Of a DNA stretch of 64,000 nt, positions 1 to 64,000 are shown one piece after another; positions within the stretch are counted from its first letter, which is position 1; each line of letters starts with the position of its first letter. The stretch lies in the NCBI GenBank assembly GCA_021780535.1, contig JAJXYN010000009.1, positions 150,538 through 214,537 of the forward strand, in the 5' to 3' direction. The translations under genes and the position numbers were made by a program. Below the pieces are notes generated by a model that ran no database searches, was not told where the DNA came from, and worked only from the letters and a program-made list of their open reading frames with translations. The stretch comes from a bacterium. GTDB taxonomy: Bacteria; Patescibacteriota; Patescibacteriia; JAGPKW01.

Positions 1-687
1 GAAAAGAAAATAGGAATTTCTTTCAAAAATAAAAAAACACTTAAAAATGCTCTTATCCATAGATCATTTCTAAATGAAAAACCTGATTTTGAATTACCAA
101 GTAATGAAAGATTAGAATTTCTTGGTGATGCTGTTTTAGAATTAATAGTAACAGAGTTCCTATTTAAACATCAAAAAGAAGAAGAAGGTGTTTTGACAAG
201 TTTTAGAGCTAGTTTGGTCAATACTGAGATGCTAAGCAAGGTTGCTAATGAACTAGACATAACAAAATATCTTTATTTAAGCAAAGGTGAAAAAAGTGAT
301 ATTTATTCTAAATCTAAAAAAAGTATATTAGCTGATTCTTGTGAAGCGATAATAGGAGCCATATATCTAGATCAAGGATTTGCAAAAGCTAAAAAATTTA
401 TACAAGATAATTTATTAATTCATTTTAATGAAATATTAGAAAGTAAATCTTACATAGATTTTAAAACCTTTTTTCAAGAGGTTGCTCAAGAAAAAATAGG
501 CATAACACCAACATATAAAGTATTAGAAGAATCTGGTCCTGATCATGATAAAATATTTAAAATTGCATTATATATAGGTGATGAAGAAATATCTATAGGG
601 GTTGGTAAAAATAAACAAAAAGCTCAAGAAGATGCCGCTAAAAATGGTATAGATAAAAAAAGCTGGTGGAATGAAATAAAAAAATAA
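1..687 (+). CDS. rnc: Ribonuclease III (5' end lies outside window)
   Basis: Frame 1 is open from base 1. The RNase III catalytic signature ERLEFLGDAVLELIV is present, followed by a C-terminal dsRNA-binding domain (GPDHDKIFKIALYIGDEEISIGVGKNKQKAQEDAA). Confidence 0.9.
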   Translation, partial: EKKIGISFKNKKTLKNALIHRSFLNEKPDFELPSNERLEFLGDAVLELIVTEFLFKHQKEEEGVLTSFRASLVNTEMLSKVANELDITKYLYLSKGEKSDIYSKSKKSILADSCEAIIGAIYLDQGFAKAKKFIQDNLLIHFNEILESKSYIDFKTFFQEVAQEKIGITPTYKVLEESGPDHDKIFKIALYIGDEEISIGVGKNKQKAQEDAAKNGIDKKSWWNEIKK

Positions 688-693
688 AAAAGA

Positions 694-726
694 AAGTCGA
701 AACCATAAATGGAATCGACTTTTTTG
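694..726 (+). terminator. Putative rho-independent terminator after rnc
   Basis: Inverted repeat agtcga...tcgact (694-720) followed by a T-run at 721-725. Confidence 0.4.
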
Positions 727-741
727 TTTGACATTTTATTA

Positions 742-1218
742 TTATATAACACAATTCTCTAGAAATTTATTCTTACAAGACAATACCACAAATTTTTTAT
801 CATCATAACTAAAAACTTCAAATGTTTTAGATATTATATTTTCTGGCTCTTCGTACACGCCAAATAAATTCTCAATTTCTTTTTTATACACATCAAATTC
901 TGCTTCAAACAATATAAAAATATCCCCATCATCTATACCTAACAAAACACTATCGTTGTGTTCATAGACCAAAAATACATATCTTGGTATAGGATTACTC
1001 ATATCCTCTTTTTTCTCAAAACAAAACACTTTCTTACGAGCAAAACTAACAATTTCATCATTAAATTCTTTTTTTGGAATAGTTATTGTTTCTAAATGTA
1101 ATTGTTGAAATATTTCTTTTGAGGGGAAAAAATTGTAAGAAGATGATTTTTCTTTTATTTTTTTAAAACCATCTAAAAGCTCCATAAAATTAACAACAAT
1201 AATACCAATAAATTTCAT
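742..1218 (-). CDS. Hypothetical protein (ORF track gives 742..1323; internal Met with SD preferred as start)
   Basis: Open frame with no recognisable motifs. An internal ATG (MKFIGII...) is preceded by GGAGG at 5-nt spacing. The upstream extension runs right up to the 5S rRNA gene, so the shorter start is more plausible. Start coordinate is approximate to within 1 nt. Confidence 0.45.
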   Translation of the reverse strand: MKFIGIIVVNFMELLDGFKKIKEKSSSYNFFPSKEIFQQLHLETITIPKKEFNDEIVSFARKKVFCFEKKEDMSNPIPRYVFLVYEHNDSVLLGIDDGDIFILFEAEFDVYKKEIENLFGVYEEPENIISKTFEVFSYDDKKFVVLSCKNKFLENCVI

Positions 1219-1325
1219 AAAGACCTCCAAATATAATTGCAGACATTGTTCAAACATAAGACTACAATAATATGTATTTTTTGTAAAATAAAAAACACCC
1301 AAAAAGGGTGGAAAGAAGAACATTG

Positions 1326-1434
<109 letters not shown>

Positions 1435-1567
1435 CAATATTCTTCTTTAGTTTTTCAGTTATAGAAGACTTATAGACTTAAAATTAAATAGAGATTTAGA
1501 ATATATTTTAAAATTTGCTTGTAGCGTCTCAATATTAACCAATATATTGAATTTCATCATTATTGTG

Positions 1568-4534
<2,967 letters not shown>

Positions 4535-4949
4535 ACAAGAATAACGAAATTCTTGTTAATTCTCTCGAATGTTAAAAAACATATTTAAGTAACAATATAT
4601 GAGAAATTACATATATTAATTAATACTCTTTATACTCGCTTTTTCATAGGCAGACTTAATACCTATGAAAAAATATTCTAAATTCACTCTCTATTTAATT
4701 TTTAATCTACAAATCTTTAACAACTGAGTTTAGGCTAAAATATTTTTTAGACTATGTCAAATGTTAAATTTTATGACAATAAAAAATAACCCGTGGCATT
4801 TATTATTATAAATTGTGGTAATAATAGCAAATGCTTAGAGGTTATTAAATAAAACTTGGAACTATATAACTTAAGCGTTCTAATTTTTCTCCCTACTTCT
4901 TCTTTTTTCTTATTTTTGGATGTTAACTATTATAGTTCATAAAAAAAAA

Positions 4950-6170
4950 TTAGTCAATACCCCATTTGTTTATTATGTTATTAATATCAATTTCTGGCTT
5001 TTTTTTGCTTAAATTTTTAATTGCTTGCGATAAAACTACTTCATATAATAATTTTCCTCTTTGATTTGTTTTTTCTGATATCATTATTTTATTTATCTTG
5101 ATTATCATTTTTTCAGCCTCTTCTGATATTTTTTTAAATTGGATATCTTCATTATCTGAACTCTCAATAACTTTTAATATTATAGCTTTAATGTTATTTA
5201 TTTTTTTTGTAAACGAAGCATAACCGTCAAAAATATTTTTTGCCATGCTATTATTTTCTGATTCTTTATATAATTTCATTAAAAAAAATATTTTTGAAGC
5301 CTTTTTTTGATAATCAGATCTTATGTCTGCTAATTCTACTAATATTTCTCTTTTTTCTTCTATTGTTAGCGGACTTCTATTTTCTATATTATTATTTTCT
5401 AATTCTTTTTGAAATTTTTCTTCTATTTCTATAAGTTCTCCATCATTAGAATATCCAATATCTATATGAAAAAACAATTTATTTAAAATATTAAAATTAC
5501 TGTCAAATTTAAAATTATTAAAATTTGATGCTATTTTGTCTATTATATCTTTTGTTTTTATTGCTTTATTTTTAAATTCATTTACCGTCCCTTCTATTAT
5601 TTTTGATGAAGCATATATAGTCTGATCCCCACCACGGTGCCCACCTATTTCATTAAAATAATTTAAATACATTAAATCTATAAAAACAACTTCTACTCCA
5701 ATATTTCTATCTATAACTACTACGAATTCATCTCCACCATATCTATATGCTTCTATTCCATTTATATTTGAGCTGTTGGATTTTTCTATGTTTTCTCTTT
5801 TTATTATTAAATTTGTAAGGTGATGATAACAGAGTTTTTTAATTTGTAGCCCACTGACTTCATCTAATGATAATTTTTTAATTGTTTTTTCAATTTCACC
5901 TAAAAAAACTTTTAATCTAAAAGAATATTTTCCATTTTCTTCAAAAAAAGTTTTTATAAGATTCCTATATTCTTTTGTATTTTTATTGCTACTAATAAAT
6001 TCTTCAAGTTCGCTAAAAGCTTCAAACGCTTCTAGTGTAAATTCACGCATTCTTTCTGATTTATTATAAAACTCTGATATATCAGATTCTATTTGTTTTA
6101 TATCCATTATCTGATCTTTCTTCTCATCTTCTGTTCTTTCTGTTTTTTTTGAATTATTAAATAAGATCAT
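4950..6170 (-). CDS. GGDEF-like palm-domain protein with atypical motif order
   Basis: Contains YRYGGDEFVVVI, followed about 15 aa later by IDLMYLNYFNEIGGHRGGD, which resembles the DxD..FK.iND..GH..GD block that normally precedes GGDEF. N- and C-terminal regions are unassigned. Confidence 0.5.
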   Translation of the reverse strand: MILFNNSKKTERTEDEKKDQIMDIKQIESDISEFYNKSERMREFTLEAFEAFSELEEFISSNKNTKEYRNLIKTFFEENGKYSFRLKVFLGEIEKTIKKLSLDEVSGLQIKKLCYHHLTNLIIKRENIEKSNSSNINGIEAYRYGGDEFVVVIDRNIGVEVVFIDLMYLNYFNEIGGHRGGDQTIYASSKIIEGTVNEFKNKAIKTKDIIDKIASNFNNFKFDSNFNILNKLFFHIDIGYSNDGELIEIEEKFQKELENNNIENRSPLTIEEKREILVELADIRSDYQKKASKIFFLMKLYKESENNSMAKNIFDGYASFTKKINNIKAIILKVIESSDNEDIQFKKISEEAEKMIIKINKIMISEKTNQRGKLLYEVVLSQAIKNLSKKKPEIDINNIINKWGID

Positions 6171-6258
6171 TTTTTAAACTTTTATTTTTATTGTAATAAG
6201 ATTATATCACAAGACCAAAAGAAAAAAAAGAAAAAAATAGAGATGTTAATTATCATCT

Positions 6259-7110
6259 CTATTTTCCTATTGTTAATTTTGCTACTTTTATTGCTGATTC
6301 TTTTGTTTTTGTGCTCGCTATAAACCCATTAGCATGACAGAAAAGAAAATCTTTAATACCAGTTAATTCAAATAACTTTTCTGCTGATTCACCTCTCCAA
6401 TCTTCTTTTAGCTCAACCCTACTTTCAAATGAGTTTAGTTCTTTTGGAATCATTCTTATCATCCATTTTTCTTTATTTTTTTCTGGATAAATTATTATAA
6501 GATTTTCTGTTTTTACAGTTTCTTCTTGCCAATTACAATAAACATCTAAGATTATAATCTTATCAACGGCTTCTTTAATTGCTTTATCTACTATTTCTTT
6601 TGAAAGCAAAATTGCTTTTTCTTTTTCTATTCTTCTTAATATTATTGCTTCGGCAATTTTTACAATTTTTATAAATTCTTTATCATAATTTATATTTTCA
6701 TTCCAATTAGGATTAAATAATCCAAAAATTTCTGGGATTGATATTTTTAAATTATTATTGTCAGGGTTATAACCATTGTCTATTGCATCTATATATTTAA
6801 TAAAATTTTCATCTATCCTATTAACAATTTCTTCTGATCCACACAATTTAATACCAAATTTTTTCCAAATCAAACCAAAAGCTGCATAAGGGTAGCCATC
6901 TTTTCTAGCACCAGCATTATTATATTGATGATGATCAAAATATTTTTCTCCATCATATTTTCCACTAACATCAAAAACTATATCTCCTTTTTCAAAATAT
7001 TGTTCTTCTCTTGTTCTTTTTATTTTTGCAAATTTAAATATTAGTTTTAAAGTAGCCGCTGAGAATATATCGTCTGCATGAAATGAATTGTTGTGAGTTA
7101 CAAGAAGCAT
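6259..7110 (-). CDS. MYG1/UPF0160 family metal-dependent hydrolase
   Basis: N-terminal THNNSFHADD motif (family consensus HNGxFHxDE) and overall length typical of the family. Confidence 0.65.
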   Translation of the reverse strand: MLLVTHNNSFHADDIFSAATLKLIFKFAKIKRTREEQYFEKGDIVFDVSGKYDGEKYFDHHQYNNAGARKDGYPYAAFGLIWKKFGIKLCGSEEIVNRIDENFIKYIDAIDNGYNPDNNNLKISIPEIFGLFNPNWNENINYDKEFIKIVKIAEAIILRRIEKEKAILLSKEIVDKAIKEAVDKIIILDVYCNWQEETVKTENLIIIYPEKNKEKWMIRMIPKELNSFESRVELKEDWRGESAEKLFELTGIKDFLFCHANGFIASTKTKESAIKVAKLTIGK

Positions 7111-7178
7111 AATATAAAAACTAAAAAATTAAAAACTAAAAATTTAAAAACAATTTTAAATATCAAATTTTAAATTAT

Positions 7179-8516
7179 TTAATATTCTATCATATATTTT
7201 GTTTTATCACCTTCTATTCCTAAAAACAAGAAGAAAATTATCAAACCAAAAGTTAGTGTTATTATGAAATGATCTAATATCCCAAACAATAAAATAGCTA
7301 TAAACGGTATCATTATTTTCACTTCTTTATTTACTATTAATTTAAATATTATCAACCCAATAAATGCTAATAAACCAAATATGCCAGTTTCTAAAAATAT
7401 TAATAAATATATATCATGAATTGGTTGTAAATCCCATGTATTTAAATTTTTGTTTTGATTATATTTATAAATTGTATAATTTCCAATTCCAACTCCTGTT
7501 AAATATTTTTGTTCAATATAATTCTTGAAATCTTTTAATTGGCCCAGCCTTTCATTTGTTGATTTTGTAACTAATCTATTATTTACATCTGTTCTTGATG
7601 CTAATAAATCAGATGCTGGTAAAGATGTTGATAATATTATGAATATTAAAACTATAAATATACTTAAATTATAATTTATTTTTTTGTTTATAATATCCTT
7701 ATTTTTTATATGTATAAATATTTCATACATTAGGAATAATATAAATGAAATTATAAATATAAATATTGCTGTTCTTGAAAATGTAAAAATTAACCCAATA
7801 AAATTTATTCCAAAAGCATATATTAGATATATCATCTTAAAATCTATCCTACTTGTTTCTAATAAATTTTTTTCTTTTTTGTGCTCTAAGATCTTAAATA
7901 ATATAAAAATTAATCCAATTAATAAAAATAAACCAAGCATATTAGGATGAGGAAATAAGCCATAACTTTTTAATATTCTTCCAAAACCTCCTTCTATAAC
8001 ATATGTACCTAGATTAAACGGGAGCTGTTCCGATACACCAATATATTTATTAGCTGATATTGATTGCATTATAAATTGGTATATTGATATAAATCCTTGA
8101 ATACTTGAACTTAATATAAAAGAACTTATAAACCATTCCATTTTTATTTTATTTATGAAAATAATAAATGAAAATGATGAAAATATTAATATTTTTATAA
8201 AATTATACACTGCAACTGTCTTGTCTGGAGCAAAAAATATTGAAATAAATATTGAAATATTAAATAACGATAATAATAAAATAAATATTTTTGACTTTTT
8301 GTCTATTATTGTTTTGTTTTTTATTGAATATATTATCCCATACGCTATAAAAAATATAATTAATATATCTATCACATATAATGATATAGAGCCATACTCA
8401 AAAAAATTATTATTTATATTCTGTATCATTAAAAAATATCTTGTTTGTATTGGCAACAAAACTACTATTATAAGAAATAATATATTAAAAATTTTTGTTG
8501 TAAAAATGTTTTTCAT
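7179..8516 (-). CDS. O-antigen ligase (Wzy_C)-like polytopic membrane protein
   Basis: About 10 predicted TM helices, a large periplasmic loop, and an FSRTAIF motif typical of the O-antigen ligase/Wzy_C domain. Confidence 0.55.
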   Translation of the reverse strand: MKNIFTTKIFNILFLIIVVLLPIQTRYFLMIQNINNNFFEYGSISLYVIDILIIFFIAYGIIYSIKNKTIIDKKSKIFILLLSLFNISIFISIFFAPDKTVAVYNFIKILIFSSFSFIIFINKIKMEWFISSFILSSSIQGFISIYQFIMQSISANKYIGVSEQLPFNLGTYVIEGGFGRILKSYGLFPHPNMLGLFLLIGLIFILFKILEHKKEKNLLETSRIDFKMIYLIYAFGINFIGLIFTFSRTAIFIFIISFILFLMYEIFIHIKNKDIINKKINYNLSIFIVLIFIILSTSLPASDLLASRTDVNNRLVTKSTNERLGQLKDFKNYIEQKYLTGVGIGNYTIYKYNQNKNLNTWDLQPIHDIYLLIFLETGIFGLLAFIGLIIFKLIVNKEVKIMIPFIAILLFGILDHFIITLTFGLIIFFLFLGIEGDKTKYMIEY

Positions 8517-9446
8517 TTATTTTATTCTTTCTAAGAAAATATTGTTATAAATTCTTCTGTTATCATTGTCGTGTAATTTTATTATCAAATCATCTACCAT
8601 TACATCTTCTGAATTATTTTTTTGTATTTTATCTTTTATACTTTGTGGGAAGATTTTGATTTCTATAATTTTAAAAAATTTCTCCAATATATTAATAGAG
8701 AATATTTTACTAATTTTTCTAGCTATTTTTTTATAAATATTATTTTGCACTATTCTTTTATATCCCATTTTATGTCCAAAAATATTTGGTAAATATTCTT
8801 TTATCCAATTGTTTTCATTAATAAATTTCTGATAGATATTACTTGGATCAAATATTGGAACGGCTTGACTTACCCAATACAAAAAATGAGCATCTTTTTT
8901 TGAACAAACTTTTTGTAAATTTAGATCTTTTTGATCAACAAAAATACTTAAACAAATTTTATCTTTTTTTGTTTTTTCTGTTGGTCTTAAACCTAAAATT
9001 TTGGCTATAAATGCTGATATAAATCTTGATGCCCATATTTTATTTTTTCTAGATATTATAAACAAATCTATATCACTTTCATTTCTGGAATTATCTATGG
9101 ACATATTGTTTGATATAAATATTGATTTAAAACATGAAAAATTTGAAATTAGTTTTACAAACTTAATCCCTTTTTTATACTTATTATAAGATGTTATGTA
9201 GTTACTTTTTCTTTTGTTTATTATTTCTTCTCTATTTTTTAAAAAATAAAATGATTCTTTTTTTTCTATTTTACTTTTTATTAACTCCCTTGTTTCTAAT
9301 GTATTTATAATTTCTTTTAAACTACAACTTTCTTTTGAATATAAATTTTTCCATATTTCAAAACTTGTTAAAGGAAAATCAAAAATATCGAAGTAAATAA
9401 TAGTACTAAGTATATCTTTTTCTAAATTGGTAATTTTATCAGACAA
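8517..9446 (-). CDS. Nucleotidyltransferase-domain protein
   Basis: Central NESDIDLFIISRK matches the Pol-beta-type nucleotidyltransferase motif (SDIDLhh). The rest is unassigned. Confidence 0.45.
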   Translation of the reverse strand: MSDKITNLEKDILSTIIYFDIFDFPLTSFEIWKNLYSKESCSLKEIINTLETRELIKSKIEKKESFYFLKNREEIINKRKSNYITSYNKYKKGIKFVKLISNFSCFKSIFISNNMSIDNSRNESDIDLFIISRKNKIWASRFISAFIAKILGLRPTEKTKKDKICLSIFVDQKDLNLQKVCSKKDAHFLYWVSQAVPIFDPSNIYQKFINENNWIKEYLPNIFGHKMGYKRIVQNNIYKKIARKISKIFSINILEKFFKIIEIKIFPQSIKDKIQKNNSEDVMVDDLIIKLHDNDNRRIYNNIFLERIK

Positions 9447-9641
9447 TTTGGCTTGAATTTAAAATTTAAATTAAAAACTGAAAAAACCAAAATTTAAAAC
9501 AAAGCTAAAAACTAAATTTTAAAACGAAATTCAAATTAAGTGTGTTTTAATTTTTGATTTTAAAATTTGAATTTGTTTTGGTTTTTGGTTTTTTTAGTTT
9601 TAAAATTTTATCTAAACCTTCTTTTGGCGACATTTTATCAT

Positions 9642-9683
9642 AAAAAAAAGAAGGCTGCCTTGTGTATAACTTACAGCCTTCTT
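9642..9683 (-). terminator. Rho-independent terminator downstream of the 9717..10826 gene
   Basis: 10-bp perfect inverted repeat aagaaggctg / cagccttctt with a 16-nt loop. On the minus strand it is followed by a run of eight T. Confidence 0.6.
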
Positions 9684-9716
9684 ATAAATCTCTAAATCTC
9701 CAAAAATTTAGTTATT

Positions 9717-10826
9717 TTATTTATTTTCATTATCTTTTTGATCTTTATCATCTTCATCTTCCTCAAAAAGATTGTCTATGAATTTTTTTACTTTTTCTTT
9801 GTTTTCTGAAATTAGCCAAAATATAAGTAATATTATAGCTAATATGAGTAATATTACCCCTATTAAAATTGACTTATCTTGTTTTTCTTTCTGATTTGGC
9901 AAATTATTACTTGTCTTCTTGTTTTCTTTTATGTTTGTCTTTGCAGAATTTGTTTTATTTATAGATGAATTTACGTCTGCTTTTTTAACATTTTCCTTAC
10001 TAGTATTTTTTGTTTCTGTATTATTACTTTCTGTTTTAGTTGTTGAATCTTTTTTTATTTCTTGCGTTGGTAAATTCTGTTTTATATTTACGGCGAAATA
10101 TATTATTTTTGATTTAGAAACTATATTTGTATCTTTTGTATAACTTAATATGTATGCTTTATGGTTTCCATTTTTTAAGCCTTTAACTGCTAAAGCAAAA
10201 TAAGAAGAAGATTTTGTTCCGTATAATGAATCTATAAATCTTACTTTTTTATCATCAACATATACTTCTATTTTATTCCCAGTATTACCATAACCTCTTA
10301 TAACGTATATAGATGGATCATCTGCGTAATAATATGGCGTCAAAATATCTGGCGTTGAATATCCGCTTACTACGTTAAATTCTACTATTCCACTAGATCC
10401 ATAATCTTTACCATCTTTAAACGATACAAATTGAACATTGTGTTTTCCTAGGGTTAATTTTTGTATTGGCTCATAATAAAATCCTGAAATGCCTGTTTTA
10501 CTTGGCCAAACATTTAAAGTTGTTCTATATTTTCCATCTATATAAACTTTTATATTATAACCAGATTTAACTTCTCCTCTTATTATCTGTCCGCCATCTA
10601 AATTTTCATTCGATTTTGGGCTAGTTACTGTAGGAATAATTGAATCTACTGGTTTTTCATTTTCTACTTTTAATATTGGAATAATCCCTATATTGTTAAT
10701 TTTTGTTTCATTTGAAAAAGGAGCTACGTCAACAATGATATTTTCTGCAAAAACTTGGCTTGTGCTAAATAAAGAAAAAACGAAAACGAAAACAAGAAAA
10801 GCAATAATTTTATTATTTTTATTCAT
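9717..10826 (-). CDS. Secreted, C-terminally membrane-anchored repeat protein
   Basis: N-terminal signal peptide (MNKNNKIIAFLVFVFVFSLFSTSQVFA). Two internal repeats (IRGEVKSGYNIKVYIDGKY and IRGYGNTGNKIEVYVDDKK). Polar S/T/N/K-rich stalk. A single C-terminal TM helix followed by an acidic tail. Confidence 0.55.
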   Translation of the reverse strand: MNKNNKIIAFLVFVFVFSLFSTSQVFAENIIVDVAPFSNETKINNIGIIPILKVENEKPVDSIIPTVTSPKSNENLDGGQIIRGEVKSGYNIKVYIDGKYRTTLNVWPSKTGISGFYYEPIQKLTLGKHNVQFVSFKDGKDYGSSGIVEFNVVSGYSTPDILTPYYYADDPSIYVIRGYGNTGNKIEVYVDDKKVRFIDSLYGTKSSSYFALAVKGLKNGNHKAYILSYTKDTNIVSKSKIIYFAVNIKQNLPTQEIKKDSTTKTESNNTETKNTSKENVKKADVNSSINKTNSAKTNIKENKKTSNNLPNQKEKQDKSILIGVILLILAIILLIFWLISENKEKVKKFIDNLFEEDEDDKDQKDNENK

Positions 10827-11096
10827 AAAAATATAAATAAATTGCTTAACTAACGACCTTTCTCCTTGTAGATGTTGAGCCCGCCGTCGCTAACGCTAAG
10901 GCGAACGAGAAAATGAGAAGATGAGATTTAATACTCAACTTCTTAATTTCTTAACTTTTTGCTTTTAAAGTACAAAGTTTGAATTTCAACCTTATAATCC
11001 AGTGCTGACAATATTATTCATTCTGCACTACATTACAATATTTATAATCGTTTAGCAATGCAGTTATACACAGATTTTTATTTTATTAAAAAATAT

Positions 11097-11406
11097 CCAC
11101 TTTTTACTTCATATAACTTAAACAATATTTAGATCCGCCTTCGTCAAGACTACGGCGAATACAATCCGCCTTTGCTAAGGCTATGGCGAATACAATCCGC
11201 CTTCGTCAAGACTACGGCGGGTAACCAGCTTTCACTAAAGTTTCAGCTGGTGAAAGAGGAGAGAGATTTTTTAAATCTCAGCTCCAAAAAATTACATGCA
11301 AATATTGATTGTGTAAGATTTATCTTACAACTATTACTACAACGTCTTTTTAAGGCGCTGAGATTTAGCAATATTGTTTTTATTTTTATATGAAGTAAAA
11401 AATGGA
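11097..11406. repeat. MITE-like element: 21-bp terminal inverted repeats enclosing three GC-rich hairpin units
   Basis: tccactttttacttcatataa (11097-11117) reappears inverted as ttatatgaagtaaaaaatgga (11386-11406). Inside are three tandem about 31-bp units tccgccttcgtcaagactacggcgaatacaa / tccgcctttgctaaggctatggcgaatacaa / tccgccttcgtcaagactacggcgg, each a ccgcc...ggcgg hairpin. Further palindromes present (ccagctttcac...gtgaaag, aatctcagc...gctgagatt). The listed ORF 11172..11393 is an artefact of this element. Confidence 0.55.
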
Positions 11407-11571
11407 TGTTAAATTAAATTATTAATTAACTTATTGATAGTCATCGTTGAGAAATTTTAAAACTGAAAAACTGAAAAATTCAAAACAATTTTTAGATACT
11501 TAATGAACGTAGTGAATATAATTATCTTATACTCTTTAGAGTATAAAACATCTAAATTTTAAAACTGAAAT

Positions 11572-12324
11572 ATGTACAAAGATGTATTTATCGAACTTGG
11601 ATTAAGCGATAATCAGGCCATTATTTATGAATATTTATTAAAAAATGGTGCTCAAACTGCAGGGAATATAATAAAAAATACCCCATTAAAAAGGGGTTTA
11701 GTTTACAATATCTTAGATGAATTATGCGAAAATAAGCTAATTACTAAAAAAATTAATAAAAATAATAAAGTTGCTGTATTTTCCCCTGAACATCCAGAAA
11801 AATTAAGAGAATATTTAGAAAACAAAGAAAAAGCCTTAGGTAAGGCTAAAAATACGCTAGAAAGCAATTTATCCTCTATTATTTCTGATTTTAATCTTGT
11901 TAGTAATAAGCCTGGGGTGAGATTTTTTGAGGGAGATGAGGGTATAAAAAAAATTGCAGAAGACATGTTAAAGTCTAAAACTCCTATATATACTTATATG
12001 GACATGAATAGTGTTAGTAAATTCATACATGATATTGATAAATATTTTGAAAAAGAAAAAATTAAAAAAGGTTTAAAACAAAAAATACTAGTAATAGATT
12101 CCAAAATAGCTCATAAAGAGACTAAAAGTCCTAATGATAAAATTACTGAAGTGAAATACATAAAAATGAAACCTTTTAAATCTATTACTGAGATATACGA
12201 CAACAAAATAGTTTTTATCAGTCTATCCGAAGACCAAAAAAGTAAAGTAAGTATAATTATAGAGGATAAACAAATATATGAAATGCAAAAATCTTTATTT
12301 GAATCTTATTGGGACATGGTTTAA
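11572..12324 (+). CDS. TrmB-family transcriptional regulator
   Basis: N-terminal winged-helix domain (LGLSDNQAIIYEYLLKNGAQTAGNIIKNTPLKRGLVYNILDEL) matches the TrmB HTH. The C-terminal effector-like domain is unassigned. Confidence 0.6.
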   Translation: MYKDVFIELGLSDNQAIIYEYLLKNGAQTAGNIIKNTPLKRGLVYNILDELCENKLITKKINKNNKVAVFSPEHPEKLREYLENKEKALGKAKNTLESNLSSIISDFNLVSNKPGVRFFEGDEGIKKIAEDMLKSKTPIYTYMDMNSVSKFIHDIDKYFEKEKIKKGLKQKILVIDSKIAHKETKSPNDKITEVKYIKMKPFKSITEIYDNKIVFISLSEDQKSKVSIIIEDKQIYEMQKSLFESYWDMV

Positions 12325-14174
12325 GCTGCCTCACTAAAAATTTCTGTTTTTACTTCCTGTCTTTCTATATCTTTTTCTAAAATTAAATAAATAAAGTTGT
12401 TATATTTTATTGATCTTGTGATGCAATAACTATTTTTATTTATTTCGCTTTCCAGCAAATCTAGATTATTCTCCATAGCTTCTTTTGTTGTTTGTTCTTT
12501 AAATTCCAATATTTTAAAACCCTCTCCACCCAGAGATATTTCTATTTGTTTTATAATTTCTTCTTCTGTTGTTTTTCTAAATTTCCATTTTTTATTTTTT
12601 TGAACTTTTATATCAACTGTATTTTCTCTTCCTTTTTGTTGATTTTTATTGATTTTATTTATAACAAAATCATATGAAGGTTTTAAATACTCTTCACACA
12701 TCTCAATAAATGCATCTGCGTATATATCGTCTGTCTCTCTTTTAAAAACAGTATCTACTAAAGACTTTGCTATACCATAGCCATCAGACCTTGCACTATA
12801 ATGATTTGCGAATTTTACTCTTTCTTCTTTTTTTGTAAAAGTAAAAAATACTATAATCTTATATTTTCCTTCTTTGTTTTTTAATTTATATTGAAATATC
12901 TCTGAATTATTACCACCAAATAATATTTTATCAATTAGAGTATTTAATAATTCTTTAATTTCTATAGATGAGTGTTTTTTTGAAAAACTATTATAACAAA
13001 TACTTAACATTTCTATTACCTCCTCTATTTTGTCCTTTTCTTCTTGACTAAGCTCTTCTTTAAAATGTTCTTTTATAAAATTATCTGGGTTCAAGAATGG
13101 GTTCTTTTTTAAATCTATATCATTTATAATTTGTTTTAAATAATTTGATAGTTTATTTTTAATTTCATTTTTATTTATCTCCTTAGAAAATTCTACCGAT
13201 GTTTGAGATATAAAATCAACGCCCTCTAATTCATTGAAATCTATATCGACACCACTTTGTCTCATGGTTTTGTACACATTACCCCGAAATTCTATTTCGG
13301 CTTCATATTTTTTTAATAAGCTTTGTATTTTATATATATCTTTTTTTTCTACAGATTCAGAAAATTCTAATAATATATTTGCACCTTTTCTTAGAATATT
13401 TTTAACTATATTATTTATTTGTTCATCTTTTAATTCTATTTTTTTATCTTTAAATATGCTTTGTAATTCTTCTCTGATATTTTCTGCTCTATCTATTAAA
13501 TTTGAATATATTTCAAATATTTCATCTGCATTTTCTAGTTCGCCTAATTCTAATATTTTATCCCCAAATTGTTCCCCTAATTCGTCTAGAGATAAGAAGG
13601 TTTTAAATCTTAAATTTTTATTTACATTTAAATAATCTTTATTTTGATATTTTAAAAATTTTTTTAATTTAAAATAATCATTTGAAAAATAATTTTCTCT
13701 GCTTTTTTTAAAAAAATTTAGAAATTGAACTTGCGTTTCTATACTGTGCAACCTTAATTTTATACCAAGTTCTTTTTCGGCAAAAATAAAAATTCTCAGA
13801 TCATAAAGCTCTTTTATCTTTTCTTCTTTTATTTTCTTAACAACAACTTTATGATTTGTATGAAGATCTGAAAAGTATTTTTGTTTATACTTACTACTTA
13901 AATTTGGTATATAAGTATAGAAAATTGGTTCATTGTCTTTATATAAAATTAAAATATTATTGTTCACTAAAACCGGGAAATCATAATCAAATTTTTCTTG
14001 AAGTTCTTTATCTTCACAAAAAATTTTTGCATCTTTAATAAATTCTTTACTAAGTGGAATCTCTAAAAAATTTTGGAAATTTTCCATACTAAAATAAGAT
14101 GCTAATGATCCATAATTTAAATCATCAATATCATTATCAATGTTATCAATTTTTACTTTTGAGAATTTTTCCAT
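12321..14174 (-). CDS. Hypothetical protein (617 aa)
   Basis: Long open frame. No motif recognised confidently. Confidence 0.4.
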   Translation of the reverse strand: MEKFSKVKIDNIDNDIDDLNYGSLASYFSMENFQNFLEIPLSKEFIKDAKIFCEDKELQEKFDYDFPVLVNNNILILYKDNEPIFYTYIPNLSSKYKQKYFSDLHTNHKVVVKKIKEEKIKELYDLRIFIFAEKELGIKLRLHSIETQVQFLNFFKKSRENYFSNDYFKLKKFLKYQNKDYLNVNKNLRFKTFLSLDELGEQFGDKILELGELENADEIFEIYSNLIDRAENIREELQSIFKDKKIELKDEQINNIVKNILRKGANILLEFSESVEKKDIYKIQSLLKKYEAEIEFRGNVYKTMRQSGVDIDFNELEGVDFISQTSVEFSKEINKNEIKNKLSNYLKQIINDIDLKKNPFLNPDNFIKEHFKEELSQEEKDKIEEVIEMLSICYNSFSKKHSSIEIKELLNTLIDKILFGGNNSEIFQYKLKNKEGKYKIIVFFTFTKKEERVKFANHYSARSDGYGIAKSLVDTVFKRETDDIYADAFIEMCEEYLKPSYDFVINKINKNQQKGRENTVDIKVQKNKKWKFRKTTEEEIIKQIEISLGGEGFKILEFKEQTTKEAMENNLDLLESEINKNSYCITRSIKYNNFIYLILEKDIERQEVKTEIFSEAA

Positions 14175-14350
14175 ATTTATTTATATTATTCACATTCTAT
14201 CATAAAATCACAATCTTTTTAACTTATATACTTATCCACAGAAAAATTAATTAGAAATTAATAGGTACTCTGCTAGAATACATCTATTATAATTTTCATT
14301 AGGTGTCAGGCGTGCCAGACACCTACAAAAGAATAATTAAATTATTATTT

Positions 14351-16111
14351 ATGCTAACAAAAGCTATTGAAACTTTACAAAATTATTTTGGATATTCTGT
14401 TTTTCGTCCCGGGCAAACTGAGGTTGTTCTTAGTATTTTAGAGAAAAAAAATACTATTGCTATTATGCCTACTGGTGCTGGTAAGTCTATTTGCTATCAA
14501 ATTCCAGCTCTATGCTTTGATGGTGTTACTATTGTTATATCTCCTCTTATTGCTCTAATGAAAGATCAAGTTGATACTTTAATATCTAAAAATATCCCTG
14601 CTACTTTTATCAATAGTTCATTATCTCTTGAGGAAGTTGTTTGTAGAATTGAGGGTATTAAAAGTGGACTTTATAAGATTATTTATGTTGCCCCAGAAAG
14701 ACTTACTAATCCTTATTTTATAAACGACTTGAAACAATGTAATATTTCTATGATAGCCGTGGATGAAGCTCATTGTATTTCACAATGGGGACATGATTTT
14801 CGCCCTTCTTATACTAAAATTAAATCTTCTATTGATAAAATTGCTGAAGGAAAAGAAATGCCTGTTATCGTAGCTCTTACTGCCACTGCCACTATTGAAG
14901 TTAAAGAAGATATTATTAAACAATTACAAGTAACGGATCCTAATATTTTTGTTTCTGGTTTTAAAAGAGATAATCTTGAAATTATTTGCGTGAATACAAA
15001 GAATGACACTGATAAAATCACTAAAATTATAAATATTTCAAAAAAAATATCTGGCCCAAAACTTATTTATGCAACAACCAGAAAAAGTGTTGAGGATATT
15101 TTTGAAAATTTAATTACAAGTGGTATTCCAACTTTACAATATCACGCTGGAATGACACCAGAAGAAAGAAAAGTTGCTCAAGATGTTTTTCTTAGTGGTA
15201 GATGTAATTGTATGGTATCTACTAATGCTTTTGGTATGGGTATTGATAAATCCGATATTAGATTAATAATACATTGTAACATGCCTGGATCTATTGAGGC
15301 TTATTATCAAGAAATTGGACGTGCTGGTCGTGATGGTAAAAAAAGCTCTTGTGTTCTTCTTTATGGGACATACGACAGATATACACATGAATTTTTTATT
15401 AATAACGAAAACCCTTCAAAAAAAAATATTGAGGAAGTATATTTTGTCTTGCTTAATAAATCTATGGCTGATAATAAAGATGAAGTATCTATCACTACAA
15501 GTGAAATAATGTGTGGTGTTAGTGAGAGTATAAGCGATATGGCGCTATCATCATGTCTTAAAGAACTTGAAAAACATGAATTAATAAAAAGATTGGGTGA
15601 TGCAAATAGCGAAATAAAAATAAAAATACTTGATACTTTTGATAATCAAATAAAAAAAATTAGTTCTAGAGCAAAAACTCAACAAGAATTTCTTATTACA
15701 TTGAGGCGTGAATTTGAATTAGAAAATAAAGATCAAGAAATTGAATTTGAATTAGAAAAATTTGTAGAAAAAATTGGCATAACTAGAGATAATATTTTGA
15801 GAACTATTAATGTTTTGAACAAAGCTGGAATTATAGAATATACACCAGCTAAAAAAGGAAGACTTATTAAAATTCTTAAAAAAGAAATTATTCTTGGACT
15901 TAATGATGAAGATTTAGAAGATAAGAAAGAGAGAGCTTTAACAAAATTAAATGTTATGGAAGAGTATTGTTTATCAAGTGTTTGTCGTCATAAATTTATT
16001 CTTGGTTATTTTGGAGATAATTTAGAACATGTTGAAGATGATTGTTTTATGTGTGATAATTGTCTTAAAAAAAGAATAAAAAAAAATAGTGATAGTAAAT
16101 CTCCGTTTTAA
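14351..16111 (+). CDS. recQ: ATP-dependent DNA helicase RecQ
   Basis: FGYSVFRPGQ, the Walker A motif MPTGAGKSICYQ, DEAHCIS, the helicase C-terminal motifs, and a Cys-rich zinc-binding region. The ORF track starts at GTG 14303; the ATG at 14351 (MLTKAIETLQNYFG) fits RecQ N-termini better. Confidence 0.88.
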   Translation: MLTKAIETLQNYFGYSVFRPGQTEVVLSILEKKNTIAIMPTGAGKSICYQIPALCFDGVTIVISPLIALMKDQVDTLISKNIPATFINSSLSLEEVVCRIEGIKSGLYKIIYVAPERLTNPYFINDLKQCNISMIAVDEAHCISQWGHDFRPSYTKIKSSIDKIAEGKEMPVIVALTATATIEVKEDIIKQLQVTDPNIFVSGFKRDNLEIICVNTKNDTDKITKIINISKKISGPKLIYATTRKSVEDIFENLITSGIPTLQYHAGMTPEERKVAQDVFLSGRCNCMVSTNAFGMGIDKSDIRLIIHCNMPGSIEAYYQEIGRAGRDGKKSSCVLLYGTYDRYTHEFFINNENPSKKNIEEVYFVLLNKSMADNKDEVSITTSEIMCGVSESISDMALSSCLKELEKHELIKRLGDANSEIKIKILDTFDNQIKKISSRAKTQQEFLITLRREFELENKDQEIEFELEKFVEKIGITRDNILRTINVLNKAGIIEYTPAKKGRLIKILKKEIILGLNDEDLEDKKERALTKLNVMEEYCLSSVCRHKFILGYFGDNLEHVEDDCFMCDNCLKKRIKKNSDSKSPF

Positions 16112-16646
16112 TATTTTATTTTAATAACCATATTATTTATAAAATTATATATTATATTGTTTGATAAATAATATAATATAATTGCATATATCAAATCTAG
16201 ATAAACAACGCTTAACCATTGAAATATATACAATATTATTACAAAAGGATAACCTATTATTGCTAATGGATTTTTAAATATATTTTTGTTTGTATCATGA
16301 AATAAATTTTTTGCGTCTTGTTTACTTGGAAAACAATTTATTGCTGTTGATATTCCTAACCATATTAAAATTATTGCTAAATTTCTATTTTCAAAAAATA
16401 TATTTTTTGAAATTGTAAATAAAATTATTGATAATATTGTCCCAAAAATAAATGGTCCCGTTGATATTAATAATCCTTGTAAAAATCTTTTTGGCTTTTC
16501 ATGTTCTACATATCCTGATGGATTTCCAAATCTAAAATAACAAACTTTAAAAACTCTAACTCCGGTTAAGTGACAAAATATTTGATGACCTAATTCATGA
16601 AATATTACTCCAGGGAATGATAATAAATATATAATTTTCTTAACAT
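16108..16646 (-). CDS. Putative HExxH zinc metallopeptidase (small membrane protein); start disrupted
   Basis: Stop-to-stop frame of about 173 codons encoding ...FPGVIFHELGHQIFCHL... plus TM segments, but no in-frame ATG/GTG/TTG. The nearby ATG (16644-16646) is in another frame and reaches the HELGH frame only if one extra A is present in the aaaa run. Not in the ORF track for this reason. Confidence 0.4.
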
Positions 16647-16704
16647 TTTAATATTATTTAAAATACAATATAATTATCATATCATAAATTGTTTTATAAT
16701 AAAT

Positions 16705-17289
16705 ATGACAAAATTATTTTTAAAAAAATTAAATATTTTAAAACAACATGGAATTGAAAATAAAATTCCAAATATTTCTTATGAAATTGGAATGTTTTTA
16801 AATATGATTATTAAAAATAAAAATATTAAAAATGTCTTAGAGATTGGGACTGCAAATGGTTATTCTACTATATGGATGGCTGAAGCATTAAAAGCAACTG
16901 GTGGCATGATAACAACTTTTGAAATTTCTATCCCATCTTATAAAGAGGCTCAAGAAAACTTTAAGAAATTTAAATTAAATAAATATATTGATTCTATATT
17001 CGAAGATTTTTTAAAGGAGGATAAAATATTAAAAAATAAAAATATTAAAAAGTTTGATCTTATTTTTATTGATGGACAAAAAAATAAAACTTTAGATTTT
17101 TTTAATAAAGCTAAAAAATTATTAAAAGATGGTGGAATTATTATTGTTGATGATGTTATAAAATTTAAAAACAAAATGTCTGAATTTTATAAATATATTG
17201 AAAAGCAAAATAAATTTTATTATATTATTTTACCTATTGATATTGATGATGGAATTATGATGATAATAAATAAAAAATTGCATAAATAA
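16705..17289 (+). CDS. Class I SAM-dependent O-methyltransferase (family 3 / YrrM-like)
   Basis: VLEIGTANGYSTIWMAEAL (motif I) and DLIFIDGQK (post-I acidic motif) are typical of small caffeoyl-CoA-type O-methyltransferases. Confidence 0.6.
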   Translation: MTKLFLKKLNILKQHGIENKIPNISYEIGMFLNMIIKNKNIKNVLEIGTANGYSTIWMAEALKATGGMITTFEISIPSYKEAQENFKKFKLNKYIDSIFEDFLKEDKILKNKNIKKFDLIFIDGQKNKTLDFFNKAKKLLKDGGIIIVDDVIKFKNKMSEFYKYIEKQNKFYYIILPIDIDDGIMMIINKKLHK

Positions 17290-17317
17290 AAAATACGGAA
17301 AAATTATTCCGCAGTTT

Positions 17318-17605
17318 TTATTTATTTTGTTTTGCTAATTCTTGTATTTCTCTAATTTTCTCTTCATTTTTTTTTGCTATATAAAAAACAAATTCCCCGA
17401 ATTTATCTTCTTCTTGCAACATGTAATTACCTGTTTCGCAAGCTTCTGTTGGATTTTCTAGACATTCTTCTTGTGATGGTTTGAAATATGATTCATAAAC
17501 AAATCTTACATCTTCTGAAGATAAATTTAAAATCTCTGATGCTTTTTTATAAACTTCTTTTCTACTTATTTCACCGTCTTTATATTTTTTGTATATTGAT
17601 TCCAT
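17318..17605 (-). CDS. Hypothetical small protein (95 aa)
   Basis: Open frame only. Confidence 0.35.
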   Translation of the reverse strand: MESIYKKYKDGEISRKEVYKKASEILNLSSEDVRFVYESYFKPSQEECLENPTEACETGNYMLQEEDKFGEFVFYIAKKNEEKIREIQELAKQNK

Positions 17606-17679
17606 ATTAATTTAAGTTAAAATTTATTTTTCACACTTAGTGTCAAATAAATTAATCTGACATTTATGTTTAGTATATA

Positions 17680-20184
17680 TTATATTACGAAATTTATCAT
17701 CTTATTTTTTACAAATATTATTTTCTTAATATTTTGTCCTTCTAAATATGAAATTAATTTTGTATGATGCACATCTACATTGCCTACAGAATCAACTTTA
17801 ATTTGTAATGCTTCCAAAATATCATCTTGTGTTTTATCTTTATTTATTTTTATTATATCTCTCATTTTTCCATTTATAGAAACTACAAAATTAATATCTT
17901 CTTCTTGTATTAATTCTTCATTGTATTTTGGCCAAGTAGAGATATGTATTGATTGATTGTTTGGGTTTATATTATTCCAAATTTCTTCTGTAATATGAGG
18001 CGCAAATGGTGCAAGTAATTGTAAATAAGTTTTAAATAAATTTTTGCTTATTTTTTCTTTTGAAGAAATATGATTTAAAAGAATCATTAATTGAGCAAGG
18101 GCTGTGTGATATGATACATTCTCTATGTCTTCTCCTACTTTTTTAATTGTTTTATGCAATAATGTTATCGTTTCTTTATCGTCGTCATCGCTAGAGATTT
18201 CTTTATCTTGAAGTAACCAAACTCTGTTTATAAACCTATTTACACCATTTATAGCTGTTGTTGACCAAATTCCACCTTCACTATAAGGTCCCATAAACAT
18301 TATATAAGTTCTCATTGTATCTGCTCCATATTGTTCTATAACATCATCTGGATTAATAACATTACCCCATCTTTTACTCATTTTTCTTCCATCTTCTCCA
18401 GCTATAAGACCGTGCTGAACTCTTCTTTTATAAGGTTCAGAAACCGAAACAACTCCTGCATCATACAATACCTTATTCCAAAATCTTGAATAAAGTAGAT
18501 GAACTGTTGTATGCTCTGCCCCACCAAAATATATGTCAACTGGCATGAAATGTTTTAATTTTTCTTGAGATGCTAAAGCTTTATCATTTTTTGGGTCTAT
18601 ATACCTCAAAAAATACCATGAAGACCCTGCCCATTGTGGCATTGTATTTGTTTCACGCTTTGCTCCACAACCACATTTTGGACAAGTTGTATTTACCCAA
18701 GAATCTATTGCCGCAAGTGGAGAATCCCCAGTCCCAGTTGGTTCATAATTTTCAACTTCTGGCAATAATAGCGGTAATTCATTTTCTGGAACTGGAACGT
18801 TGCCACATTTTTCACAATGAACTATCGGAATAGGTTCACCCCAATATCTTTGTCTTGAAAATAACCAATCTCTGAATTTATAATTTATTTTTCTTTTACC
18901 AAATCCTTCTTTTTCTGCTTTTTCTAACATAATTCTTCTTGCTTGCTCTGATGTCAAACCATTAAATTCTTTTCCGGAATTACAAACTCTTCCATCATAG
19001 TTTCCAGCCGACATCTCACTTAATAATTTCTCATCTTCTGATAATTCAAAATAATTACTATCTATTGATCCAGTTTTTTTTGAAATAACGATTTTGCTTT
19101 TTAAATTATATTTTTTAGCAAACTCCATATCCCTTTCATCATGTGCTGGTACTGCCATTACAGCTCCTGTTCCATAAGAACCTAAAACATAATCAGCAAC
19201 CCATATTTCTAACTTTTCATTATTAAATGGGTTTATTGCAAATATTCCTTCAAGTTTTACTCCTGATTTATCTTTATTTAAATCTGTTCTTTCTAAATCT
19301 TTTTTATTTTTTGCTATTTCAATATATTTTTCTACTTCAGAAATATTTGTTATTGACGATTTTAGATTATCAATAATTTTATTTTCTGGAGCCAAAACAA
19401 CATATGTACAACCAAAAATAGTATCCAAACGTGTTGTAAATACTGTTATTTTTTCCGCCTTTGCCAAGGCTTCGGCGGACACGTTAAATTCTATTTCGAC
19501 ACCCTCTGATTTTCCTATCCAATTTTTCTGACTTGTTTTTATATATTCTGGCCAATTTACATCATCTAAATCTTTTATCAATCTTTCTGCGTATTCTGTA
19601 ATCTTAAGAAACCATTGTTTCATATTTCTTTGTTCTACGTTACTATCGCATCTTTCACATTTTCCATTTATAACTTCCTCATTTGCAAGGCCAGTCTTGC
19701 ATGATGGGCACCAATTAATAGGAGCTTCTTTTTCGTAAGCAAGCCCCATTTCAAATAATTTTAAAAATATCCATTGAGTCCATTTATAATATTTTGGATC
19801 TGTTGTGTCTATTGTTCTTGACCAATCAAAAGAACATCCGAATTTCTTAATTTGTTTTATAAAATTATTTATATTTTCTTGTGTAAATTCACTTGGATGT
19901 TTTTTGTTTTTTATTGCAAAGTTTTCTGCTGGTAATCCAAAAGCGTCAAAACCCATTGGAATTAAAACATTATAACCATTCATTCTTTTGTATCTAGCAT
20001 AAACATCTACTGCGTTATGCCCTTTTGCATGACCAACGTGCACACCTGTTCCAGATGGATAAGGAAATTCAACCAATGTATAAAATTTTTTCTTTGTTAA
20101 ATCGTCAGATGTTTTATATATTTCTTGTTTCTCCCACTCTTCTTGCCATTTTTTTTCTATTTTTTTATGATCGTATTTTTTCAT
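17680..20184 (-). CDS. leuS: Leucine--tRNA ligase
   Basis: HVGHAKGH (HIGH motif), the CP1 editing region, KMSKR (KMSKS), and an overall 834-aa bacterial LeuRS architecture. Confidence 0.93.
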   Translation of the reverse strand: MKKYDHKKIEKKWQEEWEKQEIYKTSDDLTKKKFYTLVEFPYPSGTGVHVGHAKGHNAVDVYARYKRMNGYNVLIPMGFDAFGLPAENFAIKNKKHPSEFTQENINNFIKQIKKFGCSFDWSRTIDTTDPKYYKWTQWIFLKLFEMGLAYEKEAPINWCPSCKTGLANEEVINGKCERCDSNVEQRNMKQWFLKITEYAERLIKDLDDVNWPEYIKTSQKNWIGKSEGVEIEFNVSAEALAKAEKITVFTTRLDTIFGCTYVVLAPENKIIDNLKSSITNISEVEKYIEIAKNKKDLERTDLNKDKSGVKLEGIFAINPFNNEKLEIWVADYVLGSYGTGAVMAVPAHDERDMEFAKKYNLKSKIVISKKTGSIDSNYFELSEDEKLLSEMSAGNYDGRVCNSGKEFNGLTSEQARRIMLEKAEKEGFGKRKINYKFRDWLFSRQRYWGEPIPIVHCEKCGNVPVPENELPLLLPEVENYEPTGTGDSPLAAIDSWVNTTCPKCGCGAKRETNTMPQWAGSSWYFLRYIDPKNDKALASQEKLKHFMPVDIYFGGAEHTTVHLLYSRFWNKVLYDAGVVSVSEPYKRRVQHGLIAGEDGRKMSKRWGNVINPDDVIEQYGADTMRTYIMFMGPYSEGGIWSTTAINGVNRFINRVWLLQDKEISSDDDDKETITLLHKTIKKVGEDIENVSYHTALAQLMILLNHISSKEKISKNLFKTYLQLLAPFAPHITEEIWNNINPNNQSIHISTWPKYNEELIQEEDINFVVSINGKMRDIIKINKDKTQDDILEALQIKVDSVGNVDVHHTKLISYLEGQNIKKIIFVKNKMINFVI

Positions 20185-20329
20185 ATTTTATTGTATTAAG
20201 CATTAGACCTAAATATAGTATTTTATTGTATTAAGGTTATCAAGTATTGCTTTTTTTTTCAAGAAAATGTTAAAAATTTAAAATATAAAAAACGCGATTT
20301 ACTGCGTTTTTATATTTTATATGTTTATT

Positions 20330-21298
20330 TTATCTGTTTGTAAATTCAACTAAATCTTGTAATTTTTGCCATTCTTGATTTACTGTTTGTTGGATTTCTT
20401 CAATTATTTTTTTAGAATTTTCATCTTTAAATAAATGCTTAAATCTGGCTTGTCTTTTTAAAAATTCCTCAACTGGTTTTGGTGTTGCTGGTTTATAATT
20501 TAATTTATATTTTCCATCTTCTACTTCATATAATGGCCAAAAATTAGTTTCCGTAGCAAGTTTTCCTATCTCCACACCATCGCCATCTTCAAATTGCCAA
20601 TTACTAATACATGGAGAATATACAAGTATTAATTTTGGTCCTTTTATAGAAAAAGCTTTTTCTGCTTTGTTATAAAGATCTACTAAATTATAAGCTGAAG
20701 CTTGTGCAACATATTTTATATTATGAGCTAATGCTATTTTAATAAGATCTTTTCTTTTTTCTTCTTTTCCTGCTAAATGAGCCTTCCCTGATGGTGCTGT
20801 TGAAGCTGCTGCTCCAAACGGAGTTGCAGAAGATCTTTGATTACCTGTATTCATATAAGCACCATTATCATAACAAACATAAAGAAAATCATGCCCTCTT
20901 TCTAATGCTCCTGATAAAGATTGTAATCCTATATCATAAGTTCCACCATCACCACCAAACGCAACAAACTTTATATCTTTCCCTTTTATTTTATCTTTTA
21001 ATTCAGAGTGAACATTATCTTTTTGAAGGTATCTATATGCTGACTCTAATCCTGTTGTTGTGGCTGCTGAATTTGCAAAAGCATTATGCATAAATGGAAC
21101 ACCCCAAGATGAATATGGATATATAGTTGAAGTAACTTCTAAACAACCTGTTGCTGATGTTGTTACAACATCTTTCCCAGCTGCTGCAAGCACCGTTCTA
21201 ATAATTGGAGGGAATGAACATCCAGCACACCATCTTCCGCCCTCCACAAGAGATTCTTGTTCTTTTATTTTTAATGCTAAATCTTTTGGAGTTATCAT
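20330..21298 (-). CDS. porB: 2-oxoacid (pyruvate-type):ferredoxin oxidoreductase, beta (TPP-binding) subunit
   Basis: CAGCSFPP and GDGG thiamine-diphosphate-binding motifs. Position is last in the four-gene por cluster. Confidence 0.8.
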   Translation of the reverse strand: MITPKDLALKIKEQESLVEGGRWCAGCSFPPIIRTVLAAAGKDVVTTSATGCLEVTSTIYPYSSWGVPFMHNAFANSAATTTGLESAYRYLQKDNVHSELKDKIKGKDIKFVAFGGDGGTYDIGLQSLSGALERGHDFLYVCYDNGAYMNTGNQRSSATPFGAAASTAPSGKAHLAGKEEKRKDLIKIALAHNIKYVAQASAYNLVDLYNKAEKAFSIKGPKLILVYSPCISNWQFEDGDGVEIGKLATETNFWPLYEVEDGKYKLNYKPATPKPVEEFLKRQARFKHLFKDENSKKIIEEIQQTVNQEWQKLQDLVEFTNR

Positions 21299-21313
21299 AT
21301 TTTTTTTATTATT

Positions 21314-22486
21314 TTATTTTCTTAATCCAATATATTCTGTTTTATTTTCTTTGACCTTTCCTTTTAAAAGACTTTCAAATACTTCTTCTATATCTTTTTG
21401 TATTATATCTCTTCCGCCAAGACCGAATACATATGATTGAATTTTTGGAATTTTATTTAATGAAGATACTGAAAGCTTAATATCTGTATATAATGGTGGC
21501 ATAGCACCTCTACTTAAAGCTCTATCTAATACTGCTATATTATTTAAATTAAAATGATTCAATGCTTTTGCAATAGCCTCATATGGAAATGGTCTATATA
21601 ATTTTATATTTAATAATCCAACTTTTTTACCTTCATTTCTCATTCTATCTATAACTTCTTTTGTTGTCCCAGATGTTGAGCTAGATACAATTATAGCAAC
21701 CTCTGCATCTTCTAGTTTATATTCTTCAAATAATTCATATTTTGTTCCTGTTAATTTTTCTAATTCTTTTCCTATTTTTAAATATTCTTCAAAAACACTC
21801 TCAATTGCTATAGTTCCTTGATATTGTGTTTCAAAATAATAATCTTGTAATTGAATTGGGCCAACTGTTTTTGGATAGTCAGTATTAATTAATGGATTAT
21901 TAGGTTTATATTCTCCTATAAATTTTTTAGCTGATACATCATCTAATATATCAACTCTTTCTACTGAATGAGATGTTATAAAACCATCTTGTAAAACCAT
22001 CACTGGCAAACTTACTTTTTCTGCTAATCTTATGGCAAGTAATGTATTTTCGTAAGCTTCTTGGGCTGTTTCGCAAAATAAATGAATCCAACCAAGATCT
22101 CTGCAATACATTGAATCTGCATGATCACAATGAATATTAATAGGAGCTCCCAATGCTCTATTTGTTACTGGCATAACTATTGGGAGTCTAAGTCCAGCAG
22201 TTGCTCCTACAACTTCCCACATATATGCTAAACCTTGAGAAGATGTAGCTGTCATTGCTCTAACTCCAGCTGCTTGCGCACCCATTACAATAGACATAGC
22301 TGAATGTTCCGATTCTGATCTAACCAATTCTGTATCTACTACTCCATTTGCGTAGTATTCTGAATATTTTTCTACTATTGGCGTTTGAGGCGTTATTGGA
22401 AATAACGCTACAACACCAGGATTTATTTGGCGCATCGCCTCAGCAACTGCATGTGCACCTGTTAATGCTAATGTTATTTTTGACAT
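21314..22486 (-). CDS. porA: 2-oxoacid:ferredoxin oxidoreductase, alpha subunit
   Basis: 390-aa protein with POR/KOR alpha-subunit domains. It sits directly upstream of the beta subunit. Confidence 0.8.
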   Translation of the reverse strand: MSKITLALTGAHAVAEAMRQINPGVVALFPITPQTPIVEKYSEYYANGVVDTELVRSESEHSAMSIVMGAQAAGVRAMTATSSQGLAYMWEVVGATAGLRLPIVMPVTNRALGAPINIHCDHADSMYCRDLGWIHLFCETAQEAYENTLLAIRLAEKVSLPVMVLQDGFITSHSVERVDILDDVSAKKFIGEYKPNNPLINTDYPKTVGPIQLQDYYFETQYQGTIAIESVFEEYLKIGKELEKLTGTKYELFEEYKLEDAEVAIIVSSSTSGTTKEVIDRMRNEGKKVGLLNIKLYRPFPYEAIAKALNHFNLNNIAVLDRALSRGAMPPLYTDIKLSVSSLNKIPKIQSYVFGLGGRDIIQKDIEEVFESLLKGKVKENKTEYIGLRK

Positions 22487-22501
22487 ATTAATTAATATAA
22501 T

Positions 22502-22801
22502 TTATTTATTATCTTCTTTTGTATCTGTTTCCATTTTTATACATTTTACTGGACAAACTTTTGAGCAAACAGAACAACCCTTACAATAATCCATATTGAT
22601 AGCACCTCTTTTTTTATCTTTTGTTATATCAATACATGATTCTGGGCAATTTATTACACACTGCGCACAGTGGATGCATTTTGATTCATCTATTACTGGT
22701 TTAAAAGTTCTCCAAGTTCCTGTTTTGAAATTTCTAGAAGATTTTGGAATATTTATTATTCCACCCTCTTCCATTTCGTGAGAAGTTTTTAATGTTGACA
22801 T
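22502..22801 (-). CDS. porD: 2-oxoacid:ferredoxin oxidoreductase, delta subunit (2x[4Fe-4S])
   Basis: Two CxxCxxCxxxCP motifs (CIHCAQCVINCP, CKGCSVCSKVCP) in a 99-aa protein between the gamma and alpha subunits. Confidence 0.8.
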   Translation of the reverse strand: MSTLKTSHEMEEGGIINIPKSSRNFKTGTWRTFKPVIDESKCIHCAQCVINCPESCIDITKDKKRGAINMDYCKGCSVCSKVCPVKCIKMETDTKEDNK

Positions 22802-22818
22802 ATTTTATTAATTAATTT

Positions 22819-23373
22819 TTAAACAAGAGATTTAAAGCCCATATCTATAGCTTTTTGATTAGCATCAACTATCTCTTGACCTTTTCTAGCAAACTTTTGA
22901 GCCATATCTTCTTTTAATGCTTCTATTGTTATAAGTTTTGTAAACCTACACAAAGCTCCGACTACTGGAGAACCTGGCTTGTTTGAACCTATTGTTTCTA
23001 GAGATATTCTTGTTGCTGGAATTACATATAATTCACCTTTATAATTTTTTAATAGTGACAATATGGATTCTTTTGTTTTTTCAGTATTAACTATCAATAT
23101 AGACGTGTTCACCATACCTTCGGTAACATTCCCCGATAATAATAATGTCTCATCTAATACTATAGATATATCTGGACTTGAAATTGGTTCATGTAATCTT
23201 ATTGGCTTATTATCAATTCTAACAAAAGCCCTAAGTGGAGCTCCTGCTCTTTCTGGACCATATTCTGGGAAAGCTTGCATGTAATTATCTAATCTTAATG
23301 ATGTTTCTGCTATTATTTGAGCAAGAGATTTGCCCCCTAACCCACCTCTTGCATGTATTCTGATTTGTAACAT
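22819..23373 (-). CDS. porG: 2-oxoacid:ferredoxin oxidoreductase, gamma subunit
   Basis: 184-aa protein with POR gamma-subunit features. It is first in the cluster. Confidence 0.72.
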   Translation of the reverse strand: MLQIRIHARGGLGGKSLAQIIAETSLRLDNYMQAFPEYGPERAGAPLRAFVRIDNKPIRLHEPISSPDISIVLDETLLLSGNVTEGMVNTSILIVNTEKTKESILSLLKNYKGELYVIPATRISLETIGSNKPGSPVVGALCRFTKLITIEALKEDMAQKFARKGQEIVDANQKAIDMGFKSLV

Positions 23374-23442
23374 TTTATTTTTAATTATTATTTAATAAAT
23401 CAAAAGTGTCGCTAATTAAGCGACACCCACAGCAACCAAAAA

Positions 23443-23661
23443 TTATTTTTCTATATGAATACAAGCAACTGGGCAAACATCAACCGAACTTTGAGCTGTA
23501 GGTATTTGATCTTCTGTTATTTCTAGAGAACCTCTATCATCTGCATCATAAGTACCACCATTTAAAATGATTTTGTCTTGTTCACTAAAAAATTCTGGAC
23601 ATACTGAAACGCAAGCCCCACAGTGGATACATTGATTTCTGTCATGTATTAATTTAGACAT
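23443..23661 (-). CDS. 4Fe-4S ferredoxin
   Basis: 72 aa with CIHCGACVSVCPE and CPVACI clusters. Immediately upstream of the por operon, so plausibly its electron acceptor. Confidence 0.7.
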   Translation of the reverse strand: MSKLIHDRNQCIHCGACVSVCPEFFSEQDKIILNGGTYDADDRGSLEITEDQIPTAQSSVDVCPVACIHIEK

Positions 23662-23727
23662 TTTTTTGTTTTAATTGTTAGATATTTTAGGAATTGTATC
23701 ATAATTTAAAATAAAATAAAATAGTAA

Positions 23728-24237
23728 TTATCTTATTAAACTATATAAACCTATTCCGAAAGATACAGAAACATTTAAAGATTCTTTTACCTTTCCATTC
23801 ATTGGTATTTCCAACATTATATCTATTTCATTTAAAATATTATCAGAAATACCATCAACTTCATTACCAACTATGAATAAAACTTTTGCATTTGGAATAA
23901 AATTATAGATATTATAATTTTTTAGTTTTTGGTTTTTAGTTTTTAGTTTTTTTAACTTATCTTCTTTTAGTTTTTCTAGCGCTACTATTTGAAATCCTTC
24001 TTTTTTTAGTTTTTTTATTAATCTTACTGGCTGTTTTATAGTTTCCCAATCAATTACCGATTCTGCTCCCAATGCTGTCTTTTGCATTTTTGGGTGTTCT
24101 GGTGTTGGTGTATAACCACCTAAATAAATTTTTTCTACAAACCCAAAACCTTCACTTGTCCTAAAAATAGATCCAACATTATGAATGGAACGAATTTTAT
24201 CACAATAAACTTGTACTATTAGATTATTTTCTGACAT
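23728..24237 (-). CDS. SpoU/TrmH-family RNA 2'-O-methyltransferase (TrmL-like size)
   Basis: IHNVGSIFRTSEGFG, LFIVGNEVDGIS and the C-terminal knot region SVSFGIGLY are characteristic SPOUT motifs. Confidence 0.7.
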   Translation of the reverse strand: MSENNLIVQVYCDKIRSIHNVGSIFRTSEGFGFVEKIYLGGYTPTPEHPKMQKTALGAESVIDWETIKQPVRLIKKLKKEGFQIVALEKLKEDKLKKLKTKNQKLKNYNIYNFIPNAKVLFIVGNEVDGISDNILNEIDIMLEIPMNGKVKESLNVSVSFGIGLYSLIR

Positions 24238-24249
24238 AAATTAATTTAA

Positions 24250-25512
24250 TTACATCTCTATAAATTTTGATTTAAAATTTACTTTTGTATCTTTTAATCC
24301 CCATAAAACAGATAAACCAGTAACTAATAAAATTACACCTAAATATAAAAATAATACTTTCATATCAGAAAAAGTTAATATTATTGAGGCTAATATTGGG
24401 CCAACAATGTATGCTAATGGAGACATTATTTTATAGAAACTTATTAAATCTATATTTTTTGTACTTACTTTTTTATAAAGATATACTTCTCTCATTATTT
24501 CTATTGCACTTGCTCCTATACGTGTTGTGAATAAGAGCAATGTAAACACTATTATATTTGTTGTAAAAAATAAAAGAAATGTTGAAATAGATATAATAAT
24601 AAAACCTGTCATTAATAATTCTTTTTCTCCTAACCATTTATCCGCAATTTTACCAGCTGGAAGTTCTATAATAACAAATGGGATTAATATTATACCTATA
24701 ATAATACCTATTTTATTCCACTCCAATCCTAATGTCTTATTCATATATATTGGAACATAAATTGCCATCCAACAATAAAATAAATTTAATAAAAAACTAA
24801 CAATGCTTATTCTTACTATGGAATCATTTTTTAATACTTTTTTTATATTAATACTTACAGTCCTTGTATGAGTTATTTTTATATTTTTAAAAGATTTTAC
24901 AAATAAAAATATTGTCGGTAAGGTCATTATTGCAGATAAACCAAAAACAAAATCAAAGCCTAGCTTGGATAATAAAATACCAGCTACTAATGGTCCGAAT
25001 AAAAATGTTAAATTCATCAATGTCCATTGAATTCCTTTTGTATTTCCTGTTGTGCCATCTACGGAATATTTTTCAACATAATAATCAACAAAAACAAAAA
25101 ATATAGATGATGTTATCTGATATAATATTATTGTAAAAATAACAAAAAAAGCTTCTTGTTTAATAAATATTTGTGATATTAATGAAAACATTAATAGTAT
25201 CATATTAAACAAAGCAACTTTGAAAATACCAAATTTTTTTATGATCTTTCCAAAAAAGAATATTAAGATAACCGCAATTATGTTTGGTAAAAGGTAAACT
25301 AAACTAACATATTTTTCATCTATAAATCTTGCTAAATAAGATGATAAAATATATGACAATAAAGCTGTGGCAAAACTAAAAAAAGCACCCTGGACAAATA
25401 AAGATCCTAACTTTTTTTTTCTAATAAATTCTACTTCGCTTGCTATAATGTCTTCTGTTTTTTCTATCTCCTTTTTTATGATTTTTTTTTCTGCTTTAAA
25501 ATTTTTTATCAC
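24250..25512 (-). CDS. MFS transporter
   Basis: 420 aa with about 12 predicted TM helices and two internally repeated halves. Confidence 0.55.
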   Translation of the reverse strand: MIKNFKAEKKIIKKEIEKTEDIIASEVEFIRKKKLGSLFVQGAFFSFATALLSYILSSYLARFIDEKYVSLVYLLPNIIAVILIFFFGKIIKKFGIFKVALFNMILLMFSLISQIFIKQEAFFVIFTIILYQITSSIFFVFVDYYVEKYSVDGTTGNTKGIQWTLMNLTFLFGPLVAGILLSKLGFDFVFGLSAIMTLPTIFLFVKSFKNIKITHTRTVSINIKKVLKNDSIVRISIVSFLLNLFYCWMAIYVPIYMNKTLGLEWNKIGIIIGIILIPFVIIELPAGKIADKWLGEKELLMTGFIIISISTFLLFFTTNIIVFTLLLFTTRIGASAIEIMREVYLYKKVSTKNIDLISFYKIMSPLAYIVGPILASIILTFSDMKVLFLYLGVILLVTGLSVLWGLKDTKVNFKSKFIEM

Positions 25513-25534
25513 CTTTTTATTTTTAACTCATTAT

Positions 25535-26014
25535 TTAAATAGCTATAAATTCTATGCTATCTTTTATTGTATCATATATTAAAAAACTTGGCTTATTATA
25601 CCTTGCCATAATGTCGCCGGGGTTAATAAGTTTTGCATTATTTAATAATTTAAAACTTTTTCTGTGTGTATGACCAAAGAATATTATATTATATTTTTTT
25701 AAACTTGATAAGTACTCTGCTACTGCTGGGAGATGTGTTATTGCTATTTTTTTATCATCTATTTCTATTTCTCCTATATCTTCAAATATCCCTATATTTG
25801 AATTTTTACATATTTTTTCTACTTCTGGATAATAATCACCATTGCCACATACTGCATATATTTGGATTGCTTCTATTTTTAATCTTTCTATTGTTTCTAT
25901 TCCTATATCTCCACAATGAAATAAAAGTTTTATTTCGCGGGAGCGAATTTCTTTTAAGGCTTTTTCTAGACGAAATAAATTGTCATGAGTGTCAGATATT
26001 ACTGCTATTAGCAT
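25535..26014 (-). CDS. YfcE/MJ0936-family metallophosphoesterase
   Basis: MLIAVISDTHDN, HCGDIG and FFGHTH metal-binding motifs. Confidence 0.7.
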   Translation of the reverse strand: MLIAVISDTHDNLFRLEKALKEIRSREIKLLFHCGDIGIETIERLKIEAIQIYAVCGNGDYYPEVEKICKNSNIGIFEDIGEIEIDDKKIAITHLPAVAEYLSSLKKYNIIFFGHTHRKSFKLLNNAKLINPGDIMARYNKPSFLIYDTIKDSIEFIAI

Positions 26015-26189
26015 TTTATAATATTATTAGCCTTAATAAATTAATAATAATATTTTCTTTTCCTAGTATTCCGCTCAATTGAGATATCATAAGAGCTTCA
26101 TAAAGGAACGAAAACATTATTATTAATTTATAATTTTCTATTTAGATTATACAATAAAAATAAGCGATTTGGAATCGCCTATTTTAATT

Positions 26190-26774
26190 TTATTTTGTAT
26201 CTTCACTAACTCTTTCTACGTATTCTTCTGTTTCTGTATTTACATTTATCAATTCTCCTGTTTTTATGAATGCTGGCACTTTTACTATTACTCCTGTTTC
26301 TAATGTTGCTTCTTTTAATACTTGTCCTCCTGCTGTATTTCCTCTATCTACTCCATCCATTGTTTCTGTAACTCTTAATGTTACTTTTAATGGCAATACT
26401 GCTTTTACTGGTTTATCATCTAATTTTAATATTGTAACCTTTTGTTCTGGTTTTAAAAATTTTAAATCTTCCTGACAAGCTTCTATTGGTAACTCTGTTT
26501 GCTCAAATGTTGCTGGATCCATAAAATATGCATATGATCCATCTTCATATAAATATTGAGCTGTTCTCATTTCTGTTTCTATTTTTTCAACTTTATCAAT
26601 AGAATTAAATGTTATATCTAGAACTTTTCCATTTATAATATTTCTTACTTTTGTAACCATTCTCGCCCCACCTGATTTTCCTAATTTTAAATGTTGAAAT
26701 TTTGTAACTATATATGGTTCTCCATTATATTTGAACGCTGTTCCATTCTTAAATTCTCCAGCTGGCATCATCAT
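26190..26774 (-). CDS. efp: Elongation factor P
   Basis: KNGTAFKYNGEPYIVTKFQHLKLGKSGGARMVTKVRNIINGK N-terminal KOW-like domain with the conserved loop Lys, plus two OB domains. Confidence 0.9.
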   Translation of the reverse strand: MMMPAGEFKNGTAFKYNGEPYIVTKFQHLKLGKSGGARMVTKVRNIINGKVLDITFNSIDKVEKIETEMRTAQYLYEDGSYAYFMDPATFEQTELPIEACQEDLKFLKPEQKVTILKLDDKPVKAVLPLKVTLRVTETMDGVDRGNTAGGQVLKEATLETGVIVKVPAFIKTGELINVNTETEEYVERVSEDTK

Positions 26775-26937
26775 ATCTTTATAATATTAATTATTATCTT
26801 GTTTTATAAGCTGTATTATATTTAATTTGCTATTTTTAGTCAATATTAAAGTAAACAAGAAATTACTAAAAAGAAATACATAACGAGTTTACATTACAAT
26901 ACTTTATTTTTTATTATTTTTAGGATATAAATATATT

Positions 26938-28002
26938 ATGAATAAAAATAATATTATAATTTTATCTATTGAAACTACTTGTGATGATACTGCTATTGCT
27001 ATATGTAAATACAGTGGCGATTCTTTTATAGTTTTATCAAATGTAATATCATCTCAAATTAAAGAGCATAACCCATTTGGTGGTGTTGTTCCAGAACTTG
27101 CATCAAGAGAACATATTAAAAATATTATTCCTGTTTTAGATCAAGCACTAAAAGAAGCTGATGTAAAATTAGGAGATTTGAATTACATTGCTATCACAAA
27201 CAAAGGTGGTGGGTTGATAGGTTCTATTGTTGTTGGCGTTGAAACTGCTAAAACTTTATCTTATTTATTAAATATTCCTATTATTTCCGTTAATCATATT
27301 AGAGGACATGTTTTAGTTTCTATGATTGAAAAAAAAGATGATAAAAAATATTCTATTATAAATCCTATTTACCCCATGATGGCACTTACTGTTTCTGGTG
27401 GGCATACTCAAATTATTTTAATTAAAAATTTTATTGATTGGGAGGTTGTTGGGAAAACGTTAGATGATGCTGCTGGTGAATGTTATGATAAAGTTTCTAA
27501 AATATTAGGCTTAGGATATCCTGGCGGACCTATTATTTCTAAGATGGCTGCAAGTGGAGATAAAACAAAAATAAATTTTCCAAGACCTATGATAAGTTCT
27601 CATGATTTTAATTTTTCTTTTTCTGGCCTCAAAACTGCTGTATTATACGAAGTGGAAAAATGGAAAAATGGAAAAATGGAAAAGTTTTCTGTAGAAGATA
27701 TTTGTGCTTCTTCTCAAGATGCTATTAACGATGTTTTAACTAAAAAAAGTTTAAAAGCGATAGAAAAATATTCTCCTAAGATTTTTATTCTTGCTGGTGG
27801 TGTTGCTGCTAATAAGGATTTAAGAGATAGATTAAAAGAAAATATTGAAAAAAATTCTGATAGTAAATTTATGATACCTGAAATTCCTAACTGCATGGAT
27901 AATGCTTTAATGATTAATATTGCTGCCTATTTTAATTTAAAAAATAATATTGATATTTTTGATTATAAAGATATTAATATAAATATTGAAAGAAAAATTT
28001 AA
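26938..28002 (+). CDS. tsaD: tRNA N6-adenosine threonylcarbamoyltransferase
   Basis: ILSIETTCDDTAIAI N-terminus, HIRGHV and SGGHTQI metal-binding motifs, and GVAANKDLRD near the C-terminus (Kae1/TsaD family). Confidence 0.9.
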   Translation: MNKNNIIILSIETTCDDTAIAICKYSGDSFIVLSNVISSQIKEHNPFGGVVPELASREHIKNIIPVLDQALKEADVKLGDLNYIAITNKGGGLIGSIVVGVETAKTLSYLLNIPIISVNHIRGHVLVSMIEKKDDKKYSIINPIYPMMALTVSGGHTQIILIKNFIDWEVVGKTLDDAAGECYDKVSKILGLGYPGGPIISKMAASGDKTKINFPRPMISSHDFNFSFSGLKTAVLYEVEKWKNGKMEKFSVEDICASSQDAINDVLTKKSLKAIEKYSPKIFILAGGVAANKDLRDRLKENIEKNSDSKFMIPEIPNCMDNALMINIAAYFNLKNNIDIFDYKDININIERKI

Positions 28003-28100
28003 ATAATTGTTGCATTTTTTTATCTTTCGTGTTATAATATGTGAACTAGCCGTTGGCTACGAAAATCACGAGCTTCAACTGCTCAAATATAGGAGTTGAT

Positions 28101-28613
28101 ATGAAAATAAACAAATTGGTTTTTGTTATTGTTTCTATTTTTTTCGTTTTCGTTGTTTCTTGCAAAGAAAATAATAACAACAACGAAAGAAGTCTTGCTA
28201 TTGTCAAACAAAAAATAGCAGATGAAGGAAAAAGAGAAGATCAAAAAAAAATGGTAGATCTCCTATTCTATGAAGTAAGGAGAAACAGCGAAACTCTTTG
28301 GGCAAATGACATTGTTTATAATATTAATAACTCTCAAAGAGATGGAGAAAATACCATAATTTTTAATAATAATGTATATATCGCAGGGAATACCCAAAAT
28401 AAGAAATATTCCTTGGAATCGGTCGTGTATAGAAGTGGCGGTTTTACTGGTTGTGAAATAAATAACACAACCATAAACCAGATCGTTGACCGATTTGGAG
28501 AACCAAAAAATAAAGAGTTTAATGTGAAATATGTATACAAAAAATATAATATGGCAATTTCCTTTCTTTTTGACGAGAAAGGAATATTAAAAAATATTGT
28601 ATTCAATCAGTGA
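28101..28613 (+). CDS. Hypothetical lipoprotein
   Basis: ATG at 28101 is preceded by AGGAG. Signal peptide with lipobox (FVFVVSCKENN). The ORF track's longer 28053 start lacks these features. Confidence 0.5.
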   Translation: MKINKLVFVIVSIFFVFVVSCKENNNNNERSLAIVKQKIADEGKREDQKKMVDLLFYEVRRNSETLWANDIVYNINNSQRDGENTIIFNNNVYIAGNTQNKKYSLESVVYRSGGFTGCEINNTTINQIVDRFGEPKNKEFNVKYVYKKYNMAISFLFDEKGILKNIVFNQ

Positions 28614-28618
28614 AAAAC

Positions 28619-28651
28619 AAGAGCGGGATTCAGATGAATCTCGCTCTTTTA
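28619..28651. terminator. Bidirectional terminator between the lipoprotein gene and groEL
   Basis: aagagcgggattcagatgaatctcgctctt hairpin flanked by A/T runs on both sides. The convergent genes end 6 and 8 nt away. Confidence 0.55.
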
Positions 28652-28658
28652 CTTTTTA

Positions 28659-30311
<1,653 letters not shown>

Positions 30312-30459
30312 TTAATTTACTTTGATTTATGACTTGCTAAATTTTAAATCTCACAGTGATTTTTCTATCTTCATTTTTTTTGGTTCTGCGAAGTGTTCTC
30401 AAACCAAAAAATAACGAAGCATAGAAAAACACTATTTAAGTTGTATTTATAAAGTTTAT

Positions 30460-30750
30460 TTATTCAATGATAGCCAATACATCACTCTCTTTCATTACTA
30501 AATATTCTTCACCGTCTATCTTAATTTCACTTGGAGAATATTTGCTAAACAATATCTTGTCTCCCACTTTTAATTCTAATGGCCTTATTTCTCCCTTATC
30601 ATTCGTTCTTCCTTTCCCTACTGCTATTACTTCACCTTGTTCTTTTTTTTCTCCCTTACTTGTTTCTGGTATTATTATTCCTGATTTTGTTATTTTTTCT
30701 TCTTCATATTGCCTTACTATTATATTGTCATATAGTGGTTTTAATTTCAT
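30460..30750 (-). CDS. groES: Co-chaperonin GroES
   Basis: 96-aa Cpn10 ([13 protein letters not shown]..., IIIPETSK mobile loop), located upstream of groEL. Confidence 0.95.
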
Positions 30751-30930
30751 AATAAATATTTAGATAATTAAGTGATTAGATGATTAGAATTAATAATCTA
30801 TCTAATTATTAGCACTCTAATGTTTTAAGTGCTAATTTATTGTAATATTATTTTTTTTACTCGTCAATAGACCTTTAATAAATAAAACAAGACCACCTTA
30901 CGATGGTCTTTGATTAAAATTGATAATATT

Positions 30931-31419
30931 TTAGCTTGGATAAAATATTCTTTTCAATGTTTTTTCATCTAACCTTGAAATATCAAGGAGACTTTTTAAT
31001 GCATCATAAAACATCAACCTATCTCCCTTAACACTGAGTCGCATACAATAGCTAATCTGTAATGGGAAAAATTCAATAGGCGAGCCAGCTATCCCAATAT
31101 AATAATTTTTGCAGTCTAAATCTTCACAACAACAATAGCTAGCATTAATAGATGGAGTGCTTTGAAAACTACTATAACGTATTGAAAGATATTTGACTGT
31201 TTTTTTGTTGCATATTGGGCATATTTTCGAACTGACAAAAGGTTTTTCGCATAATGCAATAATATTTACAAGCTCTTGTTCATACACGTTCTTTTTTCTT
31301 GTTGGTAAGACTTTTTCTGTGGCCTTATTATAAAGATAAAGAAGTCTGCCATAATCAGTAAAAGCAAGCCATTCAAGTGTTTTCCCTTCATTCTTGCCAC
31401 TCTTAAACCTATATAACAA
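30931..31419 (-). CDS. Hypothetical Cys-rich protein (CPICNKKT...CCCEDLDCKNYY)
   Basis: Open frame with a zinc-ribbon-like CxxC and a Cys cluster. Confidence 0.4.
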   Translation of the reverse strand: MLYRFKSGKNEGKTLEWLAFTDYGRLLYLYNKATEKVLPTRKKNVYEQELVNIIALCEKPFVSSKICPICNKKTVKYLSIRYSSFQSTPSINASYCCCEDLDCKNYYIGIAGSPIEFFPLQISYCMRLSVKGDRLMFYDALKSLLDISRLDEKTLKRIFYPS

Positions 31420-31518
31420 GATTCACCCCCTCTATGGAAAGGAATAATTTAATACATTAGTAACATAAATCATTATATTTTGCAATATTATGTATTTTAT
31501 TATGTATTTTATTATTTA

Positions 31519-32034
31519 TTATAAAATTATTTTTAAATTTTCTAATATCATTTTCTTAAATTCATCTCCTAATTCATAGTATTCTTTTCCATTTTTCTTT
31601 GTTTTTTTAAAATCTAACTCTACCCCATCTGTTTGTAATTCAACAAGATAATATATTATTTTTTCTACCTTTTTTTCAAGTAGTTTTTGAATATTAAAAA
31701 TTCCTCTTATATAGTCATCCACCCTTATTTTCACCTCTGCCGAATATTCTCCACTTTCTGTTTTAATTTTTTTATTTACAAAAATATATATTCTTTTTTG
31801 TGTTTTTTTTATTCCATTTTCATTATTTAAAATTTCAAAATCTTCTTCTTTTATATTATTTATTTTTGATTTAAATATTTTTGTATAATTATTTAATCCT
31901 TCTGATTTCAATTCTAAAATATGTGGTTTTTGTTTTTCCTCTTCTTCGGCAGCTCTTTTTAACTCATCTATAATATTCATCATTTCTTTATATGTTGGAT
32001 CTATTTCACTTTTTGGTATTAGTTCTAATGGCAT
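31519..32034 (-). CDS. Hypothetical protein (171 aa, Lys/Glu-rich)
   Basis: Open frame, 2 nt upstream of tsaE. Confidence 0.4.
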   Translation of the reverse strand: MPLELIPKSEIDPTYKEMMNIIDELKRAAEEEEKQKPHILELKSEGLNNYTKIFKSKINNIKEEDFEILNNENGIKKTQKRIYIFVNKKIKTESGEYSAEVKIRVDDYIRGIFNIQKLLEKKVEKIIYYLVELQTDGVELDFKKTKKNGKEYYELGDEFKKMILENLKIIL

Positions 32035-32036
32035 AT

Positions 32037-32477
32037 TTATTTTATATTAATATCTCTTTCATTTTCTCCTACTATATTAAAATATATTTCTTTTTTGTTG
32101 TCTGCTGGTATATATGAATTTATTTTCGTGCTCCATTCTATAAAAACTATAGAATTTTTGTCTCCAAAATATTCTAATACTCCTGTTTCTAACATATTAT
32201 CTTCATCTTCTATTCTATATGCATCTATATGAATAATATTTTTTATATTTGTTGGAGTACAATTAATCGTACCTAAACATTTTAAATGGTTTGCTATTAT
32301 AAAAGTTGGGGATATTATCTCGTCTTTATCTATCCCAAAATATTCTGCTATTCCCTTCATAAACATTGTTTTTCCTGCACCTAAATTACCATACAAACAA
32401 ACTACTTCCCCACCTTTTAATGTTGATGCGAATTGTTTTGCTATTTCTATTGTTTGTTCTTGTGAATTTGAAAACAT
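32037..32477 (-). CDS. tsaE: tRNA threonylcarbamoyladenosine biosynthesis ATPase TsaE
   Basis: VVCLYGNLGAGKTMFMKG P-loop and the size typical of YjeE/TsaE. Confidence 0.8.
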   Translation of the reverse strand: MFSNSQEQTIEIAKQFASTLKGGEVVCLYGNLGAGKTMFMKGIAEYFGIDKDEIISPTFIIANHLKCLGTINCTPTNIKNIIHIDAYRIEDEDNMLETGVLEYFGDKNSIVFIEWSTKINSYIPADNKKEIYFNIVGENERDINIK

Positions 32478-32534
32478 GTTTTTAATTTTAGAATTTAATA
32501 ATTTAGAAACAATGTTTTAATTTAAAATTTAGAA

Positions 32535-33959
32535 TTATTTTTTAATAATTTGCATTATCATTTGTTTATCTATTCCACCTATTATAAACAATGATATGAA
32601 ATATATCAAAATTGCTGATGGCAATGTTATAAATATATCTGCATTTAGAAATTTCTTTAACGAATATATACCTAAGCACATTATTATACTTGCTATAACT
32701 GTTTTGCCTACATTTTTAAAAGATGGCAATTCTTTTACTTTTTCATAAGTTAGAACGAAAGCTAAAATCGCTATAAATCCTTCTATTAATATTTTTATAT
32801 AAGGGATTACTTGATAAGAATAAATTGGAATTAATGCCAAATATAAAACAACTGACGAAAATGCTGCTATTGCATATCCAAACATCATTTTTTTCTGATT
32901 ATTTACTGCTATTACAGTATTTGTGAAAATATTTCCCAATGTTATTATCCCCATAACTACACAAAGAATTGATAGAACCGGGCTTGCTCCACTAAAATCT
33001 TCTCCTGCAAGTAATACCATAATATCTTTAGACAATAAGAAACCACCCATCATTATTGGTATTGCCATCATAGATAAAAAATCAAATGCTTTTTGTAATA
33101 AATTTTTAAATCTTAGTTTATCATTTTCTTTAAAAGCTTTATCAAAAACCGGTAAAAGTAAACTCATAAACATTGCAGGTATCATTATGTATATCTCTAA
33201 TATTTTATATGCTGCTCCATATATACCAACATCAGCATTGCTTTTAAATAGCGTTAATATGAATGAATCTGCTCTAAAATAAACTAAATTAAATATTACT
33301 GACAACGCAAATGGGGCTGATAATTTTAAAATATCTTTCCATAATTTTACATCAACTATAAACTTTGGTTTTATGTATTTTCTTACCCCAACATAAACAA
33401 CTACAACAGAAAATAATCCAGTAACAGCTGATGCTATTATTATTGAAACTAATCCTAAATTCAATCTCCAAAGTATAAATATTGATAATAAAAATGATAT
33501 TCTAGTTACTAATTCTCCAATTATTAATGGGATAGTATTAAGCTTTTTTTGTAAAAGTATTGACCATATTTGAGAAAAATTTGAAACTAAATAACTAAAC
33601 GAGAATATAAAAATACCAATAATAACTTCTTTTTCATAATGTAGAAATAATGAAAAAAATGGAGTAATTAATATTAATAAATTTAGAAAAAATCTAAGTG
33701 TTAGTATTTTATTTAATATTTCTTCTGACTTTTCATCACTCTCGTGTGATATATATTTCAGTGTGGCATTGGATAAACCAAAATCTAAAAGCACTGACGT
33801 GAGTTGGAAAAATGTTAATACTTTTGTGTACATCCCAAACCCTTCTACCCCTAGATGTCTTGTCATTATGCCTATTGCAAGTACCCCAAAAAATATTGAA
33901 AAAAATCTTCCTATAAATTGTATCATTGTATTGTATGCTATTTTCTTTGCAAAAGACAT
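32535..33959 (-). CDS. MOP-superfamily oligosaccharide/lipid-II flippase (Wzx/MurJ-like)
   Basis: 474 aa with about 14 TM helices, typical of polysaccharide-biosynthesis flippases. Confidence 0.55.
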   Translation of the reverse strand: MSFAKKIAYNTMIQFIGRFFSIFFGVLAIGIMTRHLGVEGFGMYTKVLTFFQLTSVLLDFGLSNATLKYISHESDEKSEEILNKILTLRFFLNLLILITPFFSLFLHYEKEVIIGIFIFSFSYLVSNFSQIWSILLQKKLNTIPLIIGELVTRISFLLSIFILWRLNLGLVSIIIASAVTGLFSVVVVYVGVRKYIKPKFIVDVKLWKDILKLSAPFALSVIFNLVYFRADSFILTLFKSNADVGIYGAAYKILEIYIMIPAMFMSLLLPVFDKAFKENDKLRFKNLLQKAFDFLSMMAIPIMMGGFLLSKDIMVLLAGEDFSGASPVLSILCVVMGIITLGNIFTNTVIAVNNQKKMMFGYAIAAFSSVVLYLALIPIYSYQVIPYIKILIEGFIAILAFVLTYEKVKELPSFKNVGKTVIASIIMCLGIYSLKKFLNADIFITLPSAILIYFISLFIIGGIDKQMIMQIIKK

Positions 33960-34151
33960 GTAGGTTTTGTTATATACACAATTAATCGCGTCTGTGCTAT
34001 TTTTATATATTTATATTTTATAGGAAATACAACGAAACTTCAACTTTTTAAATTAAAAACCGTTTTCATTATGCATGTTATTACGCTTACTTGCTATTTT
34101 ATTTAATTTTGCTATAATTGTTTTCATGATTTTGTTATAAATATATAAGAC

Positions 34152-34238
34152 CTGGGTAGTTGGCGGAGTGGTCAATCGCAACAGACTGTAAATCTGTCGG
34201 CCTACGGCCTTCGGGGGTTCAAATCCCTCACTGCCCAC
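34152..34238 (+). tRNA. tRNA-Tyr (GTA), long variable arm, CCA encoded
   Basis: Acceptor GGGTAGT/ACTGCCC with one G-U pair. Anticodon loop ACTGTAAATCT gives anticodon GTA. Extended variable arm GTCGGCCTACGGCCTTC. T-loop GGTTCAAATCC. Discriminator A followed by CCA. Confidence 0.85.
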
Positions 34239-34242
34239 CACC

Positions 34243-34280
34243 ATAAATAATATCACGCAAGTGATATTATTTATTTATTT
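34243..34280 (+). terminator. Rho-independent terminator after tRNA-Tyr
   Basis: 12-bp perfect stem aaataatatcac / gtgatattattt with a gcaa loop, followed by atttattttt. Confidence 0.6.
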
Positions 34281-34340
34281 TTGAAAATAAAAAATAGCTC
34301 ATTTTACTGAGCTATGTATTCAATCTTGTCTCAAAATTCA

Positions 34341-34514
34341 TTTGGCACTAGATGGTTCGCAAAATTCTTTTTTTATTAGCAATTTTTTCTCTAAATTATA
34401 AATAGCCTCTGCGTATAAGCTACACAGTTGAAAACTTTCTCCTCTTTCCTGAAAACAATAATAAGAACCTTTATCATACAATCTACATAAATGAACAAAT
34501 GGACATTCATTCAT
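34341..34514 (-). CDS. Small Cys-rich protein (57 aa), translationally coupled to the upstream 67-aa gene
   Basis: MNECPFVHLCRLYDKGSYYCFQERGESFQLCSLYAEAIYNLEKKLLIKKEFCEPSSAK. Start overlaps the upstream stop in ATGA. Below the ORF-track size cut-off. Confidence 0.35.
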
Positions 34515-34714
34515 TTTCTAGCCTCCATATATTCTTTTTCAAGAGATTTAATACCTTTTTCCACACTTCTCCACACTTCATCCGATTCTTTAACTCTATG
34601 TTCCATTATTAAACATTGAATACCTCTAGGGGGGCATTGATTTGTACAGTTTTCGGAAAAACGGCAAGCTCTCGTTCTCATACTACCTCCAAATGCTTTG
34701 ATATCAAGACCCAA
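34511..34714 (-). CDS. Small Cys-rich protein (67 aa)
   Basis: MGLDIKAFGGSMRTRACRFSENCTNQCPPRGIQC... Local GC is noticeably above the genome background. Its TGA stop overlaps the ATG of the next small gene (ATGA). Confidence 0.45.
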   Translation of the reverse strand: MGLDIKAFGGSMRTRACRFSENCTNQCPPRGIQCLIMEHRVKESDEVWRSVEKGIKSLEKEYMEARK

Positions 34715-34843
34715 CTAATTTTTTTAATTTTACTTAGAGAAGTCTCTCTTGTTTTAAACACTTTAATAAAATTTAACATTATTTCCGTAAAAATACAACT
34801 AATAAATAAAAAAGCAGGATTTTTAGTCCTGCTGTTTGTTATT

Positions 34844-36070
34844 CTAATTTTTTACATGTACAGAAGATTGATATTGTTTACTGGTAATATTTCTTCTTTC
34901 TTCATTAATTGAGTTTTGCATTCCATCTCCAATCCCAATAAGCATTTTTTCTCCTGTTAGTTTTCCATTTATCTTTCTTTCCCATATTTTTTTTGGTTCA
35001 TTTCTATGCCACTCACGTCTTCTAAATTCTTCCAATATTCTTTTTCTTCTTTCTTCTTTTGTTTCTTTTGGCTTTTCTTTATCATCTTTTCCAACACTTA
35101 CTCTTTTACCATCTATCTTTGGTTGAATAGTAGTTTTGTGTGTTGGTTTATCTTTTTTTGCTATTACTGAATTTCTTTTTTTTCTCAATCTTTTAATTTT
35201 TGCCTTTGGAGTAATATTTGTTACTTCAGTTTCTAATTTGGCAATAACGACTTCCTCTGTTACTGGGATAGCTACTGGCTCTATCTGAATAATAGGGGCT
35301 TCTGTTACAACAGCGGGGGATGATGTTACTTGTTCTACTTTTTCTACTATTTGAATATTATTATCAATATCTGTTTTTGGCAAAACTAATTCAGTAGATA
35401 TTTCAGTTTTTGACTTTTCCTTATCATCTGCTTTTTCAACTTCTACCTTTGTTGTTTTTTTCTTTGACTTCACTTCTTTTATTTCTGATTTTTTTTGAGT
35501 ATCATCATATCCTGCAAGTTCAATATTAGTGGCTATACAATCACCATTTATATTTAAAACATCATGAGCAGAAAATGGGAAATTACTTCTTTCAAGACCT
35601 AAAACTGGGGGCATTATTTTCAGAAGATCAGTTATAGCCATTTTCACCTTACTATCTTTAAGTAAATTTATAAGATACTTTACTATAAAAATATTAAAAA
35701 ATTCTCTCATACTTTCCATGCCACACATTGATACATCTATACAATCATTAGAATTTATTGATTTTAATTCAACGAATATTGATTCGATTGGTTTTCTATC
35801 TTTAAAATATTGATAAAACATTAAAGTACCATGTGTTTCATCAGACTTTTGGATAAAACCATATTGTTTAACCAATACATTCCGACAAAAAGTAGCAATA
35901 TCGTCACGTTGCTCTCTATTAATATCAAAGCACAATCTTTTATTCCAAAAAACCTTTAAAATCATTTCATCTGCACGTTGCTTTTTTACCACTTGAAAAG
36001 ATTTAAAAGAAACAATGAATAAAAGCAAAGAAGTTATAAAAATAACACCATATAGAATAGTATTGCTCAT
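34844..36070 (-). CDS. Hypothetical membrane-anchored protein with Lys/Glu-rich C-terminal half
   Basis: N-terminal TM helix, a globular middle region, and a low-complexity basic/acidic tail. Confidence 0.45.
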   Translation of the reverse strand: MSNTILYGVIFITSLLLFIVSFKSFQVVKKQRADEMILKVFWNKRLCFDINREQRDDIATFCRNVLVKQYGFIQKSDETHGTLMFYQYFKDRKPIESIFVELKSINSNDCIDVSMCGMESMREFFNIFIVKYLINLLKDSKVKMAITDLLKIMPPVLGLERSNFPFSAHDVLNINGDCIATNIELAGYDDTQKKSEIKEVKSKKKTTKVEVEKADDKEKSKTEISTELVLPKTDIDNNIQIVEKVEQVTSSPAVVTEAPIIQIEPVAIPVTEEVVIAKLETEVTNITPKAKIKRLRKKRNSVIAKKDKPTHKTTIQPKIDGKRVSVGKDDKEKPKETKEERRKRILEEFRRREWHRNEPKKIWERKINGKLTGEKMLIGIGDGMQNSINEERRNITSKQYQSSVHVKN

Positions 36071-36151
36071 TTTATTCCTCCATCAAGATTTGTTACTTAT
36101 TCTTTAACATTTTTTTACAAAAATAACAAGATTATAAGAGTTATTTTAAAT

Positions 36152-36470
36152 TAAAAAATGAACGCATACCAAAAGGCATACGTTCTGTAGTGGATTAATC
36201 CCCACCATGGATTTGCGATTTTTATGGTGTCGCCTCACCATTTTTAGAGTGCTAACAAAATTGTCTAACACTCAAACCTCCTCAGGAACCCTAAGGGGGT
36301 GCATTTAGCTGGGCTCTGCTTCCCTGCTTTGGTATATGGCTCTCCGTATTTAGAAAACACAATGTTTTCAAAGTTTACGGGGACAACTTTAATACCTTTA
36401 TTAACGCTCCCGGGTTTTGGAGCAACCAGGTGGAGAATTCCTGGGTTATCTCCCAATATTTTCATAAACT
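36152..36470 (-). ncRNA. Candidate structured non-coding RNA of unknown class (about 300 nt) with its own terminator
   Basis: A 500-bp gene-free gap. GC is markedly higher than in flanking DNA. Short overlapping ORFs occur on both strands (36265..36465 minus, 36299..36493 plus), as expected for a folded RNA. On the minus strand the region ends in the hairpin gaacgtatgcc-tttt-ggtatgcgttc followed by attttttaattt (plus coordinates 36153-36185), just before the next minus-strand gene starts. Confidence 0.45.
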
Positions 36471-36569
36471 TTTGTTATTATACCATATTTTAGTATTTGG
36501 GTCAAAAAAGTTGTATAACTTAAAAAATGCTAACTTCCAATAAATTTTAATAAACAATCAATTAATGTT

Positions 36570-37271
36570 TTATTTTTTTATTAGCAATTGAAATATTTTG
36601 TCTTTTATTTTTATAAATTTATTATTATTTATATTATAAAAATTTGGGACAAAATTTCTTAAAATTCTTTTATATTTTTTTAAGCTACTTACTATTTTAT
36701 TTATATCTAATATATTTATTTTTTCTACTAATCTATTAAATATAAATATAGACCTTGCTACTGTTATAAAATCTAAAATGATTAAAAATAGAAAAAATAT
36801 GAAAAAATATTTATAATTTGTCGTTGATAAATATGAAGCAATTTTAGTGAATAATGGGTTTACTATAATTATTAATAAAAAAGATAAGAATCCCCAATAT
36901 ATTGAAAATTCTAAACAAATATGCCCTTGTATATTAAAATTTTTATCAGAATAATCCCATAATCTCATTTTAAATATTTTTTCTATTAATACACCTGTTA
37001 TTAATTCTATTATTGAAGATACTATTACTGACACTAGAAATACTAAGAAATAAAAAAGTATTCCATTTATATTTACTAGCTTATCTATAAATGAATTAAG
37101 TATAAGAATTATTGATAATGCTGAAAAACCATATATTGGACAATATGGCCCTTTCAAAAATCCTCTATTTATAATCTTTTTTGATGTTATTGAACAATAT
37201 GCAACCTCTATCATCCAACCAAGAAAAGAATAAATAAAAAATAAAATTAATATTTTAAGTAAATTATCCAT
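36570..37271 (-). CDS. Hypothetical polytopic membrane protein (233 aa)
   Basis: About 6 predicted TM helices. No motif recognised. Confidence 0.45.
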   Translation of the reverse strand: MDNLLKILILFFIYSFLGWMIEVAYCSITSKKIINRGFLKGPYCPIYGFSALSIILILNSFIDKLVNINGILFYFLVFLVSVIVSSIIELITGVLIEKIFKMRLWDYSDKNFNIQGHICLEFSIYWGFLSFLLIIIVNPLFTKIASYLSTTNYKYFFIFFLFLIILDFITVARSIFIFNRLVEKINILDINKIVSSLKKYKRILRNFVPNFYNINNNKFIKIKDKIFQLLIKK

Positions 37272-37367
37272 TTTTTGTATTATCCTAATATTATAACATA
37301 AATATTCAACTTGTTTTATAATTTATTATTTACTATATTATATTTGTTTTAAATTTTAAATTATAAA

Positions 37368-38033
37368 ATGTTTGATTTAGAAAATATAATATTAGTTGAT
37401 AAACCAAAAAATATTACATCTTTTCAAGTTATTAGAATAATGAGAAAAAAACTTGGAATAAAAAAAATTGGGCACGCTGGAACTCTTGACCCACTTGCTA
37501 CTGGTCTTATGATTCTTGGCATTGATAAAGGAACTAAGAAATTAGAACAATTTTTAAAATTAGATAAAACCTATGTGGCCTCTGTTTTGATTGGTAAAAA
37601 AACTTCTACTGGAGATTTATATCATAATACTGAAATTATAGAAGAAAAAAAATTGATAGAAAATGATATATTTTTTATTGAAAAAAATATAAATAATATT
37701 TTAAATAATTTGATTGGCAAGATTAATTTGAAAGTTCCAATATTTTCCGCTATTAAAATAAACGGCAAAAGACTTTATGACCATGCTTTTAAGGGTAATA
37801 AAATAGAAACGCCAACAAGAGAAATGAATATTTTCTATATAAAATTATTAGATCAATATTCTGAAAATAATAATTATATATTAAACTTAGAAATAAAAGT
37901 TTCTTCTGGTACATATATTAGATCTATTGCAGAAGAAATTGGGAACAGATTAAACCTTCCCGCTACTATTAAAGAATTGAGAAGGATTAGTATAGATGAA
38001 ATCAATGTTAATGATGCAATTAAGTTAATATAA
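37368..38033 (+). CDS. truB: tRNA pseudouridine(55) synthase
   Basis: VDKPKNITSFQVIRIMRKKLGIKKIGHAGTLDPLATGLMILGI matches the TruB catalytic-Asp motif (HxGTLDPxAxG). Confidence 0.88.
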   Translation: MFDLENIILVDKPKNITSFQVIRIMRKKLGIKKIGHAGTLDPLATGLMILGIDKGTKKLEQFLKLDKTYVASVLIGKKTSTGDLYHNTEIIEEKKLIENDIFFIEKNINNILNNLIGKINLKVPIFSAIKINGKRLYDHAFKGNKIETPTREMNIFYIKLLDQYSENNNYILNLEIKVSSGTYIRSIAEEIGNRLNLPATIKELRRISIDEINVNDAIKLI

Positions 38034-39311
38034 TTTTAATTTTGAATTTTTTGTGTTGTATTTTATTTCTTCTATTATTTTCCAAGACTCTTTAATAAAA
38101 CTGTAATCAACAAATATTTTTTTATTTCCAATTAGAGAATCATATATTATTTTTTTATAATCATCTATTAAAACTTTTTCTTTTAATTTTTTATAATCAA
38201 AATTTTTAAATTCTTTTTTTTCTGAATTTATTTTTATATCATTATTTAAAATATCTAAAATAATTTTAGATTTATCCTTTAAATTTATAACAACTTCTGT
38301 AACTTTATCTGGCATGTTTTTAGCATACCTTAAATCAACTTCAACTCCATTAAAATTTTTATTTTTTATATTTAATATCATATCAAAACCTGTTTCTATA
38401 TCTTCTCCGTCATCCCCACATTCTTCTTTATAATCTTTATATTGTTTTAATATTATTTTTTTTATTTCTAAATTTTTTAAAACTAAATCTTTTTCTTTAT
38501 TAATATTTTTTTTGTTTATATCTAAAAATAATAAAGATATTAATTGTAAAATATGATTTTGGAAAAAATCTTTTATAGCACCTGTTCTGTTATAAAAATC
38601 ACAACGCCCCTCTACACTTACTTTTTCAAATATATTTATATTTATTTTTTCTATATTTTTATTATCAAAAATATTTTTTATATAATTTATTTTTCTGAAT
38701 TTTAAAATATTTATTAAAACTTCTTTTGCTAAATAATGATCAATTATATGAATTTGTTTTTCTTCAAAATATTTTTTTAAAAACATATCCAACTCTACAC
38801 TAGATTTTAAATCTTCACCAAATGGTTTTTCTATTAATACTTTTGATTTTTTATTTATTAATTTTTCTTTATGTATTGTTAAAACTGTTTTCTTAAAAGC
38901 GTTTGCTGGAAGTGATAAATAAAATAATCTTGAATTTAAATTAAATTTTTTTTCATTTAAAGTTATAACTGGACGTACATTGTTACAATCTTCGCAATCA
39001 AAATCTGCTTTTATATAAAATATATTTTTATAAAACTCTTTTATATTTTTTGAATTTTTATTTATTGATTCTAAAAATATTGGTTCAATTAATTTTATAT
39101 AATCTTCTATATTTATATTTTGTCTTCCTATGCAAAATATTTTTGAATTTTCTATTATTTTATTTTCAAACAAATAAAATAATGATGGCAAAATTTTTCT
39201 TTTTACTAAATCACCAGTTGAACCAAATATTATGATTGATTTATTTTTTATTATTTTCATTGTTTTATTTTTATATTCTGAATTTTTATTTATTATACTA
39301 CTATATGTCAT
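38025..39311 (-). CDS. zwf: Glucose-6-phosphate 1-dehydrogenase (short form)
   Basis: N-terminal IIIFGSTGDLVKRKILPSLFYL (NADP-binding GxxGDLA motif) and IDHYLAKE (G6PD signature DHYLGKE). Confidence 0.65.
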   Translation of the reverse strand: MTYSSIINKNSEYKNKTMKIIKNKSIIIFGSTGDLVKRKILPSLFYLFENKIIENSKIFCIGRQNINIEDYIKLIEPIFLESINKNSKNIKEFYKNIFYIKADFDCEDCNNVRPVITLNEKKFNLNSRLFYLSLPANAFKKTVLTIHKEKLINKKSKVLIEKPFGEDLKSSVELDMFLKKYFEEKQIHIIDHYLAKEVLINILKFRKINYIKNIFDNKNIEKININIFEKVSVEGRCDFYNRTGAIKDFFQNHILQLISLLFLDINKKNINKEKDLVLKNLEIKKIILKQYKDYKEECGDDGEDIETGFDMILNIKNKNFNGVEVDLRYAKNMPDKVTEVVINLKDKSKIILDILNNDIKINSEKKEFKNFDYKKLKEKVLIDDYKKIIYDSLIGNKKIFVDYSFIKESWKIIEEIKYNTKNSKLKLY

Positions 39312-39500
39312 AAACGATAATACGAAAAAATAAACAATTATATATAAAATAATTATTTAATATTTTATAATGAAATTATGCAAAATAATATATTTAATAT
39401 AAGCCATTTTTATTTGTTTGTATTTTTAGGCATAAACTATTGATTTTTTATATTTTTAGTATTATAATATCTACTATTAAATTTGAATAATTTAATACAA

Positions 39501-39576
39501 TCCGGGATAGCTCAGTTGGTAGAGCAGTTGACTGTTAATCAATTGGTCGTGGGTTCGAGTCCCGCTCCCGGAGCCA
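39501..39576 (+). tRNA. tRNA-Asn (GTT), CCA encoded
   Basis: Acceptor TCCGGGA/TCCCGGA. D-arm GCTCAGTTGGTAGAGC. Anticodon loop CTGTTAA gives anticodon GTT. T-arm GTGGGTTCGAGTCCCGC. Discriminator G followed by CCA. Confidence 0.88.
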
Positions 39577-39614
39577 ACTAGTGCACCCTATGCGAGTGGG
39601 TTGATTTCTCGCTA

Positions 39615-39785
39615 AAAACTAAAAAAGTGATGATTTTGTATAATATCATCACTTTTTTGTTTATATGCGTATTTGCTTGTTTTTATTGGTACTAGACTCC
39701 GTTCTGTTGTTAGTAACTTATTTCTATTATTTTTTAATGTAAGCTATTATATATAAACCAATGCGACAAAGGTTTCTCTTGATAG
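39615..39785. repeat. Direct repeat A1 (about 170 bp), paired with A2 at 59875..60043
   Basis: About 85% identical to 59875-60043 by eye. It begins with the hairpin aaaaagtgatgattttgtataatatcatcactttttt and continues gtttatatgcgtatttgcttgtttttattggtact...gtaagctattat...ccaatgcgacaaaggt. Confidence 0.8.
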
Positions 39786-39946
39786 ATATACACAGTTATT
39801 TTTTTATTTTATATTAAACAATAACTTAAAAAATTAATTAAAAATTAGTAACTTTATTAATAAATTATTAATTATGAAAAAAGTTGAATGTATAGTAAAA
39901 TATACTTATTACATTGGAGTCTTGAGCAATAATACACTAAAGCTAT

Positions 39947-40813
39947 ATGGAAAAAGAAACAAAATTAGAAAAAATATTACCATTTAGATGGGCTGGCGGT
40001 AAATATTATGCTTTAAATAAGCTAAAACAATTCTGGGAAAATTTTGAACATGATGAATATCGTGAACCGTTTTTTGGTGGTGGTGCTGTATTTTGGGCAA
40101 AACCAAAAGTTAAATTTAATTGGATAAATGATATAGATAATGGTTTAATAGATACCTTGGAATTTATACAAGATGATGAAAAAAGAATTGAACTTATAAA
40201 ACTATTTGAAAATGAACAAGAAGCCACAAAAGAGAAATATTTAAAAATAAAAGCACTTAATCCAAAAACAAAACTGGAATCGGTTTATAAATATTATTAC
40301 TTAAATAGAACTTCTTTTAGTGGTAAAATGAAAAATCCTTCATGGGGTTATAGGCCGAAAAGAAGTTTGCCTCCTATTAGATGGAAAGAAAGAATAATAC
40401 CTTGTGGTGAAAAATTAAAAGATGTAAAAATAACAAATTTAGATTTTGAAAAAGTAATATTATCTAAGGCTATTGGTAAAAAGGTTCTTATGTTTTTAGA
40501 TCCGCCATATTATAATGCTAAACAAGAAAGCCATTATACATTTTCCTTTAAAAAAGAAGATCATGAAAGATTAGCATTGGCTTGCAAAAAAACAAAACAT
40601 AGTTTTTTCTTAACATACGATGATTGTGAAGAAATTAGGAAGTTGTATTCTTGGGCAAATATATTAAGTTTAGAATTTTATTATAGACTTGATAACTCTA
40701 AAGATAATAATAACAAAAGAAAAGTTGGTTCAGAAATTATTATTACAAATTATAAATTAGAAAATATAGATAAAGAAATTCTTAAACATGCAACAATTAA
40801 AATTGATAAATGA
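39947..40813 (+). CDS. Dam-family (D12 class) N6-adenine DNA methyltransferase, copy 1
   Basis: FRWAGGKYYALNKL (Dam motif X/I), EPFFGGGAVFW (FxGxG), FLDPPYYNA (motif IV DPPY) and a C-terminal EIIITNYK typical of DpnM/Dam-like enzymes. Confidence 0.8.
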   Translation: MEKETKLEKILPFRWAGGKYYALNKLKQFWENFEHDEYREPFFGGGAVFWAKPKVKFNWINDIDNGLIDTLEFIQDDEKRIELIKLFENEQEATKEKYLKIKALNPKTKLESVYKYYYLNRTSFSGKMKNPSWGYRPKRSLPPIRWKERIIPCGEKLKDVKITNLDFEKVILSKAIGKKVLMFLDPPYYNAKQESHYTFSFKKEDHERLALACKKTKHSFFLTYDDCEEIRKLYSWANILSLEFYYRLDNSKDNNNKRKVGSEIIITNYKLENIDKEILKHATIKIDK

Positions 40814-41678
40814 TATAGTAGATAAATCTTATGCAAGTATCCAAAAATTGGATATTTCTAAAATAAAAAAATGTAAGACAGATAAAACTCGTCCATTTTT
40901 AAGATATCCTGGAAGTAAATATAATGCTTCTAAATATATAATGCCATTTTGGGATAGTATAGAATTTAACGAATATCGTGAACCTTTTTTAGGAAGCGGG
41001 GCGATTTTTTTTAAAATGCCTAAAGTTGAATATTCTTGGTTAAATGATATAGATGATGATTTGATAAATTGTTTTTCTATAATTGCAAATGAAAAAACTA
41101 GACTAGATCTAATAAAAAAAATTGAAAATTTAAAACCATCAAAAGAGTTATTTGATGATATAAAAAATACAAAACCAATAAACTCTATTGATAAAGCTTA
41201 TAGATATTTTTTAATAAACAGAATGGCTTATGGTGGAATTATGAATAAGCCAAATTGGGGGTTTCATCCAACTAAAAGCGTACAACCTGACAAATGGGGA
41301 GATAGAATAATGCAGGCTGGAATAAAACTTGAAGATAATGTAAAAATAACTAAAAAATCATATTTAGATGTGATAAATGCTGAATCAAATAATAAAGTTT
41401 GGCTATTTGTAGATCCACCATATTTTAAAGCTGATCAAAAAAGAGCTTATGCTCATTCTTTTAATTATAAAGACCACATAGAGCTACTAAATTCACTAAA
41501 AAAGACAAAACATTATTTTTGTTTGACTTATGATAATTGTGAAGAAATAAAAGAGCTTTATTCTTGGGCAAATATTTATGAAATAGAATGGATGTATCAT
41601 ACAGCTAATTCAAAAGTTGCTTCTAGAAAAATGGGTAAAGAATTAATTATATCTAATTATAAAATTCATCAGGTATAA
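40788..41678 (+). CDS. Dam-family N6-adenine DNA methyltransferase, copy 2
   Basis: RYPGSKYNASKYI, EPFLGSGAIFF, FVDPPYFKA and ELIISNYK. It is a paralogue of the upstream gene, which it overlaps by 26 nt. Confidence 0.8.
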   Translation: MQQLKLINDIVDKSYASIQKLDISKIKKCKTDKTRPFLRYPGSKYNASKYIMPFWDSIEFNEYREPFLGSGAIFFKMPKVEYSWLNDIDDDLINCFSIIANEKTRLDLIKKIENLKPSKELFDDIKNTKPINSIDKAYRYFLINRMAYGGIMNKPNWGFHPTKSVQPDKWGDRIMQAGIKLEDNVKITKKSYLDVINAESNNKVWLFVDPPYFKADQKRAYAHSFNYKDHIELLNSLKKTKHYFCLTYDNCEEIKELYSWANIYEIEWMYHTANSKVASRKMGKELIISNYKIHQV

Positions 41679-42903
41679 AATCTAACTTGTATGGGCCAGC
41701 CTCTCTAAACACAGAGTCTTCTGCAATAATATTAAATCCATTAGATTTCCCATAAGAGTCTATATCTGGAATAAACTCTATTTCTTTTTTATTATTTAAA
41801 TTTAATTTTAATTTTATATTTGGGTATAAAACATCTGAATACTCTTTTTTATTCCAATCTAATTCTTTAAAAAAATCACCTTTATTTATTTTATAATGCA
41901 TTGGTAAATCTTTTACTGGTAATAGTATAAAATGCAATTTATTGTCTAGTATAACTCTAGGTAATTGATGATTTGATATTATTACAGAAACATAATCAAG
42001 TTCATTTCTTTTGTAACCACGATTAGGAAATCTTCCATGTGTACCCATTATCTCAACACCAATTTTATTATTATCAATATCACACATATTTTTTGATGTG
42101 CCTTTTGTTTGTATTTTTATTTTATAACCATTTTTATTTTCTATTGCTACATCATATTTTGGATAAGGCCCCTCTGGTTGTATTACTTTTAAATCCTGTT
42201 TTCTCAAATATTCTTCAAACCAAAATTCTTTTAGATTTCCTTTTAAACCCATTACAGCTGCTCTAAAATATTCTGGTTTACACAACATTTCTATTATTTC
42301 ATAATCCTCCAAATATGTTTCTTTGCTTAAAAATGGCAACAAGCTATTTTTTGGAGCTATTCTATCATCTATTATTTTACCATCTATACTGTCTAGTCCT
42401 ATGACTCCCCAATTATTCAACCTCTTATTTTCCCATTCTATTTTAGCCGGATCCGCAAGATATCCATCCCACGAATTATGTTTTGGTATTTCATTATGAG
42501 GTATTATAAAAATTCCAGATTCTGGATGTTGCAAAACCAAAAAATCAAATGTTTTTTCAGATGAGTTATATAGGTTGTGTGGACGCTTTTCTAATCCATG
42601 AGTCTTATGCAAGGCTACTCCTACAAATTTATCTTTAGTTGTTGAGTTTTTAACAGGAGTTTTTAGTTGTAATTTTAAATTATTTACATATACATCTACA
42701 TCACTATCTCCCTCACCATCTTGTATGTTAATGTTATTAATATTTTTTCTTAATATTTTTTTAAAATATTCTTCAAAAGCTATGCCCTTTATTGGCCTTA
42801 GTATGTTTGCATCTTTTTGAACTATATTATCTATCATACTCCAATCTATATCATTAAGCTCTATTATTTTTTCAAATCTTAATTTTAGTTCTTCAGTTAT
42901 CAT
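41653..42903 (-). CDS. Candidate Type II restriction endonuclease partnering the two Dam-like methyltransferases
   Basis: 416-aa ORF convergent with, and overlapping, the second methyltransferase. Two PD-(D/E)xK-like segments with Q-x-K variants (DSDVDVYVNNLKLQLK and YDVAIENKNGYKIKIQTK). The call rests mainly on gene context. Confidence 0.5.
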   Translation of the reverse strand: MITEELKLRFEKIIELNDIDWSMIDNIVQKDANILRPIKGIAFEEYFKKILRKNINNINIQDGEGDSDVDVYVNNLKLQLKTPVKNSTTKDKFVGVALHKTHGLEKRPHNLYNSSEKTFDFLVLQHPESGIFIIPHNEIPKHNSWDGYLADPAKIEWENKRLNNWGVIGLDSIDGKIIDDRIAPKNSLLPFLSKETYLEDYEIIEMLCKPEYFRAAVMGLKGNLKEFWFEEYLRKQDLKVIQPEGPYPKYDVAIENKNGYKIKIQTKGTSKNMCDIDNNKIGVEIMGTHGRFPNRGYKRNELDYVSVIISNHQLPRVILDNKLHFILLPVKDLPMHYKINKGDFFKELDWNKKEYSDVLYPNIKLKLNLNNKKEIEFIPDIDSYGKSNGFNIIAEDSVFREAGPYKLDFIPDEFYN

Positions 42904-42980
42904 AATTAGTTAAAATTATAAATTATTCTATATTTATAATATTTATGTTAGCATAAAGATAATAATATACAATAAAAATT

Positions 42981-43613
42981 ATGAAAAATGGAACAATAAT
43001 GATAGGTGGATCAGACTCTAACGATAATTTTAGAAAAGTATTTGATTTAAAAATCACAAATGGTTTTCCTATAATATCAACTACTGATAAAGATTTATCA
43101 ATAGAATGTAATAATAAAATAATAAATCATACCAATATAAATCACATATCTATCCCGGCAGATTTAAATATTCATCTTACTGGAAAACAAAATGAACATT
43201 ATTTTTTTATCGAAAGAATTACAAATAACGGATTATTAAATAGTGATTCATATAATATTTTTAGTTTATTTAGTATGCCAATAGAAAATTATGATTTTCC
43301 AGTTGGGACATGGAATCAGGCTGAAATATTTGGAATTAAAAAAGACGGCCTATTTAATAATAAAACCGGTATGTTTGTTGAGTTTTTTGTTTTTAAAAAT
43401 AGTTTTGATTTAAATACCTTGAATGCTTTATATCCATTTAAAGATAGCTCCATGAGAGAGCCTTATATTCTTGGGCCATATAATTTTAGTGAAATTATAA
43501 GAAAGGATAGAAAAAATATAAAACCAGATTTTAAATTTGTAACAAGAGTTGGTTTTTACGAAAACACAGACAATGAATCAAAAATTATAATTCCTTTTGA
43601 TATAAGAGGTTAA
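42981..43613 (+). CDS. Hypothetical protein (210 aa)
   Basis: Open frame between the R-M module and the recombinase. Confidence 0.4.
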   Translation: MKNGTIMIGGSDSNDNFRKVFDLKITNGFPIISTTDKDLSIECNNKIINHTNINHISIPADLNIHLTGKQNEHYFFIERITNNGLLNSDSYNIFSLFSMPIENYDFPVGTWNQAEIFGIKKDGLFNNKTGMFVEFFVFKNSFDLNTLNALYPFKDSSMREPYILGPYNFSEIIRKDRKNIKPDFKFVTRVGFYENTDNESKIIIPFDIRG

Positions 43614-44902
43614 ACTTCAATAATAATTTCCTTATTTTTTATTACAAATTTACTCTTAATGCATTCAGTCAATTGTTTCTTCTGTTCTAAGTTTCCATCT
43701 CTTAGAATAAACTTAGCATAAGTTCTCATATCAATAATATCATTATGACTATCTTCTTTAGATATCCCGAGCACGTTTCTTCTAAAGCTATTATATCTCT
43801 GTATTTCTTCTTCAATAGTTTTATTAATACCTAACTCATCAACTTTCAATTTATCTATTATCTCTATAAGTTGTTTAGTTACTTCTTCTTCTCTAATATA
43901 AGTATTCTTACAATCTCTATCTCTACCGTGGGAACATCCATAATATATGTAATGCAATATTTTTCCATTTTTAAGTTTCTTTCTTTTATGTTCTCCAACC
44001 ATACCTGAGCCACATAATCCACATTTAAATAATCCTGAAAAAGTAAATTCATAAGAATTTCCATTTGAGAAACATGTATCTTTTCCAATCTTTTCTTGTA
44101 CTAAGTCATATATTTCTTTTGTAGTTAAAGTTTCGTGTTTTCCTTGATACCAATTGCCACTATCTTTAGGATATTCAAACATTCCATAATAGAATGTATT
44201 TTTTATTATTCTAAAGATATTTCCTAAACTCATCATTTTTCCATTTACTGATTTGTAGTTAATACTTTTTAACCAATCTAATATCTTTCTACCAGAACAA
44301 TTATCATAAGCTATTTTTCTAAACATTTCTGTTATTATCGGTCCTCTATATGGGTCTACATTTACATATCCTTTTTTATCTACATTCTTTTCATTTAGAT
44401 ATCCAACCGGTGCTTGTCCTATCCATAGACCCATACCAACTTTTGCTTTTAAACCTCTTTTTACATTTATACTTTTATTATCATTTTCTAGTTTAGCTTG
44501 ACCACCAAGTATCATTAACATAAATTTATCATTTGGAGTATTTTTAAATACTTGATTATATGTTCTTATTTCTTTAAGTCTATGGTTATCTATTAAGTCT
44601 ACAATCATTCCTAAGTCTCCAGCATTTCTTGAAATTCTATCAGAATTCCATGTAAGTAGAGCATCAAACATTCCATTATTTATATCTCTTATTAGAGAAT
44701 TAAAAACCTCTCTTTTTCCTGATTCTTTTGCTGAATGACTTTCTCTTCTAACCTCTACTATATTAAGTCCTTCTTTTTCTGCTATCTGTGTCATTTCTTT
44801 AATCTGAGAGTCTATTGAAAGAGCTTGTCTTTCATCTTCTTCTGTTGATTTTCTTGCATAAAGACAGTATTTTAATGGTTTTTGTTCTAATATTTGTTCC
44901 AT
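43610..44902 (-). CDS. Large serine recombinase (resolvase/invertase-type catalytic domain + recombinase domain + zinc ribbon)
   Basis: N-terminal YARKSTEEDERQALSIDSQ (catalytic Ser region), ...DALLTWNSDRISR, and a C-terminal CGLCGSGM...YYGCSHGRDRDC zinc ribbon. Confidence 0.85.
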   Translation of the reverse strand: MEQILEQKPLKYCLYARKSTEEDERQALSIDSQIKEMTQIAEKEGLNIVEVRRESHSAKESGKREVFNSLIRDINNGMFDALLTWNSDRISRNAGDLGMIVDLIDNHRLKEIRTYNQVFKNTPNDKFMLMILGGQAKLENDNKSINVKRGLKAKVGMGLWIGQAPVGYLNEKNVDKKGYVNVDPYRGPIITEMFRKIAYDNCSGRKILDWLKSINYKSVNGKMMSLGNIFRIIKNTFYYGMFEYPKDSGNWYQGKHETLTTKEIYDLVQEKIGKDTCFSNGNSYEFTFSGLFKCGLCGSGMVGEHKRKKLKNGKILHYIYYGCSHGRDRDCKNTYIREEEVTKQLIEIIDKLKVDELGINKTIEEEIQRYNSFRRNVLGISKEDSHNDIIDMRTYAKFILRDGNLEQKKQLTECIKSKFVIKNKEIIIEV

Positions 44903-44904
44903 AT

Positions 44905-44937
44905 ATTAATGTGTTATTTATTATCTAACACATTAAT
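44905..44937. promoter_or_regulatory. 12-bp perfect inverted repeat abutting the recombinase start codon
   Basis: attaatgtgtta-N9-taacacattaat, 3 nt upstream of the serine recombinase ATG. Could be an operator or recombination site. Confidence 0.35.
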
Positions 44938-45028
44938 GACGCAACCCATCTAGTGCGTCTAGAGTGCATAGTTGATAAGTAATAAGCAAAGATATATTAT
45001 TTAAATATAAACTATGAATTAAATAATT

Positions 45029-46615
45029 ATGATTTATGTTACTGGTATGTATAACGGACGGTATTTGTATGTAGATGAAGGTATAGGAAAAATTAGGCAC
45101 CTATGCATTAGTAGTAATCAATTAAGAGAATCTGATATTAAAATATTTTTTTCTTCTTATAATTTGTCAAATTTACTAATTGAATTTGGAAAAAGATCAA
45201 TAAAAATATTTTTTTCTAATGAAAATGTAGGTGTTGTAAAAATAGAAAATATAGATGTCCATATAGGGCAATTTCAATTAATATATCTTTCTATGGTTTC
45301 TATATTATCTACAAATTGGTATAAAAAAGAAGAATTAAAATATCCAGAAAGTGCAATAAATTACTTATCATGGTTTTATGGAACATATCTCTTAGATGAT
45401 ATTGAATTGGTAAAGGAAAATTATGAAAAATATTTTTTGAAAATGTACTGTACACAAATATTAGAATCACAATTTGATTCTCATATTGAATTGAGTAGAA
45501 ATATTTTTATGTTTTTTAAATTATTACCAGAATTAATGGTTAAGTATAAAAAATTAGAAACATTTTTTAATAGAATTTTAGATTTAATGAATAATGAATT
45601 TGGAATAAAAAATATTGGCGATTATTTTGCTTTGATAAATATAGAAATAAATAAAATAAAAGAAACAGGTAGTCCTTTAATAAAATTAAATAACAGTAGT
45701 CCGTTGTATATAAATACAAAAAAAATAATAGATTTTTATTCAATAGATTATAGAAAGTTTAGGACTATACATGATAATCAAAATATAGATATTAAAGAAC
45801 ATCAAGTTAGATACTCATATAATCCTTTATGGAGATATCCAATTATAAGGAAAGATGATGAATTTGATGCTTATATTATTCCTAATATATCTATTTTATT
45901 TAAGAAAACAATTGATTTTTATTGGTCTTTTGGGTTTTTATATGAAAAATATGGATATAATATACCAAAATTTAGAGAAAAATATGGGTATATTTTTGAA
46001 GAATACGTTGGTTGTGTTTTAGAAAAAATATATGATAGCAGAACTTATGCCGGTGATTTATATGGCCCAAATAATCACCAAGAACTTTCTGATTATATAT
46101 TAGAAGAAGTTGATAAATTTTATTTTTTTGACGCTAAAGCTGATGTTTTAGATCTTAATGCAATAAAACATGGGGAAACCGAAAAGGTTTGCAATAAACT
46201 TTTTGAACATATCAGACAAAGATTTGATAGGTTGATGGATATAAAATATTTTCATGAACTAAAAAAATATAGAAGTAAAGAAATTTTTAATATAATAGTA
46301 TTAAAAGAAATACCATTTATAGAACATGCTGGGTTTTATGCAACCGAATTAAATAAAAAAATAGAATCTCTAGCTAATACAAATATTAAATATAAGGATA
46401 TAAAAAAGATGAAGTATTTTTTTATAAATATATCAGATCTAGAGCATTTTTATTTGCTTAAAGATAAATACAAAATAGAAGAAGCTATAGGAATTGTTTA
46501 TAACAATAATGGCATAGGGTTTAAAAGCCTTATAGACCCGAAAGATTATGAAAAAAATGGTTTTATCTTTGATGATGAAGTAGAAAAAATATTAAAAGGA
46601 ATTATAAAAAAGTAG
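45029..46615 (+). CDS. Hypothetical protein (528 aa)
   Basis: Long open frame in the island. No motif recognised. Confidence 0.4.
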   Translation: MIYVTGMYNGRYLYVDEGIGKIRHLCISSNQLRESDIKIFFSSYNLSNLLIEFGKRSIKIFFSNENVGVVKIENIDVHIGQFQLIYLSMVSILSTNWYKKEELKYPESAINYLSWFYGTYLLDDIELVKENYEKYFLKMYCTQILESQFDSHIELSRNIFMFFKLLPELMVKYKKLETFFNRILDLMNNEFGIKNIGDYFALINIEINKIKETGSPLIKLNNSSPLYINTKKIIDFYSIDYRKFRTIHDNQNIDIKEHQVRYSYNPLWRYPIIRKDDEFDAYIIPNISILFKKTIDFYWSFGFLYEKYGYNIPKFREKYGYIFEEYVGCVLEKIYDSRTYAGDLYGPNNHQELSDYILEEVDKFYFFDAKADVLDLNAIKHGETEKVCNKLFEHIRQRFDRLMDIKYFHELKKYRSKEIFNIIVLKEIPFIEHAGFYATELNKKIESLANTNIKYKDIKKMKYFFINISDLEHFYLLKDKYKIEEAIGIVYNNNGIGFKSLIDPKDYEKNGFIFDDEVEKILKGIIKK

Positions 46616-46722
46616 ATAAACAGTAGATAAAACACTTTACTTTAGGGCTATTATAAGCTAATATACTAATACAATTCAATTTGCCTAAACTAATGTTTAT
46701 AACATTGGCATGGCATAAAATT

Positions 46723-46850
46723 CGTTGAAAGATAAAATTGGTCTCATGACCAGTATTTTTGCTTTCAACGTCTACACCCGAAAGGATGTAGGGTTACCCT
46801 CGAAAGAGATGTAACCATAAATGCTGTGTCGTGGGGCCTTTTTGTTTCTA
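46723..46850 (+). promoter_or_regulatory. Candidate structured 5' leader RNA with two GAAA-tetraloop hairpins
   Basis: Nested helices: cgttgaaag...ctttcaacg enclosing tggtc-tcat-gacca, then ctacaccc-GAAA-ggatgtag and ggttac-cctc-GAAA-gagat-gtaacc. GC is elevated. It sits about 50 nt upstream of the 46896 gene. Confidence 0.3.
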
Positions 46851-46895
46851 TAACACATCAAAAAACGTTGAAAGCTAACTAATAACTAACTTAAA

Positions 46896-47393
46896 ATGGA
46901 ACAACAAACTCCAAAAACCAAGATTTGCTATAAATGCAAAGAAGAAATAAATTATGGCGCTACTAAGTGTCCCAAGTGTCAAAGTGACTTAAGATCTTGG
47001 TTTGCAAAACATAAGATAATAACAATAATATTAGGATTTATTCTTTTTGTTTCTATTATAACTGCAATAAGTAATGAAACTTCTAATACAAATCAAATGA
47101 ATTCAAGTAATAGTTCAACTCAAGATATAGATAAAAAGTTTAATTATAAAGCAAGAGCTTGTGCTAAGAATTATATAAAAACAAAATTAAATTCTAATAA
47201 TGATCCAAAATTTCCTGGTTCATATGGCATTGCTCAATATCTAGGAAATATGACTTTTAAAGTTGATTCTTCTGTTGATGTAAAGAATGCTTTTGGAGTT
47301 TATATAACAAGCAATTATAGCTGTAATGTTATTGTTGGAGATAAGGAAAATGATTTCTTTGACTGTGTTTCAGAATGCAAAACTCTAGATTAA
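46896..47393 (+). CDS. Zinc-ribbon / single-TM protein with extracytoplasmic domain
   Basis: N-terminal CYKC...CPKC zinc ribbon, one TM helix (IITIILGFILFVSIITAI), and a C-terminal domain with 4 Cys. Confidence 0.45.
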   Translation: MEQQTPKTKICYKCKEEINYGATKCPKCQSDLRSWFAKHKIITIILGFILFVSIITAISNETSNTNQMNSSNSSTQDIDKKFNYKARACAKNYIKTKLNSNNDPKFPGSYGIAQYLGNMTFKVDSSVDVKNAFGVYITSNYSCNVIVGDKENDFFDCVSECKTLD

Positions 47394-47405
47394 TTTCTAG
47401 AGTTT

Positions 47406-48830
47406 TTATATTACTCTTATTTTCAATTTATCTTTCTTAATTCCATGTATTATTCCCATAGAAAAAGCATCAACCAAATCATCATGATTTTTCTCTATAC
47501 CAAAATTTAATAATTGTTTTATTAATTCTTCAACTCCTTCGTTTGGAAAGAATATTAAACCTCTTTGAACATATATTGAAGCCATGTTTAATCTTGTAGT
47601 TTTATCTTTTCCATTTGGATTAAACTCTTCTGAAGAATATCCATCTTTTGAAAGCATTTGTATTAATGAAGCTTGATAGCCAATGGATTCTATTAATATT
47701 TTAGTTCTACCAGTTTCTATTAAATTATCATAAATATTCTTTGCATATTCTATAACTCTTGGTGATTGTAGTCTTTTATTTACAACATTAGGAAGAATAT
47801 ATAATTCATTTTGTTCTGTTTTAATGTTCTTATATATTGCAAAAGAAACCATTGCTGTATAGTCTGCTTTTTCATGTTCCTTAAGGGCTGGGTCTATAGA
47901 TATTATATTCATAATGAATTTATAGTCAGGATTATTACTTGGCAATTCTTTATAGTATTTAATCCAATCTTTTTTAAATATTTGGTAATCATCTGGTAAT
48001 ATCGTAAGCATATATTCTCTTTGAAAAGATATTTCATTACCAATACTTTTTCTTAAGTCTTCAACTTCTTCTTGTGATGAAAACTTCTCTTTCCATAATA
48101 TTTCTTCATCTTTAACCAATGGATATTCTTTATATATCCCATTAATCTCTTTATTTCTTATTTTATTTTTCATTCTCATAATAAGAGAGTCTTCATGAAG
48201 TAAATTACCAACTAATATTATTTTAGTATCTTTATCTCCAAGAGGTACTATTTCAGATGTAAACCAAGTTTCAAGCTTGTTTCTGCTTTCAATACTCCTT
48301 ACACTTTCTAAATCTTCTATATCATCACAGATAATTAAATCTGGTCTCGTTTCTTTATATCTAATACCTCTAATACTTGTTTCAAAAGATGCACATTTTA
48401 TTGTTGCATCTATTTTTTTAAAATGAATTGATTTCTGATTTATTACTATATTTCTATCAATTAAATTAAAATCATTTCTTAATAATTCATTATTCTCAAT
48501 TTCTGATATTATGTTTTGAAAATGTATTTTAGCTTGATCTTGAGTTTTAGAAATTATCAAAACAAACTTCTTTTTATTCTTTCCAAGCACAGACCATAAA
48601 GCATAAGATAATGTTATTATTGTACTCTTAGCTGATCCACGGAAAGCTGTTAGCACAGAAAACTTATTCTTATCATTATTTATCACTTCAAATATTTCTT
48701 GTTGAAATTCTGCTAGTTTATATTTAACATAATTTCTTAAGTATATGAAAAAGAAATACATATTATCTTCGTATGCAATATTTTTTCTTAGTATCTTATT
48801 TTCAATTATTTCATTCAACAATTTGTTCAT
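47406..48830 (-). CDS. Phage terminase large subunit (TerL)-like ATPase/nuclease
   Basis: Walker A-like FRGSAKST and Walker B LIICDD in the N-terminal half. C-terminal nuclease motifs IISIDPALKE...ADYTAMV and HDDLVDAFSMG. Confidence 0.7.
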   Translation of the reverse strand: MNKLLNEIIENKILRKNIAYEDNMYFFFIYLRNYVKYKLAEFQQEIFEVINNDKNKFSVLTAFRGSAKSTIITLSYALWSVLGKNKKKFVLIISKTQDQAKIHFQNIISEIENNELLRNDFNLIDRNIVINQKSIHFKKIDATIKCASFETSIRGIRYKETRPDLIICDDIEDLESVRSIESRNKLETWFTSEIVPLGDKDTKIILVGNLLHEDSLIMRMKNKIRNKEINGIYKEYPLVKDEEILWKEKFSSQEEVEDLRKSIGNEISFQREYMLTILPDDYQIFKKDWIKYYKELPSNNPDYKFIMNIISIDPALKEHEKADYTAMVSFAIYKNIKTEQNELYILPNVVNKRLQSPRVIEYAKNIYDNLIETGRTKILIESIGYQASLIQMLSKDGYSSEEFNPNGKDKTTRLNMASIYVQRGLIFFPNEGVEELIKQLLNFGIEKNHDDLVDAFSMGIIHGIKKDKLKIRVI

Positions 48831-49218
48831 CTTCTTTTTTATATAATGGTGATTTTTGAAGTGCTGAAATGATTCTCATCTTGTCGTCATTAGAAAGTTT
48901 TGATTCTATTACAGCATCAATAAGTTTTGATTTATTTCTATATCTATCATGATTATGAGTTAACCAAAATTTAACGGATTCTATTTTTCCATCTTTAACA
49001 TTCTTAATTAATGCATTTTCAGCAACATCATTTATAGTTTCTATTCCTACATGTATTTTTTCATCGACCTTTGTTTTAAATTTTGGATCTTTTTTAAACC
49101 ATTCATAAATGGTAGATCTTGGAATATTTAATTTAACACAAACACTCTGCACTATAGGATATTCTTCTATAAGCTCTAAAAACTTTTTCTTAAGTTGTGT
49201 CTGTATTTTTCTATCCAT
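48811..49218 (-). CDS. Small HTH protein, terminase small subunit-like
   Basis: 135 aa with the HTH VCVKLNIPRSTIYEWFKK. It lies immediately upstream of, and overlaps, the TerL-like gene. Confidence 0.5.
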   Translation of the reverse strand: MDRKIQTQLKKKFLELIEEYPIVQSVCVKLNIPRSTIYEWFKKDPKFKTKVDEKIHVGIETINDVAENALIKNVKDGKIESVKFWLTHNHDRYRNKSKLIDAVIESKLSNDDKMRIISALQKSPLYKKEDEQIVE

Positions 49219-49954
49219 TTTTTATTAAAACAGCATCAATGCCTGTTAATTTTTTATATCTTTTTATAATTGTATCTACATGTTTTTCTTCTATTTCTAT
49301 TGCGTAACATTTTCTTCCTGTATGTTCTGAAGCTATTATTAAACTTCCACTTCCTGCAAAACCGTCAAAAACAATATCATTAATATTTGTGTTATTAAGA
49401 ATTAATCTTCTAAGTAATGAGATTGGTTTCATTGTGGAATGTAATTTACTTTTCTGAGGTCTAGGACAAAATATTATACTTTTATCTTTTGATTTAACAA
49501 ACTTATGTTTCTTATACCATCCATAAGCCATAAGCTCATGCTGAGGTAAATAGTCTAGTCTACCAATTACAGCAGAGTTTTTAATCCATATTAAAAGTTG
49601 TGAGAATTTTATATTACATTTATCCATTGCTTTCTTAAGTGAGAATATCATTTTATCTGTATTAAAAATGTATATTGAATTTTTCTCATTCAAATATGGT
49701 TTTATATTTTCCATCCAATCAATCATGAATTTTTCATAATCATCTTCATTACTTATATTGTCATTTTGGATTTCAATATCACAAGATAATTTTGCAAATC
49801 CTTTCTTATTTTCTACATATGAAATTCCGTAAGGCACGTCTGAAATGATTGAGTCTATCTTACTTTCACCAATTAAATCTTTTAGTAATTTTTCATCACG
49901 ACAGTCACCCATAGCAAGTTTATGTTCTCCAAGTTGATATATTTTATAGCTCAT
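49211..49954 (-). CDS. Beta-class (N6A/N4C) DNA methyltransferase
   Basis: IISDVPYG (DPPY-type motif IV) precedes IVFDGFAGSGS (motif I FxGxG), a permuted order typical of the beta class. Confidence 0.7.
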   Translation of the reverse strand: MSYKIYQLGEHKLAMGDCRDEKLLKDLIGESKIDSIISDVPYGISYVENKKGFAKLSCDIEIQNDNISNEDDYEKFMIDWMENIKPYLNEKNSIYIFNTDKMIFSLKKAMDKCNIKFSQLLIWIKNSAVIGRLDYLPQHELMAYGWYKKHKFVKSKDKSIIFCPRPQKSKLHSTMKPISLLRRLILNNTNINDIVFDGFAGSGSLIIASEHTGRKCYAIEIEEKHVDTIIKRYKKLTGIDAVLIKNG

Positions 49955-49963
49955 ATTGTTTTA

Positions 49964-51241
49964 TTATTTATTTAGTTTAATAGCTTTCTTACCAGTAAGT
50001 TCTTCAAATCTATCTAAAATCACCTGACAAAATATTGGATCTTTTTCTATTCCAATAAACTTTCTTTTAAGTCCCAAGCAAGCAACAGCAAGAGAACCAG
50101 ATCCGGTACAAGCATCAAAAATTAAGTCATTTATTTTAGAACACCTTCTAAGTGATTTCTCATAAAGCGTAACTGGCTTTTGAGTTGGATGAAGATATTT
50201 TATCCCAGCAATTCTTGGCACTAACCATATATCAAGCAAATCCAAAATATCATCTGATAATCTATTTCCAGAAGATATTTCTTTATTCATGATTTCGTTT
50301 AGATTTTTTATGCTTTCATTAAGATATGGTTTACCAATAGTTCCGTATACACAAGGTTCATAACATTTATTCATTGCAACTTTTGGAGTTGGATTTGCAG
50401 AGTTCTTTATCCATATTGCAGTTCTTTTTGTAGATATATTTAATTCTCTATAAACCTCTTGGATTAGTCCTGTATAATTTTGATCACAAAATGAAAAGAA
50501 ATGGGAATCTTTTTTTGTGTAATTCTTTGAATTTTCTATTATAGTCTTTACAAATTTTTTATAATTATTATAACTCTTATTATCATCAACATTGCCACCA
50601 TACTTATTATTTTTACCAAGTCCTTTGCTATAGTCATATTTAATATTGTAAGGAAAATCTGTAAAGAAAATATCAATCTTTTCTTCATTAAAGATTTTCT
50701 TATATGTATCAATTTCAAGAGAATCACCACATATTATTTTTATATTTTCAGCAAGCAAAAAAACATCACCAGTTTTTATATCTGTTGTTTTTACTTTTTC
50801 TAAATGTTTTGTAACATCAAACTCGTCTTCTTCTAATTCTAAAACATCATCAAAGACACTTGATAAATCTGTATCACTAAAACCAATATTTAATAATAAG
50901 TCAGAATCATAATCTTTAAGAAGATTAAAATCCCAATCTCCGTTATTTATATTTAATCTTAAATTTAATTCCTTTTCTTTTTCTAAATTTAAGTTAAGAA
51001 ATATTACAGGAATCTTTTTATATCCAAGTTCTTTTAAAGCTTCAAATCTTTGATTGCCACCGATTATAATATTCAATCTATCAGTATTTGAATTTACTAA
51101 TAGAGGCTGGACAATATCAAACTTAGTTATGCTTTCTTTTAATTGTTCGAAAGCAATGGGGGTGATGTACCTTGGATTGTACTCACAAGTTTTTAAAGAA
51201 GTTATATCAACTTCTACGATGTTTAAATTTTCTTTTTTCAT
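49964..51241 (-). CDS. ParB-N domain fused to beta-class DNA methyltransferase
   Basis: N-terminal ParB/Srx fold (NPRYITP...GGNQRFEALKELG), then FTDFPYNIKYD and IFDACTGSGS methyltransferase motifs. This architecture is common for phage and plasmid orphan methyltransferases. Confidence 0.7.
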   Translation of the reverse strand: MKKENLNIVEVDITSLKTCEYNPRYITPIAFEQLKESITKFDIVQPLLVNSNTDRLNIIIGGNQRFEALKELGYKKIPVIFLNLNLEKEKELNLRLNINNGDWDFNLLKDYDSDLLLNIGFSDTDLSSVFDDVLELEEDEFDVTKHLEKVKTTDIKTGDVFLLAENIKIICGDSLEIDTYKKIFNEEKIDIFFTDFPYNIKYDYSKGLGKNNKYGGNVDDNKSYNNYKKFVKTIIENSKNYTKKDSHFFSFCDQNYTGLIQEVYRELNISTKRTAIWIKNSANPTPKVAMNKCYEPCVYGTIGKPYLNESIKNLNEIMNKEISSGNRLSDDILDLLDIWLVPRIAGIKYLHPTQKPVTLYEKSLRRCSKINDLIFDACTGSGSLAVACLGLKRKFIGIEKDPIFCQVILDRFEELTGKKAIKLNK

Positions 51242-51408
51242 GTTAATTAATTATTTTTTAGGTAACAAAAAATACACGGCAAAACAATATAACTTTAAAG
51301 GCAAAGTCATATTATTATGTCGTGTAGTTTTTACTTACATTACAATACTAATAAAAAAATAAAATATTAGCAATATGTAGACTGTGGAAAACTTTGCTAA
51401 AATAGGCC

Positions 51409-51432
51409 AAAAGTTTACATATGTAAACTTTT
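51409..51432. promoter_or_regulatory. Perfect 24-bp palindrome in the divergent int / methyltransferase regulatory region (candidate operator)
   Basis: aaaagtttacatatgtaaactttt lies in the 412-bp gap between the divergently oriented ParB-methyltransferase and integrase genes. Confidence 0.4.
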
Positions 51433-51653
51433 AAAATAAAGTAATGCCACATTGGCTTTTCAGTTCTTTTGTTGCATTTAAAAAGCGTCTATTTTTTTAA
51501 TATTTTTTTGTAAATCAACATTTAAGATTTAAAAATTCATTATTTCTTCATTTTAGGCCAGTATAATTGAATAATTCACCTAAAGGTGTATAGTTTTATT
51601 ATAAGTAAAATTTATATTTAGCTTGTCATATAAAATCACTAACCTTATTTTAT

Positions 51654-52586
51654 ATGCAAAATTTATTAGTATTTCATAATGACTTTATAAGAGAAAAAAG
51701 ATTGGCAAAGAAGTCTGAAGCTACTATCACTTCCTATAAAGAAAGTTTCAAATTGTTCTATAATTTTCTTAAATATAAAAAATTGGAAGAAATCAACAAG
51801 TCAAAAGTTGTAGAATTTCTTGAATATTTAAACACACGAAAAAGAATTATTGGTAGAGGCTATGAAGTAACCGGTGTTTCTGCAAATACAATTATTACTT
51901 ATAAAAATAGGTTGTCTCCATTCTTTGTTTGGCTAAAACAAAATCGTTATATTAAGATAAACCCGTTTGATAATATTGAACTACCAAGAATAGAAAAAGA
52001 TAGAAGAGAAAAGATTTTACATAAAGAACAAGTACAAAGAATATTTAATGCTATAAGCTATAACATCAAATGGAGGGATAATTTTTTAAAGAAAAGAAAT
52101 GAAACCATATTTTCGGTTTTATTTTATACAGGATTAAGAAAGGGTGAACTTCTTGGGTTAAAAGTTTCTGACATTGATTTGAATAATAAGATTATAAATA
52201 TTAACGCTTCAACTAGTAAATCAAGAAGAACTAGAAGAATATCAATGAATGATAATCTTTATTTAATACTAGAAGATTATTTAAATAGCAGGAAGAAATA
52301 CAATAATCCATATCTATTTATATCTAGTAAGGATAAAGTTTTAACTAAAAATGGATTGAAACATTTAGTTAATAAAATAGAAAATGTCATTAAATTCAAA
52401 TTTTATTTACATCAATTTAGACATACCTTTGCCGTAAATACTTTGAATAATATTGGTGATGTTTATACCGTTCAAAGTCTGTTAGGACATCAAAAAATAA
52501 CAACAACTGCAATTTATTTATCCTACATTCCTGAAGAGAAAAAAAGGATTGCAGTTAATTCTTTAAACCTTGATGATTTAGTTTAG
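51654..52586 (+). CDS. Tyrosine recombinase/integrase
   Basis: N-terminal SAM-like core-binding domain. C-terminal catalytic box HQFRHTFAVNTL...LLGHQKITTTAIYL (R...H-x-x-R...H...Y). Confidence 0.8.
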   Translation: MQNLLVFHNDFIREKRLAKKSEATITSYKESFKLFYNFLKYKKLEEINKSKVVEFLEYLNTRKRIIGRGYEVTGVSANTIITYKNRLSPFFVWLKQNRYIKINPFDNIELPRIEKDRREKILHKEQVQRIFNAISYNIKWRDNFLKKRNETIFSVLFYTGLRKGELLGLKVSDIDLNNKIININASTSKSRRTRRISMNDNLYLILEDYLNSRKKYNNPYLFISSKDKVLTKNGLKHLVNKIENVIKFKFYLHQFRHTFAVNTLNNIGDVYTVQSLLGHQKITTTAIYLSYIPEEKKRIAVNSLNLDDLV

Positions 52587-52602
52587 TTAATAATAAAAAA
52601 AT

Positions 52603-53043
52603 ATGAAAAATAAAATTTTAGTTACAATAATATCTATAATTATATTTATAACATTTGCTTTGTTATATATTTACAATAAGGAGCATATTTTAAAAATAAT
52701 CATAATAATTATATTCTCTTTTACTATATTATTTTTATATTTAAAATTATATTATATAGAAATTAATAGAATTAATAATAATTATAATTTCAGCAAAGAA
52801 GAGCTGGAAAGAAAGTATATTAAAAAGATTGATGATACAAAAAAAGATTTAGAATTAAGAGGAATGACTTTTAGTGGTGAAGCTGTTATTAAATTAGGCA
52901 AAGAAAGCGCATACTCAGATATTAGTGATGATGGAGAGATTTTAAAAGAGAAATTTTTTTATCTACAAAAATTAGAAAAAGATTACAATATTGATTTAAA
53001 AAAAGCCACTTACACCGCTTTATTAAATATATTTAAAAAATAA
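52603..53043 (+). CDS. Small two-TM membrane protein with cytoplasmic tail
   Basis: Two N-terminal TM helices. Begins 17 nt after the integrase and ends 11 nt before the large NTPase gene. Confidence 0.45.
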   Translation: MKNKILVTIISIIIFITFALLYIYNKEHILKIIIIIIFSFTILFLYLKLYYIEINRINNNYNFSKEELERKYIKKIDDTKKDLELRGMTFSGEAVIKLGKESAYSDISDDGEILKEKFFYLQKLEKDYNIDLKKATYTALLNIFKK

Positions 53044-53053
53044 CCTGAAAAAA

Positions 53054-56000
53054 ATGAAACTAATAGAATGGTCAAAAATAGATAATGACAAAACATTTCA
53101 AAAATTAGTAAATGATGTTTTTTCTCTAGAAATAAATCATCCAGGTTTTATATTTAGTAATCCTTATATAGGAAAAGATGGCGGATGGGATGGTATGTAT
53201 AAGGGCAAATATATGGAAATAGATGGCACATGGTCATTTCAATCAAAATATACTAAAAATAATGGCATCGAAGCTTGTAGATCTTTAAAGTCACAAATAA
53301 TAAAAGAATTAGAGAAATCTAAAACCAATAAGGTTGATAATTTAATATTATTAACAAATGCTGATTTAACTGTAGATCAAGTAAATGAATTAATATTATT
53401 AAATACTGGGTATGTAAAAAATTTTTTCATTTGGCCAAAAGAAAATCTTGATAGTAAAATTAAAGATTATCCTTGGATAAGACATAGATATTTTAATGAT
53501 GTACAACAACCAGCATTTGCCCCTTTTATAAATATAGATAACGATGATTATAATCATGTTGAAATAGAAACAAAAAGAGAACAAGAAGAAAAAATGTTTA
53601 GTGACTTTTTATTAGATGACAAAAAAATTCTTATAATTCATGCTAGTGGCGGATGTGGTAAAACATACTTCATAAATCAAATATTTAAAAAATACTCTAA
53701 TAATACTAATGAATATAATTTTTTATATTATATTCCAGGAATAAGAGATGTTGACGATGCTCTGAATGATGAATTAGATATAAGTAAAAATGTTATAATA
53801 TTTTTAGATGATTCCGAAAGATACATTGAAGATGTTACAAAAAAATTATTATCAAGGGTTAATTCATATTCTCCTGGAAAAATAAAAATAGTTCTAATAA
53901 CTAGGACATCTGGAAAATCTATAATAATTGATATTATAAATTCTTTAGGAATAGCAATTGATAAATATGAAGAAATAGAACTTCAGAAACTACCAAACGA
54001 TAGTTTAATTAAAATTTTGAATTTTTTTGCAAAAAAAAATGTTTCTAATTCCGAAGAAATCTTAAATGAAGTATCTAGTAATTTATTTTTATTAATATCT
54101 ATAGGTAAATTAATTTCAAAAAATAAAGGTAAAGTAAATGTTAAATCAATAAAAAATAAGATAAAGTATGATTTAGAAAAAGATGTTTGCGACTCATTAA
54201 AAATTTTTTCTTTAAGTGACCAAAAAATTAAAGAATTACTTTTTGAACTCGCTATACTTATACCATTTAACGATGATAATTTAGATATATTGGAAAAAAT
54301 ATCAAATAAATTATCTTTAAACCAGAGTGATATTAAAAAATATATACAAAAACTAAAAACAGATAAAATTCTTATTAACATAGGCTACTCTATAAGATTT
54401 TATTCTGATATGGTTGGGGATGTATACTTATCTGTAATTTTTGATTCTGACGATGGAACATTAATAAAAAATATTCTGAATAGTTGGTTTGAGGTATTTC
54501 CTGAAAAAATAATATCGAATATATCCTCTGCAGTGAAGCATTCAGATGGTGATTTCAATAAAGATCCAATAAGAAATACAATAAAAGAGATATCAATAAA
54601 TTCAACAAAATTAGACGATTTTAATAAAATAAATAAACTTAAGACATTCTCTCAAATAGCTTATATAATTCCAGATGAAATAATAGATTTAATTTATTGC
54701 TTTCTTCAAACGTCTGAAAAAATCACAACTGATGATTGTGGTCCAATTATAATTAATTTATTATATTTGCAAGAAGAATCTATTAGAAAAAAACTTATTG
54801 AATTAATTTTATTTGTATCCGATAAAAACATAGAGGGAAAATATCAGAATTATAAAATAGAAACTTTAGCAAAACGTTTTGTTTCACCTATTTATAATAC
54901 ATTAGAATGTGCAACTTCATCATTGAATTTAGTATCAAACATTTCAAAGAAACAAAACTTAACCAACTCGGAGATAAAAATTATAAAATATTCATTAGAA
55001 GAATCTTTATCATCTTCGCATGATTATGAAGAAAGTTATGGCATAAAAATGACCTTTTCTAAAAAAATTCTAAATTATAAAAATGAGGTTAAAGAAAAGA
55101 TTGACATATATAGAGATTTAGCCATGAATACATTACATGAATGTTTAAAAAATAATGATGATGATATAAAAAATGAGTTCATTGATTTAATTTCTGATAT
55201 CGGAAATGGAGAAACGTCAAAAAATTATAGCATATGGGATAGAATAATATTAGACAAAGAAAAAACAATTGATTTTATAGAGGAAATTTTAAAAACCCCC
55301 ACAAATAATAAAATAATTGCATCATTAGAAGATATATTAATAAGAGAATGGTCTAATAATAATATTTATAAAGATGGTACTAATAACAAAATATCAAAAA
55401 TATTAATAAATTTTCCAAGAAACCCAGAATATATTATTTTCAAAAATTTTATATCTAAAGATATAATAATTTATGATTTTAAAAACATAGAAGAAATAGC
55501 GCCAGACAAGGATAGATGGTCGTGGATTATTGATAACTATTTTAGAAATGAGGATATAAAAATGGATGAATTTGAAAAAACTGTGGAGGAGATATCTAAA
55601 AAATACAACAAGAAAGAGGATATAATAAGTTATTTAATTTCTTTATATAAAGATGTTAAAGACAATCTAACGTGGCAATATATACCATTGATAGAAACTT
55701 GGTCAAAATATAATAAATCTGTTTTTATAGAAATAATAAACGATGAAACTTTATTAAATAAATTACCTATCATATTTAATTTGGGTATATATATAGTAGC
55801 CGCTGATGACGATGAAAAATATATCACATCATTAGCAAATAAAATTTTAAATGATGATATTAAAAATATAAATATTCAATATTTATACAATTTATTAAAT
55901 TTAATAGATAGACATAAAATTAGTAATAAAATTTTTATCCCATGGATTTTAGAGATTATAAAAAACTCAAATCTATCAGCTCAGAGTGGAATATTACATA

Positions 56001-56878
56001 GATCATATTTTATTTTTAAAGATAGATCTGAGGAAGATAAAAAAGAAGTTTTTAAAATAATGGATTGCGTTTTGGATAATATTAAGGACCCAAGAGTTCT
56101 TGATATGTTTGAGTTTCTTTTGCATAGCTCTAAAACATGGAATATAGAAGAAGATGAGCTAGAAACTTTAAGAAATAAGCTAACTAATATTATAAAAGAT
56201 TTACATAATATAGAACATCATTCTAATGAATTGCTAACATTTTCTATAAATAATAATATGGATAAGTTTATAGATTTTTTAGAATACAGATTGTTAAAGC
56301 ATAAAGAGTTTGTAGAAAAAAATGATTATTCTTTTGATGCGATACCATATGAAGGTTTTCGTTTATTGAAAAATATAATATCAAATTATAATGATTTTTA
56401 TAATCTTATTTTAAAAACAAATTCTTGGATAAAGGATAATTTATTTTATCCATTTGAATTGGATAATTTGCTTAAAGAATTAGAAAATTGCGATACATAC
56501 ATAGATGAATTTATAGAAAAAAATATTAATTCTAATGACAAAAAGATATTTAGCATTCTTATTAATTTTTTATATAGCATTGATTTTACAGAAAAATCTA
56601 GCATTATTTTTTTAAACACATTAATTAATTCTCAGAATCTTGGATTAATAGACGAAGCGAAGAATTTATTTATTCATAAAGTTTTAAGCGGCTCGTATTC
56701 ATCTAGCATAGGAGAAGCTCCACCGGCTTTAGTAAATAAGAAAAATATTTTGTATAAATTAGAAAAAGAATGTCCAAATGGAATAATAAAGGTTTTTATA
56801 TCTTCTATTAAAGATTCTATAGAAAAACAAATAGAAGATAATATAAAAGAAGGTCAAGAATTAATTAACCCTAAATAA
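53054..56878 (+). CDS. Giant Mrr-like nuclease / P-loop NTPase / helical-repeat protein (Avs/STAND-like candidate antiviral sensor)
   Basis: aa 30-80: FIFSNPYIGKDGGWDGMYKGKYMEIDGTWSFQSKY matches the Mrr_cat PD-(D/E)xK block (D-G-G-x-D ... Q-x-K). aa about 195: IHASGGCGKTYFINQ (Walker A). About 245: VIIFLDDSERY (Walker B). Then about 1000 aa of alpha-helical repeat-like sequence. Confidence 0.65.
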   Translation: MKLIEWSKIDNDKTFQKLVNDVFSLEINHPGFIFSNPYIGKDGGWDGMYKGKYMEIDGTWSFQSKYTKNNGIEACRSLKSQIIKELEKSKTNKVDNLILLTNADLTVDQVNELILLNTGYVKNFFIWPKENLDSKIKDYPWIRHRYFNDVQQPAFAPFINIDNDDYNHVEIETKREQEEKMFSDFLLDDKKILIIHASGGCGKTYFINQIFKKYSNNTNEYNFLYYIPGIRDVDDALNDELDISKNVIIFLDDSERYIEDVTKKLLSRVNSYSPGKIKIVLITRTSGKSIIIDIINSLGIAIDKYEEIELQKLPNDSLIKILNFFAKKNVSNSEEILNEVSSNLFLLISIGKLISKNKGKVNVKSIKNKIKYDLEKDVCDSLKIFSLSDQKIKELLFELAILIPFNDDNLDILEKISNKLSLNQSDIKKYIQKLKTDKILINIGYSIRFYSDMVGDVYLSVIFDSDDGTLIKNILNSWFEVFPEKIISNISSAVKHSDGDFNKDPIRNTIKEISINSTKLDDFNKINKLKTFSQIAYIIPDEIIDLIYCFLQTSEKITTDDCGPIIINLLYLQEESIRKKLIELILFVSDKNIEGKYQNYKIETLAKRFVSPIYNTLECATSSLNLVSNISKKQNLTNSEIKIIKYSLEESLSSSHDYEESYGIKMTFSKKILNYKNEVKEKIDIYRDLAMNTLHECLKNNDDDIKNEFIDLISDIGNGETSKNYSIWDRIILDKEKTIDFIEEILKTPTNNKIIASLEDILIREWSNNNIYKDGTNNKISKILINFPRNPEYIIFKNFISKDIIIYDFKNIEEIAPDKDRWSWIIDNYFRNEDIKMDEFEKTVEEISKKYNKKEDIISYLISLYKDVKDNLTWQYIPLIETWSKYNKSVFIEIINDETLLNKLPIIFNLGIYIVAADDDEKYITSLANKILNDDIKNINIQYLYNLLNLIDRHKISNKIFIPWILEIIKNSNLSAQSGILHRSYFIFKDRSEEDKKEVFKIMDCVLDNIKDPRVLDMFEFLLHSSKTWNIEEDELETLRNKLTNIIKDLHNIEHHSNELLTFSINNNMDKFIDFLEYRLLKHKEFVEKNDYSFDAIPYEGFRLLKNIISNYNDFYNLILKTNSWIKDNLFYPFELDNLLKELENCDTYIDEFIEKNINSNDKKIFSILINFLYSIDFTEKSSIIFLNTLINSQNLGLIDEAKNLFIHKVLSGSYSSSIGEAPPALVNKKNILYKLEKECPNGIIKVFISSIKDSIEKQIEDNIKEGQELINPK

Positions 56879-56883
56879 AAAAT

Positions 56884-57708
56884 ATGACAAAAAATTCATA
56901 CGATAAAATTTGGGGTTATGTAGAAAAGCTTTATATACATTGTTATAGAGTCGACGGTTTTGTTAAATTTTTAAAATCTAATGAAATATTACTACCAGAC
57001 GATTTCTATAATAATTTTGAAATATATTCTTTTATGACAACTGAGAATTGTAATTTCTCCGATTTTATGATTTCGAATGTTGATGATAGTAAATATAAAA
57101 AAATAATTAGCCAAGTGATATTTGATAAAAAAATTATTAAAACAAAGGATATTGATTGGAATTATCTTGGAGTTAAAATAAAAGAGTGGTATCCAAAATT
57201 ACTTAAAGAAGTAGATAATGTTAAAATATCTCTGTATGAAAACATAAACGAGAAAGATTTGTTAATATATAATACAAAAAACCCATTTCTCGATCATTTA
57301 ATATCAGAGATTAATGATACTTATAATAATAAAAACTATGTAGCAGTAATAATGTTGATGAGAAAATTAATGGAATGCATGATAATAATAATATTTGAAA
57401 CATATTTTCCAAAAACTCACAAAGGAACATTCAATAAATCAAATCACGAATTATGGTATAACTATAGCACTCGTAGATATCAAGAATTTGAAACATTATT
57501 ATCTAATCTAGACTTAAAGCAAAATGATTTTCATGAAGATAGATTCTTAGTATCTGATACTTGCAAGGTTATAAAAAAATTCAAAGACGAGGCTAATAGA
57601 ATAGTCCATAGAGACTATAAAATACCAGATAAGATGATAGTTGATAATTATAAAATACCAGAAATGTATAATATGATTGCTAAAATATATAGCAAATATT
57701 GTTCATGA
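56884..57708 (+). CDS. Hypothetical protein (274 aa), same operon as the NTPase and TIR genes
   Basis: Starts 6 nt after the NTPase stop. No motif recognised. Confidence 0.45.
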   Translation: MTKNSYDKIWGYVEKLYIHCYRVDGFVKFLKSNEILLPDDFYNNFEIYSFMTTENCNFSDFMISNVDDSKYKKIISQVIFDKKIIKTKDIDWNYLGVKIKEWYPKLLKEVDNVKISLYENINEKDLLIYNTKNPFLDHLISEINDTYNNKNYVAVIMLMRKLMECMIIIIFETYFPKTHKGTFNKSNHELWYNYSTRRYQEFETLLSNLDLKQNDFHEDRFLVSDTCKVIKKFKDEANRIVHRDYKIPDKMIVDNYKIPEMYNMIAKIYSKYCS

Positions 57709-57776
57709 ATATAAAAATAATACGACCACTTCATGTAGCAATGAAGTAACCACTAAATAAAAATTTAAAAATAAAT

Positions 57777-58814
57777 ATGCCAGAAAATAATAACGAAATG
57801 GATTTAGATGAATCTATAAAAAAAATTATAGAAATTCAAAATTTGATAAGACAAGGTCTAGCAAGGCCAGATGAAAAAAACAATGCTTTCAAAATAGCAA
57901 AAGATGCTACATCTAATTTTACAGATGATATTTTTAAAAGAAGAGCTGAAAAAGAAGAAAGAAATACGGGTTGGTCGGTGCAAACACACGATGGGTTTGT
58001 AGCCTCATCAGAAGCTAGTCAATTAGACGGACTTCTAAATTTATTAAAGGAATATAGAGACACTTTTTATTCTACAAAAAATACTGAGCAAAATTATCCA
58101 GAAATAGAAAAAAATGAAGAAATAGAAAAAGATATTAATAATTTTGGTTCAAAAATATTTATTAGCTATAACACAAAACATAAAAATTTTGCCGGAAAAA
58201 TAAAAGAGTCACTTTATGAAAATAAGATAGATTCTTTTTTAGCACATGAAGATTTAGAAGTATCTACTGAATGGAAAATAGAAATATTAGAAGCTCTAAA
58301 AAAATCAAATGTATTTATAATATTACTTTCTAGCGATTATTATGAATCTCCTTGGTGTTATCAAGAGTCTGGAATTATAGCTTATTTAGAAAATTTTAGA
58401 GATAATGTAACAATAATACCAATTTCTATAGATGGCACAATTCCAAAAGGATTTATTGGTCATAGACAATCTAAACCAATAATAAATATGGAAGAATTTG
58501 ATTTTTCTATACTTTTGCCAGGTTTATTTATTGATAATCCTGATTGGGTTGTAAATTTTTTAATTAAAAAAATAGAAGGGTCAGGAAGTTTTAGAAATGC
58601 CGAAAATAATTTTGAAAAAATATTACCATACTTAGGAAAAATGAATAAAAAATATGGTAAAAAATTACTAGAAGTATGCGTAAAAAATGACCAAATTTAT
58701 AATGCTAGTCTTTGTATAGGTGAATATATATCAAAAGCAATAGCTTTGTATGGCGATTTATTAAGTAAGGAAGATCTAGATTTTTTAAATAATAAAATTG
58801 AAGCCTATAAATAA
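57777..58814 (+). CDS. TIR-domain protein
   Basis: Central region DIFISYNTKHKNFAGKIKESL...SNVFIILLSSDYYESPWCYQESGI has the TIR hallmarks: FISY start, hydrophobic core strand, and SxWCxxE with a conserved Glu. It is flanked by about 120-aa N-terminal and about 100-aa C-terminal extensions of unknown function. Confidence 0.7.
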   Translation: MPENNNEMDLDESIKKIIEIQNLIRQGLARPDEKNNAFKIAKDATSNFTDDIFKRRAEKEERNTGWSVQTHDGFVASSEASQLDGLLNLLKEYRDTFYSTKNTEQNYPEIEKNEEIEKDINNFGSKIFISYNTKHKNFAGKIKESLYENKIDSFLAHEDLEVSTEWKIEILEALKKSNVFIILLSSDYYESPWCYQESGIIAYLENFRDNVTIIPISIDGTIPKGFIGHRQSKPIINMEEFDFSILLPGLFIDNPDWVVNFLIKKIEGSGSFRNAENNFEKILPYLGKMNKKYGKKLLEVCVKNDQIYNASLCIGEYISKAIALYGDLLSKEDLDFLNNKIEAYK

Positions 58815-58825
58815 GTGTGCTATAT

Positions 58826-58988
58826 AAATAAATCTAATATTAGCCAATAATTATCAACACAAGTCAATCAAATACTACACTACGTACTGTCCAATTTGTC
58901 CAATTTTTTCTATTGAAAAATGAGATGCTAGTGCATCTCATTTTATATTCTCTGAAGTATCAAAACGCTTGCTGGTATTGAACTCAAT
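58826..58988. repeat. Direct repeat B1 (about 160 bp), paired with B2 at 62287..62446
   Basis: atctaatattagccaataattatcaa...aatttgtccaattttttctattgaaaaatgagatgctagtgcatctcatttt...ctgaagtatcaaaacgcttgctggtattgaact. Contains a terminator-like hairpin. About 85-90% identical to B2. Confidence 0.75.
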
Positions 58989-59089
58989 GCGTACCCAACG
59001 CGACTGTTGAGCCAAGTAGTATAAGTGACTCTATTGCGTCACTCACAAAAATAAGCCACTTTACTGTGGTTTATTTTTAATTTAAAAAA

Positions 59090-59875
59090 ATGTTAAAAAA
59101 GGAAATTTGTGAAATTATATATAAAAATGCTTATGATATCTTATTAAATGAGATTGGAAAACATGATTTAGAATTACATTTAGAAAATGACTCTAAATTT
59201 AATGATATAAATACAATAACATATAGATTAATATCTTCTGCACAAAACAGGCAAATGATGCCTAATGTGATAAAATTTCATAAAAATGAAGAAGCAATGA
59301 AAAATATTCTATTTAATTTTTCACATAATAATATATTAAATACTTATAAAAATAGTGAGTTATTGTTAAATATATTTAAAAAAAAATTTAGTAGCGCAAA
59401 AATATCTAATGAAAAAAGAAATTTATGGTTTCAATTTTCTGAAAGTATTTTTTCAATATGTAATTTTATGTCTAACTTTAAAGATGAAAAAGAATTTAAC
59501 AATTTTGTTAAATCATTTAATTTCAATAAATACACAAAAGCCTCTTTACCAATGCTTTTAAGTACAGAAATAAAGGGCTTTAGATTTGCTTTAGCTTGTG
59601 ATTTTTTAAAAGAATTAGGTTATAGAGAATACCCAAAGCCAGACATTCATCTAATTGATATATTTTATGAATTAAAACTTTCCGAAAGTAGAGATCCTTA
59701 TGATGTATATAAAAATATAGTTGAGTTTTCTGAAATTATAAATATTGATGCTTATTCTGTTGATAAGATTTTTTGGTTATTATCTTCTGGTGATTTTTAT
59801 AGAATAAACAAAACAATGAAATCTAAGAAAAAAGAATTTATTGAAATGATGAAAAATAAATTATCCATTAATTAA
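59090..59875 (+). CDS. Hypothetical protein (261 aa)
   Basis: Open frame between repeat B1 and repeat A2. Confidence 0.4.
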   Translation: MLKKEICEIIYKNAYDILLNEIGKHDLELHLENDSKFNDINTITYRLISSAQNRQMMPNVIKFHKNEEAMKNILFNFSHNNILNTYKNSELLLNIFKKKFSSAKISNEKRNLWFQFSESIFSICNFMSNFKDEKEFNNFVKSFNFNKYTKASLPMLLSTEIKGFRFALACDFLKELGYREYPKPDIHLIDIFYELKLSESRDPYDVYKNIVEFSEIINIDAYSVDKIFWLLSSGDFYRINKTMKSKKKEFIEMMKNKLSIN

Positions 59876-60043
59876 AAAACTAAAAAAGCGATGATTTTGT
59901 ATAATATCATCACTTTTTTATTTATGTGCGTATTTGCTTGTTTTTATTGGTACTGTACCCTCTTCTATTGTTATTAACTTATTTTCTTTATTTTTTTATG
60001 TAAGCTATTATAAATAAGCCAATGCGACAGAGGTCTCTCGACC
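59875..60043. repeat. Direct repeat A2, paired with A1 at 39615..39785
   Basis: aaaaagcgatgattttgtataatatcatcactttttt atttatgtgcgtatttgcttgtttttattggtact...gtaagctattataaataagccaatgcgacagaggt. Same hairpin and downstream blocks as A1. Confidence 0.8.
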
Positions 60044-60089
60044 TTTTAAATAAAGAGTTTTATAATAATTATGAATATAAATTATAAAA

Positions 60090-61376
60090 ATGGGACCATC
60101 ATTAATATTTGATAAATCTACTTTACAAGGTTTAAATCCAGACGAATCTGTGTGGCTCGAACATTTTTATATTAACAACATTACACCATTATTTTTTGTT
60201 GAGACATTGGCTGATTTAGAACTTGAAATGAAAAAAGGTAGAACACCTGAAGATATCGTTGGAAATTTGGCTTATAAAACTCCAGAAATGGCTAAAGTAA
60301 ATGCATATCATAGAAATTTAATACAATCAGAATTATTATATGATGATTGTATTATTGAAATGTCAGGAAGACCGGTACTGCCAGGTGGAAGAACTGTTGT
60401 TTCTGATGGAAAAATTGGAATAATATTTGACGAATCTCCAGAAAATGAAGCTTTCAAAAGATGGCAAAAATCCGAATTTTTAGAAATAGAAAGAAGTATA
60501 GCAAAGACATGGAGGTTGTCTTTAAATGAAATAAATACAGAACAAAATTTTAATAATGCTAAGATTTTTTTTAATATATTAAATAAGTCAAAAACATTAG
60601 ATGATCTTAAAACAAATATTGATAGAATTTTAGATGTTCCTAAAAACGAAGAAATATTAAAAAATTCTTTATACATAATGAATATATCTGATAGTGCTCA
60701 TGATTCAATAATAAAAAAATTTAGAGAATCCAAATTTCAAACAATTAAAGAAATTTTTCCATACTTTGCTTATGTTCTATCTGTTGATTTGTTTTTATAT
60801 TTTGGCAGTGATAATAATCTATTTTCTTTCCTTCCACATTCTGCAACACATAAGGTTGATATGGCTTATTTTTATTATTTGCCTTTTTGCAATATTTTTA
60901 CATCAAATGACAAACTACACGTAGCCTTATCAAAGTATTTTATGAGACAAGATCAGGCATTTATTAATGGATCTGACTTAAAAAATGAACTTAAAAGGCT
61001 TGATGAATATTATTCTAAATTTTCAGAAGAAGTAAAAGCTAGAGGTCTTTTTTCTCTTGCACCTTGTCCACCAGATGAAATTGATTCTTTGACTGTTAAA
61101 ATGTGGGATAAATATATGAGTAAAGATTGGAGGGAAATAAAAAATAGAATTAGAAAATTTGATGGGTCAGATAAAATAAACCCCGAAGCTAATAAAGTTA
61201 TTTTGGACAAAATCAAAGAGATGATGCAAAAATCAAAAACAGTGGAAGATGGAGCTTTGCACAATTCTGACGATGCAGATAGTATAATTATTAGACATAT
61301 GGTAAAAGCAAAAAAAGGAAAATGGACTAAGTTTCCACCAGAGGTTTTAAAATCTAAACCTCTTATGGAAGATTAA
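60090..61376 (+). CDS. Hypothetical protein (428 aa), candidate cargo gene of a decayed recombinase cassette
   Basis: Open frame lying between repeat A2 and a serine-recombinase gene fragment, in the same relative position as the R-M module is to A1 and the intact recombinase. Confidence 0.45.
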   Translation: MGPSLIFDKSTLQGLNPDESVWLEHFYINNITPLFFVETLADLELEMKKGRTPEDIVGNLAYKTPEMAKVNAYHRNLIQSELLYDDCIIEMSGRPVLPGGRTVVSDGKIGIIFDESPENEAFKRWQKSEFLEIERSIAKTWRLSLNEINTEQNFNNAKIFFNILNKSKTLDDLKTNIDRILDVPKNEEILKNSLYIMNISDSAHDSIIKKFRESKFQTIKEIFPYFAYVLSVDLFLYFGSDNNLFSFLPHSATHKVDMAYFYYLPFCNIFTSNDKLHVALSKYFMRQDQAFINGSDLKNELKRLDEYYSKFSEEVKARGLFSLAPCPPDEIDSLTVKMWDKYMSKDWREIKNRIRKFDGSDKINPEANKVILDKIKEMMQKSKTVEDGALHNSDDADSIIIRHMVKAKKGKWTKFPPEVLKSKPLMED

Positions 61377-61600
61377 TTATTCAATAATTATTTCTTTATC
61401 TTTTATTAAAAATTTACTCTTGATGCACCCCGTTAATTGTTTCTTCTGTTCTATATTTCCATCTCTCAATATAAACTTAGCATAAGTTTTCATATCAATA
61501 ATATCATTGTGATTATCTTCTTTAGATATGCCAAGAACGTTTCTTCTAAAACTATTATATCTCTGTATTTCTTCTTCTCTAATATAAATTTAAGCATGAA
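61376..61600 (-). pseudogene. Truncated remnant (3' about 220 bp) of a second large serine recombinase gene
   Basis: About 88% nucleotide identity by eye to 43610-43830, the C-terminal coding end of the intact recombinase. Similarity stops abruptly near 61600. Confidence 0.7.
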
Positions 61601-61646
61601 TAATGGACTTTTTAATGTTTTTATGCTAATAAATTAGTAATAACAT

Positions 61647-62249
61647 ATGGAGGTTTATATGAACTTATCAAAATTAATTGATTCTTTTGTGAATAATGAA
61701 AGGAATGAAGATGTTCTTTTCTATTTTCAAGAAATCTTCAATCAAGAAGGTTTTGGACAGAATAGATTTCATAAGTATGACGTTCTAAATCACACAAGAA
61801 AACTAGTAAAACAGTACAGGAAAGCTGATTTTATCTCTGAAAAAGTAAGAACCTATCTTTCTGAAATTATTGATGGTATTTCCAAAGACCTACTACTCCA
61901 AGTTGCTATGTGCTTTCATGATTCTGGAAAGAAAATAATGAAAGACTCTACCGGAAGTATGAAAGGACATGCTGAATATACTGTAAAAAATCAACTTGAA
62001 GAAATATCTAAAAGATTTGGTTTTACAGAAAATCAGAAAATGTATGTCGGCAATATTATTCTTTATCATGACTTCATCTTGAGTGATAGTGAAGAAGTAA
62101 ATAAATTCTTGAAAGATAATCACATTGAAGTCGAAGGATTAATTATTTCTCTAGTAGATATTCTTTCTACCCAAGGTGAGGAAGCTTTTGGTGAAGAAGA
62201 TATGACAAGAATTGATTTTGGTAAAGAAAAATTGTTGAATGTTTTGTAG
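61647..62249 (+). CDS. HD-domain phosphohydrolase-like protein
   Basis: FHKYDVLNHT...VAMCFHDSGK fits the H...HD metal-binding motif of the HD superfamily. Confidence 0.5.
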   Translation: MEVYMNLSKLIDSFVNNERNEDVLFYFQEIFNQEGFGQNRFHKYDVLNHTRKLVKQYRKADFISEKVRTYLSEIIDGISKDLLLQVAMCFHDSGKKIMKDSTGSMKGHAEYTVKNQLEEISKRFGFTENQKMYVGNIILYHDFILSDSEEVNKFLKDNHIEVEGLIISLVDILSTQGEEAFGEEDMTRIDFGKEKLLNVL

Positions 62250-62286
62250 TAATACCTCAATTTTGATATTGAGGGCTTTTATTTTA

Positions 62287-62446
62287 TTAAATATCTAATA
62301 TTAGCCAATAATTATCAATATAAGTCAATCAAATACTACGCTACATACTGTTCAATTTGTCCAATTTTTTCTATTGAAAAATGAGATGCTAATGCATTTA
62401 AGACACTCTTCTCTGAAGTATCAAAATGCTTGCTGGTATTGAACTA
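62287..62446. repeat. Direct repeat B2, paired with B1
   Basis: Same atctaatattagccaataattatcaa...ttctattgaaaaatgagatgcta...ctgaagtatcaaaatgcttgctggtattgaact blocks as B1. The hairpin is partly degraded. Confidence 0.75.
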
Positions 62447-62489
62447 AATATGGTGGATTAGTTTTAAATTTGACTTTATTGTTTAAAAG

Positions 62490-62846
62490 ATGTATAATAT
62501 GTATATTGAATTCCATAGGAGGGGTTTTATGTTAAAAGTTCAAAGAAACGAAAAAACTCCCAACATTGTGGAGTTTTATAGTGAAGAGTACAAGGATGGC
62601 AAAGAGCCTGAAATTACTCTTAATGAAGAGACTGGTTCACTTATTCTCTACAAGACTTTCAAACATGTTCCAATTGAAATTAATGTAATGTTTGAAGTCA
62701 AAATGAAAAGAGAAAAACGAAAAAGAACAGAGGATGAAAAAAAACTTCTAAAATCTCAACTGACTCAGAAATGTAGTCATTCTGGAGATGAAATAAGAAT
62801 AATTTCTTCATTCAATGATTATTACTCGTTTGAGACTAGTCATTGA
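62490..62846 (+). CDS. Hypothetical protein (118 aa)
   Basis: Open frame preceded by GGAGG (62518-62522). Confidence 0.4.
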   Translation: MYNMYIEFHRRGFMLKVQRNEKTPNIVEFYSEEYKDGKEPEITLNEETGSLILYKTFKHVPIEINVMFEVKMKREKRKRTEDEKKLLKSQLTQKCSHSGDEIRIISSFNDYYSFETSH

Positions 62847-62881
62847 TGAGCAAGCTAAAATAACAGCCTGCTCTTTTTATT

Positions 62882-63589
62882 TTATGCCGATAAAGCATCT
62901 AAAGCATTTTCATAAGACTTTATTATACTTAGATATTGTCTTACTACTTCTATCTTATATTCTCTTGGAAGATTTGTATTACTCTTAATTTCATCTTTAT
63001 CTTCCTCTATTTTAATCAAAGCTACTTCTAGTCTAGATTTTCTTTCATCTAATGACCTTTTATCATCAAGCATATCAAAAGTTTCAATGCCATAAATATA
63101 TGAACTTAAATTTTCAAACTCTCTACTTTCAATTGATTCTTTGCAAAGATTCATATTTTCAATATTTCTTTCTAAATCTAGAATAGCATCTGGATTTGTA
63201 TTGCTTTCTAATCTTTTTTGCAATCTAGCTATAGTTTCATTAAACTTATCAATATATGCTTGTTTTAATAAAGGAATACCATCTTCTAATAGTTCTGAGA
63301 ATATTTCATTATCTATTCTTCTTTTTAAATTTCCTGCATTATATGCACTTGGAATTTCTTCTTTTTGTCTTGATAGTCTAGCAACCATTTTACCTATTTC
63401 TGGACTTCTAACACTGGCATTATCCATCTGTTTTCTAAGAAAACTATCTATCTTTGAAAAATAACCATATAAAGTGGTTTTTAATTCTATTAAATCTTTA
63501 TCGTCATCATTTAATTTTTCTCCTAAATTCCTTCTTCTTTCTTCTTCTGTTGGGTTTACTTTCCATTCATTTGAGTTATCTAATGACAT
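62882..63589 (-). CDS. Hypothetical protein (235 aa, predicted coiled-coil rich)
   Basis: Open frame. No motif recognised. Confidence 0.4.
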   Translation of the reverse strand: MSLDNSNEWKVNPTEEERRRNLGEKLNDDDKDLIELKTTLYGYFSKIDSFLRKQMDNASVRSPEIGKMVARLSRQKEEIPSAYNAGNLKRRIDNEIFSELLEDGIPLLKQAYIDKFNETIARLQKRLESNTNPDAILDLERNIENMNLCKESIESREFENLSSYIYGIETFDMLDDKRSLDERKSRLEVALIKIEEDKDEIKSNTNLPREYKIEVVRQYLSIIKSYENALDALSA

Positions 63590-63732
63590 ACCTATTATTT
63601 TATTAATTATATGAGCTTATTATACTTAAATAAATTACTTGAATCAAATATATAAACAAAAAACAACTCCGATGATTATCTACAGTTTTATCATGCTGAA
63701 ACAAAAAGAAGATGTATTAATTGCATCTTCTT

Positions 63733-64000
63733 TTATTTATAAAGTTTTACTTTTACGTTATTTTTATATTTATTATAATCAAACCATTTTCTCATTATTA
63801 TATATTGCATTAGTCCGAAAAATATTATTATACCTATCATTCCTAAGGCCTTTACTGGTTCTAATGGTTTTATGTCAAAAAAATGTGATAATGGAGCATT
63901 ATACATTACAAATAATAAAAATATTATAATTATAAATGCGAATAAATATAATGCTTTTTTTTCTTTTTTATCACTTGAGGCACCATAAGCTTTTGGTGCT
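63733..64000 (-). CDS. Hypothetical membrane protein, 3' part (start beyond window end)
   Basis: Frame open from the window edge to TAA at 63733-63735. Encodes ...ALYLFAFIIIIFLLFVMYNAPLSHFF...GMIGIIIFFGLMQYIIMRKW..., i.e. two TM helices. Not in the ORF track because it has no in-window start. Confidence 0.35.
   Translation of the reverse strand, partial: APKAYGASSDKKEKKALYLFAFIIIIFLLFVMYNAPLSHFFDIKPLEPVKALGMIGIIIFFGLMQYIIMRKWFDYNKYKNNVKVKLYK

Follow-up and report, generated by a model that had tools for sequence, protein, structure and literature searches.

Why should short GC-rich hairpins stand in an otherwise AT-rich stretch of a reduced Patescibacteria genome, three of them in tandem between inverted repeats and one within the coding sequence of leuS? 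The stretch analysed (64,000 nucleotides, hereafter the window) had been described in a sequence-only reading as holding a MITE-like element built from hairpin units, with related hairpins elsewhere. All the hairpins and terminal inverted repeats described there are present in the sequence. The two outlying copies, which had been put at 10876-10905 and 19449-19472, both exist, but they lie at 10880-10909 and 19454-19483, the earlier coordinates of the leuS copy being about 6 nt off.

The pattern CCGCC-N14-GGCG occurs at five sites in the window (seven matches when both strands of two perfect palindromes are counted), against 0.00 in 100 dinucleotide-preserving shuffles. The covariance model R1, run with its filters off, recovered these five copies from the 64 kb and no others, each on the + strand:

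10880 to 10909, + strand: solo hairpin copy, CCCGCC GTC GCT AA CGC TAA GGCG AACGAG (30.5 bits)
11134 to 11163, + strand: hairpin unit 1, TCCGCC TTC GTC AA GAC TAC GGCG AATACA (R1, 41.0 bits)
11165 to 11194, + strand: hairpin unit 2, TCCGCC TTT GCT AA GGC TAT GGCG AATACA
11196 to 11225, + strand: hairpin unit 3, TCCGCC TTC GTC AA GAC TAC GGCGG GTAAC (R1, 44.2 bits)
19454 to 19483, + strand: leuS hairpin copy, TCCGCCTTTGCCAAGGCTTCGGCGGACACG (R1, 44.0 bits; hairpin core 19455-19477)

These make up three sites: a diverged triplet in a 313-bp module, a decayed solo copy and a near-consensus copy in leuS. About 10 kb more of the same contig held no covariance-model copy, and with 3 sites in about 74 kb the family is sparse in this genome. 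Within the triplet, unit 1 is a GTC/GAC inner-stem variant with a decayed tail, unit 3 has a complete basal stem, and unit 2 differs from both at five positions, mostly in ways that preserve pairing; in a near-identical strain its GGCG has become GGTG. The tandem array (11133-11219, 2.8 copies of a 31-nt unit, TRF score 139) consists of units that abut with a constant 8-nt linker. No U-tract follows the window hairpins. The solo copy is more decayed (hairpin core 10881-10903); it stands in the leader of a 369-aa gene on the minus strand, 55 nt ahead of the ATG, and the relatives L136 and L137 lack it in the orthologous spacer.

The consensus on the + strand of the window is 30 nt long, Y-CCGCC-TTC-GCC-AA-GGC-TWC-GGCGG-R-CARG. 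It forms a basal GC stem of 6-7 bp, a 3x3 internal loop, a short variable apical stem-loop with a stem of 2-3 bp, and a conserved unpaired 4-nt tail, CA(A/G)G. The stem pairs are backed by covariation: pair 10:15 was C-G in 133 copies, T-A in 11, T.G in 1 and C.A in 0, and pair -1:+25, which the search pattern left free, was T-A in 45, C-G in 38, T.G in 11 and C.A in 9. Further copies found with the covariance model had CCACC/GGTGG, CCTCC/GGAGG or CCGCT/AGCGG basal stems and apical stems varying in both length and sequence. The 30-nt limits are sharp: beyond positions -1 to +29 the flanks have a random composition. Read from the other strand, the tail forms a 5' foot, CYTG, with GNA/GNA as the internal loop and CUUG as the apical loop; GNA/GNA (of the tandem sheared G.A type) and CUUG are classic stable RNA motifs. 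The tetranucleotide GTAG is present only inside the hairpin of the A variant. Pairing GCCTT with AAGGC around a 4-nt loop would make the unit a REP with a GTAG foot; this alternative was rejected, as it showed zero covariation and is disrupted by the GTC/GAC variants. Any reading frame through the hairpin spans 10 codons, and six frames (T variant) or five (A variant) are free of stops.

In species-representative genomes of at least a dozen phyla, a degenerate 23-nt pattern matched at least 120 loci, against an expectation of six or fewer computed from base composition over 596 Gb. The dispersed family of small palindromic repeats that had been suspected is thus real; it had been called noteworthy for a reduced genome, but the hairpin is not peculiar to this genome, occurring in many phyla and in phages. 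Carriers of the 30-mer belong to the Acidobacteriota, Verrucomicrobiota, Planctomycetota, Bacteroidota, Alphaproteobacteria and Patescibacteria, and also to the Bdellovibrionota, Elusimicrobia, Lentisphaerae, Armatimonadetes and others. The 23-nt pattern was matched by 39 viral contigs of uncultivated phages (IMG/VR), one of which, a T7-like phage segment, carries several hairpin copies and a head-tail connector gene. BLAST with the consensus against PLSDB plasmids (7.3 Gb) and INPHARED cultured phages (2.3 Gb) gave only partial chance matches. In other genomes, several copies were found within single 8-kb loci.

Copies lie closer to the 3' ends of genes (median distance 67 nt) than to the 5' ends (134 nt), as judged from crude longest-ORF gene calls, and in phage contigs the hairpin often stands immediately after stop codons. 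No orientation bias was seen relative to the flanking genes (same/same 22, opposite/opposite 21) or to local GC skew, a coarse proxy for the replication strand (67 vs 77, p = 0.45). When the 1039 ORFs within 1.5 kb of the copies were clustered, no recurrent neighbour gene family appeared, the largest cluster covering five loci. A tblastn search with IS200 TnpA over 1.3 Mb of loci found no match, though the test is weak. The hairpin family has no match among Rfam families (18 loci from other phyla were also scanned at the hairpin), no paper describing the sequence was found by sequence-string and keyword literature searches, and the motif is absent from the supplements of two REP surveys.

The hairpin inserts as exactly 30 nt and without target duplication. 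In Bradyrhizobium sp. 138 a host repeat, GGATTGCTT|CGCTGCGCTCGCAA, is present both empty and filled with exactly 30 nt, and neither a target-site duplication nor a general flanking inverted repeat was found among 153 hairpin copies tested. Some copies stand alone and others form head-to-tail arrays; copies are also found within other palindromes, near the 3' ends of genes and, in frame, within coding sequences. The nesting goes both ways, hairpin copies lying within other repeats and other hairpins within hairpin copies. The in-frame copies occupy unrelated proteins in several frames and both orientations. In the CPR, two were found in a single Roizmanbacteria LeuRS, at sites other than that in the window, and one each in a Komeilibacteria glycosyltransferase, a Collierbacteria protein and a Shapirobacteria protein.

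The in-frame copy of the window lies in the following gene:

17680 to 20184, - strand: leuS, leucyl-tRNA synthetase, 834 aa (Pfam tRNA-synt_1 and related)

Counting the non-palindromic tail, this copy matches the cross-phylum consensus at 28 of its 30 nt. Its in-frame reading on the minus strand, which is the coding strand, is ...FNV-SAEALAKA-EKI..., confirming the SAEALAKA stretch noted earlier, and its site is the loop just ahead of the conserved VFTTRxDT motif, presumably exposed to solvent where the editing (CP1) domain begins to open. An alignment of LeuRS orthologues had been proposed as a check on whether this segment is an insertion. In the closest relatives (at most 77% identity) the loop is 6 aa long (ENSNEK-like), against the 10 aa of SAEALAKAEK here, which supports the view that the segment is a lineage-specific in-frame insert in a variable loop. 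As the net change is +12 nt (+4 aa) and not +30, the copy did not arise by merely adding itself to a loop like that of today's relatives; it probably took the place of part of the 6-aa surface loop, with the net gain of 4 aa.

The best explanation, to which a probability of roughly 0.6 is given, is that the GC-rich units belong to a REP-like family of selfish hairpins, 30 nt long, whose sequence is conserved across phyla. The 'long hairpin' layout described for REPs has a GC-rich basal stem of about 7 bp, an internal loop of 1-3 nt and a second stem (PMC6006769). REPs have been reported as species-specific, with a GT[AG]G or CGTC foot (PMC3733652, PMC6006769), and they have occasional in-frame copies inside genes, tRNA synthetases included (PMC3733652). 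The hairpin resembles REPs and REPINs in being an imperfect palindrome in the 20-65-nt range with the long-hairpin layout and an unpaired tetranucleotide beside its foot, and in lying mostly outside genes near their 3' ends, with occasional in-frame copies, clusters and no target duplication. It differs in its foot, CYTG instead of GT[AG]G or CGTC, in the conservation of its sequence across a dozen or more phyla and phages, and in its arrays, which are head-to-tail and not inverted doublets. Further differences are that no RAYT gene was found near the hairpin, that copies in this genome are few, and that the peptides it encodes are missing from the published list of intragenic REPs.

Several observations count against a REP-like account: no Y1/RAYT transposase, recurrent neighbour family or orientation bias was found in the DNA analysed, the copy number is low, and the net change in leuS is +12 nt, not +30. 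The hairpin family also lacks both the species specificity and the GT[AG]G or CGTC foot described for REPs.

Were the units REP-like, the hairpin would move as single-stranded DNA, handled in trans by an HUH Y1 (RAYT/IS200-like) structure-specific nuclease/ligase or by some other enzyme, and phages may ferry it between lineages. Of the 21 mid-size ORFs of the window that had lacked an annotation, 20 were scanned and none matched PF01797 (Y1/RAYT). The sole Pfam match there with a transposase name is HTH_Tnp_1_2 (28.7 bits, cut-off 27.9), in a 135-aa ORF (48811-49218) that has the HTH domain only; the window also encodes one tyrosine recombinase. Because no such enzyme was found in the window, the copies in it may be relics or imports.

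Other known systems resemble the hairpin in part. Elements of the IS200/IS605 type show a replication-strand bias; none was detected for the hairpin, which also differs in being of a single type, with no pair of left and right ends and no tnpA/tnpB. It shares with these elements and with PATEs, their gene-less derivatives, a mismatched hairpin with a tetranucleotide and insertion without target duplication. In yeast mitochondria, short GC-rich palindromic mobile clusters stand in a very AT-rich genome and can lie within genes. They are likewise GC-rich palindromes conspicuous against an AT-rich genome, but they belong to a eukaryotic organelle, their sequences are unrelated and their boundaries are not conserved at 30 nt. 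RPE-1, one of the Rickettsia palindromic elements (RPE), is 100-150 bp long and confined to one genus, whereas the hairpin unit is 30 nt long and cross-phylum. The likeness lies in palindromic selfish DNA found in frame in essential genes of a reduced AT-rich genome, where surface loops tolerate it. RPEs are cited as in-gene palindromes in PMC3733652, and the ends of IS200/IS605 elements and PATEs have been described as having a subterminal mismatched hairpin of 20-25 nt and a 5' guide tetranucleotide, with a single-stranded DNA logic (PMC6006769).

The tandem units also recall ToxI, the antitoxin of type III systems, in being intergenic head-to-tail repeats of about 31-36 nt, but they are simple hairpins and the same unit occurs alone and in genes. 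A ToxIN-like reading was rejected because there is no toxin gene: no ToxN/AbiQ-like gene lies downstream, the next gene being a TrmB-like HTH gene 346 nt away, and PADLOC reported no toxin. A CRISPR array was rejected because there are no spacers, only the constant 8-nt linker and the 31-nt period.

A bolder version of mobility is possible, though distinctly less probable than a REP-like repeat: the hairpin may be a pan-bacterial, phage-borne mini mobile element, alike in sequence from Bradyrhizobium to Patescibacteria and inserted precisely by a widely shared hairpin-specific enzyme that is possibly phage-encoded.

It is unlikely that the hairpin is instead a functional RNA module (for example a hairpin that binds a protein, stabilises mRNA 3' ends or acts like a terminator) with a conserved partner, the triplet then being a multivalent RNA. 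Such a role would suit stems that covary while the internal loop stays conserved, the GNA/GNA and CUUG loops of the reverse strand, the placing of copies near gene 3' ends and often right after phage stop codons, and the folding of the 313-bp module (z about -9 to -10). It sits badly with the lack of orientation bias relative to genes (22 vs 21), and at the free pair T.G (11) is about as frequent as C.A (9), so that neither strand is favoured as RNA. Copies in frame in unrelated proteins, in several frames and both orientations, the nesting of copies in repeats and of other hairpins in copies, and the lack both of an Rfam family match and of a U-tract after the hairpins also speak against it.

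The 313-bp module that holds the triplet (11095-11407) is flanked by inverted repeats of 22-25 nt. The arms in full (11092-11116 and 11386-11410) are 25 nt long and 92% complementary; the core shared up to a strain breakpoint is 11095-11116 and 11386-11407. Its parts, none assigned to a strand, are as follows:

11095 to 11116: left terminal inverted-repeat arm, ATCCACTTTTTACTTCATATAA; pairing reaches 11092
11120 to 11129: left inner inverted repeat, AAACAATATT; its partner is 11370-11379 (10 nt, 100% complementary)
11224 to 11251: AT-rich hairpin ACCAGCT...AGCTGGT, present in MFE folds; alternative stem CTTTCAC/GTGAAAG
11263 to 11366: right-hand domain, local hairpin versus long-range stem; z -3.0 (+ strand) and -5.7 (- strand)
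11370 to 11379: right inner inverted repeat, AATATTGTTT
11386 to 11407: right terminal inverted-repeat arm; pairing reaches 11410 and the outer end is the strain synteny breakpoint

In the right-hand domain, a local hairpin GAGATTT/AAATCTC (11263-11279) competes with the 10-bp long-range stem, AAATCTCAGC (11273-11282) with GCTGAGATTT (11357-11366), which encloses a GTAAGA/TCTTAC hairpin (11313-11328). On either strand the full module is much more stably folded than its shuffles (z -9.2 and -10.6), the energy of the minus strand being -119 kcal/mol vs -104 kcal/mol for the plus strand. Taken as 313-319 bp long, the module holds only a 73-aa ORF with no Pfam match. Rfam gave no match over the module at the gathering score or at E up to 10 (best 19.5 bits, cut-off 100). 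No second copy of the terminal repeats or of the non-hairpin interior is present in the window or in 10 kb more of the contig. Beyond these, in collections that may lack this lineage, the terminal inverted repeat gave 11 matches in JGI metagenome contigs, all chance matches in AT-rich coding sequence; in IMG/VR the long-range stem gave two unrelated phage matches and the CCAGCT hairpin none, and no homologue of the right-hand domain was found in Rfam or IMG/VR scans.

The surroundings of the module differ between relatives and strains:

11077 to 14235: lineage-specific insertion of about 3.1 kb, from synteny and alignments, boundaries approximate
11318 to 11335: substitution cluster, with all four window/strain substitutions
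11408 to 11451: replaced segment of 44 nt, with at least 1.1 kb of other DNA in strain GCA_021833805.1

In two relatives without the 3.1-kb segment, RecQ directly abuts the orthologue of the 369-aa gene. The insertion contains the module, the TrmB-like HTH gene (11572-12324, + strand) and a 617-aa gene (12321-14174, - strand) that Pfam, NCBIfam and PADLOC assign to no family; the left end of the module is about 15 nt from its boundary. A contig of strain GCA_021833805.1 matches the window across 9364-11407 and diverges from 11408. Over 2044 aligned nt there are only four substitutions (A>G, A>C, T>C and T>A); 11318 A>G gives a G.T with T11323 and 11330 A>C a G-C pair with G11311. The replacement DNA carries a 246-aa ORF without known function and a HicB/DUF1902-like gene, and several metagenome contigs break beside the module. 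The flanks are AT-rich and of low complexity, with short shared words (TTAAA, ATCCAC) that can be read in several ways; a target duplication is not evident. The module, a composite (nested, AT-rich) palindrome present once, stands at a rearrangement hot spot, and the long palindrome may itself drive local rearrangements.

That the 313-bp unit is a MITE, as first proposed, found no support, its terminal repeats being single-copy in the DNA searched and without a clear target-site duplication. It resembles bacterial MITEs (RUP, NEMIS/Correia, ERIC, Nezha) in being non-coding and self-complementary, with inverted repeats of 22-25 nt, but it differs in having no second copy, clear target duplication or cognate transposase, and the component that is repeated is the 30-nt hairpin, not the unit bounded by inverted repeats. 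A true MITE with 22-bp terminal inverted repeats, which had acquired hairpins and whose transposase lay elsewhere in the genome, is improbable. Its size, its termini and its lack of coding capacity would suit that account, as would a right end that coincides to the base with the strain breakpoint (11407|11408), the closeness of the left end to the insertion boundary and the contigs that break alongside. Against this, it is single in 64 kb plus 10 kb, the inverted repeat has only chance coding matches in metagenome contigs, the interior patterns are absent from IMG/VR, the low-complexity AT flanks show no convincing target duplication and no transposase was found in the window.

Just as improbable is a 313-nt sRNA gene or structured leader on the + strand, transcribed from an ancestral promoter on the RecQ side towards the TrmB-like gene. 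A sigma-70-like CTGACA-18-TACATT (11005-11034, + strand), in a block conserved with relatives, points into the module, three strain substitutions fit + strand pairing (GGCG>GGTG; 11318 A>G, giving G.U; 11330 A>C, giving G-C), and the mutually exclusive stems at 11224-11256 resemble a switch. However, shuffled sequence has promoter-like sites just as often (4.5 vs 4 here), the module is not followed by a terminator, the minus strand is the more stably folded one (both overall and in the right-hand domain), and the module has no homologues and no Rfam match even at E up to 10.

A chance or compositional origin, with the leuS stretch as ordinary alanine-rich coding sequence, can be dismissed almost entirely: Ala/Lys/Glu-rich peptides like AEALAKA are common and at one Acidobacteria locus (L018) the motif overlaps an apparently normal signal-peptide region, but it is contradicted by five window sites where none is expected, by at least 120 genome loci where six or fewer are, and by a leuS copy that matches the cross-phylum consensus, tail included, in a segment that relatives lack.

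REPs are viewed as lineage-specific passengers tied to a cognate transposase, and here the same 30-nt sequence is found in a dozen or more phyla and in phages. Such constancy points either to highly efficient horizontal transfer or to conserved machinery for recognising the hairpin, which could be sought with this sequence. If the hairpin were a mini mobile element, it would be among the smallest discrete insertion units known, and one that repeatedly colonises loops of essential proteins, with three independent LeuRS sites in two CPR lineages. For annotation, the hairpin adds 10 residues to essential, phylogenetically used proteins such as LeuRS and yields spurious small ORFs with the recurring peptides SAFAKASADK, RLRQGYGGQ, RRSLGEGG and AEALAKA. 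In metagenome-assembled genomes it also flags the places where assemblies break or rearrangements cluster. Reduced Patescibacteria genomes still take in and tolerate selfish DNA.

The G+C content of the window is about 25%, contig DAIEHF010000006.1 (assembly GCA_027355865.1) is identical to it and the nearest matches of its LeuRS are Patescibacteria proteins. Every one of the five matches to the pattern CCGCC-N14-GGCG is on the plus strand (10881, 11135, 11166, 11197 and 19455); shuffled window sequence gave zero. A covariance model of the hairpin (R1), run with filters off, gave no sixth copy in the 64 kb, and about 10 kb of additional sequence of the same contig contained none. The hairpin units, inverted repeats and leuS copy described in the sequence-only reading were therefore confirmed, the leuS coordinates alone being corrected. 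The features around the module, a 313-bp segment (11095-11407), are:

10827-11571: 745-bp spacer holding the module, between two divergent genes
left neighbour of the spacer, minus strand: 369-aa membrane or surface-like protein
right neighbour of the spacer, plus strand: TrmB-like HTH protein
11092-11116 and 11386-11410: arms of the terminal inverted repeat, 25 nt, 92% complementary
immediately inside the arms: inner inverted repeat, 10 nt, perfect
11133-11225: three tandem hairpin units, head-to-tail, 31 nt each
11224-11384: remainder of the module, AT-rich hairpins and a 10-bp long-range stem

In the minus-strand leader of the 369-aa gene, AGGAGAAAGGTCGTTA (10850-10870) precedes the start codon by 35-50 nt, a distance too great for a normal ribosome-binding site. 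The window and two relatives (77% LeuRS identity) all have it, and the spacer around it is not conserved.

In a position matrix of 155 distinct copies, positions -1 to +29 were conserved and the sequence beyond them was random, giving a 30-nt unit, Y-CCGCC-TTC-GCC-AA-GGC-TWC-GGCGG-R-CARG. The pair -1:+25, which lies outside the search pattern, is T-A in 45 copies, C-G in 38, T.G in 11 and C.A in 9, and the pairing rule also holds when one extra base displaces G24. Pair 10:15 is C-G in 133, T-A in 11, T.G in one and C.A in none. R1 found additional copies with stems CCACC/GGTGG, CCTCC/GGAGG and CCGCT/AGCGG; their apical stem-loops are of different lengths and sequences, and a second hairpin is nested within the loop of one. 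An alternative pairing giving a REP with a GTAG foot lacked covariation and was broken by sequence variants. Selection thus acts on the hairpin as a structure. A functional RNA is a possible reading of lower probability; with T.G and C.A similarly frequent, nothing indicates that either strand acts as RNA.

The opposite strand of the consensus reads as CYTG followed by a hairpin with internal loops GNA/GNA and apical loop CTTG. A foot tetranucleotide, basal stem, bulge and second stem define 'long' REPs and the end hairpins of IS200/IS605 (PMC6006769), and this layout is the same.

In Bradyrhizobium sp. 138 a longer, different palindromic repeat of Bradyrhizobium (GCAATCCAG...CTGGATTGCTTCGC...CTCGCAATGACG) occurs both without an insert (GGATTGCTT|CGCTGCGCTCGCAA) and with an insert of exactly 30 nt (locus L121, 4429 and 7546, minus strand). 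The interrupted copy contains exactly one hairpin unit, giving a clean filled/empty pair, and the filled form is also present in four other Bradyrhizobium-type genomes. The host repeat itself is common across alphaproteobacterial loci. Over 153 hairpin copies neither a consistent target duplication nor a general inverted repeat in the flanks was found, and orientation showed no bias relative to flanking genes or local GC skew. By crude ORF calls, the median distance was 67 nt to gene 3' ends versus 134 nt to 5' ends, and copies within 50 nt of a gene end numbered 44/93 at 3' ends versus 15/80 at 5' ends. In phage contigs a TGA stop codon directly precedes many copies. Other genomes also have head-to-tail arrays of 2-4 diverged units, Bacteroidales and Chitinophagaceae among them, and in one Patescibacteria locus such an array adjoins tRNA genes; a triplet such as the one in the window is thus typical of this family.

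A 23-nt degenerate pattern derived from the window copies was used to scan 596 Gb of genomes, one per species. More than 120 loci were among the matches listed, where base composition predicts at most about 6 by chance in the entire 596 Gb. The matches listed include Acidobacteriota, Verrucomicrobiota, Planctomycetota, Bacteroidota, Elusimicrobia, Lentisphaerae, Armatimonadetes, Marinimicrobia and others, Alphaproteobacteria (including cultured Bradyrhizobium), Bdellovibrionota (including a complete Bdellovibrio genome) and, within Patescibacteria, Shapiro-, Roizman-, Collier- and Komeilibacteria and Saccharibacteria. In IMG/VR 39 contigs matched, one being a T7-like structural module that includes a head-tail connector gene and carries several hairpin copies; plasmids (7.3 Gb) and cultured phages (2.3 Gb) gave no true match. 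Short simple-sequence runs (ccctcagccctcag, cactgaacactgaa, caatatcccaatatc, ccagtggtcagtgg) often lie alongside copies in Bacteroidota, Verrucomicrobiota and CPR, and a second hairpin type (CCGCCGTAGCTTTAGCGGAGGCGG) often comes next in Acidobacteriota (L036, L040, L065, L068, L071, L092 and L115, among many loci, exemplify the runs or second hairpin).

The unit is 10 codons long and free of stops in all frames when W of TWC is T, or in five frames when it is A. In low-GC genomes it is found in-frame in long ORFs encoding a Komeilibacteria glycosyltransferase, a Collierbacteria protein and a Shapirobacteria membrane protein. Another low-GC genome, of a Candidatus Roizmanbacteria (L108, JANLIS010000055.1), has two in-frame copies in its LeuRS gene (6899-6933 and 7967-8000), encoding PASAKASAGK close to the N-terminus and, following the VPGHDxRDxEFA motif, SAFAKASADK; neither site is that of the window leuS copy.

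The window leuS copy, aa[c gtg tcc gcc gaa gcc ttg gca aag gcg ga]a, is two positions off the consensus and retains the non-palindromic tail. An alignment with 60 LeuRS relatives was clean around NWIGKSEG...VFTTRxDT and bore out the SAEALAKA segment as an insertion: the loop is SAEALAKAEK in the window protein and 6 aa (ENSNEK, ENSNDK) in the nearest relatives (at most 77% identity). Without the 30-nt unit the loop is shorter than that of the relatives, so either the insertion was accompanied by a loss of about 18 nt or the unit entered a loop that had been shorter beforehand. Unrelated insertions are present there in other lineages, so the loop tolerates them.

In two relatives, L136 and L137, RecQ directly adjoins the 369-aa gene's orthologue. 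Between these genes the window has an extra ~3.1 kb (~11077-14235), made up of the module, the gene for the TrmB-like protein and a 617-aa gene whose protein gave no family match in Pfam, NCBIfam or PADLOC. The C-terminal 180 aa of the TrmB-like protein are also without any match. A block at ~10985-11076, including promoter-like sequence, is conserved as far as the insertion boundary. Both relatives lack the solo hairpin at 10881. By eye, the RecQ-367aa spacer of L137 (17263-17707) contains a split hairpin, tCCGgCCTTCGCtAA and AAGaaGCTTTGGCGGAtAAac separated by ~25 nt of AT-rich sequence, which the covariance model did not detect; this suggests that the family has visited the spacer before.

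The near-identical strain GCA_021833805.1 matches window positions 9364-11407, and the match breaks off precisely where the module's right arm has its outer end. Homology restarts at ~11452 on a separate contig, and in between the strain has other DNA, including a HicB/DUF1902-like gene. Only four substitutions were seen in 2044 nt, all inside 11318-11335, and contigs of other samples also terminate beside the module. Thus the module is a discrete piece of DNA at a rearrangement hot spot. The substitutions (A>G, A>C, T>C and T>A) fall within 18 nt of one module hairpin, which is thus locally hypervariable, and pairing is kept or extended by two of the four.

In the sequence-only reading the module was called MITE-like. 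The window, the extra contig sequence, JGI metagenomes and IMG/VR yielded no second copy of its terminal repeats or interior; being single-copy in the sequence searched, it is described instead as a composite palindrome, and a true MITE is a possible reading of lower probability. The same grade applies to an sRNA or leader. The module folds well on both strands, the minus strand better, and this fits nested DNA palindromes as well as RNA.

Elsewhere in the window, a LOOT RNA match (RF03000; 46682-46816, plus strand; 71.9 bits, gathering score 46.4) sits immediately downstream of a 528-aa ORF (45029-46615) and near the cumulative GC-skew minimum (~45-51 kb), which may be the replication origin. 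The 23S and 5S rRNA genes (1326-4535, minus strand) have no adjoining 16S gene in the window; a protein-coding ORF comes next upstream, which makes the rRNA genes appear unlinked. The block 39947-58814 looks mobile or defence-related:

39947-41678: two adjacent D12 N6-adenine methylases
48811-49954: N6_N4 methylase beside a small HTH_Tnp_1_2 protein
51654-52586: tyrosine recombinase
53054-56878: 1274-aa protein with a faint nSTAND NTPase match
57777-58814: TIR-domain protein

Two published REP surveys describe species-specific families with a GT[AG]G or CGTC foot, and in-frame intragenic REPs, some within tRNA synthetases (PMC3733652, PMC6006769). Neither the hairpin sequence nor its encoded peptides were found in the text or supplements of these papers. 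String and keyword literature searches, with thin coverage of subscription journals, gave no description of the hairpin, and an earlier report is possible.

A mobilising activity would act on the hairpin, and its architecture suggests a hairpin-specific HUH Y1 enzyme. No HUH Y1 gene was found in the window or recurring next to the motif, and no replication-strand bias of the hairpin was found, which counts against such an enzyme. The evidence best supports reading the GC-rich units at three window sites as REP-like selfish hairpin DNA, of a family unusual in its wide distribution and sequence conservation, and the 313-bp structure as a single-copy composite palindrome rather than an established MITE.

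Follow-up and report, generated by a model that had tools for sequence, protein, structure and literature searches.

A 499-bp gap in the genome of a Patescibacteria (CPR) bacterium probably harbours a stand-alone non-coding RNA gene whose predicted transcript, highly structured and about 320 nt long, is species-specific and belongs to an undescribed family. On a rough split, about two thirds of the weight given to this reading falls on a free-standing RNA acting in trans and about one third on an RNA forming a functional pair with the orphan protein (ORFan) encoded next to it. The locus of the candidate RNA is positions 36153-36470, minus strand (predicted length about 318 nt), of the window, by which is meant the whole stretch of 64,000 nucleotides analysed. 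The source bacterium is assigned to Patescibacteria/CPR, the name carried by its GroEL cluster mate.

The locus, its signals and its predicted fold

The locus and its neighbours comprise the following features.

36570..37271, minus strand: gene for a CmpB-family membrane protein (PF06541), by Pfam
36500..36505, minus strand: predicted -35 hexamer TTGACC; with its 17-nt spacer the whole promoter has an 11/12 match and is top of 148 sites
36477..36485, minus strand: predicted extended -10 element TGG-TATAAT, from the sequence and the promoter scan
36153..36470, minus strand: predicted primary transcript of about 318 nt, minimum free energy (MFE) -107.1 kcal/mol
36153..36185, minus strand: predicted intrinsic terminator with an 11-bp stem, a UUUU loop, an A and U6; pair probability 1.00
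34844..36070, minus strand: ORFan of 408 aa with an N-terminal membrane helix, co-oriented and outside the RNA, given as context

The gap is bounded by the start of the ORFan (36070) and the stop of the CmpB gene (36570). The median intergenic gap is 68 bp, and on a crude gene map of the window the 499-bp gap ranks sixth largest of 57; it is unusual, yet not unique, within the window. The GC content is 0.40-0.49 between 36176 and 36475, compared with 0.264 in the whole window, and the locus is the longest island with a GC of at least 0.40 outside rRNA and outside any long ORF. Inside the island short ORFs of 66, 41, 64 and 33 aa are found, distributed over both strands. The first-pass annotation had pointed to an unusual 500-bp gap, a clearly elevated GC and short ORFs on both strands, and the figures bear it out in all three respects. 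The sequence of the locus is identical across five independent assemblies of the same species and is therefore not an assembly artefact.

A sigma-70 promoter, overlooked in the first-pass annotation, is predicted upstream of the RNA (minus strand, 36505..36477; TTGACC-17-TATAAT with a TG ahead of the -10 hexamer). It matches the consensus at 11 of 12 positions and has the top rank of the 148 promoter-like sites in 20 kb. Promoter-like hexamers overall are about as frequent in this AT-rich DNA as chance predicts (148 observed vs 151.6 expected), and the weight of the promoter therefore comes from its rank and placement and not from the match alone. The same type of promoter precedes tRNA-Tyr and tRNA-Asn in the window, with a match of 10/12 in each case. 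Judging from the -10 element the transcript would start near 36470, and its 3' end would lie in the T-run.

The terminator reads GAACGTATGCC-TTTT-GGTATGCGTTC followed by T6 in the DNA of the minus strand, and GAACGUAUGCC-UUUU-GGUAUGCGUUC followed by AU6 as RNA. It is the second strongest of ten in 20 kb, and its 11-bp stem and T6 uphold the earlier claim of a strong minus-strand terminator before the next gene. Promoter and terminator are both found on the strand that folds best, and they frame the predicted RNA. The further claim, that a minus-strand RNA of about 300 nt is transcribed independently, agrees for the predicted transcript with the promoter, the terminator, the strand-specific fold and the non-coding composition.

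The structure is a thermodynamic prediction from a single sequence; no homolog was found that would give an alignment with variation. The minus strand at 36140-36480 has an MFE of -107.4 kcal/mol vs -75.8 ± 5.0 for shuffled sequences (z = -6.37, with none of 100 shuffles as good), and the plus strand gives z = -2.67 in the same test. A coarse scan with 12 shuffles each gave z <= -5 for 15 of 784 scanning windows, which places the locus among the most structured windows of the 64 kb, not as the sole one. The fold is unchanged in three sequence contexts, including longer flanks, and the pair probabilities (P) of the helices are mostly 0.9-1.0. The predicted architecture consists of a 5' hairpin, a 14-bp long-range helix that closes six hairpins, and the terminator hairpin at the 3' end. 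The predicted elements preceding the terminator are, in 5' to 3' order except that the two strands of the closing helix are given together:

36442..36455, minus strand: 5' hairpin UGGG-AGAUAA-CCCA, mean pair probability 0.96
36426..36441, minus strand: 5' strand of the closing helix, GGA-AU-UCUCCACC-UGG, 14 bp in three segments, P 0.94-0.99
36192..36210, minus strand: 3' strand of the closing helix, CCA-U-GGUGGGGA-UUAA-UCC, from the predicted fold
36406..36423, minus strand: hairpin 1, GCUCC / GGAGC, loop AAAACCCG, P 0.93
36331..36396, minus strand: hairpin 2, long and irregular, GGUAU...AUACC, tip GAAAACA/UGUUUUC, outer and tip helices P 0.95-0.97
36307..36328, minus strand: hairpin 3, AGC-A-GGG / CCC-A-GCU, loop AAGCAGAG, P 0.90-0.97
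36276..36300, minus strand: hairpin 4, CCUUAGG / CCUGAGG, P 0.99
36247..36273, minus strand: hairpin 5, GAGUGUU-A-GACA / UGUU-AGCACUC, P 0.71-0.99
36224..36241, minus strand: hairpin 6, AUGGUG / CACCAU, loop AGGCGA, from the predicted fold

A pseudoknot of 4 bp could form between GCGA in the loop of hairpin 6 (36233-36230) and UCGC (36218-36215). Hairpin 4 pairs a Shine-Dalgarno-like GAGGAGG with a stretch that resembles the anti-Shine-Dalgarno at the 3' end of 16S rRNA. Paired positions of the predicted fold have a GC of 0.57 and unpaired ones a GC of 0.22; among 200 shuffled sequences none had a paired GC above 0.566 or an unpaired GC below 0.248. The extra GC is thus placed in the helices, with the loops at the genomic background, as expected from structural selection in an AT-biased genome.

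Relatives, the variable island and the downstream gene

The syntenic loci compared come from seven related genomes (L006/L007, L008/L009, L010/L011, L012, L041, L042 and L051) and were located by means of CmpB homologs (49-75% identity) and one GroEL cluster mate (at least 90% identity); an eighth relative (46% identity) was left out of the synteny comparison. The order TruB, CmpB, MurJ-like, TsaE and GroES/EL is conserved at these loci. No homolog of the RNA was found with nhmmer on L006-L012, and a covariance model of the predicted fold (269 positions, 77 pairs) found none in the seven syntenic loci or elsewhere in the window. Seven relatives lack the RNA at the syntenic locus, which shows that at this position it is no conserved housekeeping RNA.

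Wider searches gave the same picture. A pattern of the loops only, run on 185,579 species genomes (the source species is not among them, so there is no self match), resulted in 10 chance matches, and a second pattern of loops and junctions in 15 chance matches in the JGI metagenomes. Two patterns gave 0 and 8 matches in IMG/VR, and none of the eight fits the covariance model at E<=1. In the JGI set, a 13.7-bit match of the covariance model at a contig end (L027) turned out to be chance on inspection, and blastn against phage and plasmid collections gave no match. The five assemblies, identical over the RNA, hold the sole copies found, and the RNA is so far seen only in one Patescibacteria (CPR) species.

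In each of the relatives examined, the interval from CmpB to tRNA-Tyr has a different content. NAGPA and EamA-like genes are found there in L006 and L008, a NUDIX gene in L042, a type IIG restriction-modification system in L041, and a resolvase fragment together with an Abi_2 gene in L051. A 197-bp insert in L008 is flanked by a 17-nt repeat of the 3' end of tRNA-Tyr. Both the varying content and this repeat indicate that the RNA is located in a hot spot of integration and variability. No att-site duplicate of the tRNA-Tyr 3' end was found in the window. A 20-nt direct repeat is present at 34365 and 36570, probably by chance in AT-rich sequence, and an additional element with inverted-repeat ends occurs at 11092-11410.

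The alternative to be weighed first, unlikely on balance, is that the locus is a non-functional relic, that is, decayed foreign or mobile DNA in the form of a MITE-like element or the remnant of a GC-richer gene, in which the promoter-like and terminator-like signals are fortuitous or inherited. A region whose content differs in each relative, close to a tRNA-Tyr that is the integration site in one of them, is where such DNA could be found; the sequence is a singleton without a homolog in the collections searched, its closing helix can be read as terminal inverted repeats, and the element at 11092-11410 offers a second example with ends of that kind. A neutral relic in a 26% GC genome should, however, lose GC everywhere, whereas here the GC survives at paired positions. 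The RNA is also framed exactly, on the best-folding strand, by the top-ranked promoter and the second-ranked terminator of 20 kb, and the candidate is present in a single copy in the window with no target-site duplication.

The ORFan downstream is as isolated as the RNA: among 5.8 billion proteins it matched itself alone, it has no Pfam or PADLOC match and no nuclease or reverse-transcriptase domain, and its single-sequence AlphaFold model, with a pLDDT of 51, is unusable for a fold search. Its codon usage is native (GC3 0.16). It has its own terminator (34833-34813) and a strong Shine-Dalgarno site, GGAGGA, showing that the genome uses such sites. A TATAAT at 36136-36131 could be a separate -10 element for it. 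Two strains differ by 27 SNPs over 6.6 kb; 21 of these are located in the ORFan, with 8 synonymous and 11 non-synonymous codon changes, and none in the RNA, in CmpB or in TruB. The zero in the RNA is uninformative on selection because CmpB and TruB have none either.

The arrangement of the two raises the question of a cis-acting 5' leader of the 408-aa ORFan, a switch responsive to a ligand, a protein or a tRNA that would choose between termination at 36160-36185 and read-through. RNA and ORFan are co-oriented and both species-specific, only 82 nt separate the T-run from the start codon, and within these there is just the -10-like TATAAT, without a good -35. The folding is at odds with such a switch and makes it rather improbable: the search for an antiterminator was negative, and holding the terminator open would cost 16.8 kcal/mol, of which 0.5 kcal/mol is regained elsewhere, with no compensating structure; the best competing duplex joins the 3' arm of the terminator to a strand that hairpin 2 already ties up. 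Rfam matches at E values of up to 10 include no riboswitch or T-box family, so that the locus was not placed with riboswitches, T-boxes or attenuators, and the gene under control would be an ORFan without a metabolic role. As far as folding tells, the RNA is no conditional leader.

For a stand-alone RNA gene, the preferred reading, the following course can be proposed. The near-consensus sigma-70 promoter would start the transcript and the strong, unconditional intrinsic terminator would end it. The 14-bp helix would clamp the six-hairpin junction and the terminator hairpin would cap the 3' end, and with its ends clamped in this way the RNA would be nuclease-resistant and stable. It would then be a trans-acting RNA, for which the role of a scaffold or decoy for proteins is the most likely one, more so than that of a short regulator working by base pairing. 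The genomes of Patescibacteria (CPR) are very small, with few known regulatory RNAs; a strongly promoted, tightly folded RNA of 320 nt is costly in a tiny genome and therefore probably does something.

The RNA may be accessory cargo working with the neighbouring ORFan, because it lies in a hypervariable island, which in relatives carries restriction-modification, Abi and resolvase genes, with a species-specific membrane-protein gene directly downstream. The defence genes that relatives carry in this island and the fast evolution of the orphan membrane protein alongside point to accessory or host-interaction biology, not to housekeeping. A more specific version, which is speculative and to which a low probability is given, is that RNA and orphan membrane protein constitute an undescribed two-part accessory module for defence, exclusion or host interaction, with the RNA as sensor, antidote or scaffold. 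If so, a single lineage would have evolved or acquired a new class of large functional RNA.

Known RNA families and coding potential

A search of the whole window with Rfam 15 at gathering scores identified 23S, 5S, two tRNAs and one LOOT RNA, and nothing at the locus of the candidate RNA. At E<=10, the laxest Rfam cut-off applied (the control, E. coli rnpB, scores 318.6 bits), slices of 651 nt and 326 nt matched unrelated families only, and at chance level. The tmRNA search of the window with ARAGORN was negative.

RNase P RNAs were missed at standard thresholds in 10 of 35 circular CPR genomes, many of them with missing helices (PMC8172020). Since the RNase P RNAs of this group evade standard thresholds, RNase P was compared by hand, using for the topology the Rfam type A consensus structure line via E. 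coli rnpB. Just one closing helix is predicted, with internal loops of 1-4 nt, and the 5' and 3' ends do not pair with each other, which is not the topology of RNase P. The universal core motifs of RNase P, CR-I (GNAANNUCNGNG) and CR-V (ACNNRANNNNGNNUA), are both lacking in 36150-36480; CR-I has a single match in the window, at 19504 inside an 834-aa ORF, and CR-V has 20, all outside that interval. With no model match, neither motif and the wrong topology, RNase P RNA was rejected. The first-pass annotation had suggested an SRP, RNase P, tmRNA or 6S RNA, with an Rfam comparison as the check. That suggestion is not supported by the Rfam and ARAGORN results, by the motif scan or by the topology, and the candidate stays without a class, as in that annotation, which saw no diagnostic motifs of any.

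The other classes were rejected on similar grounds. For tmRNA both ARAGORN and Rfam are negative and the sequence has neither a CCA end nor a tag-like frame. No SRP family appears at E<=10, and the 8-mer GGAAGCAG in hairpin 3 is outside a helix-8 context. The fold is a six-hairpin multiloop without an Rfam match to 6S, and this multi-branched shape excludes the rod forms of both 6S and SRP RNA. Apparent identities of 10-12 nt to human 7SL RNA and E. coli M1 RNA were treated as chance; they are not collinear, and no SRP model matches. A hammerhead reading of CUGAGGA was likewise rejected, with no GAAA after a stem II and no Rfam match.

An extremely diverged housekeeping RNA, either an RNase P RNA without specificity domain or a 6S, tmRNA or SRP RNA, is very unlikely. 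The likeness to the RNase P RNAs of bacteria, among them the diverged CPR forms on record below Rfam thresholds (PMC8172020), lies in the size range, the look of a GC island, the own promoter and terminator and the reduced genome. The fold adds some echoes that are deemed superficial: AGGAAUUCUCC follows the 5' hairpin, in an AGGAA-containing strand of a long-range helix with a bulged U, and the GCUCC/GGAGC hairpin is P5-like. Against this, no RNase P, tmRNA, SRP or 6S model matches the 326-nt slice at E<=10, ARAGORN is negative, and CR-I and CR-V are absent. The ends are not paired as P1/P2, there is no room for the 3' strand of P4 between P2 and P1 and thus no pseudoknotted P4, no specificity domain is recognisable, and four hairpins are present where type A has P18 alone. 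The relatives, furthermore, have neither the RNA nor a comparable 300-nt GC island at the syntenic locus.

The reading frames inside the RNA locus are not coding. The four internal ORFs have a GC3 of 0.38-0.47 and codon log-odds of -0.39 to -1.03, compared with a GC3 of 0.07-0.20 and log-odds that are all positive in ten reference genes including the ORFan. The 66-aa ORF (36465..36265; GC3 0.46, codon log-odds -0.49) spans most of the island and begins about 5 nt into the predicted transcript, without a Shine-Dalgarno site. The 41-aa GTG ORF (36271..36146; GC3 0.40, codon log-odds -0.65) has the Shine-Dalgarno-like GAGGAGG 5 nt upstream, sequestered in a hairpin; its stop codon is located past the T-run of the terminator and its product has no transmembrane helix. 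None of the internal ORFs has a match in Pfam, PADLOC or PHROG. With phmmer against 1.84 billion cluster representatives no real homolog of the 66-aa ORF was found, just two borderline matches (E ~8e-4), which were rejected as translated tandem repeats from unrelated contigs. The concatenated six-frame translation gave nothing at E<=10 against 5.8 billion proteins, and gene callers called no ORF at the locus in the five assemblies.

An mRNA for a small protein, be it the 66-aa ORF that covers most of the island or the 41-aa ORF whose Shine-Dalgarno-like sequence is hidden in a hairpin as in structured type I toxin mRNAs, is hardly credible given the non-native codon usage, the empty homology searches, the lack of a Shine-Dalgarno site before the longer frame in a genome that uses them, and the stop codon past the terminator and missing transmembrane helix of the shorter one. 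The locus thus has what is generally expected of an ncRNA gene: its own promoter and terminator, a better-than-chance fold on the predicted transcribed strand and no coding signal.

Comparison with known systems

RNase P RNA apart, the stand-alone RNA that invites comparison is 6S RNA, which likewise has a strong sigma-70 promoter and is closed by a long stem between its 5' and 3' regions. The 6S RNA is, however, rod-shaped and about 180 nt long, and its central bubble mimics an open promoter, whereas the candidate is predicted to have about 320 nt and a six-hairpin junction.

Type III toxin-antitoxin and retron/DRT-type modules are similar in the sequence of promoter, structured RNA, terminator and co-oriented protein gene, and defence-island RNA-protein modules in general are similar in their setting, a variable island that in relatives of the present species holds restriction-modification, Abi and resolvase genes. 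The antitoxin RNA of type III systems, in contrast, has tandem repeats, of which there are none in 36100-36560, and the neighbour here is a membrane ORFan, unlike the nuclease or reverse transcriptase of the known modules. With no tandem repeat and a neighbour without a Pfam or PADLOC match, the candidate was not assigned to the type III antitoxin RNAs.

The GC-IGR method makes use of long GC-rich intergenic regions in AT-rich genomes, reportedly an established signature in searches for structured ncRNAs. Unclassified structured ncRNA candidates have been obtained with this pipeline (Stav et al. 2019, PMC6429828; follow-ups PMC8632094 and PMC11109978). Those candidates are normally accepted on covariation among homologs; the present RNA differs in being a singleton without a homolog in the collections searched, and for that reason it is not yet callable a motif or a class. 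If transcribed, it would represent a new family of large ncRNA from an uncultured lineage, and its main value for now is that it gives metatranscriptome checks and broader surveys of CPR genomes a well-defined candidate to look for. It shares with the GC-IGR candidates an intergenic region that is unusually long and GC-rich for its genome, a stable predicted fold and no coding signal, and the best-supported reading of the feature is that of an unclassified instance of a familiar kind, the stand-alone structured ncRNA gene of bacteria.

Hypervariable island between CmpB and tRNA-Tyr, and a probable restriction-modification locus

The segment from CmpB to tRNA-Tyr (window 34241-36569) is a hypervariable island. 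The comparison covered the syntenic loci of seven relatives (L006, L008, L010, L012, L041, L042 and L051), and the cargo differs in every one of them; the types found are NAGPA/EamA-like genes, a NUDIX gene, an MmeI-like restriction-modification system and a resolvase fragment with Abi_2. L008 carries a 197-bp structured insert with a direct 17-nt repeat of the 3' end of tRNA-Tyr on either side (L008 positions 6090 and 6287).

No homolog of the 408-aa ORFan (34844-36070, minus strand) turned up among 5.8 billion proteins. The ORFan contains 21 of the 27 SNPs separating two strains over 6.6 kb; these change 8 codons synonymously and 11 non-synonymously, and the non-synonymous changes are concentrated at residues 279-311. 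Its product looks like a fast-evolving membrane protein, probably one exposed at the surface. Between tRNA-Tyr and the ORFan are two small overlapping ORFs of 58 and 67 aa (34338-34714, minus strand); the 67-aa ORF is cysteine-rich and the 58-aa ORF carries four of the strain SNPs. Codon statistics are borderline for both, and no family match was found for either.

Just past tRNA-Asn, window 39947-42903 holds an adjacent pair of D12-class adenine methyltransferase genes, the second ORF overlapping the end of the first, together with a convergent 416-aa ORF. The 416-aa product had no PADLOC match. The locus is probably a restriction-modification system.

Other regions with predicted structure

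A second large structured element occupies 11092-11410, inside a 745-bp gap (10827-11571). It is bounded by 25-nt inverted repeats that are 92% complementary and enclose 269 nt, and its interior contains three tandem 31-nt repeats (11133-11225), a weaker copy of which is found at 10879. On the minus strand the element folds at -107.2 kcal/mol (z = -10.6). Comparison with Rfam gave no meaningful match, even at E<=10. The element could be MITE-like or another ncRNA.

Strongly negative fold z-scores were also obtained in a coarse scan of the window, with 12 shuffles per sub-window, at four positions:

25851-26150, candidate structured sub-window
28401-28700, plus strand, candidate structured sub-window containing a 13-bp terminator-like hairpin (28619-28648)
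30351-30650, plus strand, candidate structured sub-window
51051-51350, minus strand, candidate structured sub-window

Known RNA families

The 23S and 5S rRNA genes are located on the minus strand at 1326-4535. Upstream of them the window contains no 16S gene, an unlinked rRNA arrangement of the kind reported from many CPR genomes (PMC8172020).

The LOOT motif originates in a survey that described 224 motifs (PMC5737381). A LOOT RNA (RF03000) was found on the plus strand at 46682-46816, with a score of 71.9 bits. LOOT has been known mainly from metagenomic sequence, whereas the copy described here belongs to a binned Patescibacteria genome.

Follow-up and report, generated by a model that had tools for sequence, protein, structure and literature searches.

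An accessory island beginning at a tRNA-Asn gene in Patescibacteria carries a candidate capsid-less, terminase-encoding cassette

Introduction

Phage satellites of the PICI/SaPI and P4-like kinds are compact, integrative elements without virion structural genes, which carry packaging genes and, by the integrase, a variable anti-phage cargo. Defence hotspots in these satellites were reportedly described by Rousset et al. in 2022. To our knowledge, no satellite described so far encodes more than TerS or a redirecting factor, and the TerL used is that of the helper. Tycheposons are a further group of relevance here: 474 of 501 carry tyrosine recombinases, with a replication module, and the PICI-like ones carry MCP and terS (Hackl et al., bioRxiv 10.1101/2020.12.28.424599).

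Here we analyse a stretch of 64,000 nucleotides from a Patescibacteria genome (the window), in which the 24 kb that follow a tRNA-Asn gene are confirmed as a real accessory island. We consider it likely that the segment from 39577 to about 63,650 is composite, was seeded at the 3' end of tRNA-Asn, and holds an intact satellite-like cassette, a defence block and a decayed copy of the cassette.

As in the tycheposon model, the island opens at a full-length tRNA with the intact element proximal; older degenerate elements, fragmented integrases and tRNA snippets lie distally, cargo and defence genes accumulate, and integrase clades pair with particular tRNAs (bioRxiv 10.1101/2020.12.28.424599). 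Unlike tycheposons, the cassette has a large serine recombinase, both terminase subunits and two methylases, no replication module was recognised in it, and no partial-tRNA direct repeats flank it. With PICI satellites it shares an integrase, packaging genes, the lack of structural genes and a compact size (about 5.5-6 kb without cargo). It differs from PICI and P4-like satellites in encoding both TerS and TerL, and no primase, rep or repressor family (Pfam, NCBIfam, PHROGs) or capsid-size-redirection gene was recognised in it; we know of no helper phage for it. SCC elements (Ccr) are similar in their large serine recombinase, their site-specific insertion at the 3' end of a conserved gene, and their composite tandem arrays in which some copies lack a working recombinase. 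The best NCBIfam name for the recombinase is CcrB, far below the cut-off (95 bits against 900). Unlike SCC, the cassette targets a tRNA flank and not rlmH, has a single recombinase gene together with a terminase and methylase module, shows no detected flanking direct repeats and belongs to a different host phylum. Finally, serine-integrase temperate phages (phiC31, Bxb1, A118, pneumococcal prophages) share the integrase domain architecture and the terminase, but the cassette is without portal, capsid, tail and lysis genes, and its integrase and TerL are at most 29% identical to any deposited phage integrase or TerL.

Results

The island is anchored to the chromosome, and bounded on its left, by tRNA-Asn(GTT) (39501-39576, forward strand; ARAGORN and Rfam), which lies downstream of TruB and is conserved at about 90%, along with some 70-110 nt of its 5' flank, in the related loci L027, L029 and L031. 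Annotation agrees with an earlier note that the genes upstream are housekeeping genes, with some hypotheticals among them: 23S/5S rRNA, RecQ, LeuRS, 2-oxoacid:ferredoxin oxidoreductase, an MFS transporter, TsaD, GroEL (with the Cpn10 gene adjoining), TsaE, a flippase, tRNA-Tyr, CmpB, TruB and G6PD. The mixture that the note had read downstream, of restriction-modification (R-M), recombinase, packaging, methylation, candidate defence and hypothetical genes, is likewise borne out. From 39577 on, we find an R-M system, two recombinases, TerS/TerL, two DNA methylases, a STAND NTPase, a TIR protein and, across the island, nine ORFs without a significant family match.

The tRNA is followed directly by a GC-rich junction segment of 37 nt (39577-39613, forward strand), which appears to be element-derived and is a candidate integrase-binding arm of attL. 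It is missing in L027, sits beside tRNA-Asn in L016 and L029, and in L026 adjoins a tRNA-like end that is degenerate. Family members located at other tRNAs also show a CTAYSCGRG-like motif, 10-25 nt beyond the end of the tRNA.

The core of the tRNA-proximal element is encoded on the reverse strand. Its 430-aa recombinase gene (43610-44902) is intact, and all three of its Pfam domains (Resolvase, Recombinase and Zn_ribbon_recom) score above cut-off. It matches the PHROG 95 integrase at 2e-66, and its YARxS catalytic motif does not vary among 30 family members; by its domains and motif, the conserved recombinase is a large serine recombinase and not a tyrosine integrase. Relatives are abundant: 7,999 of the best 8,000 word-sharing candidates scored reach E<=1e-40, with identities of 53-59% among the 120 matches listed except for four at 86-90%. 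The stretch upstream of the gene (44903-44982, reverse strand), which contains GGGTTGCGTCATTAATG and the palindromic TAATGTGTTA/TAACACATTA, is kept in L016, L026, L032 and in loci whose recombinases are about 52% identical. Homology past the recombinase start ends at 44948 in L016 and at 44982 in L026, and two Logan contigs from different samples break at 44933-44961; in assemblies, such breaks are at most suggestive of excision or integration activity. The packaging and methylation genes comprise TerL (47406-48830; PHROG 38 at 5e-85), TerS (48811-49218; TerS PHROGs), an N6/N4 methylase (49211-49954) and a ParB-domain methylase (49964-51241), the latter two matching PHROG 498 methylases. These assignments also draw on Pfam and NCBIfam.

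This arrangement recurs in related loci. We surveyed 69 related IMG/VR loci, looking at about 3-7 kb to either side of the cassette, and about 45 of them have ParB-methylase, methylase, TerS, TerL and large serine recombinase in this order and orientation, in a layout that continues with cargo and an oppositely oriented tRNA. A tRNA gene lies 0.1-5.6 kb past the recombinase stop in 21 of the 69 loci, convergent in every one of these and representing seven tRNA types, and no tRNA was found upstream of the cassette within up to 7 kb. The trimming of IMG/VR proviruses at tRNAs may inflate this adjacency; it does not explain the strand asymmetry, and the convergent placement is also seen in the independent metagenome loci L040, L082 and L118. 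The TerL clade (at least 33% identity) is specifically linked to these methylases and TerS, a link that is never seen for more distant TerLs. A Pfam scan of 142 neighbouring ORFs from the 69 loci gave no portal, capsid or tail family, although other family members may carry structural genes further out; these ORFs include type I R-M, ThsB-TIR, reverse transcriptase/bAvd, AAA_15/21 and KAP NTPase families. The phage-like genes thus appear, from gene order and content, to form a recurrent cassette and not random prophage scrap. We found no description of such a cassette family in the literature.

The strongest competing explanation is that of ordinary decayed prophages, in which one or two serine-integrase temperate phages entered at tRNA-Asn and lost their structural genes by deletion, leaving the terminase and methylases as roleless leftovers and the defence genes as morons. 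TerL, TerS, the ParB-methylase and the integrase are indeed phage hallmark genes, the 69 related regions are classed as viral by IMG/VR, TerL is truncated in L026, the window's second copy shows clear decay, and some cassettes have an S24 peptidase repressor-like gene and an HTH_17 gene nearby. However, had decay been random, about 45 of 69 diverged loci would not have retained the same set of five intact genes with a common upstream limit. The Walker A/B and nuclease motifs of TerL are conserved in 32 copies with identities of 35-44%, no 14-kb stretch shows a recurrent cluster of structural genes, and the TerL clade was never seen in a standard phage context in the 80 loci examined. In the locus itself, a phage-type terminase and an integrase are present, and the 24 kb of the island and the 10 kb beyond hold no virion structural or lysis genes and no match to structural phage gene families. 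We therefore regard decayed prophages as unlikely. An intact terminase and methylases in an element devoid of head and tail genes suggest the lifestyle of a satellite, the explanation that we favour.

Across the family, two cargo slots contain R-M and other defence genes, often with an orphan LOOT RNA; their contents include R-M systems, helicases, RelA/SpoT and PADLOC candidate systems. In the window, the first slot, between the recombinase and the tRNA, is filled by a two-methylase R-M system and ORF210. The Dam-family N6-adenine methylases (39947-40813 and 40788-41678, both forward strand) match Pfam MethyltransfD12 at 4e-30 and 2e-24, with the NCBIfam dam subfamily below cut-off, and they are followed by a candidate PD-(D/E)XK endonuclease (41653-42903, reverse strand; a weak PDDEXK_5 match at 0.003). 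The R-M position is occupied by Bsp6I/C5-MTase in L016, by an MmeI-type enzyme in L026 and by a 1263-aa ORF in L032. ORF210 (42981-43613, forward strand) is convergent with the recombinase gene and overlaps its stop codon; a homologue with 79% identity takes the same position in L016 and L019, and no match was found in Pfam, PADLOC, PHROG or PDB. The second slot, between TerL and the recombinase, contains ORF528, the LOOT RNA and a zinc-ribbon membrane ORF. ORF528 (45029-46615, forward strand) is missing from the related loci compared and has no match in Pfam, PADLOC, PHROGs or PDB; its NCBIfam match is sub-threshold (E 2e-4, 20.6 bits against a cut-off of 235), with no passing stretch. The LOOT RNA (Rfam RF03000; 46682-46816, forward strand) is a full-length model match at 71.9 bits against a gathering score of 46.4, and it occupies the same slot on the same relative strand in L026, L162, L163, L170 and L171. 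Directly downstream lies ORF165 (46896-47393, forward strand), a zinc-ribbon and transmembrane protein (weak Pfam DZR, PHROG 13160), and ORFs of this type also follow LOOT in L162 and L026.

Distal to the cassette is a Xer-like tyrosine recombinase of 310 aa (51654-52586, forward strand; Pfam Phage_integrase at 2e-32), which scores below cut-off against NCBIfam XerA, XerD and XerC. It has no homologue in the related loci and hence lies outside the conserved cassette. The candidate defence block that follows (52603-58814, forward strand) comprises the transmembrane ORF146, a 1274-aa STAND NTPase (53054-56878, forward strand; Pfam nSTAND_NTPase5 and NB-ARC, weak), ORF274 and a TIR-domain protein (57777-58814, forward strand; TIR_2 at 4e-18), with ThsB-like and PDC-S66 matches in PADLOC. 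An integron was considered and rejected, as integron-integrase models score far below cut-off and the tyrosine recombinase scores as Xer-like. The repeats described below were likewise rejected as attC sites: B is coding, and for A and C no hairpin other than a terminator is supported.

Long direct repeats had been noted as interspersed in the island, and we recover three pairs of 165-198 nt, each about 89% identical (self-BLAST E-values 1e-55 to 1e-70). Repeat A (A1 39614-39778, A2 59875-60039, forward strand) consists, in its first copy, of a terminator-like palindrome and about 110 nt of conserved non-coding sequence, 77-93% identical to the copies in L016, L026 and L032; covariation gives no support for a structure in it. 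Repeat B (B1 43616-43813, B2 61380-61577) is the 3' end of the serine recombinase gene, whose second occurrence is a stump of the last ~66 codons (61377-61577, reverse strand), cut off upstream by a stop, and its translation aligns with the C-terminus of the intact protein. Repeat C (C1 58825-58988, C2 62288-62449, forward strand) lies, in its first copy, within a feature at 58821-59026 (forward strand) that ends in a tRNA-Asn-like snippet; it is 86% identical to L016/L047, with homology continuing to 59021. The second copy, C2, is the last mobile-element landmark in the island. Between these landmarks are ORF261 (59090-59875, forward strand) and ORF428 (60090-61376, forward strand), both without family match, and an HD-domain protein (61647-62249, forward strand; Pfam HD at 3.5e-4, just below cut-off). 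A2 is without the 37-nt junction segment and opens the second module, ORF428 fills its A-to-recombinase slot, and A, B and C follow in the same order as in the first. The window carries a second, decayed copy of the module (A2, ORF428, recombinase stump, HD, C2).

The attachment sites are less clearly marked. A duplicated 3' tRNA-Asn fragment, which the earlier note had suggested looking for as attR, was not recovered: a 25-mer search with up to 3 mismatches returned the tRNA itself only. The sole candidate for an att duplication is a rearranged 19-nt snippet at 59002-59020, GACTGTT joined to GAGCCAAGTAGT, which matches the tRNA end plus junction at 11 of 12 positions. Neither an att duplication nor an inverted-repeat partner of the post-tRNA arm, itself conserved across the family, stood out from the shuffled null in 21 loci, and a proposed TAGT core has no statistical support. 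No excised form, same-species empty site or circular junction was seen in assemblies.

Relatives were chosen via TruB (78-84% identical, genus-level), as the best relative of G6PD reaches at most 33% identity. These genomes retain TruB and tRNA-Asn and differ in what follows. In L027, the 91% nucleotide similarity to the window stops exactly at 39577, and a plain terminator leads into DUF2779, NUDIX, a reverse transcriptase, an Eco57I-like R-M system and an Alw26I-type endonuclease. In L029/L032, the same junction, repeat A and a serine recombinase 89% identical to that of the window are found, with the 1263-aa ORF in place of the R-M system. Because L027 is without the island genes and L029/L032 have the same module with other cargo, this is an insertion hotspot and not ancestral sequence, which supports the tRNA-associated hotspot that had been proposed; the same genes in the same order were not found in these relatives. 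In other MAGs, the recombinase module is 84-88% identical at the nucleotide level and accompanies four different cargos, whereas the closest relatives share core genes at just 72-82% nucleotide identity. Codon usage, one of the signals that had been suggested, differs slightly but significantly between island and core (JS 0.0119 against a null of 0.005 +/- 0.0013), while GC content (0.251 against 0.258) does not mark the island and its tetranucleotide usage resembles the core.

These data also bear on whether the module is a domesticated, non-mobile part of the host, with the methylases and terminase in a cellular or defence role (for example, methylated self DNA being spared while the terminase nuclease cuts foreign DNA) and the hotspot reshuffled by homologous recombination and not by integration. 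Such a role would fit the defence genes around the cassette, the lack of att repeats, the two tandem TerL genes in some loci and the host-like composition. Yet the large serine recombinase is a constant member, strictly oriented with respect to seven different tRNA genes, similarity between genomes is higher for the module than for core genes, and the retention of TerS with TerL points to recognition and packaging of specific DNA; we judge this explanation very unlikely. Least probable of all is an ancestral variable region, inherited vertically and lost in relatives: GC and tetranucleotide usage do match the core, but the unrelated genes directly after the tRNA in L027, the other cargo in L029/L032, the recombinase module common to MAGs whose other flanking genes differ and the departing codon usage leave it largely refuted.

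The right-hand boundary of the composite island had been placed outside the window. Its final 270 nt (63733-64000) belong to a P-type ATPase gene, of which they form the 3' end; the 10 kb past the window encode transporters, a hydrolase and regulators. These cellular-type genes indicate that the island probably ends inside, near 63.6-63.7 kb, as judged by gene function; the P-type ATPases of relatives, at about 30% identity, are not orthologues of the neighbouring ones. ORF118 (forward strand) and ORF235 (reverse strand), at 62490-63589 and without family match, would form its distal end.

Discussion

We propose that the tRNA-proximal 11.7 kb are one intact member of a widespread Patescibacteria element family, whose core (ParB-methylase, methylase, TerS, TerL and large serine recombinase) lies on one strand with the 3' end of the recombinase gene facing the 3' end of the tRNA. 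The recombinase would insert the element beside the tRNA; element-derived sequence begins no more than about 10 nt past the end of the tRNA. The terminase that the element encodes would package its methylated DNA into helper-phage capsids, either after excision or in situ. Beyond the cassette, the Xer-like recombinase and the STAND/TIR block are followed by the older, decayed copy of the same module, an arrangement that fits displacement of older insertions from the tRNA by newer ones, with later deletion. Large serine recombinases normally cannot integrate into attL. Tandem accretion would thus have to proceed in another way, for instance by homologous recombination among the A, B and C repeats.

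As a kind, a tRNA-seeded island is ordinary, and the cassette family appears to be the new part. Taking these points together, we suggest tentatively, as a possibility somewhat short of an even chance, that the ParB-methylase/methylase/TerS/TerL/large serine recombinase cassette represents a so far undescribed class of integrative elements in Patescibacteria that encode a terminase and no capsid. Such an element would dock 3' of many different tRNA genes, carry an orphan LOOT RNA as well as exchangeable defence cargo at two fixed positions, and spread by packaging its own methylated DNA into helper-phage capsids or by a lateral-transduction-like packaging of adjacent cargo. In this way, it may build the tRNA-proximal defence islands of these reduced genomes.

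A variable island at a conserved tRNA gene

The window has a GC content of about 25%, and its proteins have their nearest named relatives in Patescibacteria/Paceibacterota. The genes to the left of tRNA-Asn(GTT) (39501-39576) are housekeeping ones, as the earlier note had described, namely 23S and 5S rRNA, RecQ, LeuRS, a 2-oxoacid:ferredoxin oxidoreductase, an MFS transporter, TsaD, GroEL (with its listed Cpn10 neighbour), TsaE, a flippase, tRNA-Tyr, CmpB, TruB and G6PD. This last gene (38025-39311, minus strand) lies between TruB and tRNA-Asn, and a search of 5.8 billion proteins returned no relative of it above 33% identity, which makes it unusable for an empty-site test. In genus-level relatives, this position holds either nothing or a 219-aa ORF; G6PD seems specific to the window's genome and, as the last gene before tRNA-Asn, may itself be an acquisition. 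Further to the left, three tandem 31-nt units (ATCCGCCTTCGTCAAGACTACGGCG...), GC-rich in this 25% GC genome, are present at 11133-11225, with a fourth related copy 8 kb away (19453-19483), and a similar GC-rich stretch flanks the element at another compared locus, L026 (approximately 9745-9830). A CRISPR array was ruled out for these units, as they have no spacers.

The empty-site test was moved from G6PD to TruB, which has relatives at 78-84% identity. In the genus-level relative L027 (TruB 78%), tRNA-Asn directly follows TruB, and the nucleotide similarity to the window (91% over 39435-39577) then ends; beyond the tRNA are a plain terminator, DUF2779, NUDIX, a reverse transcriptase, an Eco57I-like enzyme and an Alw26I-type endonuclease. 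Defence-type genes occupy 7933-17712 of this locus despite the lack of a recombinase module, the reverse transcriptase being 593 aa long. In a second such relative, L029 (TruB 80%), the GC-rich junction of the window also adjoins tRNA-Asn, and the start of repeat A (90%) comes next; in the A hairpin L029 overlaps with L032, a contig of the same sample series, on which a 1263-aa ORF and a recombinase of 89% identity come after it. Therefore, the tRNA is chromosomal and conserved, and the content after it is variable. The accessory insertion proposed in the earlier note is borne out, since the relatives do not carry the same genes in the same order (unrelated content in L027, other cargo in L029/L032), and the tRNA-Asn site is a hotspot whichever element sits there. 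The observation of a tRNA-associated island is thus confirmed and its interpretation as an insertion hotspot supported; as a tRNA island it is ordinary. With regard to composition, GC content gives no signal (0.251 versus 0.258), whereas codon usage shows a modest shift, beyond 500 of 500 random partitions.

The island starts with a 37-nt GC-rich segment, followed by repeat A1 (39614-39778), two Dam-family methylases and a weak PD-(D/E)XK ORF, which together probably form a type II R-M system, then ORF210 and a large serine recombinase (430 aa, minus strand). In window order, the recombinase is followed by ORF528, a LOOT RNA and the zinc-ribbon/transmembrane ORF165, by TerL, TerS, an N6/N4 methylase and a ParB-domain methylase (all four on the minus strand), and by an Xer-like tyrosine recombinase, a transmembrane ORF, a 1274-aa STAND NTPase, ORF274 and a TIR protein. 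The distal part comprises repeat C1, ORF261, A2, ORF428, B2, an HD protein, C2, ORF118 and ORF235. Thus, the R-M, recombinase, packaging, methylation and candidate defence genes, hypotheticals and long repeats noted earlier on this side are all there. A PDB sequence search gave no match for ORF528, ORF210 or ORF428. Neither the Xer-like recombinase nor the STAND/TIR block has a counterpart at the related loci, and they may represent a separate insertion.

A P-type ATPase gene begins at 63733, and beyond the window come a second ATPase (the pair spans 63.7-68.8 kb), a hydrolase, SdpI, an ArsR-type regulator and a beta-lactamase-fold protein. Judged from gene function only, the right boundary of the island, previously placed outside the window, probably lies within it, near 63.6-63.7 kb. 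The ATPases at this edge are not orthologous to that of the relatives. P-type cation ATPases also occur near TruB/tRNA-Asn or the island in L028 (7426-9942), L031 (3466-5985) and L016 (552-3167), and these are only 26-32% identical to the two next to the island.

A recurrent terminase-methylase-recombinase cassette

Among the 8000 best word-sharing candidates for the recombinase, 7999 scored at E ≤ 1e-40; the 120 matches listed show 53-59% identity, bar four at 86-90%, and every named source among those listed is a member of the Patescibacteria. One group of loci, recovered from many samples (L016-L025), has a recombinase 86% identical to that of the window (84% at the nucleotide level) and contains tRNA-Asn, repeat A, a Bsp6I/C5-methylase R-M system, an ORF210 homologue (79%) and the recombinase, with repeat C further on. 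Similarly, L026 (recombinase 90% identical) combines repeat A and part of C with an MmeI-type enzyme, the recombinase, a LOOT RNA and a TerL stump. The core genes of the nearest relatives have only 72-82% nucleotide identity. In the slot that separates the recombinase from the tRNA-side end, the cargo differs each time: Dam-type R-M, Bsp6I R-M, an MmeI-type enzyme, the 1263-aa ORF or ORF428. In a 17-mer scan of metagenome contigs, 13 of the 120 matches were real family loci, most others being due to chance. A group I intron (L016 13827-14539; Rfam 100.7 bits), which carries an HNH-type ORF of about 110 aa, splits the anticodon loop of the tRNA-Asn of L016-L025; this tRNA adjoins the same recombinase module in a different Patescibacteria lineage from that of the window.

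An alignment of 30 recombinases, used as the query, retrieved 69 IMG/VR loci at 41-56% identity. By tblastn and clustering, the only recurrent neighbours were TerL (48 ORFs), TerS (46) and the two methylases (77), and about 45 of the 69 loci share the order methylase(s), TerS, TerL, zero to three genes and recombinase on one strand. The window has the identical order on the minus strand, from 51241 down to 43610, with ORF165, LOOT and ORF528 between TerL and the recombinase. When 142 other ORFs on the 5' side were compared with Pfam, type I R-M subunits, D12 methylases, AAA_15/AAA_21, a reverse transcriptase with bAvd, ThsB-TIR, a KAP NTPase and an S24 peptidase were matched, and no portal, capsid or tail family was found among them. 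Across the family, the slot between recombinase and tRNA contains C5 methylase, MutH-like endonuclease, type IIG enzymes, SF1/SNF2 helicases and RelA/SpoT, as well as several PADLOC candidate systems. Six IMG/VR contigs have two recombinase-family members each (3300032737_000190, 3300014208_000734, 3300014205_009253, 3300042286_000458, 3300009873_002614 and 3300000970_000154); on the first, two complete cassettes are separated by roughly 37 kb, as calculated from the locus ranges, and in the second the two recombinase genes seem, on our reading, to face outward near both contig ends.

Although 32 TerL copies share only 35-44% identity with that of the window, they retain Walker A (RGSaKST), Walker B (DLIicDD.ED) and the nuclease aspartates. 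In a TerL-centred scan, 24 of the 27 loci at ≥33% identity had a methylase upstream and 19 had TerS, and neither was present in any of the 53 loci at ≤32%. A first scan of viral contigs with TerL alone as query gave no match, and the closest deposited phages reach at most 29% identity for TerL (Mu-like) and for the recombinase. Some cassettes (L183, L185, L188, L192, L194 and L221) have two full-length TerL genes in tandem, which is unusual in a phage packaging module; these copies are about 40% identical to the TerL of the window. The phage-like genes are a conserved, apparently functional cassette located beside tRNA genes amid defence genes, and not a random remnant. That the terminase is kept and virion genes are missing suggests, by inference only, a satellite-like way of life. 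We found no description of such a cassette in CPR in the open-access literature searched.

The LOOT RNA of the window (Rfam RF03000; 46682-46816, plus strand; 71.9 bits) has counterparts in L026 (3406-3527), L162 (4181-4306), L163 (6190-6308), L170 (3990-4119) and L171 (2426-2543). In all six family elements it occupies the TerL-to-recombinase slot on the strand opposite to the recombinase, with a small zinc-ribbon and/or transmembrane ORF within about 80 nt after it. We found no described function for this RNA, which may act in cis as a leader and not as a free sRNA.

Probable integration beside tRNA genes

In 21 of the 69 IMG/VR loci, the recombinase stop is followed 117-5635 nt later by a tRNA, in all 21 on the opposite strand with the 3' ends facing, and up to 7 kb upstream of the recombinases no tRNA was present in any of the 69. 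These tRNAs are of the Ser, Gln, Glu, Asp, Asn, Arg and Trp types, and independent metagenome loci show the same convergent layout with His and Arg. In addition, the sequences after different tRNAs have in common a CTAYSCGRG-like motif, 10-25 nt past the tRNA end. The strict orientation to many tRNAs, together with this motif, points to integration of the element by the recombinase on the 3' side of the tRNA. The duplicated 3' fragment of tRNA-Asn (attR) that the earlier note proposed to look for did not turn up, as no second copy of the tRNA 3' end was found, nor any duplicate of the 28-nt junction. Long att duplications are not expected of serine recombinases, so their absence from the window fits integration by such an enzyme.

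About 60 nt upstream of the recombinase gene (44903-44982) are conserved (AGTTAYCAAC...ACCC.CTCTRGAC...GGGTTGCGTCATYAATG), also in L040, L113, L118, L147, L152 and other loci, even at approximately 52% recombinase identity. Homology between close relatives often ends just outside this region, and contigs break there too; it may act as an operator or a recombination site, or mark a junction between modules. One such Logan contig break, at 44933-44961 in two samples, could reflect repeated promoter copies. Logan contig breaks in tRNA-Asn are uninformative as polymorphism, since tRNA-Tyr breaks likewise. TAGT-core inverted repeats that would bound a 5.4-kb tRNA-to-recombinase unit (39577-39605 versus 44942-44975) are plausible by eye only, in the window and L118, and failed a shuffled-null test; local alignment in the 21 loci found no inverted partner of the post-tRNA arm above shuffled queries, and the distal end of the intact element was not located by this search.

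A reduced second copy

Self-BLAST revealed three direct-repeat pairs of about 89% identity, A1/A2 (39614-39778 and 59875-60039), B1/B2 (43616-43813 and 61380-61577) and C1/C2 (58825-58988 and 62288-62449), which are collinear (A1<B1<C1 and A2<B2<C2). B1 corresponds to the 3'-terminal part of the recombinase gene, and B2 translates into the final 66 residues of a recombinase closely related to it, the rest being cut off by an upstream stop; between A2 and this stump lies ORF428 as different cargo. Because the repeats are collinear and B2 is a recombinase end, 59875-62449 amounts to a second, strongly reduced copy of this kind of module. An integron-like cassette array was rejected, as the tyrosine recombinase is Xer-like and repeats A, B and C are not attC-like. 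Repeats A and C showed no covariation indicative of a structured RNA, with too few diverged copies to compare, and Rfam matched nothing other than LOOT and tRNA.

The accretion model described for tycheposons (bioRxiv 10.1101/2020.12.28.424599) fits the layout of the window, with the intact copy proximal and the decayed copy distal. At the end of repeat C1 (59002-59020), a 19-nt snippet, GACTGTT|GAGCCAAGTAGT, resembles the tRNA-Asn anticodon loop fused to the 3' end and the first junction bases, and the L016 copy of repeat C has the same snippet, more decayed; it may be an old attachment-site scar. Because a serine recombinase would not normally re-use an occupied site, homologous recombination among the A, B and C repeats may have taken the place of repeated integration.

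Implications

Patescibacteria (CPR) have very small genomes, and little is understood of the ways in which they acquire and exchange defence genes. To our knowledge, few mobile elements have been recognised in them. According to a 2019 paper, CRISPR-Cas is rare in CPR; the same paper described a prophage that was among the first for this group. If the phage-like genes were prophage debris only, the finding would be an ordinary tRNA island; the part worth following is the conserved terminase-methylase-serine-recombinase cassette with its two cargo slots and LOOT RNA. This cassette provides a genomic home for the LOOT motif, and its family constitutes a set of large serine recombinases targeting tRNA flanks that may be of interest to genome engineers. 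Moreover, a compact element recurring at tRNA genes across the phylum, with both terminase subunits and two methylases, without virion genes and with two slots of R-M or other defence genes, would be a concrete vehicle for the formation of defence islands.

Follow-up and report, generated by a model that had tools for sequence, protein, structure and literature searches.

Two related integrative islands, one intact and one decayed, each mobilized by a large serine recombinase (LSR), probably make up an array beside a tRNA-Asn gene in the 64-kb stretch of DNA analyzed here (the window). Element 1 (about 39577 to 59024; 19.4 kb) is an intact integrative island, element 2 (59875 to 62449) is the 2.6-kb relic of a sister element, and the tRNA-Asn gene, whose 3' end faces the islands 37 nt upstream of the first repeat, anchors the two-element array (Table 1). 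Both islands belong to a very large family of such islands, with swappable defense genes, that spans the candidate phyla radiation (CPR; Patescibacteria), of which the host is a member. The preliminary description of this DNA had proposed two tandem insertions of one family, and this view is supported by the same plan in relatives and by tandem serine recombinase (SR) arrays beside a single tRNA gene elsewhere.

Table 1. Features of the two elements and their surroundings, in window coordinates
Feature	Position	Strand	Basis or remarks
tRNA-Asn (GTT)	39501-39576	+	ARAGORN; Rfam tRNA, 72 bits
37-nt spacer, tRNA to A1	39577-39613	+	Alignment; conserved in L008 and L009, absent before A2
Repeat A1	39614-39824	+	Self-comparison; bidirectional terminator-like hairpin and leader before first cargo gene
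Slot-1 cargo, element 1	39947-42903		Two Dam-family m6A methylases and 416-aa protein; Pfam, NCBIfam dam
Dam-family m6A methylases (tandem, paralogous)	39947-40813, 40788-41678	+, +	Pfam; NCBIfam dam
416-aa protein	41653-42903	-	Weak PD-(D/E)XK match, E = 0.003
orf210	42981-43613	+	Overlaps SR stop codon; L009 homologue 79% identical, same position
Repeat C1	43610-43813	-	Last 204 nt of intact SR gene
SR gene, intact, 430 aa	43610-44902	-	Pfam Resolvase, Recombinase, Zn_ribbon_recom
SR upstream region	44903-44982	-	Conserved with L008, L009, and L091
orf528	45029-46615	+	Variable cargo on 5' side of SR gene (slot 2)
LOOT RNA (RF03000)	46682-46816	+	Rfam, 71.9 bits versus gathering score of 46.4
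Zinc-ribbon ORF	46896-47393		Downstream of LOOT RNA
Phage-derived module	47406-51241	-	The next four genes
TerL	47406-48830	-	PHROG 38, terminase large subunit, E = 5e-85
TerS-like HTH	48811-49218	-	Pfam
N6/N4 methylase	49211-49954	-	Pfam
ParB-methylase	49964-51241	-	Pfam
Distal cargo, element 1	51654-58814	+	The next five genes
Xer-like tyrosine recombinase	51654-52586	+	Pfam; NCBIfam XerA 173 bits, under cutoff of 220
orf146		+	Between Xer-like recombinase and STAND NTPase
STAND NTPase, 1,274 aa	53054-56878	+	Pfam
orf274		+	Between STAND NTPase and TIR-domain protein
TIR-domain protein	57777-58814	+	Pfam; PADLOC ThsB-like and TIR models
Repeat B1	58821-59024	+	Distal noncoding end of element 1
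orf261	59090-59875	+	Between B1 and A2
Repeat A2	59875-60087	+	Left end of element 2; starts exactly at hairpin, without spacer
PIN-like nuclease, 428 aa	60090-61376	+	Slot-1 cargo of element 2; CPR-wide family
Repeat C2	61377-61600	-	In-frame relic, last 66 codons of second SR gene
200-aa protein	61647-62249	+	Weak HD-domain match, Pfam HD E = 3.5e-4
Repeat B2	62288-62449	+	Distal end of element 2; lacks tail present after B1

The repeated framework

The comparison of the window with itself that the preliminary description had recommended recovered three pairs of segments, A, B, and C, which, the paralogous methylase pair aside, are the sole long, high-identity direct repeats in the 64 kb and which follow the tRNA-Asn gene in the order A-C-B, A-C-B. 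Repeat A aligned at 89% identity without gaps (39614 to 39778 versus 59875 to 60039) and at 81.7% over 213 nt with gaps (39614 to 39824 versus 59875 to 60087; E = 3e-48), repeat B at 90% (58832 to 58988 versus 62293 to 62449) or, in a second alignment, at 89% (58825 to 58988 versus 62288 to 62449; E = 5e-46), and repeat C at 89% (43616 to 43813 versus 61380 to 61577; E = 1e-60). An earlier estimate of about 85 to 90% for A and B was accurate, the measured values being 88 to 89% and 89 to 90%, respectively, far from the less than 70% of a chance resemblance. The reported recombinase remnant is homologous and in frame: in a tblastn search, SR residues 364 to 429 matched positions 61577 to 61380 of the minus strand with 90.9% amino acid identity (E = 2e-32), and the relic may continue for another 18 nt on the far side of an approximately 78-nt gap. 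The three repeats thus represent homologous framework segments of the two elements.

All four copies of A and B are intergenic, lying between open reading frames. The hairpin of A (A6-GTGATGAT / ATCATCAC-T6) is perfectly conserved and was overlooked by the terminator scanner because its loop is 10 nt long; B1 contains a terminator called by the scanner (58917 to 58944) and an AGCCAAT/GTCCAAT motif region. Terminator-like hairpins had been described for both families, and this applies to A and B1, whereas the counterpart in B2 is degenerate. Promoter-like sites in A were no more common than in shuffled sequence. A probably combines an insulator, acting as a terminator, with a leader that promotes expression of the cargo gene next to it. 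The identities of A (88%) and B (90%) far exceed that of synonymous sites in the SR gene (pS of 0.41 to 0.50 in all pairs), and recent recombination, instead of function, could account for this.

Three other CPR assemblies, L008, L091, and L009, encode SR proteins 90%, 89%, and 86% identical, respectively, to that of element 1. L008 and L009 each carry a single A, SR, and B in the order and orientation seen in the window, and L091, a 5-kb contig, carries A, a gene for a 1,263-aa protein, and then SR. Beyond the SR protein, and in L009 also orf210 and a 94-aa ParB-domain stretch, no cargo proteins or chromosomal flanks in the three assemblies were common to the window, and the genes flanking the L008 and L009 elements differ from those of the window on both sides. 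Further copies, for which a search had been suggested, were found in these three assemblies; this A/B framework was confined to four genomes, and a metagenome scan added none. A reading of A and B as dispersed intergenic repeats of a generic kind (REP- or MITE-like elements or terminator cassettes) that lie near SR genes by coincidence is barely credible. Both do have terminator-like hairpins, and assemblies do break at them, but each occurs twice in 64 kb, always in the order A-SR-B, an order repeated in three other genomes without other synteny, and neither has terminal inverted repeats, target duplications, or conserved RNA structure beyond one hairpin. Independently made assemblies of this organism from ENA and Logan break within A1 (L005), near the SR promoter (L007), and within B2 (L104 and L105), which is what genuine repeats would give. 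An independent assembly contig (L103) spans the junction between the HD-like gene, B2, and orf118.

Local segmental duplication of one element, after which the second copy underwent deletion and had its cargo replaced, would produce the A-C-B, A-C-B order and is in keeping with the similar identities (88 to 90%) of the three pairs. We nevertheless consider it very improbable, because the cargo differs wholly between the copies and because C1 and C2 diverged while both genes were functional: they are separated by 15 synonymous and 6 nonsynonymous changes (pS, 0.44; pN, 0.037; pN/pS, 0.08, indicative of purifying selection). Furthermore, over the C-terminal third, the C2 peptide is nearer to L008 than to C1, being identical to L008 over a 20-residue stretch where C1 differs. 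C2 is therefore the relic of a separate, formerly functional SR gene and not a local duplicate, in agreement with the earlier suggestion of a decayed second recombinase. Element 2 retains only A, one cargo gene, the last 66 LSR codons, an HD-domain gene, and B, with the HD-like gene occupying the place of the missing remainder of the SR gene.

Extent of the elements and their insertion

The element ends were set solely by the points at which homology with L008 and L009 stops, and the order of element 1 is spacer, leader A, cargo slot, LSR gene, second variable region (with the LOOT RNA, the terminase/methylase module, and the STAND/TIR defense genes), and distal noncoding end B. The preliminary description had the plan right, as the relatives attest, but placed the unit between A and SR; B forms the far end of that element, and element 1 therefore runs from A1 to B1. 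The SR protein has all three LSR domains, a YARKS catalytic motif, and relatives in PDB and NCBIfam, features that predict recombinase activity, and its gene points back toward the tRNA-Asn gene. Profile searches yielded no family matches for orf210; orf528 gave no informative matches and was unique in protein clustering. The Xer-like recombinase and STAND/TIR block, from the terminase module to B1, could be a separate nested insertion.

A mobile unit consisting of spacer, A, cargo, and SR only (39577 to about 44975; 5.4 kb) and flanked by inverted arms, with the LOOT RNA, terminase module, STAND/TIR genes, and B as older resident DNA, also merits consideration. The spacer (39575 to 39606) and the SR upstream region (44941 to 44974) form an imperfect 34-nt inverted repeat whose score was reached by 0 of 3,000 shuffles; homology with L008, L009, and L091 stops at 44948 to 44982, 46 to 80 nt before the SR gene begins; the Logan contigs L007 and L091 each terminate 55 to 59 nt upstream of the SR ATG; and, in the wider family, two SR genes of L064 lie only about 70 bp apart, and the block common to L074 and L075 measures just 2.4 kb. 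We regard such a unit as quite unlikely, since B accompanies A and SR in all four elements with a visible far side (E1, E2, L008, and L009) in the absence of other synteny, and L008 also shares with the window the LOOT RNA and a TerL 3' remnant. Moreover, the inverted repeat was not significant in L008 or L009, and it is no feature of the family, for across 46 loci cognate pairs scored no higher than noncognate pairs (P = 0.68). A perfect 11-bp inverted repeat (about 44906 to 44936) ends 3 nt before the SR ATG.

The tRNA-Asn gene was absent from the preliminary description. Its 3' half and the adjoining spacer are conserved in L009, as are its last 8 nt in L008, and the spacer is a candidate element-side att arm; a profile search found no second copy of it in the window. 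Neither a remnant of the tRNA-Asn 3' end, nor a copy of the spacer, nor a target-site duplication, the last a feature that had been suggested for inspection, was detectable at the junction of elements 1 and 2 or after B2, so that the route to the tandem arrangement is one that we infer. The sole att-like trace is a 12-nt match, GAGCCAA(C/G)TAGT, in the B1 tail, which is conserved with L009 only; the match was equaled by 42 of 2,000 shuffles.

Instead of a second site-specific insertion at the tRNA gene, homologous (Campbell-type) recombination or unequal crossing-over between two related elements, in A, the SR gene, or B, could have generated the tandem arrangement. The lack of an att or tRNA remnant between the elements is compatible with such an event, as are the absence of the spacer from A2 and of the tail from B2, the common segments of 160 to 210 nt at about 89% identity, and the tandem SR genes of L015, L064, and L066, where att remnants were likewise not detected. 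We judge it unlikely, as homologous recombination is inefficient at 89% identity over 160 nt and att-like remnants are kept between cassettes in L079, L031, L042, and L087, which points to site-specific accretion. Neither route accounts for orf261, which gave no matches in family and profile searches; its position between B1 and A2 is left unexplained by the interpretation of two accreted islands and counts against it. According to that preferred interpretation, the LSR would direct integration of the element to the tRNA gene's 3' end, with newer elements entering on the tRNA side of older ones, which would then decay by deletion.

Cargo exchange and the wider family

Between A and the SR stop codon, five elements hold five cargos, comprising three unrelated restriction-modification (R-M) systems, the 1,263-aa unknown protein, and the PIN-like nuclease; the claim of different cargo in each element therefore stands, although the 428-aa protein of element 2 can no longer be called unknown. 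The slot-1 genes of element 1 together look like an R-M module, with a weak endonuclease call. In four of the five elements, the first cassette follows a conserved leader. Three of four comparisons (E2, L008, and L091) lose homology precisely at the SR stop codon, and in L009 homology continues past it, across the orf210 homologue, as far as 42922; toward A the limits vary, falling at 39705, 39779, about 39785 to 39824, and 39909, the last being the limit of A1 conservation with L009. With such variable breakpoints, the cargo is not bounded by a fixed integron-type cassette site. We suggest that elements may swap cargo through recombination events for which the conserved framework provides the anchor, with breakpoints at the SR stop codon because selection would preserve the SR reading frame.

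The SR family numbers more than 7,600 proteins at E values of <1e-100. In a survey of 80 related loci, the nearest downstream tRNA gene converged on the SR gene in all 56 loci that had one, at distances of 94 bp to about 6 kb. Tandem SR genes in the same orientation occur in L015, L064, and L066, and the tRNA-side flank and tRNA 3' end are directly repeated within or beyond the elements of L025, L031, L042, L050, L063, L079, and L087. The SR block of L074 and L075 is 97.7% identical between two species, with flanks at about 77%. Slot cargo in 39 loci was rich in defense genes, families of the terminase/methylase module recurred in 13 to 23 of the 80 loci, and the orphan LOOT RNA lay upstream of SR in 30% of them; its arrangement with the zinc-ribbon gene recurs in L008.

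Comparison with known systems

The SCC elements of staphylococci, including SCCmec and composite or pseudo-SCC arrays, are moved by Ccr large serine recombinases, target rlmH, carry resistance genes, and have short flanking direct repeats. They share with the window family an LSR-borne island inserted at the 3' end of a single conserved gene, tandem pileup, some cassettes lacking a recombinase, and highly variable cargo, and CcrB and CcrC rank among the top-scoring named NCBIfam models for the window SR, which is no Ccr because it scores 95 bits against a CcrB cutoff of 900. In contrast, the target here is a tRNA gene, the host belongs to the CPR, the cargo consists of defense genes accompanied by a phage terminase module and LOOT RNA, and short flanking direct repeats are not detectable in the window. 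Genomic islands and prophages that target tRNA genes and accrete in tandem are classically moved by tyrosine integrases; they resemble the window in the tRNA 3' end site, the recombinase gene near the tRNA-side end, and tandem arrays, and they resemble the SR relatives L025 and L031 in the displaced tRNA 3' fragments between successive elements. They differ from the window, which has no displaced tRNA fragment, in employing a tyrosine rather than a serine recombinase.

As in integrons, the recombinase gene adjoins a codirectional cassette array with a conserved leader before the first cassette, whereas the tyrosine recombinase IntI, attC-like cassette ends, and fixed breakpoints are all absent and the cargo lies beyond the 3' end, not the 5' end, of the recombinase gene. 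Defense genes also gather at hotspots within mobile elements, such as those of P2/P4 prophages and satellites. R-M systems have mobile, integrase-linked forms as well (Furuta et al., 2010; PMC2853133). Both resemble the window family in that a fixed framework brackets a changing slot filled mostly with R-M and other defense genes. The window family has a different host lineage and a different family of recombinase, and the brackets here are a conserved noncoding leader, A, and the stop codon of the recombinase gene.

Repeats and gene order at the tRNA-Asn gene

The two families of direct repeats of about 165 bp noticed in the preliminary description, A and B, are real, as is the homology between the serine recombinase (SR) gene and a second recombinase fragment. 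The copies of A are 89% identical without gaps (E of 3e-48 over the longer, gapped alignment) and those of B are 90% identical (E of 5e-46); the fragment, C2, matches the 3' end of the 430-aa SR gene, C1, at 89% (E of 1e-60), and its in-frame translation reproduces the last 66 SR residues with 91% identity and terminates in a stop codon. The 64-kb window holds no second copy of the rest of the SR gene. Both A and B lie between ORFs, as had been stated, and each carries a terminator-like hairpin, although that of the B2 copy has decayed. Other, independent assemblies of this organism are interrupted within A1 and within B2, as happens at true repeats; one assembly spans the junction from the HD-domain ORF through B2 to orf118, and the arrangement is common to all of them. 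The repeats follow one another in the order A-C-B and then again A-C-B, downstream of a tRNA-Asn gene that the first reading had overlooked.

Coordinates of features in the window, in plus-strand order
Feature	Position	Strand	Remarks
Short-repeat clusters	7115-7142; 23919-24014		AAAAACTAAAAA type; chance matches to the A-rich start of repeat A
tRNA-Asn gene	39501-39576		37 nt upstream of A1
Spacer	39577-39613		37 nt
Element 1 (spacer to B1 tail)	about 39577-59024		
Repeat A1	39614-39778		with gaps, to 39824
ORF within A1	39665-39742		peptide MRICLFLLVLDSVLLLVTYFYYFLM
Dam-family methylase genes	39947-41678		slot 1; two, tandem and overlapping, 64% DNA identity
Weak PD-(D/E)XK protein, orf210			slot 1
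C1, 3' end of SR gene	43616-43813	minus	
11-bp inverted repeat	44906-44936		perfect, TTAATGTGTTA-N9-TAACACATTAA; ends 3 nt before SR start codon
GACGCA/TGCGTC hairpin	44938-44960		precedes the 11-bp inverted repeat
34-nt inverted repeat	39575-39606; 44941-44974		imperfect; spacer (CAACTAGTGCACCCTATGCGAGTGGGTTG) versus SR upstream region (CAACTATGCACTCTAGACGCACTAGATGGGTTG)
orf528			
LOOT RNA (Rfam RF03000)	46682-46816		71.9 bits; gathering threshold 46.4
Zinc-ribbon ORF			
TerL, TerS, two methylases		minus	phage-type module
Xer-like tyrosine recombinase	51654-52586		just upstream of the STAND/TIR cluster
orf146			
1274-aa STAND NTPase, orf274, TIR protein	53054-58814		TIR protein ThsB-like by PADLOC
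Repeat B1	58832-58988		
orf261			between the elements
Element 2 (A2 to B2)	59875-62449		
Repeat A2	59875-60039		with gaps, to 60087
ORF within A2	59926-60003		
orf428			428-aa slot protein
C2, SR relic	61380-61577		
HD-domain ORF			
Repeat B2	62293-62449		
orf118, orf235			right of B2; P-type ATPases and other ordinary genes lie beyond the window

The window is best read as containing an array of two related islands of a large serine recombinase (LSR) at tRNA-Asn, in which the newer, intact island would adjoin the tRNA gene and the older one would have been cut down to 2.6 kb. The original proposal of two tandem elements of one family, with different cargo and a decayed second recombinase, is in agreement with the repeat order, with the C2 relic and with the variable slot, the interval between A and the SR stop codon, that is described below. 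By GC content the island could not be distinguished. In the slot of element 1, the methylase pair together with the 416-aa protein bearing the weak PD-(D/E)XK match suggests a predicted restriction-modification (R-M) system for an asymmetric site, and the genes for the STAND NTPase, the 274-aa protein and the TIR-domain protein probably form a defence cluster, which, given the Xer-like tyrosine recombinase just upstream of it, may be a nested insertion inside element 1. Searches of Pfam, PADLOC, NCBIfam and PHROGs gave no informative match for orf210, orf528, orf261, orf274 or the 1263-aa protein of a related contig (L091), and Foldseek found no match in the PDB to orf428, a candidate PIN-like nuclease. 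Homologues of orf428 occur elsewhere: in locus L106 one occupies the same position, in the order tRNA-Gln, small ORF, homologue, DUF5677 and convergent SR, and in L108 and L109 a homologue likewise follows a tRNA-Gln gene.

A variable slot within a conserved framework

Three other assemblies from the Candidate Phyla Radiation (CPR) carry close relatives of SR together with A: L008 (90% protein identity), L009 (86%) and the Logan contig L091 (89%). A and B occur once each in L008 and L009, in the order and orientation of A1-SR-B1, and L091 has the order A, 1263-aa gene, SR. Comparison of these assemblies with the window leads to the conclusion that the slot holds five different cargos in five elements: the Dam-type R-M module in element 1, a 428-aa protein in element 2, a Bsp6I-like endonuclease with a C5 methylase in L009, an MmeI/Eco57I-type fusion in L008 and the 1263-aa protein of L091. 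In three comparisons the SR stop codon marks the exact end of homology; on the other side, homology ends within A at differing points (39705, 39779, about 39800 and 39909). Cargo turnover would be anchored in the conserved framework. The LOOT RNA and the zinc-ribbon region are present in L008 too, together with 185 nt that remain of the 3' end of TerL; because the window and L008 share them, we assign LOOT and the terminase module to the framework between SR and B. Besides SR, the proteins that the window has in common with L008 or L009 are orf210 and a 94-aa ParB-domain stretch, both in L009 only.

Synteny was rejected as the reason for the conservation of A and B, since the chromosomal flanks of the window, L008 and L009 differ on both sides. 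The array of the window has G6PD and TruB at one end and P-type ATPases at the other. In L009 the element lies between a group made up of a radical-SAM gene, tRNA-Phe, iPGM and BipA and a second one of Fic, a methyltransferase and an ATPase; this ATPase beyond B is only 26 to 29% identical to the P-type ATPases of the window. Nor are A and B likely to be dispersed repeats of the MITE or REP type, there being two copies of each in 64 kb and always in the order A-SR-B; pairwise alignments gave no terminal inverted repeats at the ends of either. Scans of viral contigs produced no match to the B pattern and one, unrelated, match to the A pattern, and a scan of JGI metagenomes with the A pattern recovered the L009 organism again and no new members of the framework.

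Among the elements of the window and its close relatives, identity is 72 to 92% for A and 77 to 90% for B, and four elements share an identical 30-nt hairpin in A. In four of the five elements A immediately precedes the first cargo gene, on its 5' side, a placement that fits a putative role as terminator plus leader for that gene. RNAalifold predicted a single terminator hairpin in each repeat with no compensatory changes, so the idea that A and B are structured RNAs was discarded; matches to sigma-70-type promoters in A were not enriched relative to shuffled sequence. The conserved part of A can also be read as an ORF of 25 to 26 codons for a very hydrophobic peptide (in L091 at about 5180-5260); by eye, frame and stop are kept in A1, A2 and L091 and broken in L008 and L009. 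This ORF may be a by-product of T-rich sequence.

The origin of the relic can be judged from the changes that it has accumulated. Between C1 and C2 there are 15 synonymous and 6 nonsynonymous changes (pS of 0.44, pN of 0.037, ratio of 0.08), and over a 20-residue stretch the C2 peptide, and not that of C1, matches L008 exactly. C2 is therefore the relic of a distinct gene, one that stayed functional through almost all of its divergence, which argues against local duplication. For the full-length SR genes of the four genomes, pairwise pS is 0.41 to 0.50; A and B are conserved better than these synonymous sites, and the repeats are therefore either under selection or more recently exchanged than the SR genes.

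In L008 (9742-9892) only the last 8 nt of tRNA-Asn (CGGAGCCA) stand beside A, preceded by a decayed T-arm-like stretch, and ARAGORN calls no tRNA; this suggests that the L008 element may not be the tRNA-proximal member of its own array. In L009 (12376-13035; also in L089, L090 and L092-L101), tRNA-Asn is split at the anticodon loop, at a point equivalent to 39535/39536 of the window, by an insert of ~555 bp that encodes a 110-aa HNH protein (L009:12628-12960). The split gene gave no ARAGORN call and no intron family in Rfam at the gathering threshold; our guess for the insert is a tRNA group I intron that encodes a homing endonuclease.

The recombinase family, its tRNA genes and the LOOT RNA

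SR has an N-terminal resolvase catalytic domain (PF00239; E of 6e-23) with YARKS...SDRISRN motifs in its translation, which aligns to the TP901-1 integrase and the N-terminal domain of a conjugative-transposon recombinase in the PDB, followed by a recombinase domain (PF07508; E of 4e-11) and a zinc ribbon (PF13408; E of 3e-12) in which CxxC...C..C is present. By this domain content, SR is predicted to be an LSR of no named subtype. Its relatives in the phage genomes of GenBank are integrases of only 25 to 29% identity, and a scan of IMG/VR for free phages with SR gave one provirus-like contig of the same architecture. The 11-bp inverted repeat and the hairpin upstream of the SR start codon recur almost unchanged in L008 and L091 and are a candidate operator for autoregulation.

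The family comprises more than 7,600 proteins at an E value below 1e-100. We retrieved 80 SR relatives in species-representative genomes, nearly all labelled CPR or Patescibacteria. Wherever such a locus contained any tRNA gene downstream of the SR stop codon (56 of 56), the nearest one lay on the opposite strand, and hence was convergent (sign test, about 1e-17), at a distance of 94 bp to about 6 kb. The linked genes were mostly tRNA-Ser, with Arg, Gly, Gln, Glu, Trp, Leu, Asp and Asn also represented. Tandem SRs of the same orientation stand beside one tRNA in L015, L064 and L066. Direct repeats, composed of 20 to 60 nt of tRNA-side flank plus 4 to 25 nt of the tRNA 3' end, were found in seven loci; these att-like repeats lie inside the slot in L079, L031, L042 and L087 and far upstream of SR in L025, L050 and L063. 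Some of the cassettes next to the tRNA carry no SR, such as Fic with a protein without assigned function in L079. Together, such repeats and SR-less cassettes are what one insertion after another at the tRNA end would leave. A 2.4-kb SR block is 97.7% identical in two species (L074 2202-4620 and L075 348-2766), the flanks of which are about 77% identical; its right edge falls within the acceptor/T stem of tRNA-Gly and its left edge is a sharp break, and this points to a probable recent horizontal transfer.

Among the 78 slot ORFs of 39 loci are reverse transcriptases with bAvd, Shedu SduA, DUF4238, AbiEii-like ATPases with HNH, C5 methylases, HindVP, Vsr, caspase, CYTH, SLOG and Fic, and families of TerL, TerS-like and ParB-methylase proteins recur 5' of SR in 13 to 23 loci. 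These SRs are compact LSRs (about 430 aa) with apparently diverse tRNA targets, and compact enzymes of this type are sought as tools for genome integration.

Besides the window, 24 of the 80 related loci (30%) contain LOOT, including L008 (3399-3527), L019 (6316-6436) and L076 (9663-9782). It lies 5' of an SR in 24 of 25 cases (P of 3e-6), on the strand opposite SR in 23 of 25 (P of 1e-5) and 0.2 to 9.7 kb from the SR start. Every call of our own model that was rechecked with that of Rfam was confirmed (22 related loci; 53 to 93 bits), and seven loci without LOOT by our model had none by Rfam's. This orphan RNA is, on genomic context, a recurrent component of the SR element family, and its reproducible home, upstream of SR and on the opposite strand, makes its function testable. 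In the window and in L008, LOOT precedes the small zinc-ribbon ORF and adjoins either a terminase gene, at its 3' end, or what remains of one. A role as guide RNA for target choice was rejected: across 16 loci, the longest common or complementary substrings between LOOT and its own tRNA/att region were no longer than those to noncognate ones. Searches of the literature for LOOT found no text about the motif.

Limits of the mobile unit and relation to known systems

The spacer that adjoins tRNA-Asn is conserved in relatives. Searches of the window with blastn-short, Smith-Waterman alignment with shuffles and an nhmmer profile revealed no tRNA-Asn or spacer remnant beyond a marginal 12-nt match in the tail of B1; interpretation of this tail as the decayed attL of a third cassette with orf261 had no statistical support and was dropped. 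The window has no att or tRNA remnant at the junction of the two elements and no distal direct repeat of the tRNA 3' end, a repeat that is found distally or between elements in L025, L031, L079, L042, L087, L050 and L063. The tandem arrangement may instead have arisen by homologous recombination: the missing junction remnant, the lack of a spacer at A2 and of the B1 tail at B2, and the position of orf261 keep this origin under consideration.

A smaller mobile unit of 5.4 kb, from the spacer to just upstream of SR, is suggested by the 34-nt inverted repeat and by contig ends. The score of the inverted repeat, which would bound this unit, was reached by none of 3,000 shuffles, and the Logan contigs L007 (from the organism of the window) and L091, obtained from different samples, end at the same spot, 55 to 59 nt upstream of the SR ATG (44957-44961). 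The inverted repeat is, however, specific to the window, with no significant counterpart in L008 or L009, and B accompanies A and SR in every element whose far side can be seen. As a family feature, terminal inverted repeats around a small SR unit were rejected, since cognate and noncognate scores were equal in 46 loci.

CPR bacteria, which are uncultured and have tiny genomes, depend heavily on R-M for defence; to our knowledge, their genomes are largely without CRISPR. How they acquire and swap R-M systems is poorly described, and the SR islands, with their very abundant recombinase family, their invariable linkage to tRNA genes and a slot with different cargo in each related element, emerge as one concrete candidate vehicle. 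Our search of the literature for serine recombinases in Patescibacteria or the Candidate Phyla Radiation found no paper on such elements. More speculatively, and with more doubt than conviction, we suggest a lineage-wide, LSR-driven platform for gene capture at tRNA genes, similar to SCC or integrons, in which SR units and SR-less cassettes would be added at the tRNA 3' end, A and B would be cis-acting sites in expression or recombination, and LOOT would be encoded by the element. If this were so, the SR family would be one of the chief vehicles for R-M and other defence genes in CPR genomes.

Identity with an integron was rejected: the recombinase is a serine enzyme and not an IntI tyrosine integrase, the Xer-like tyrosine recombinase scores 64 bits against the integron-integrase model (cut-off of 265), and there is no repeated structured, attC-like site at the ends of the cargo. 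SCC elements differ in their Ccr recombinases, SR scoring far below the NCBIfam cut-offs for CcrB (95 bits versus 900) and CcrC (60 bits versus 900), as it does for XisF, and in their target, which is the 3' end of rlmH and not a tRNA gene. The cargo slot is similar to the defence hotspots of prophages and satellites, and the island adjoins the 3' end of tRNA-Asn as tRNA-targeting islands do. The closest counterparts of the array in behaviour are composite SCC elements and those islands beside tRNA genes that accumulate in tandem.
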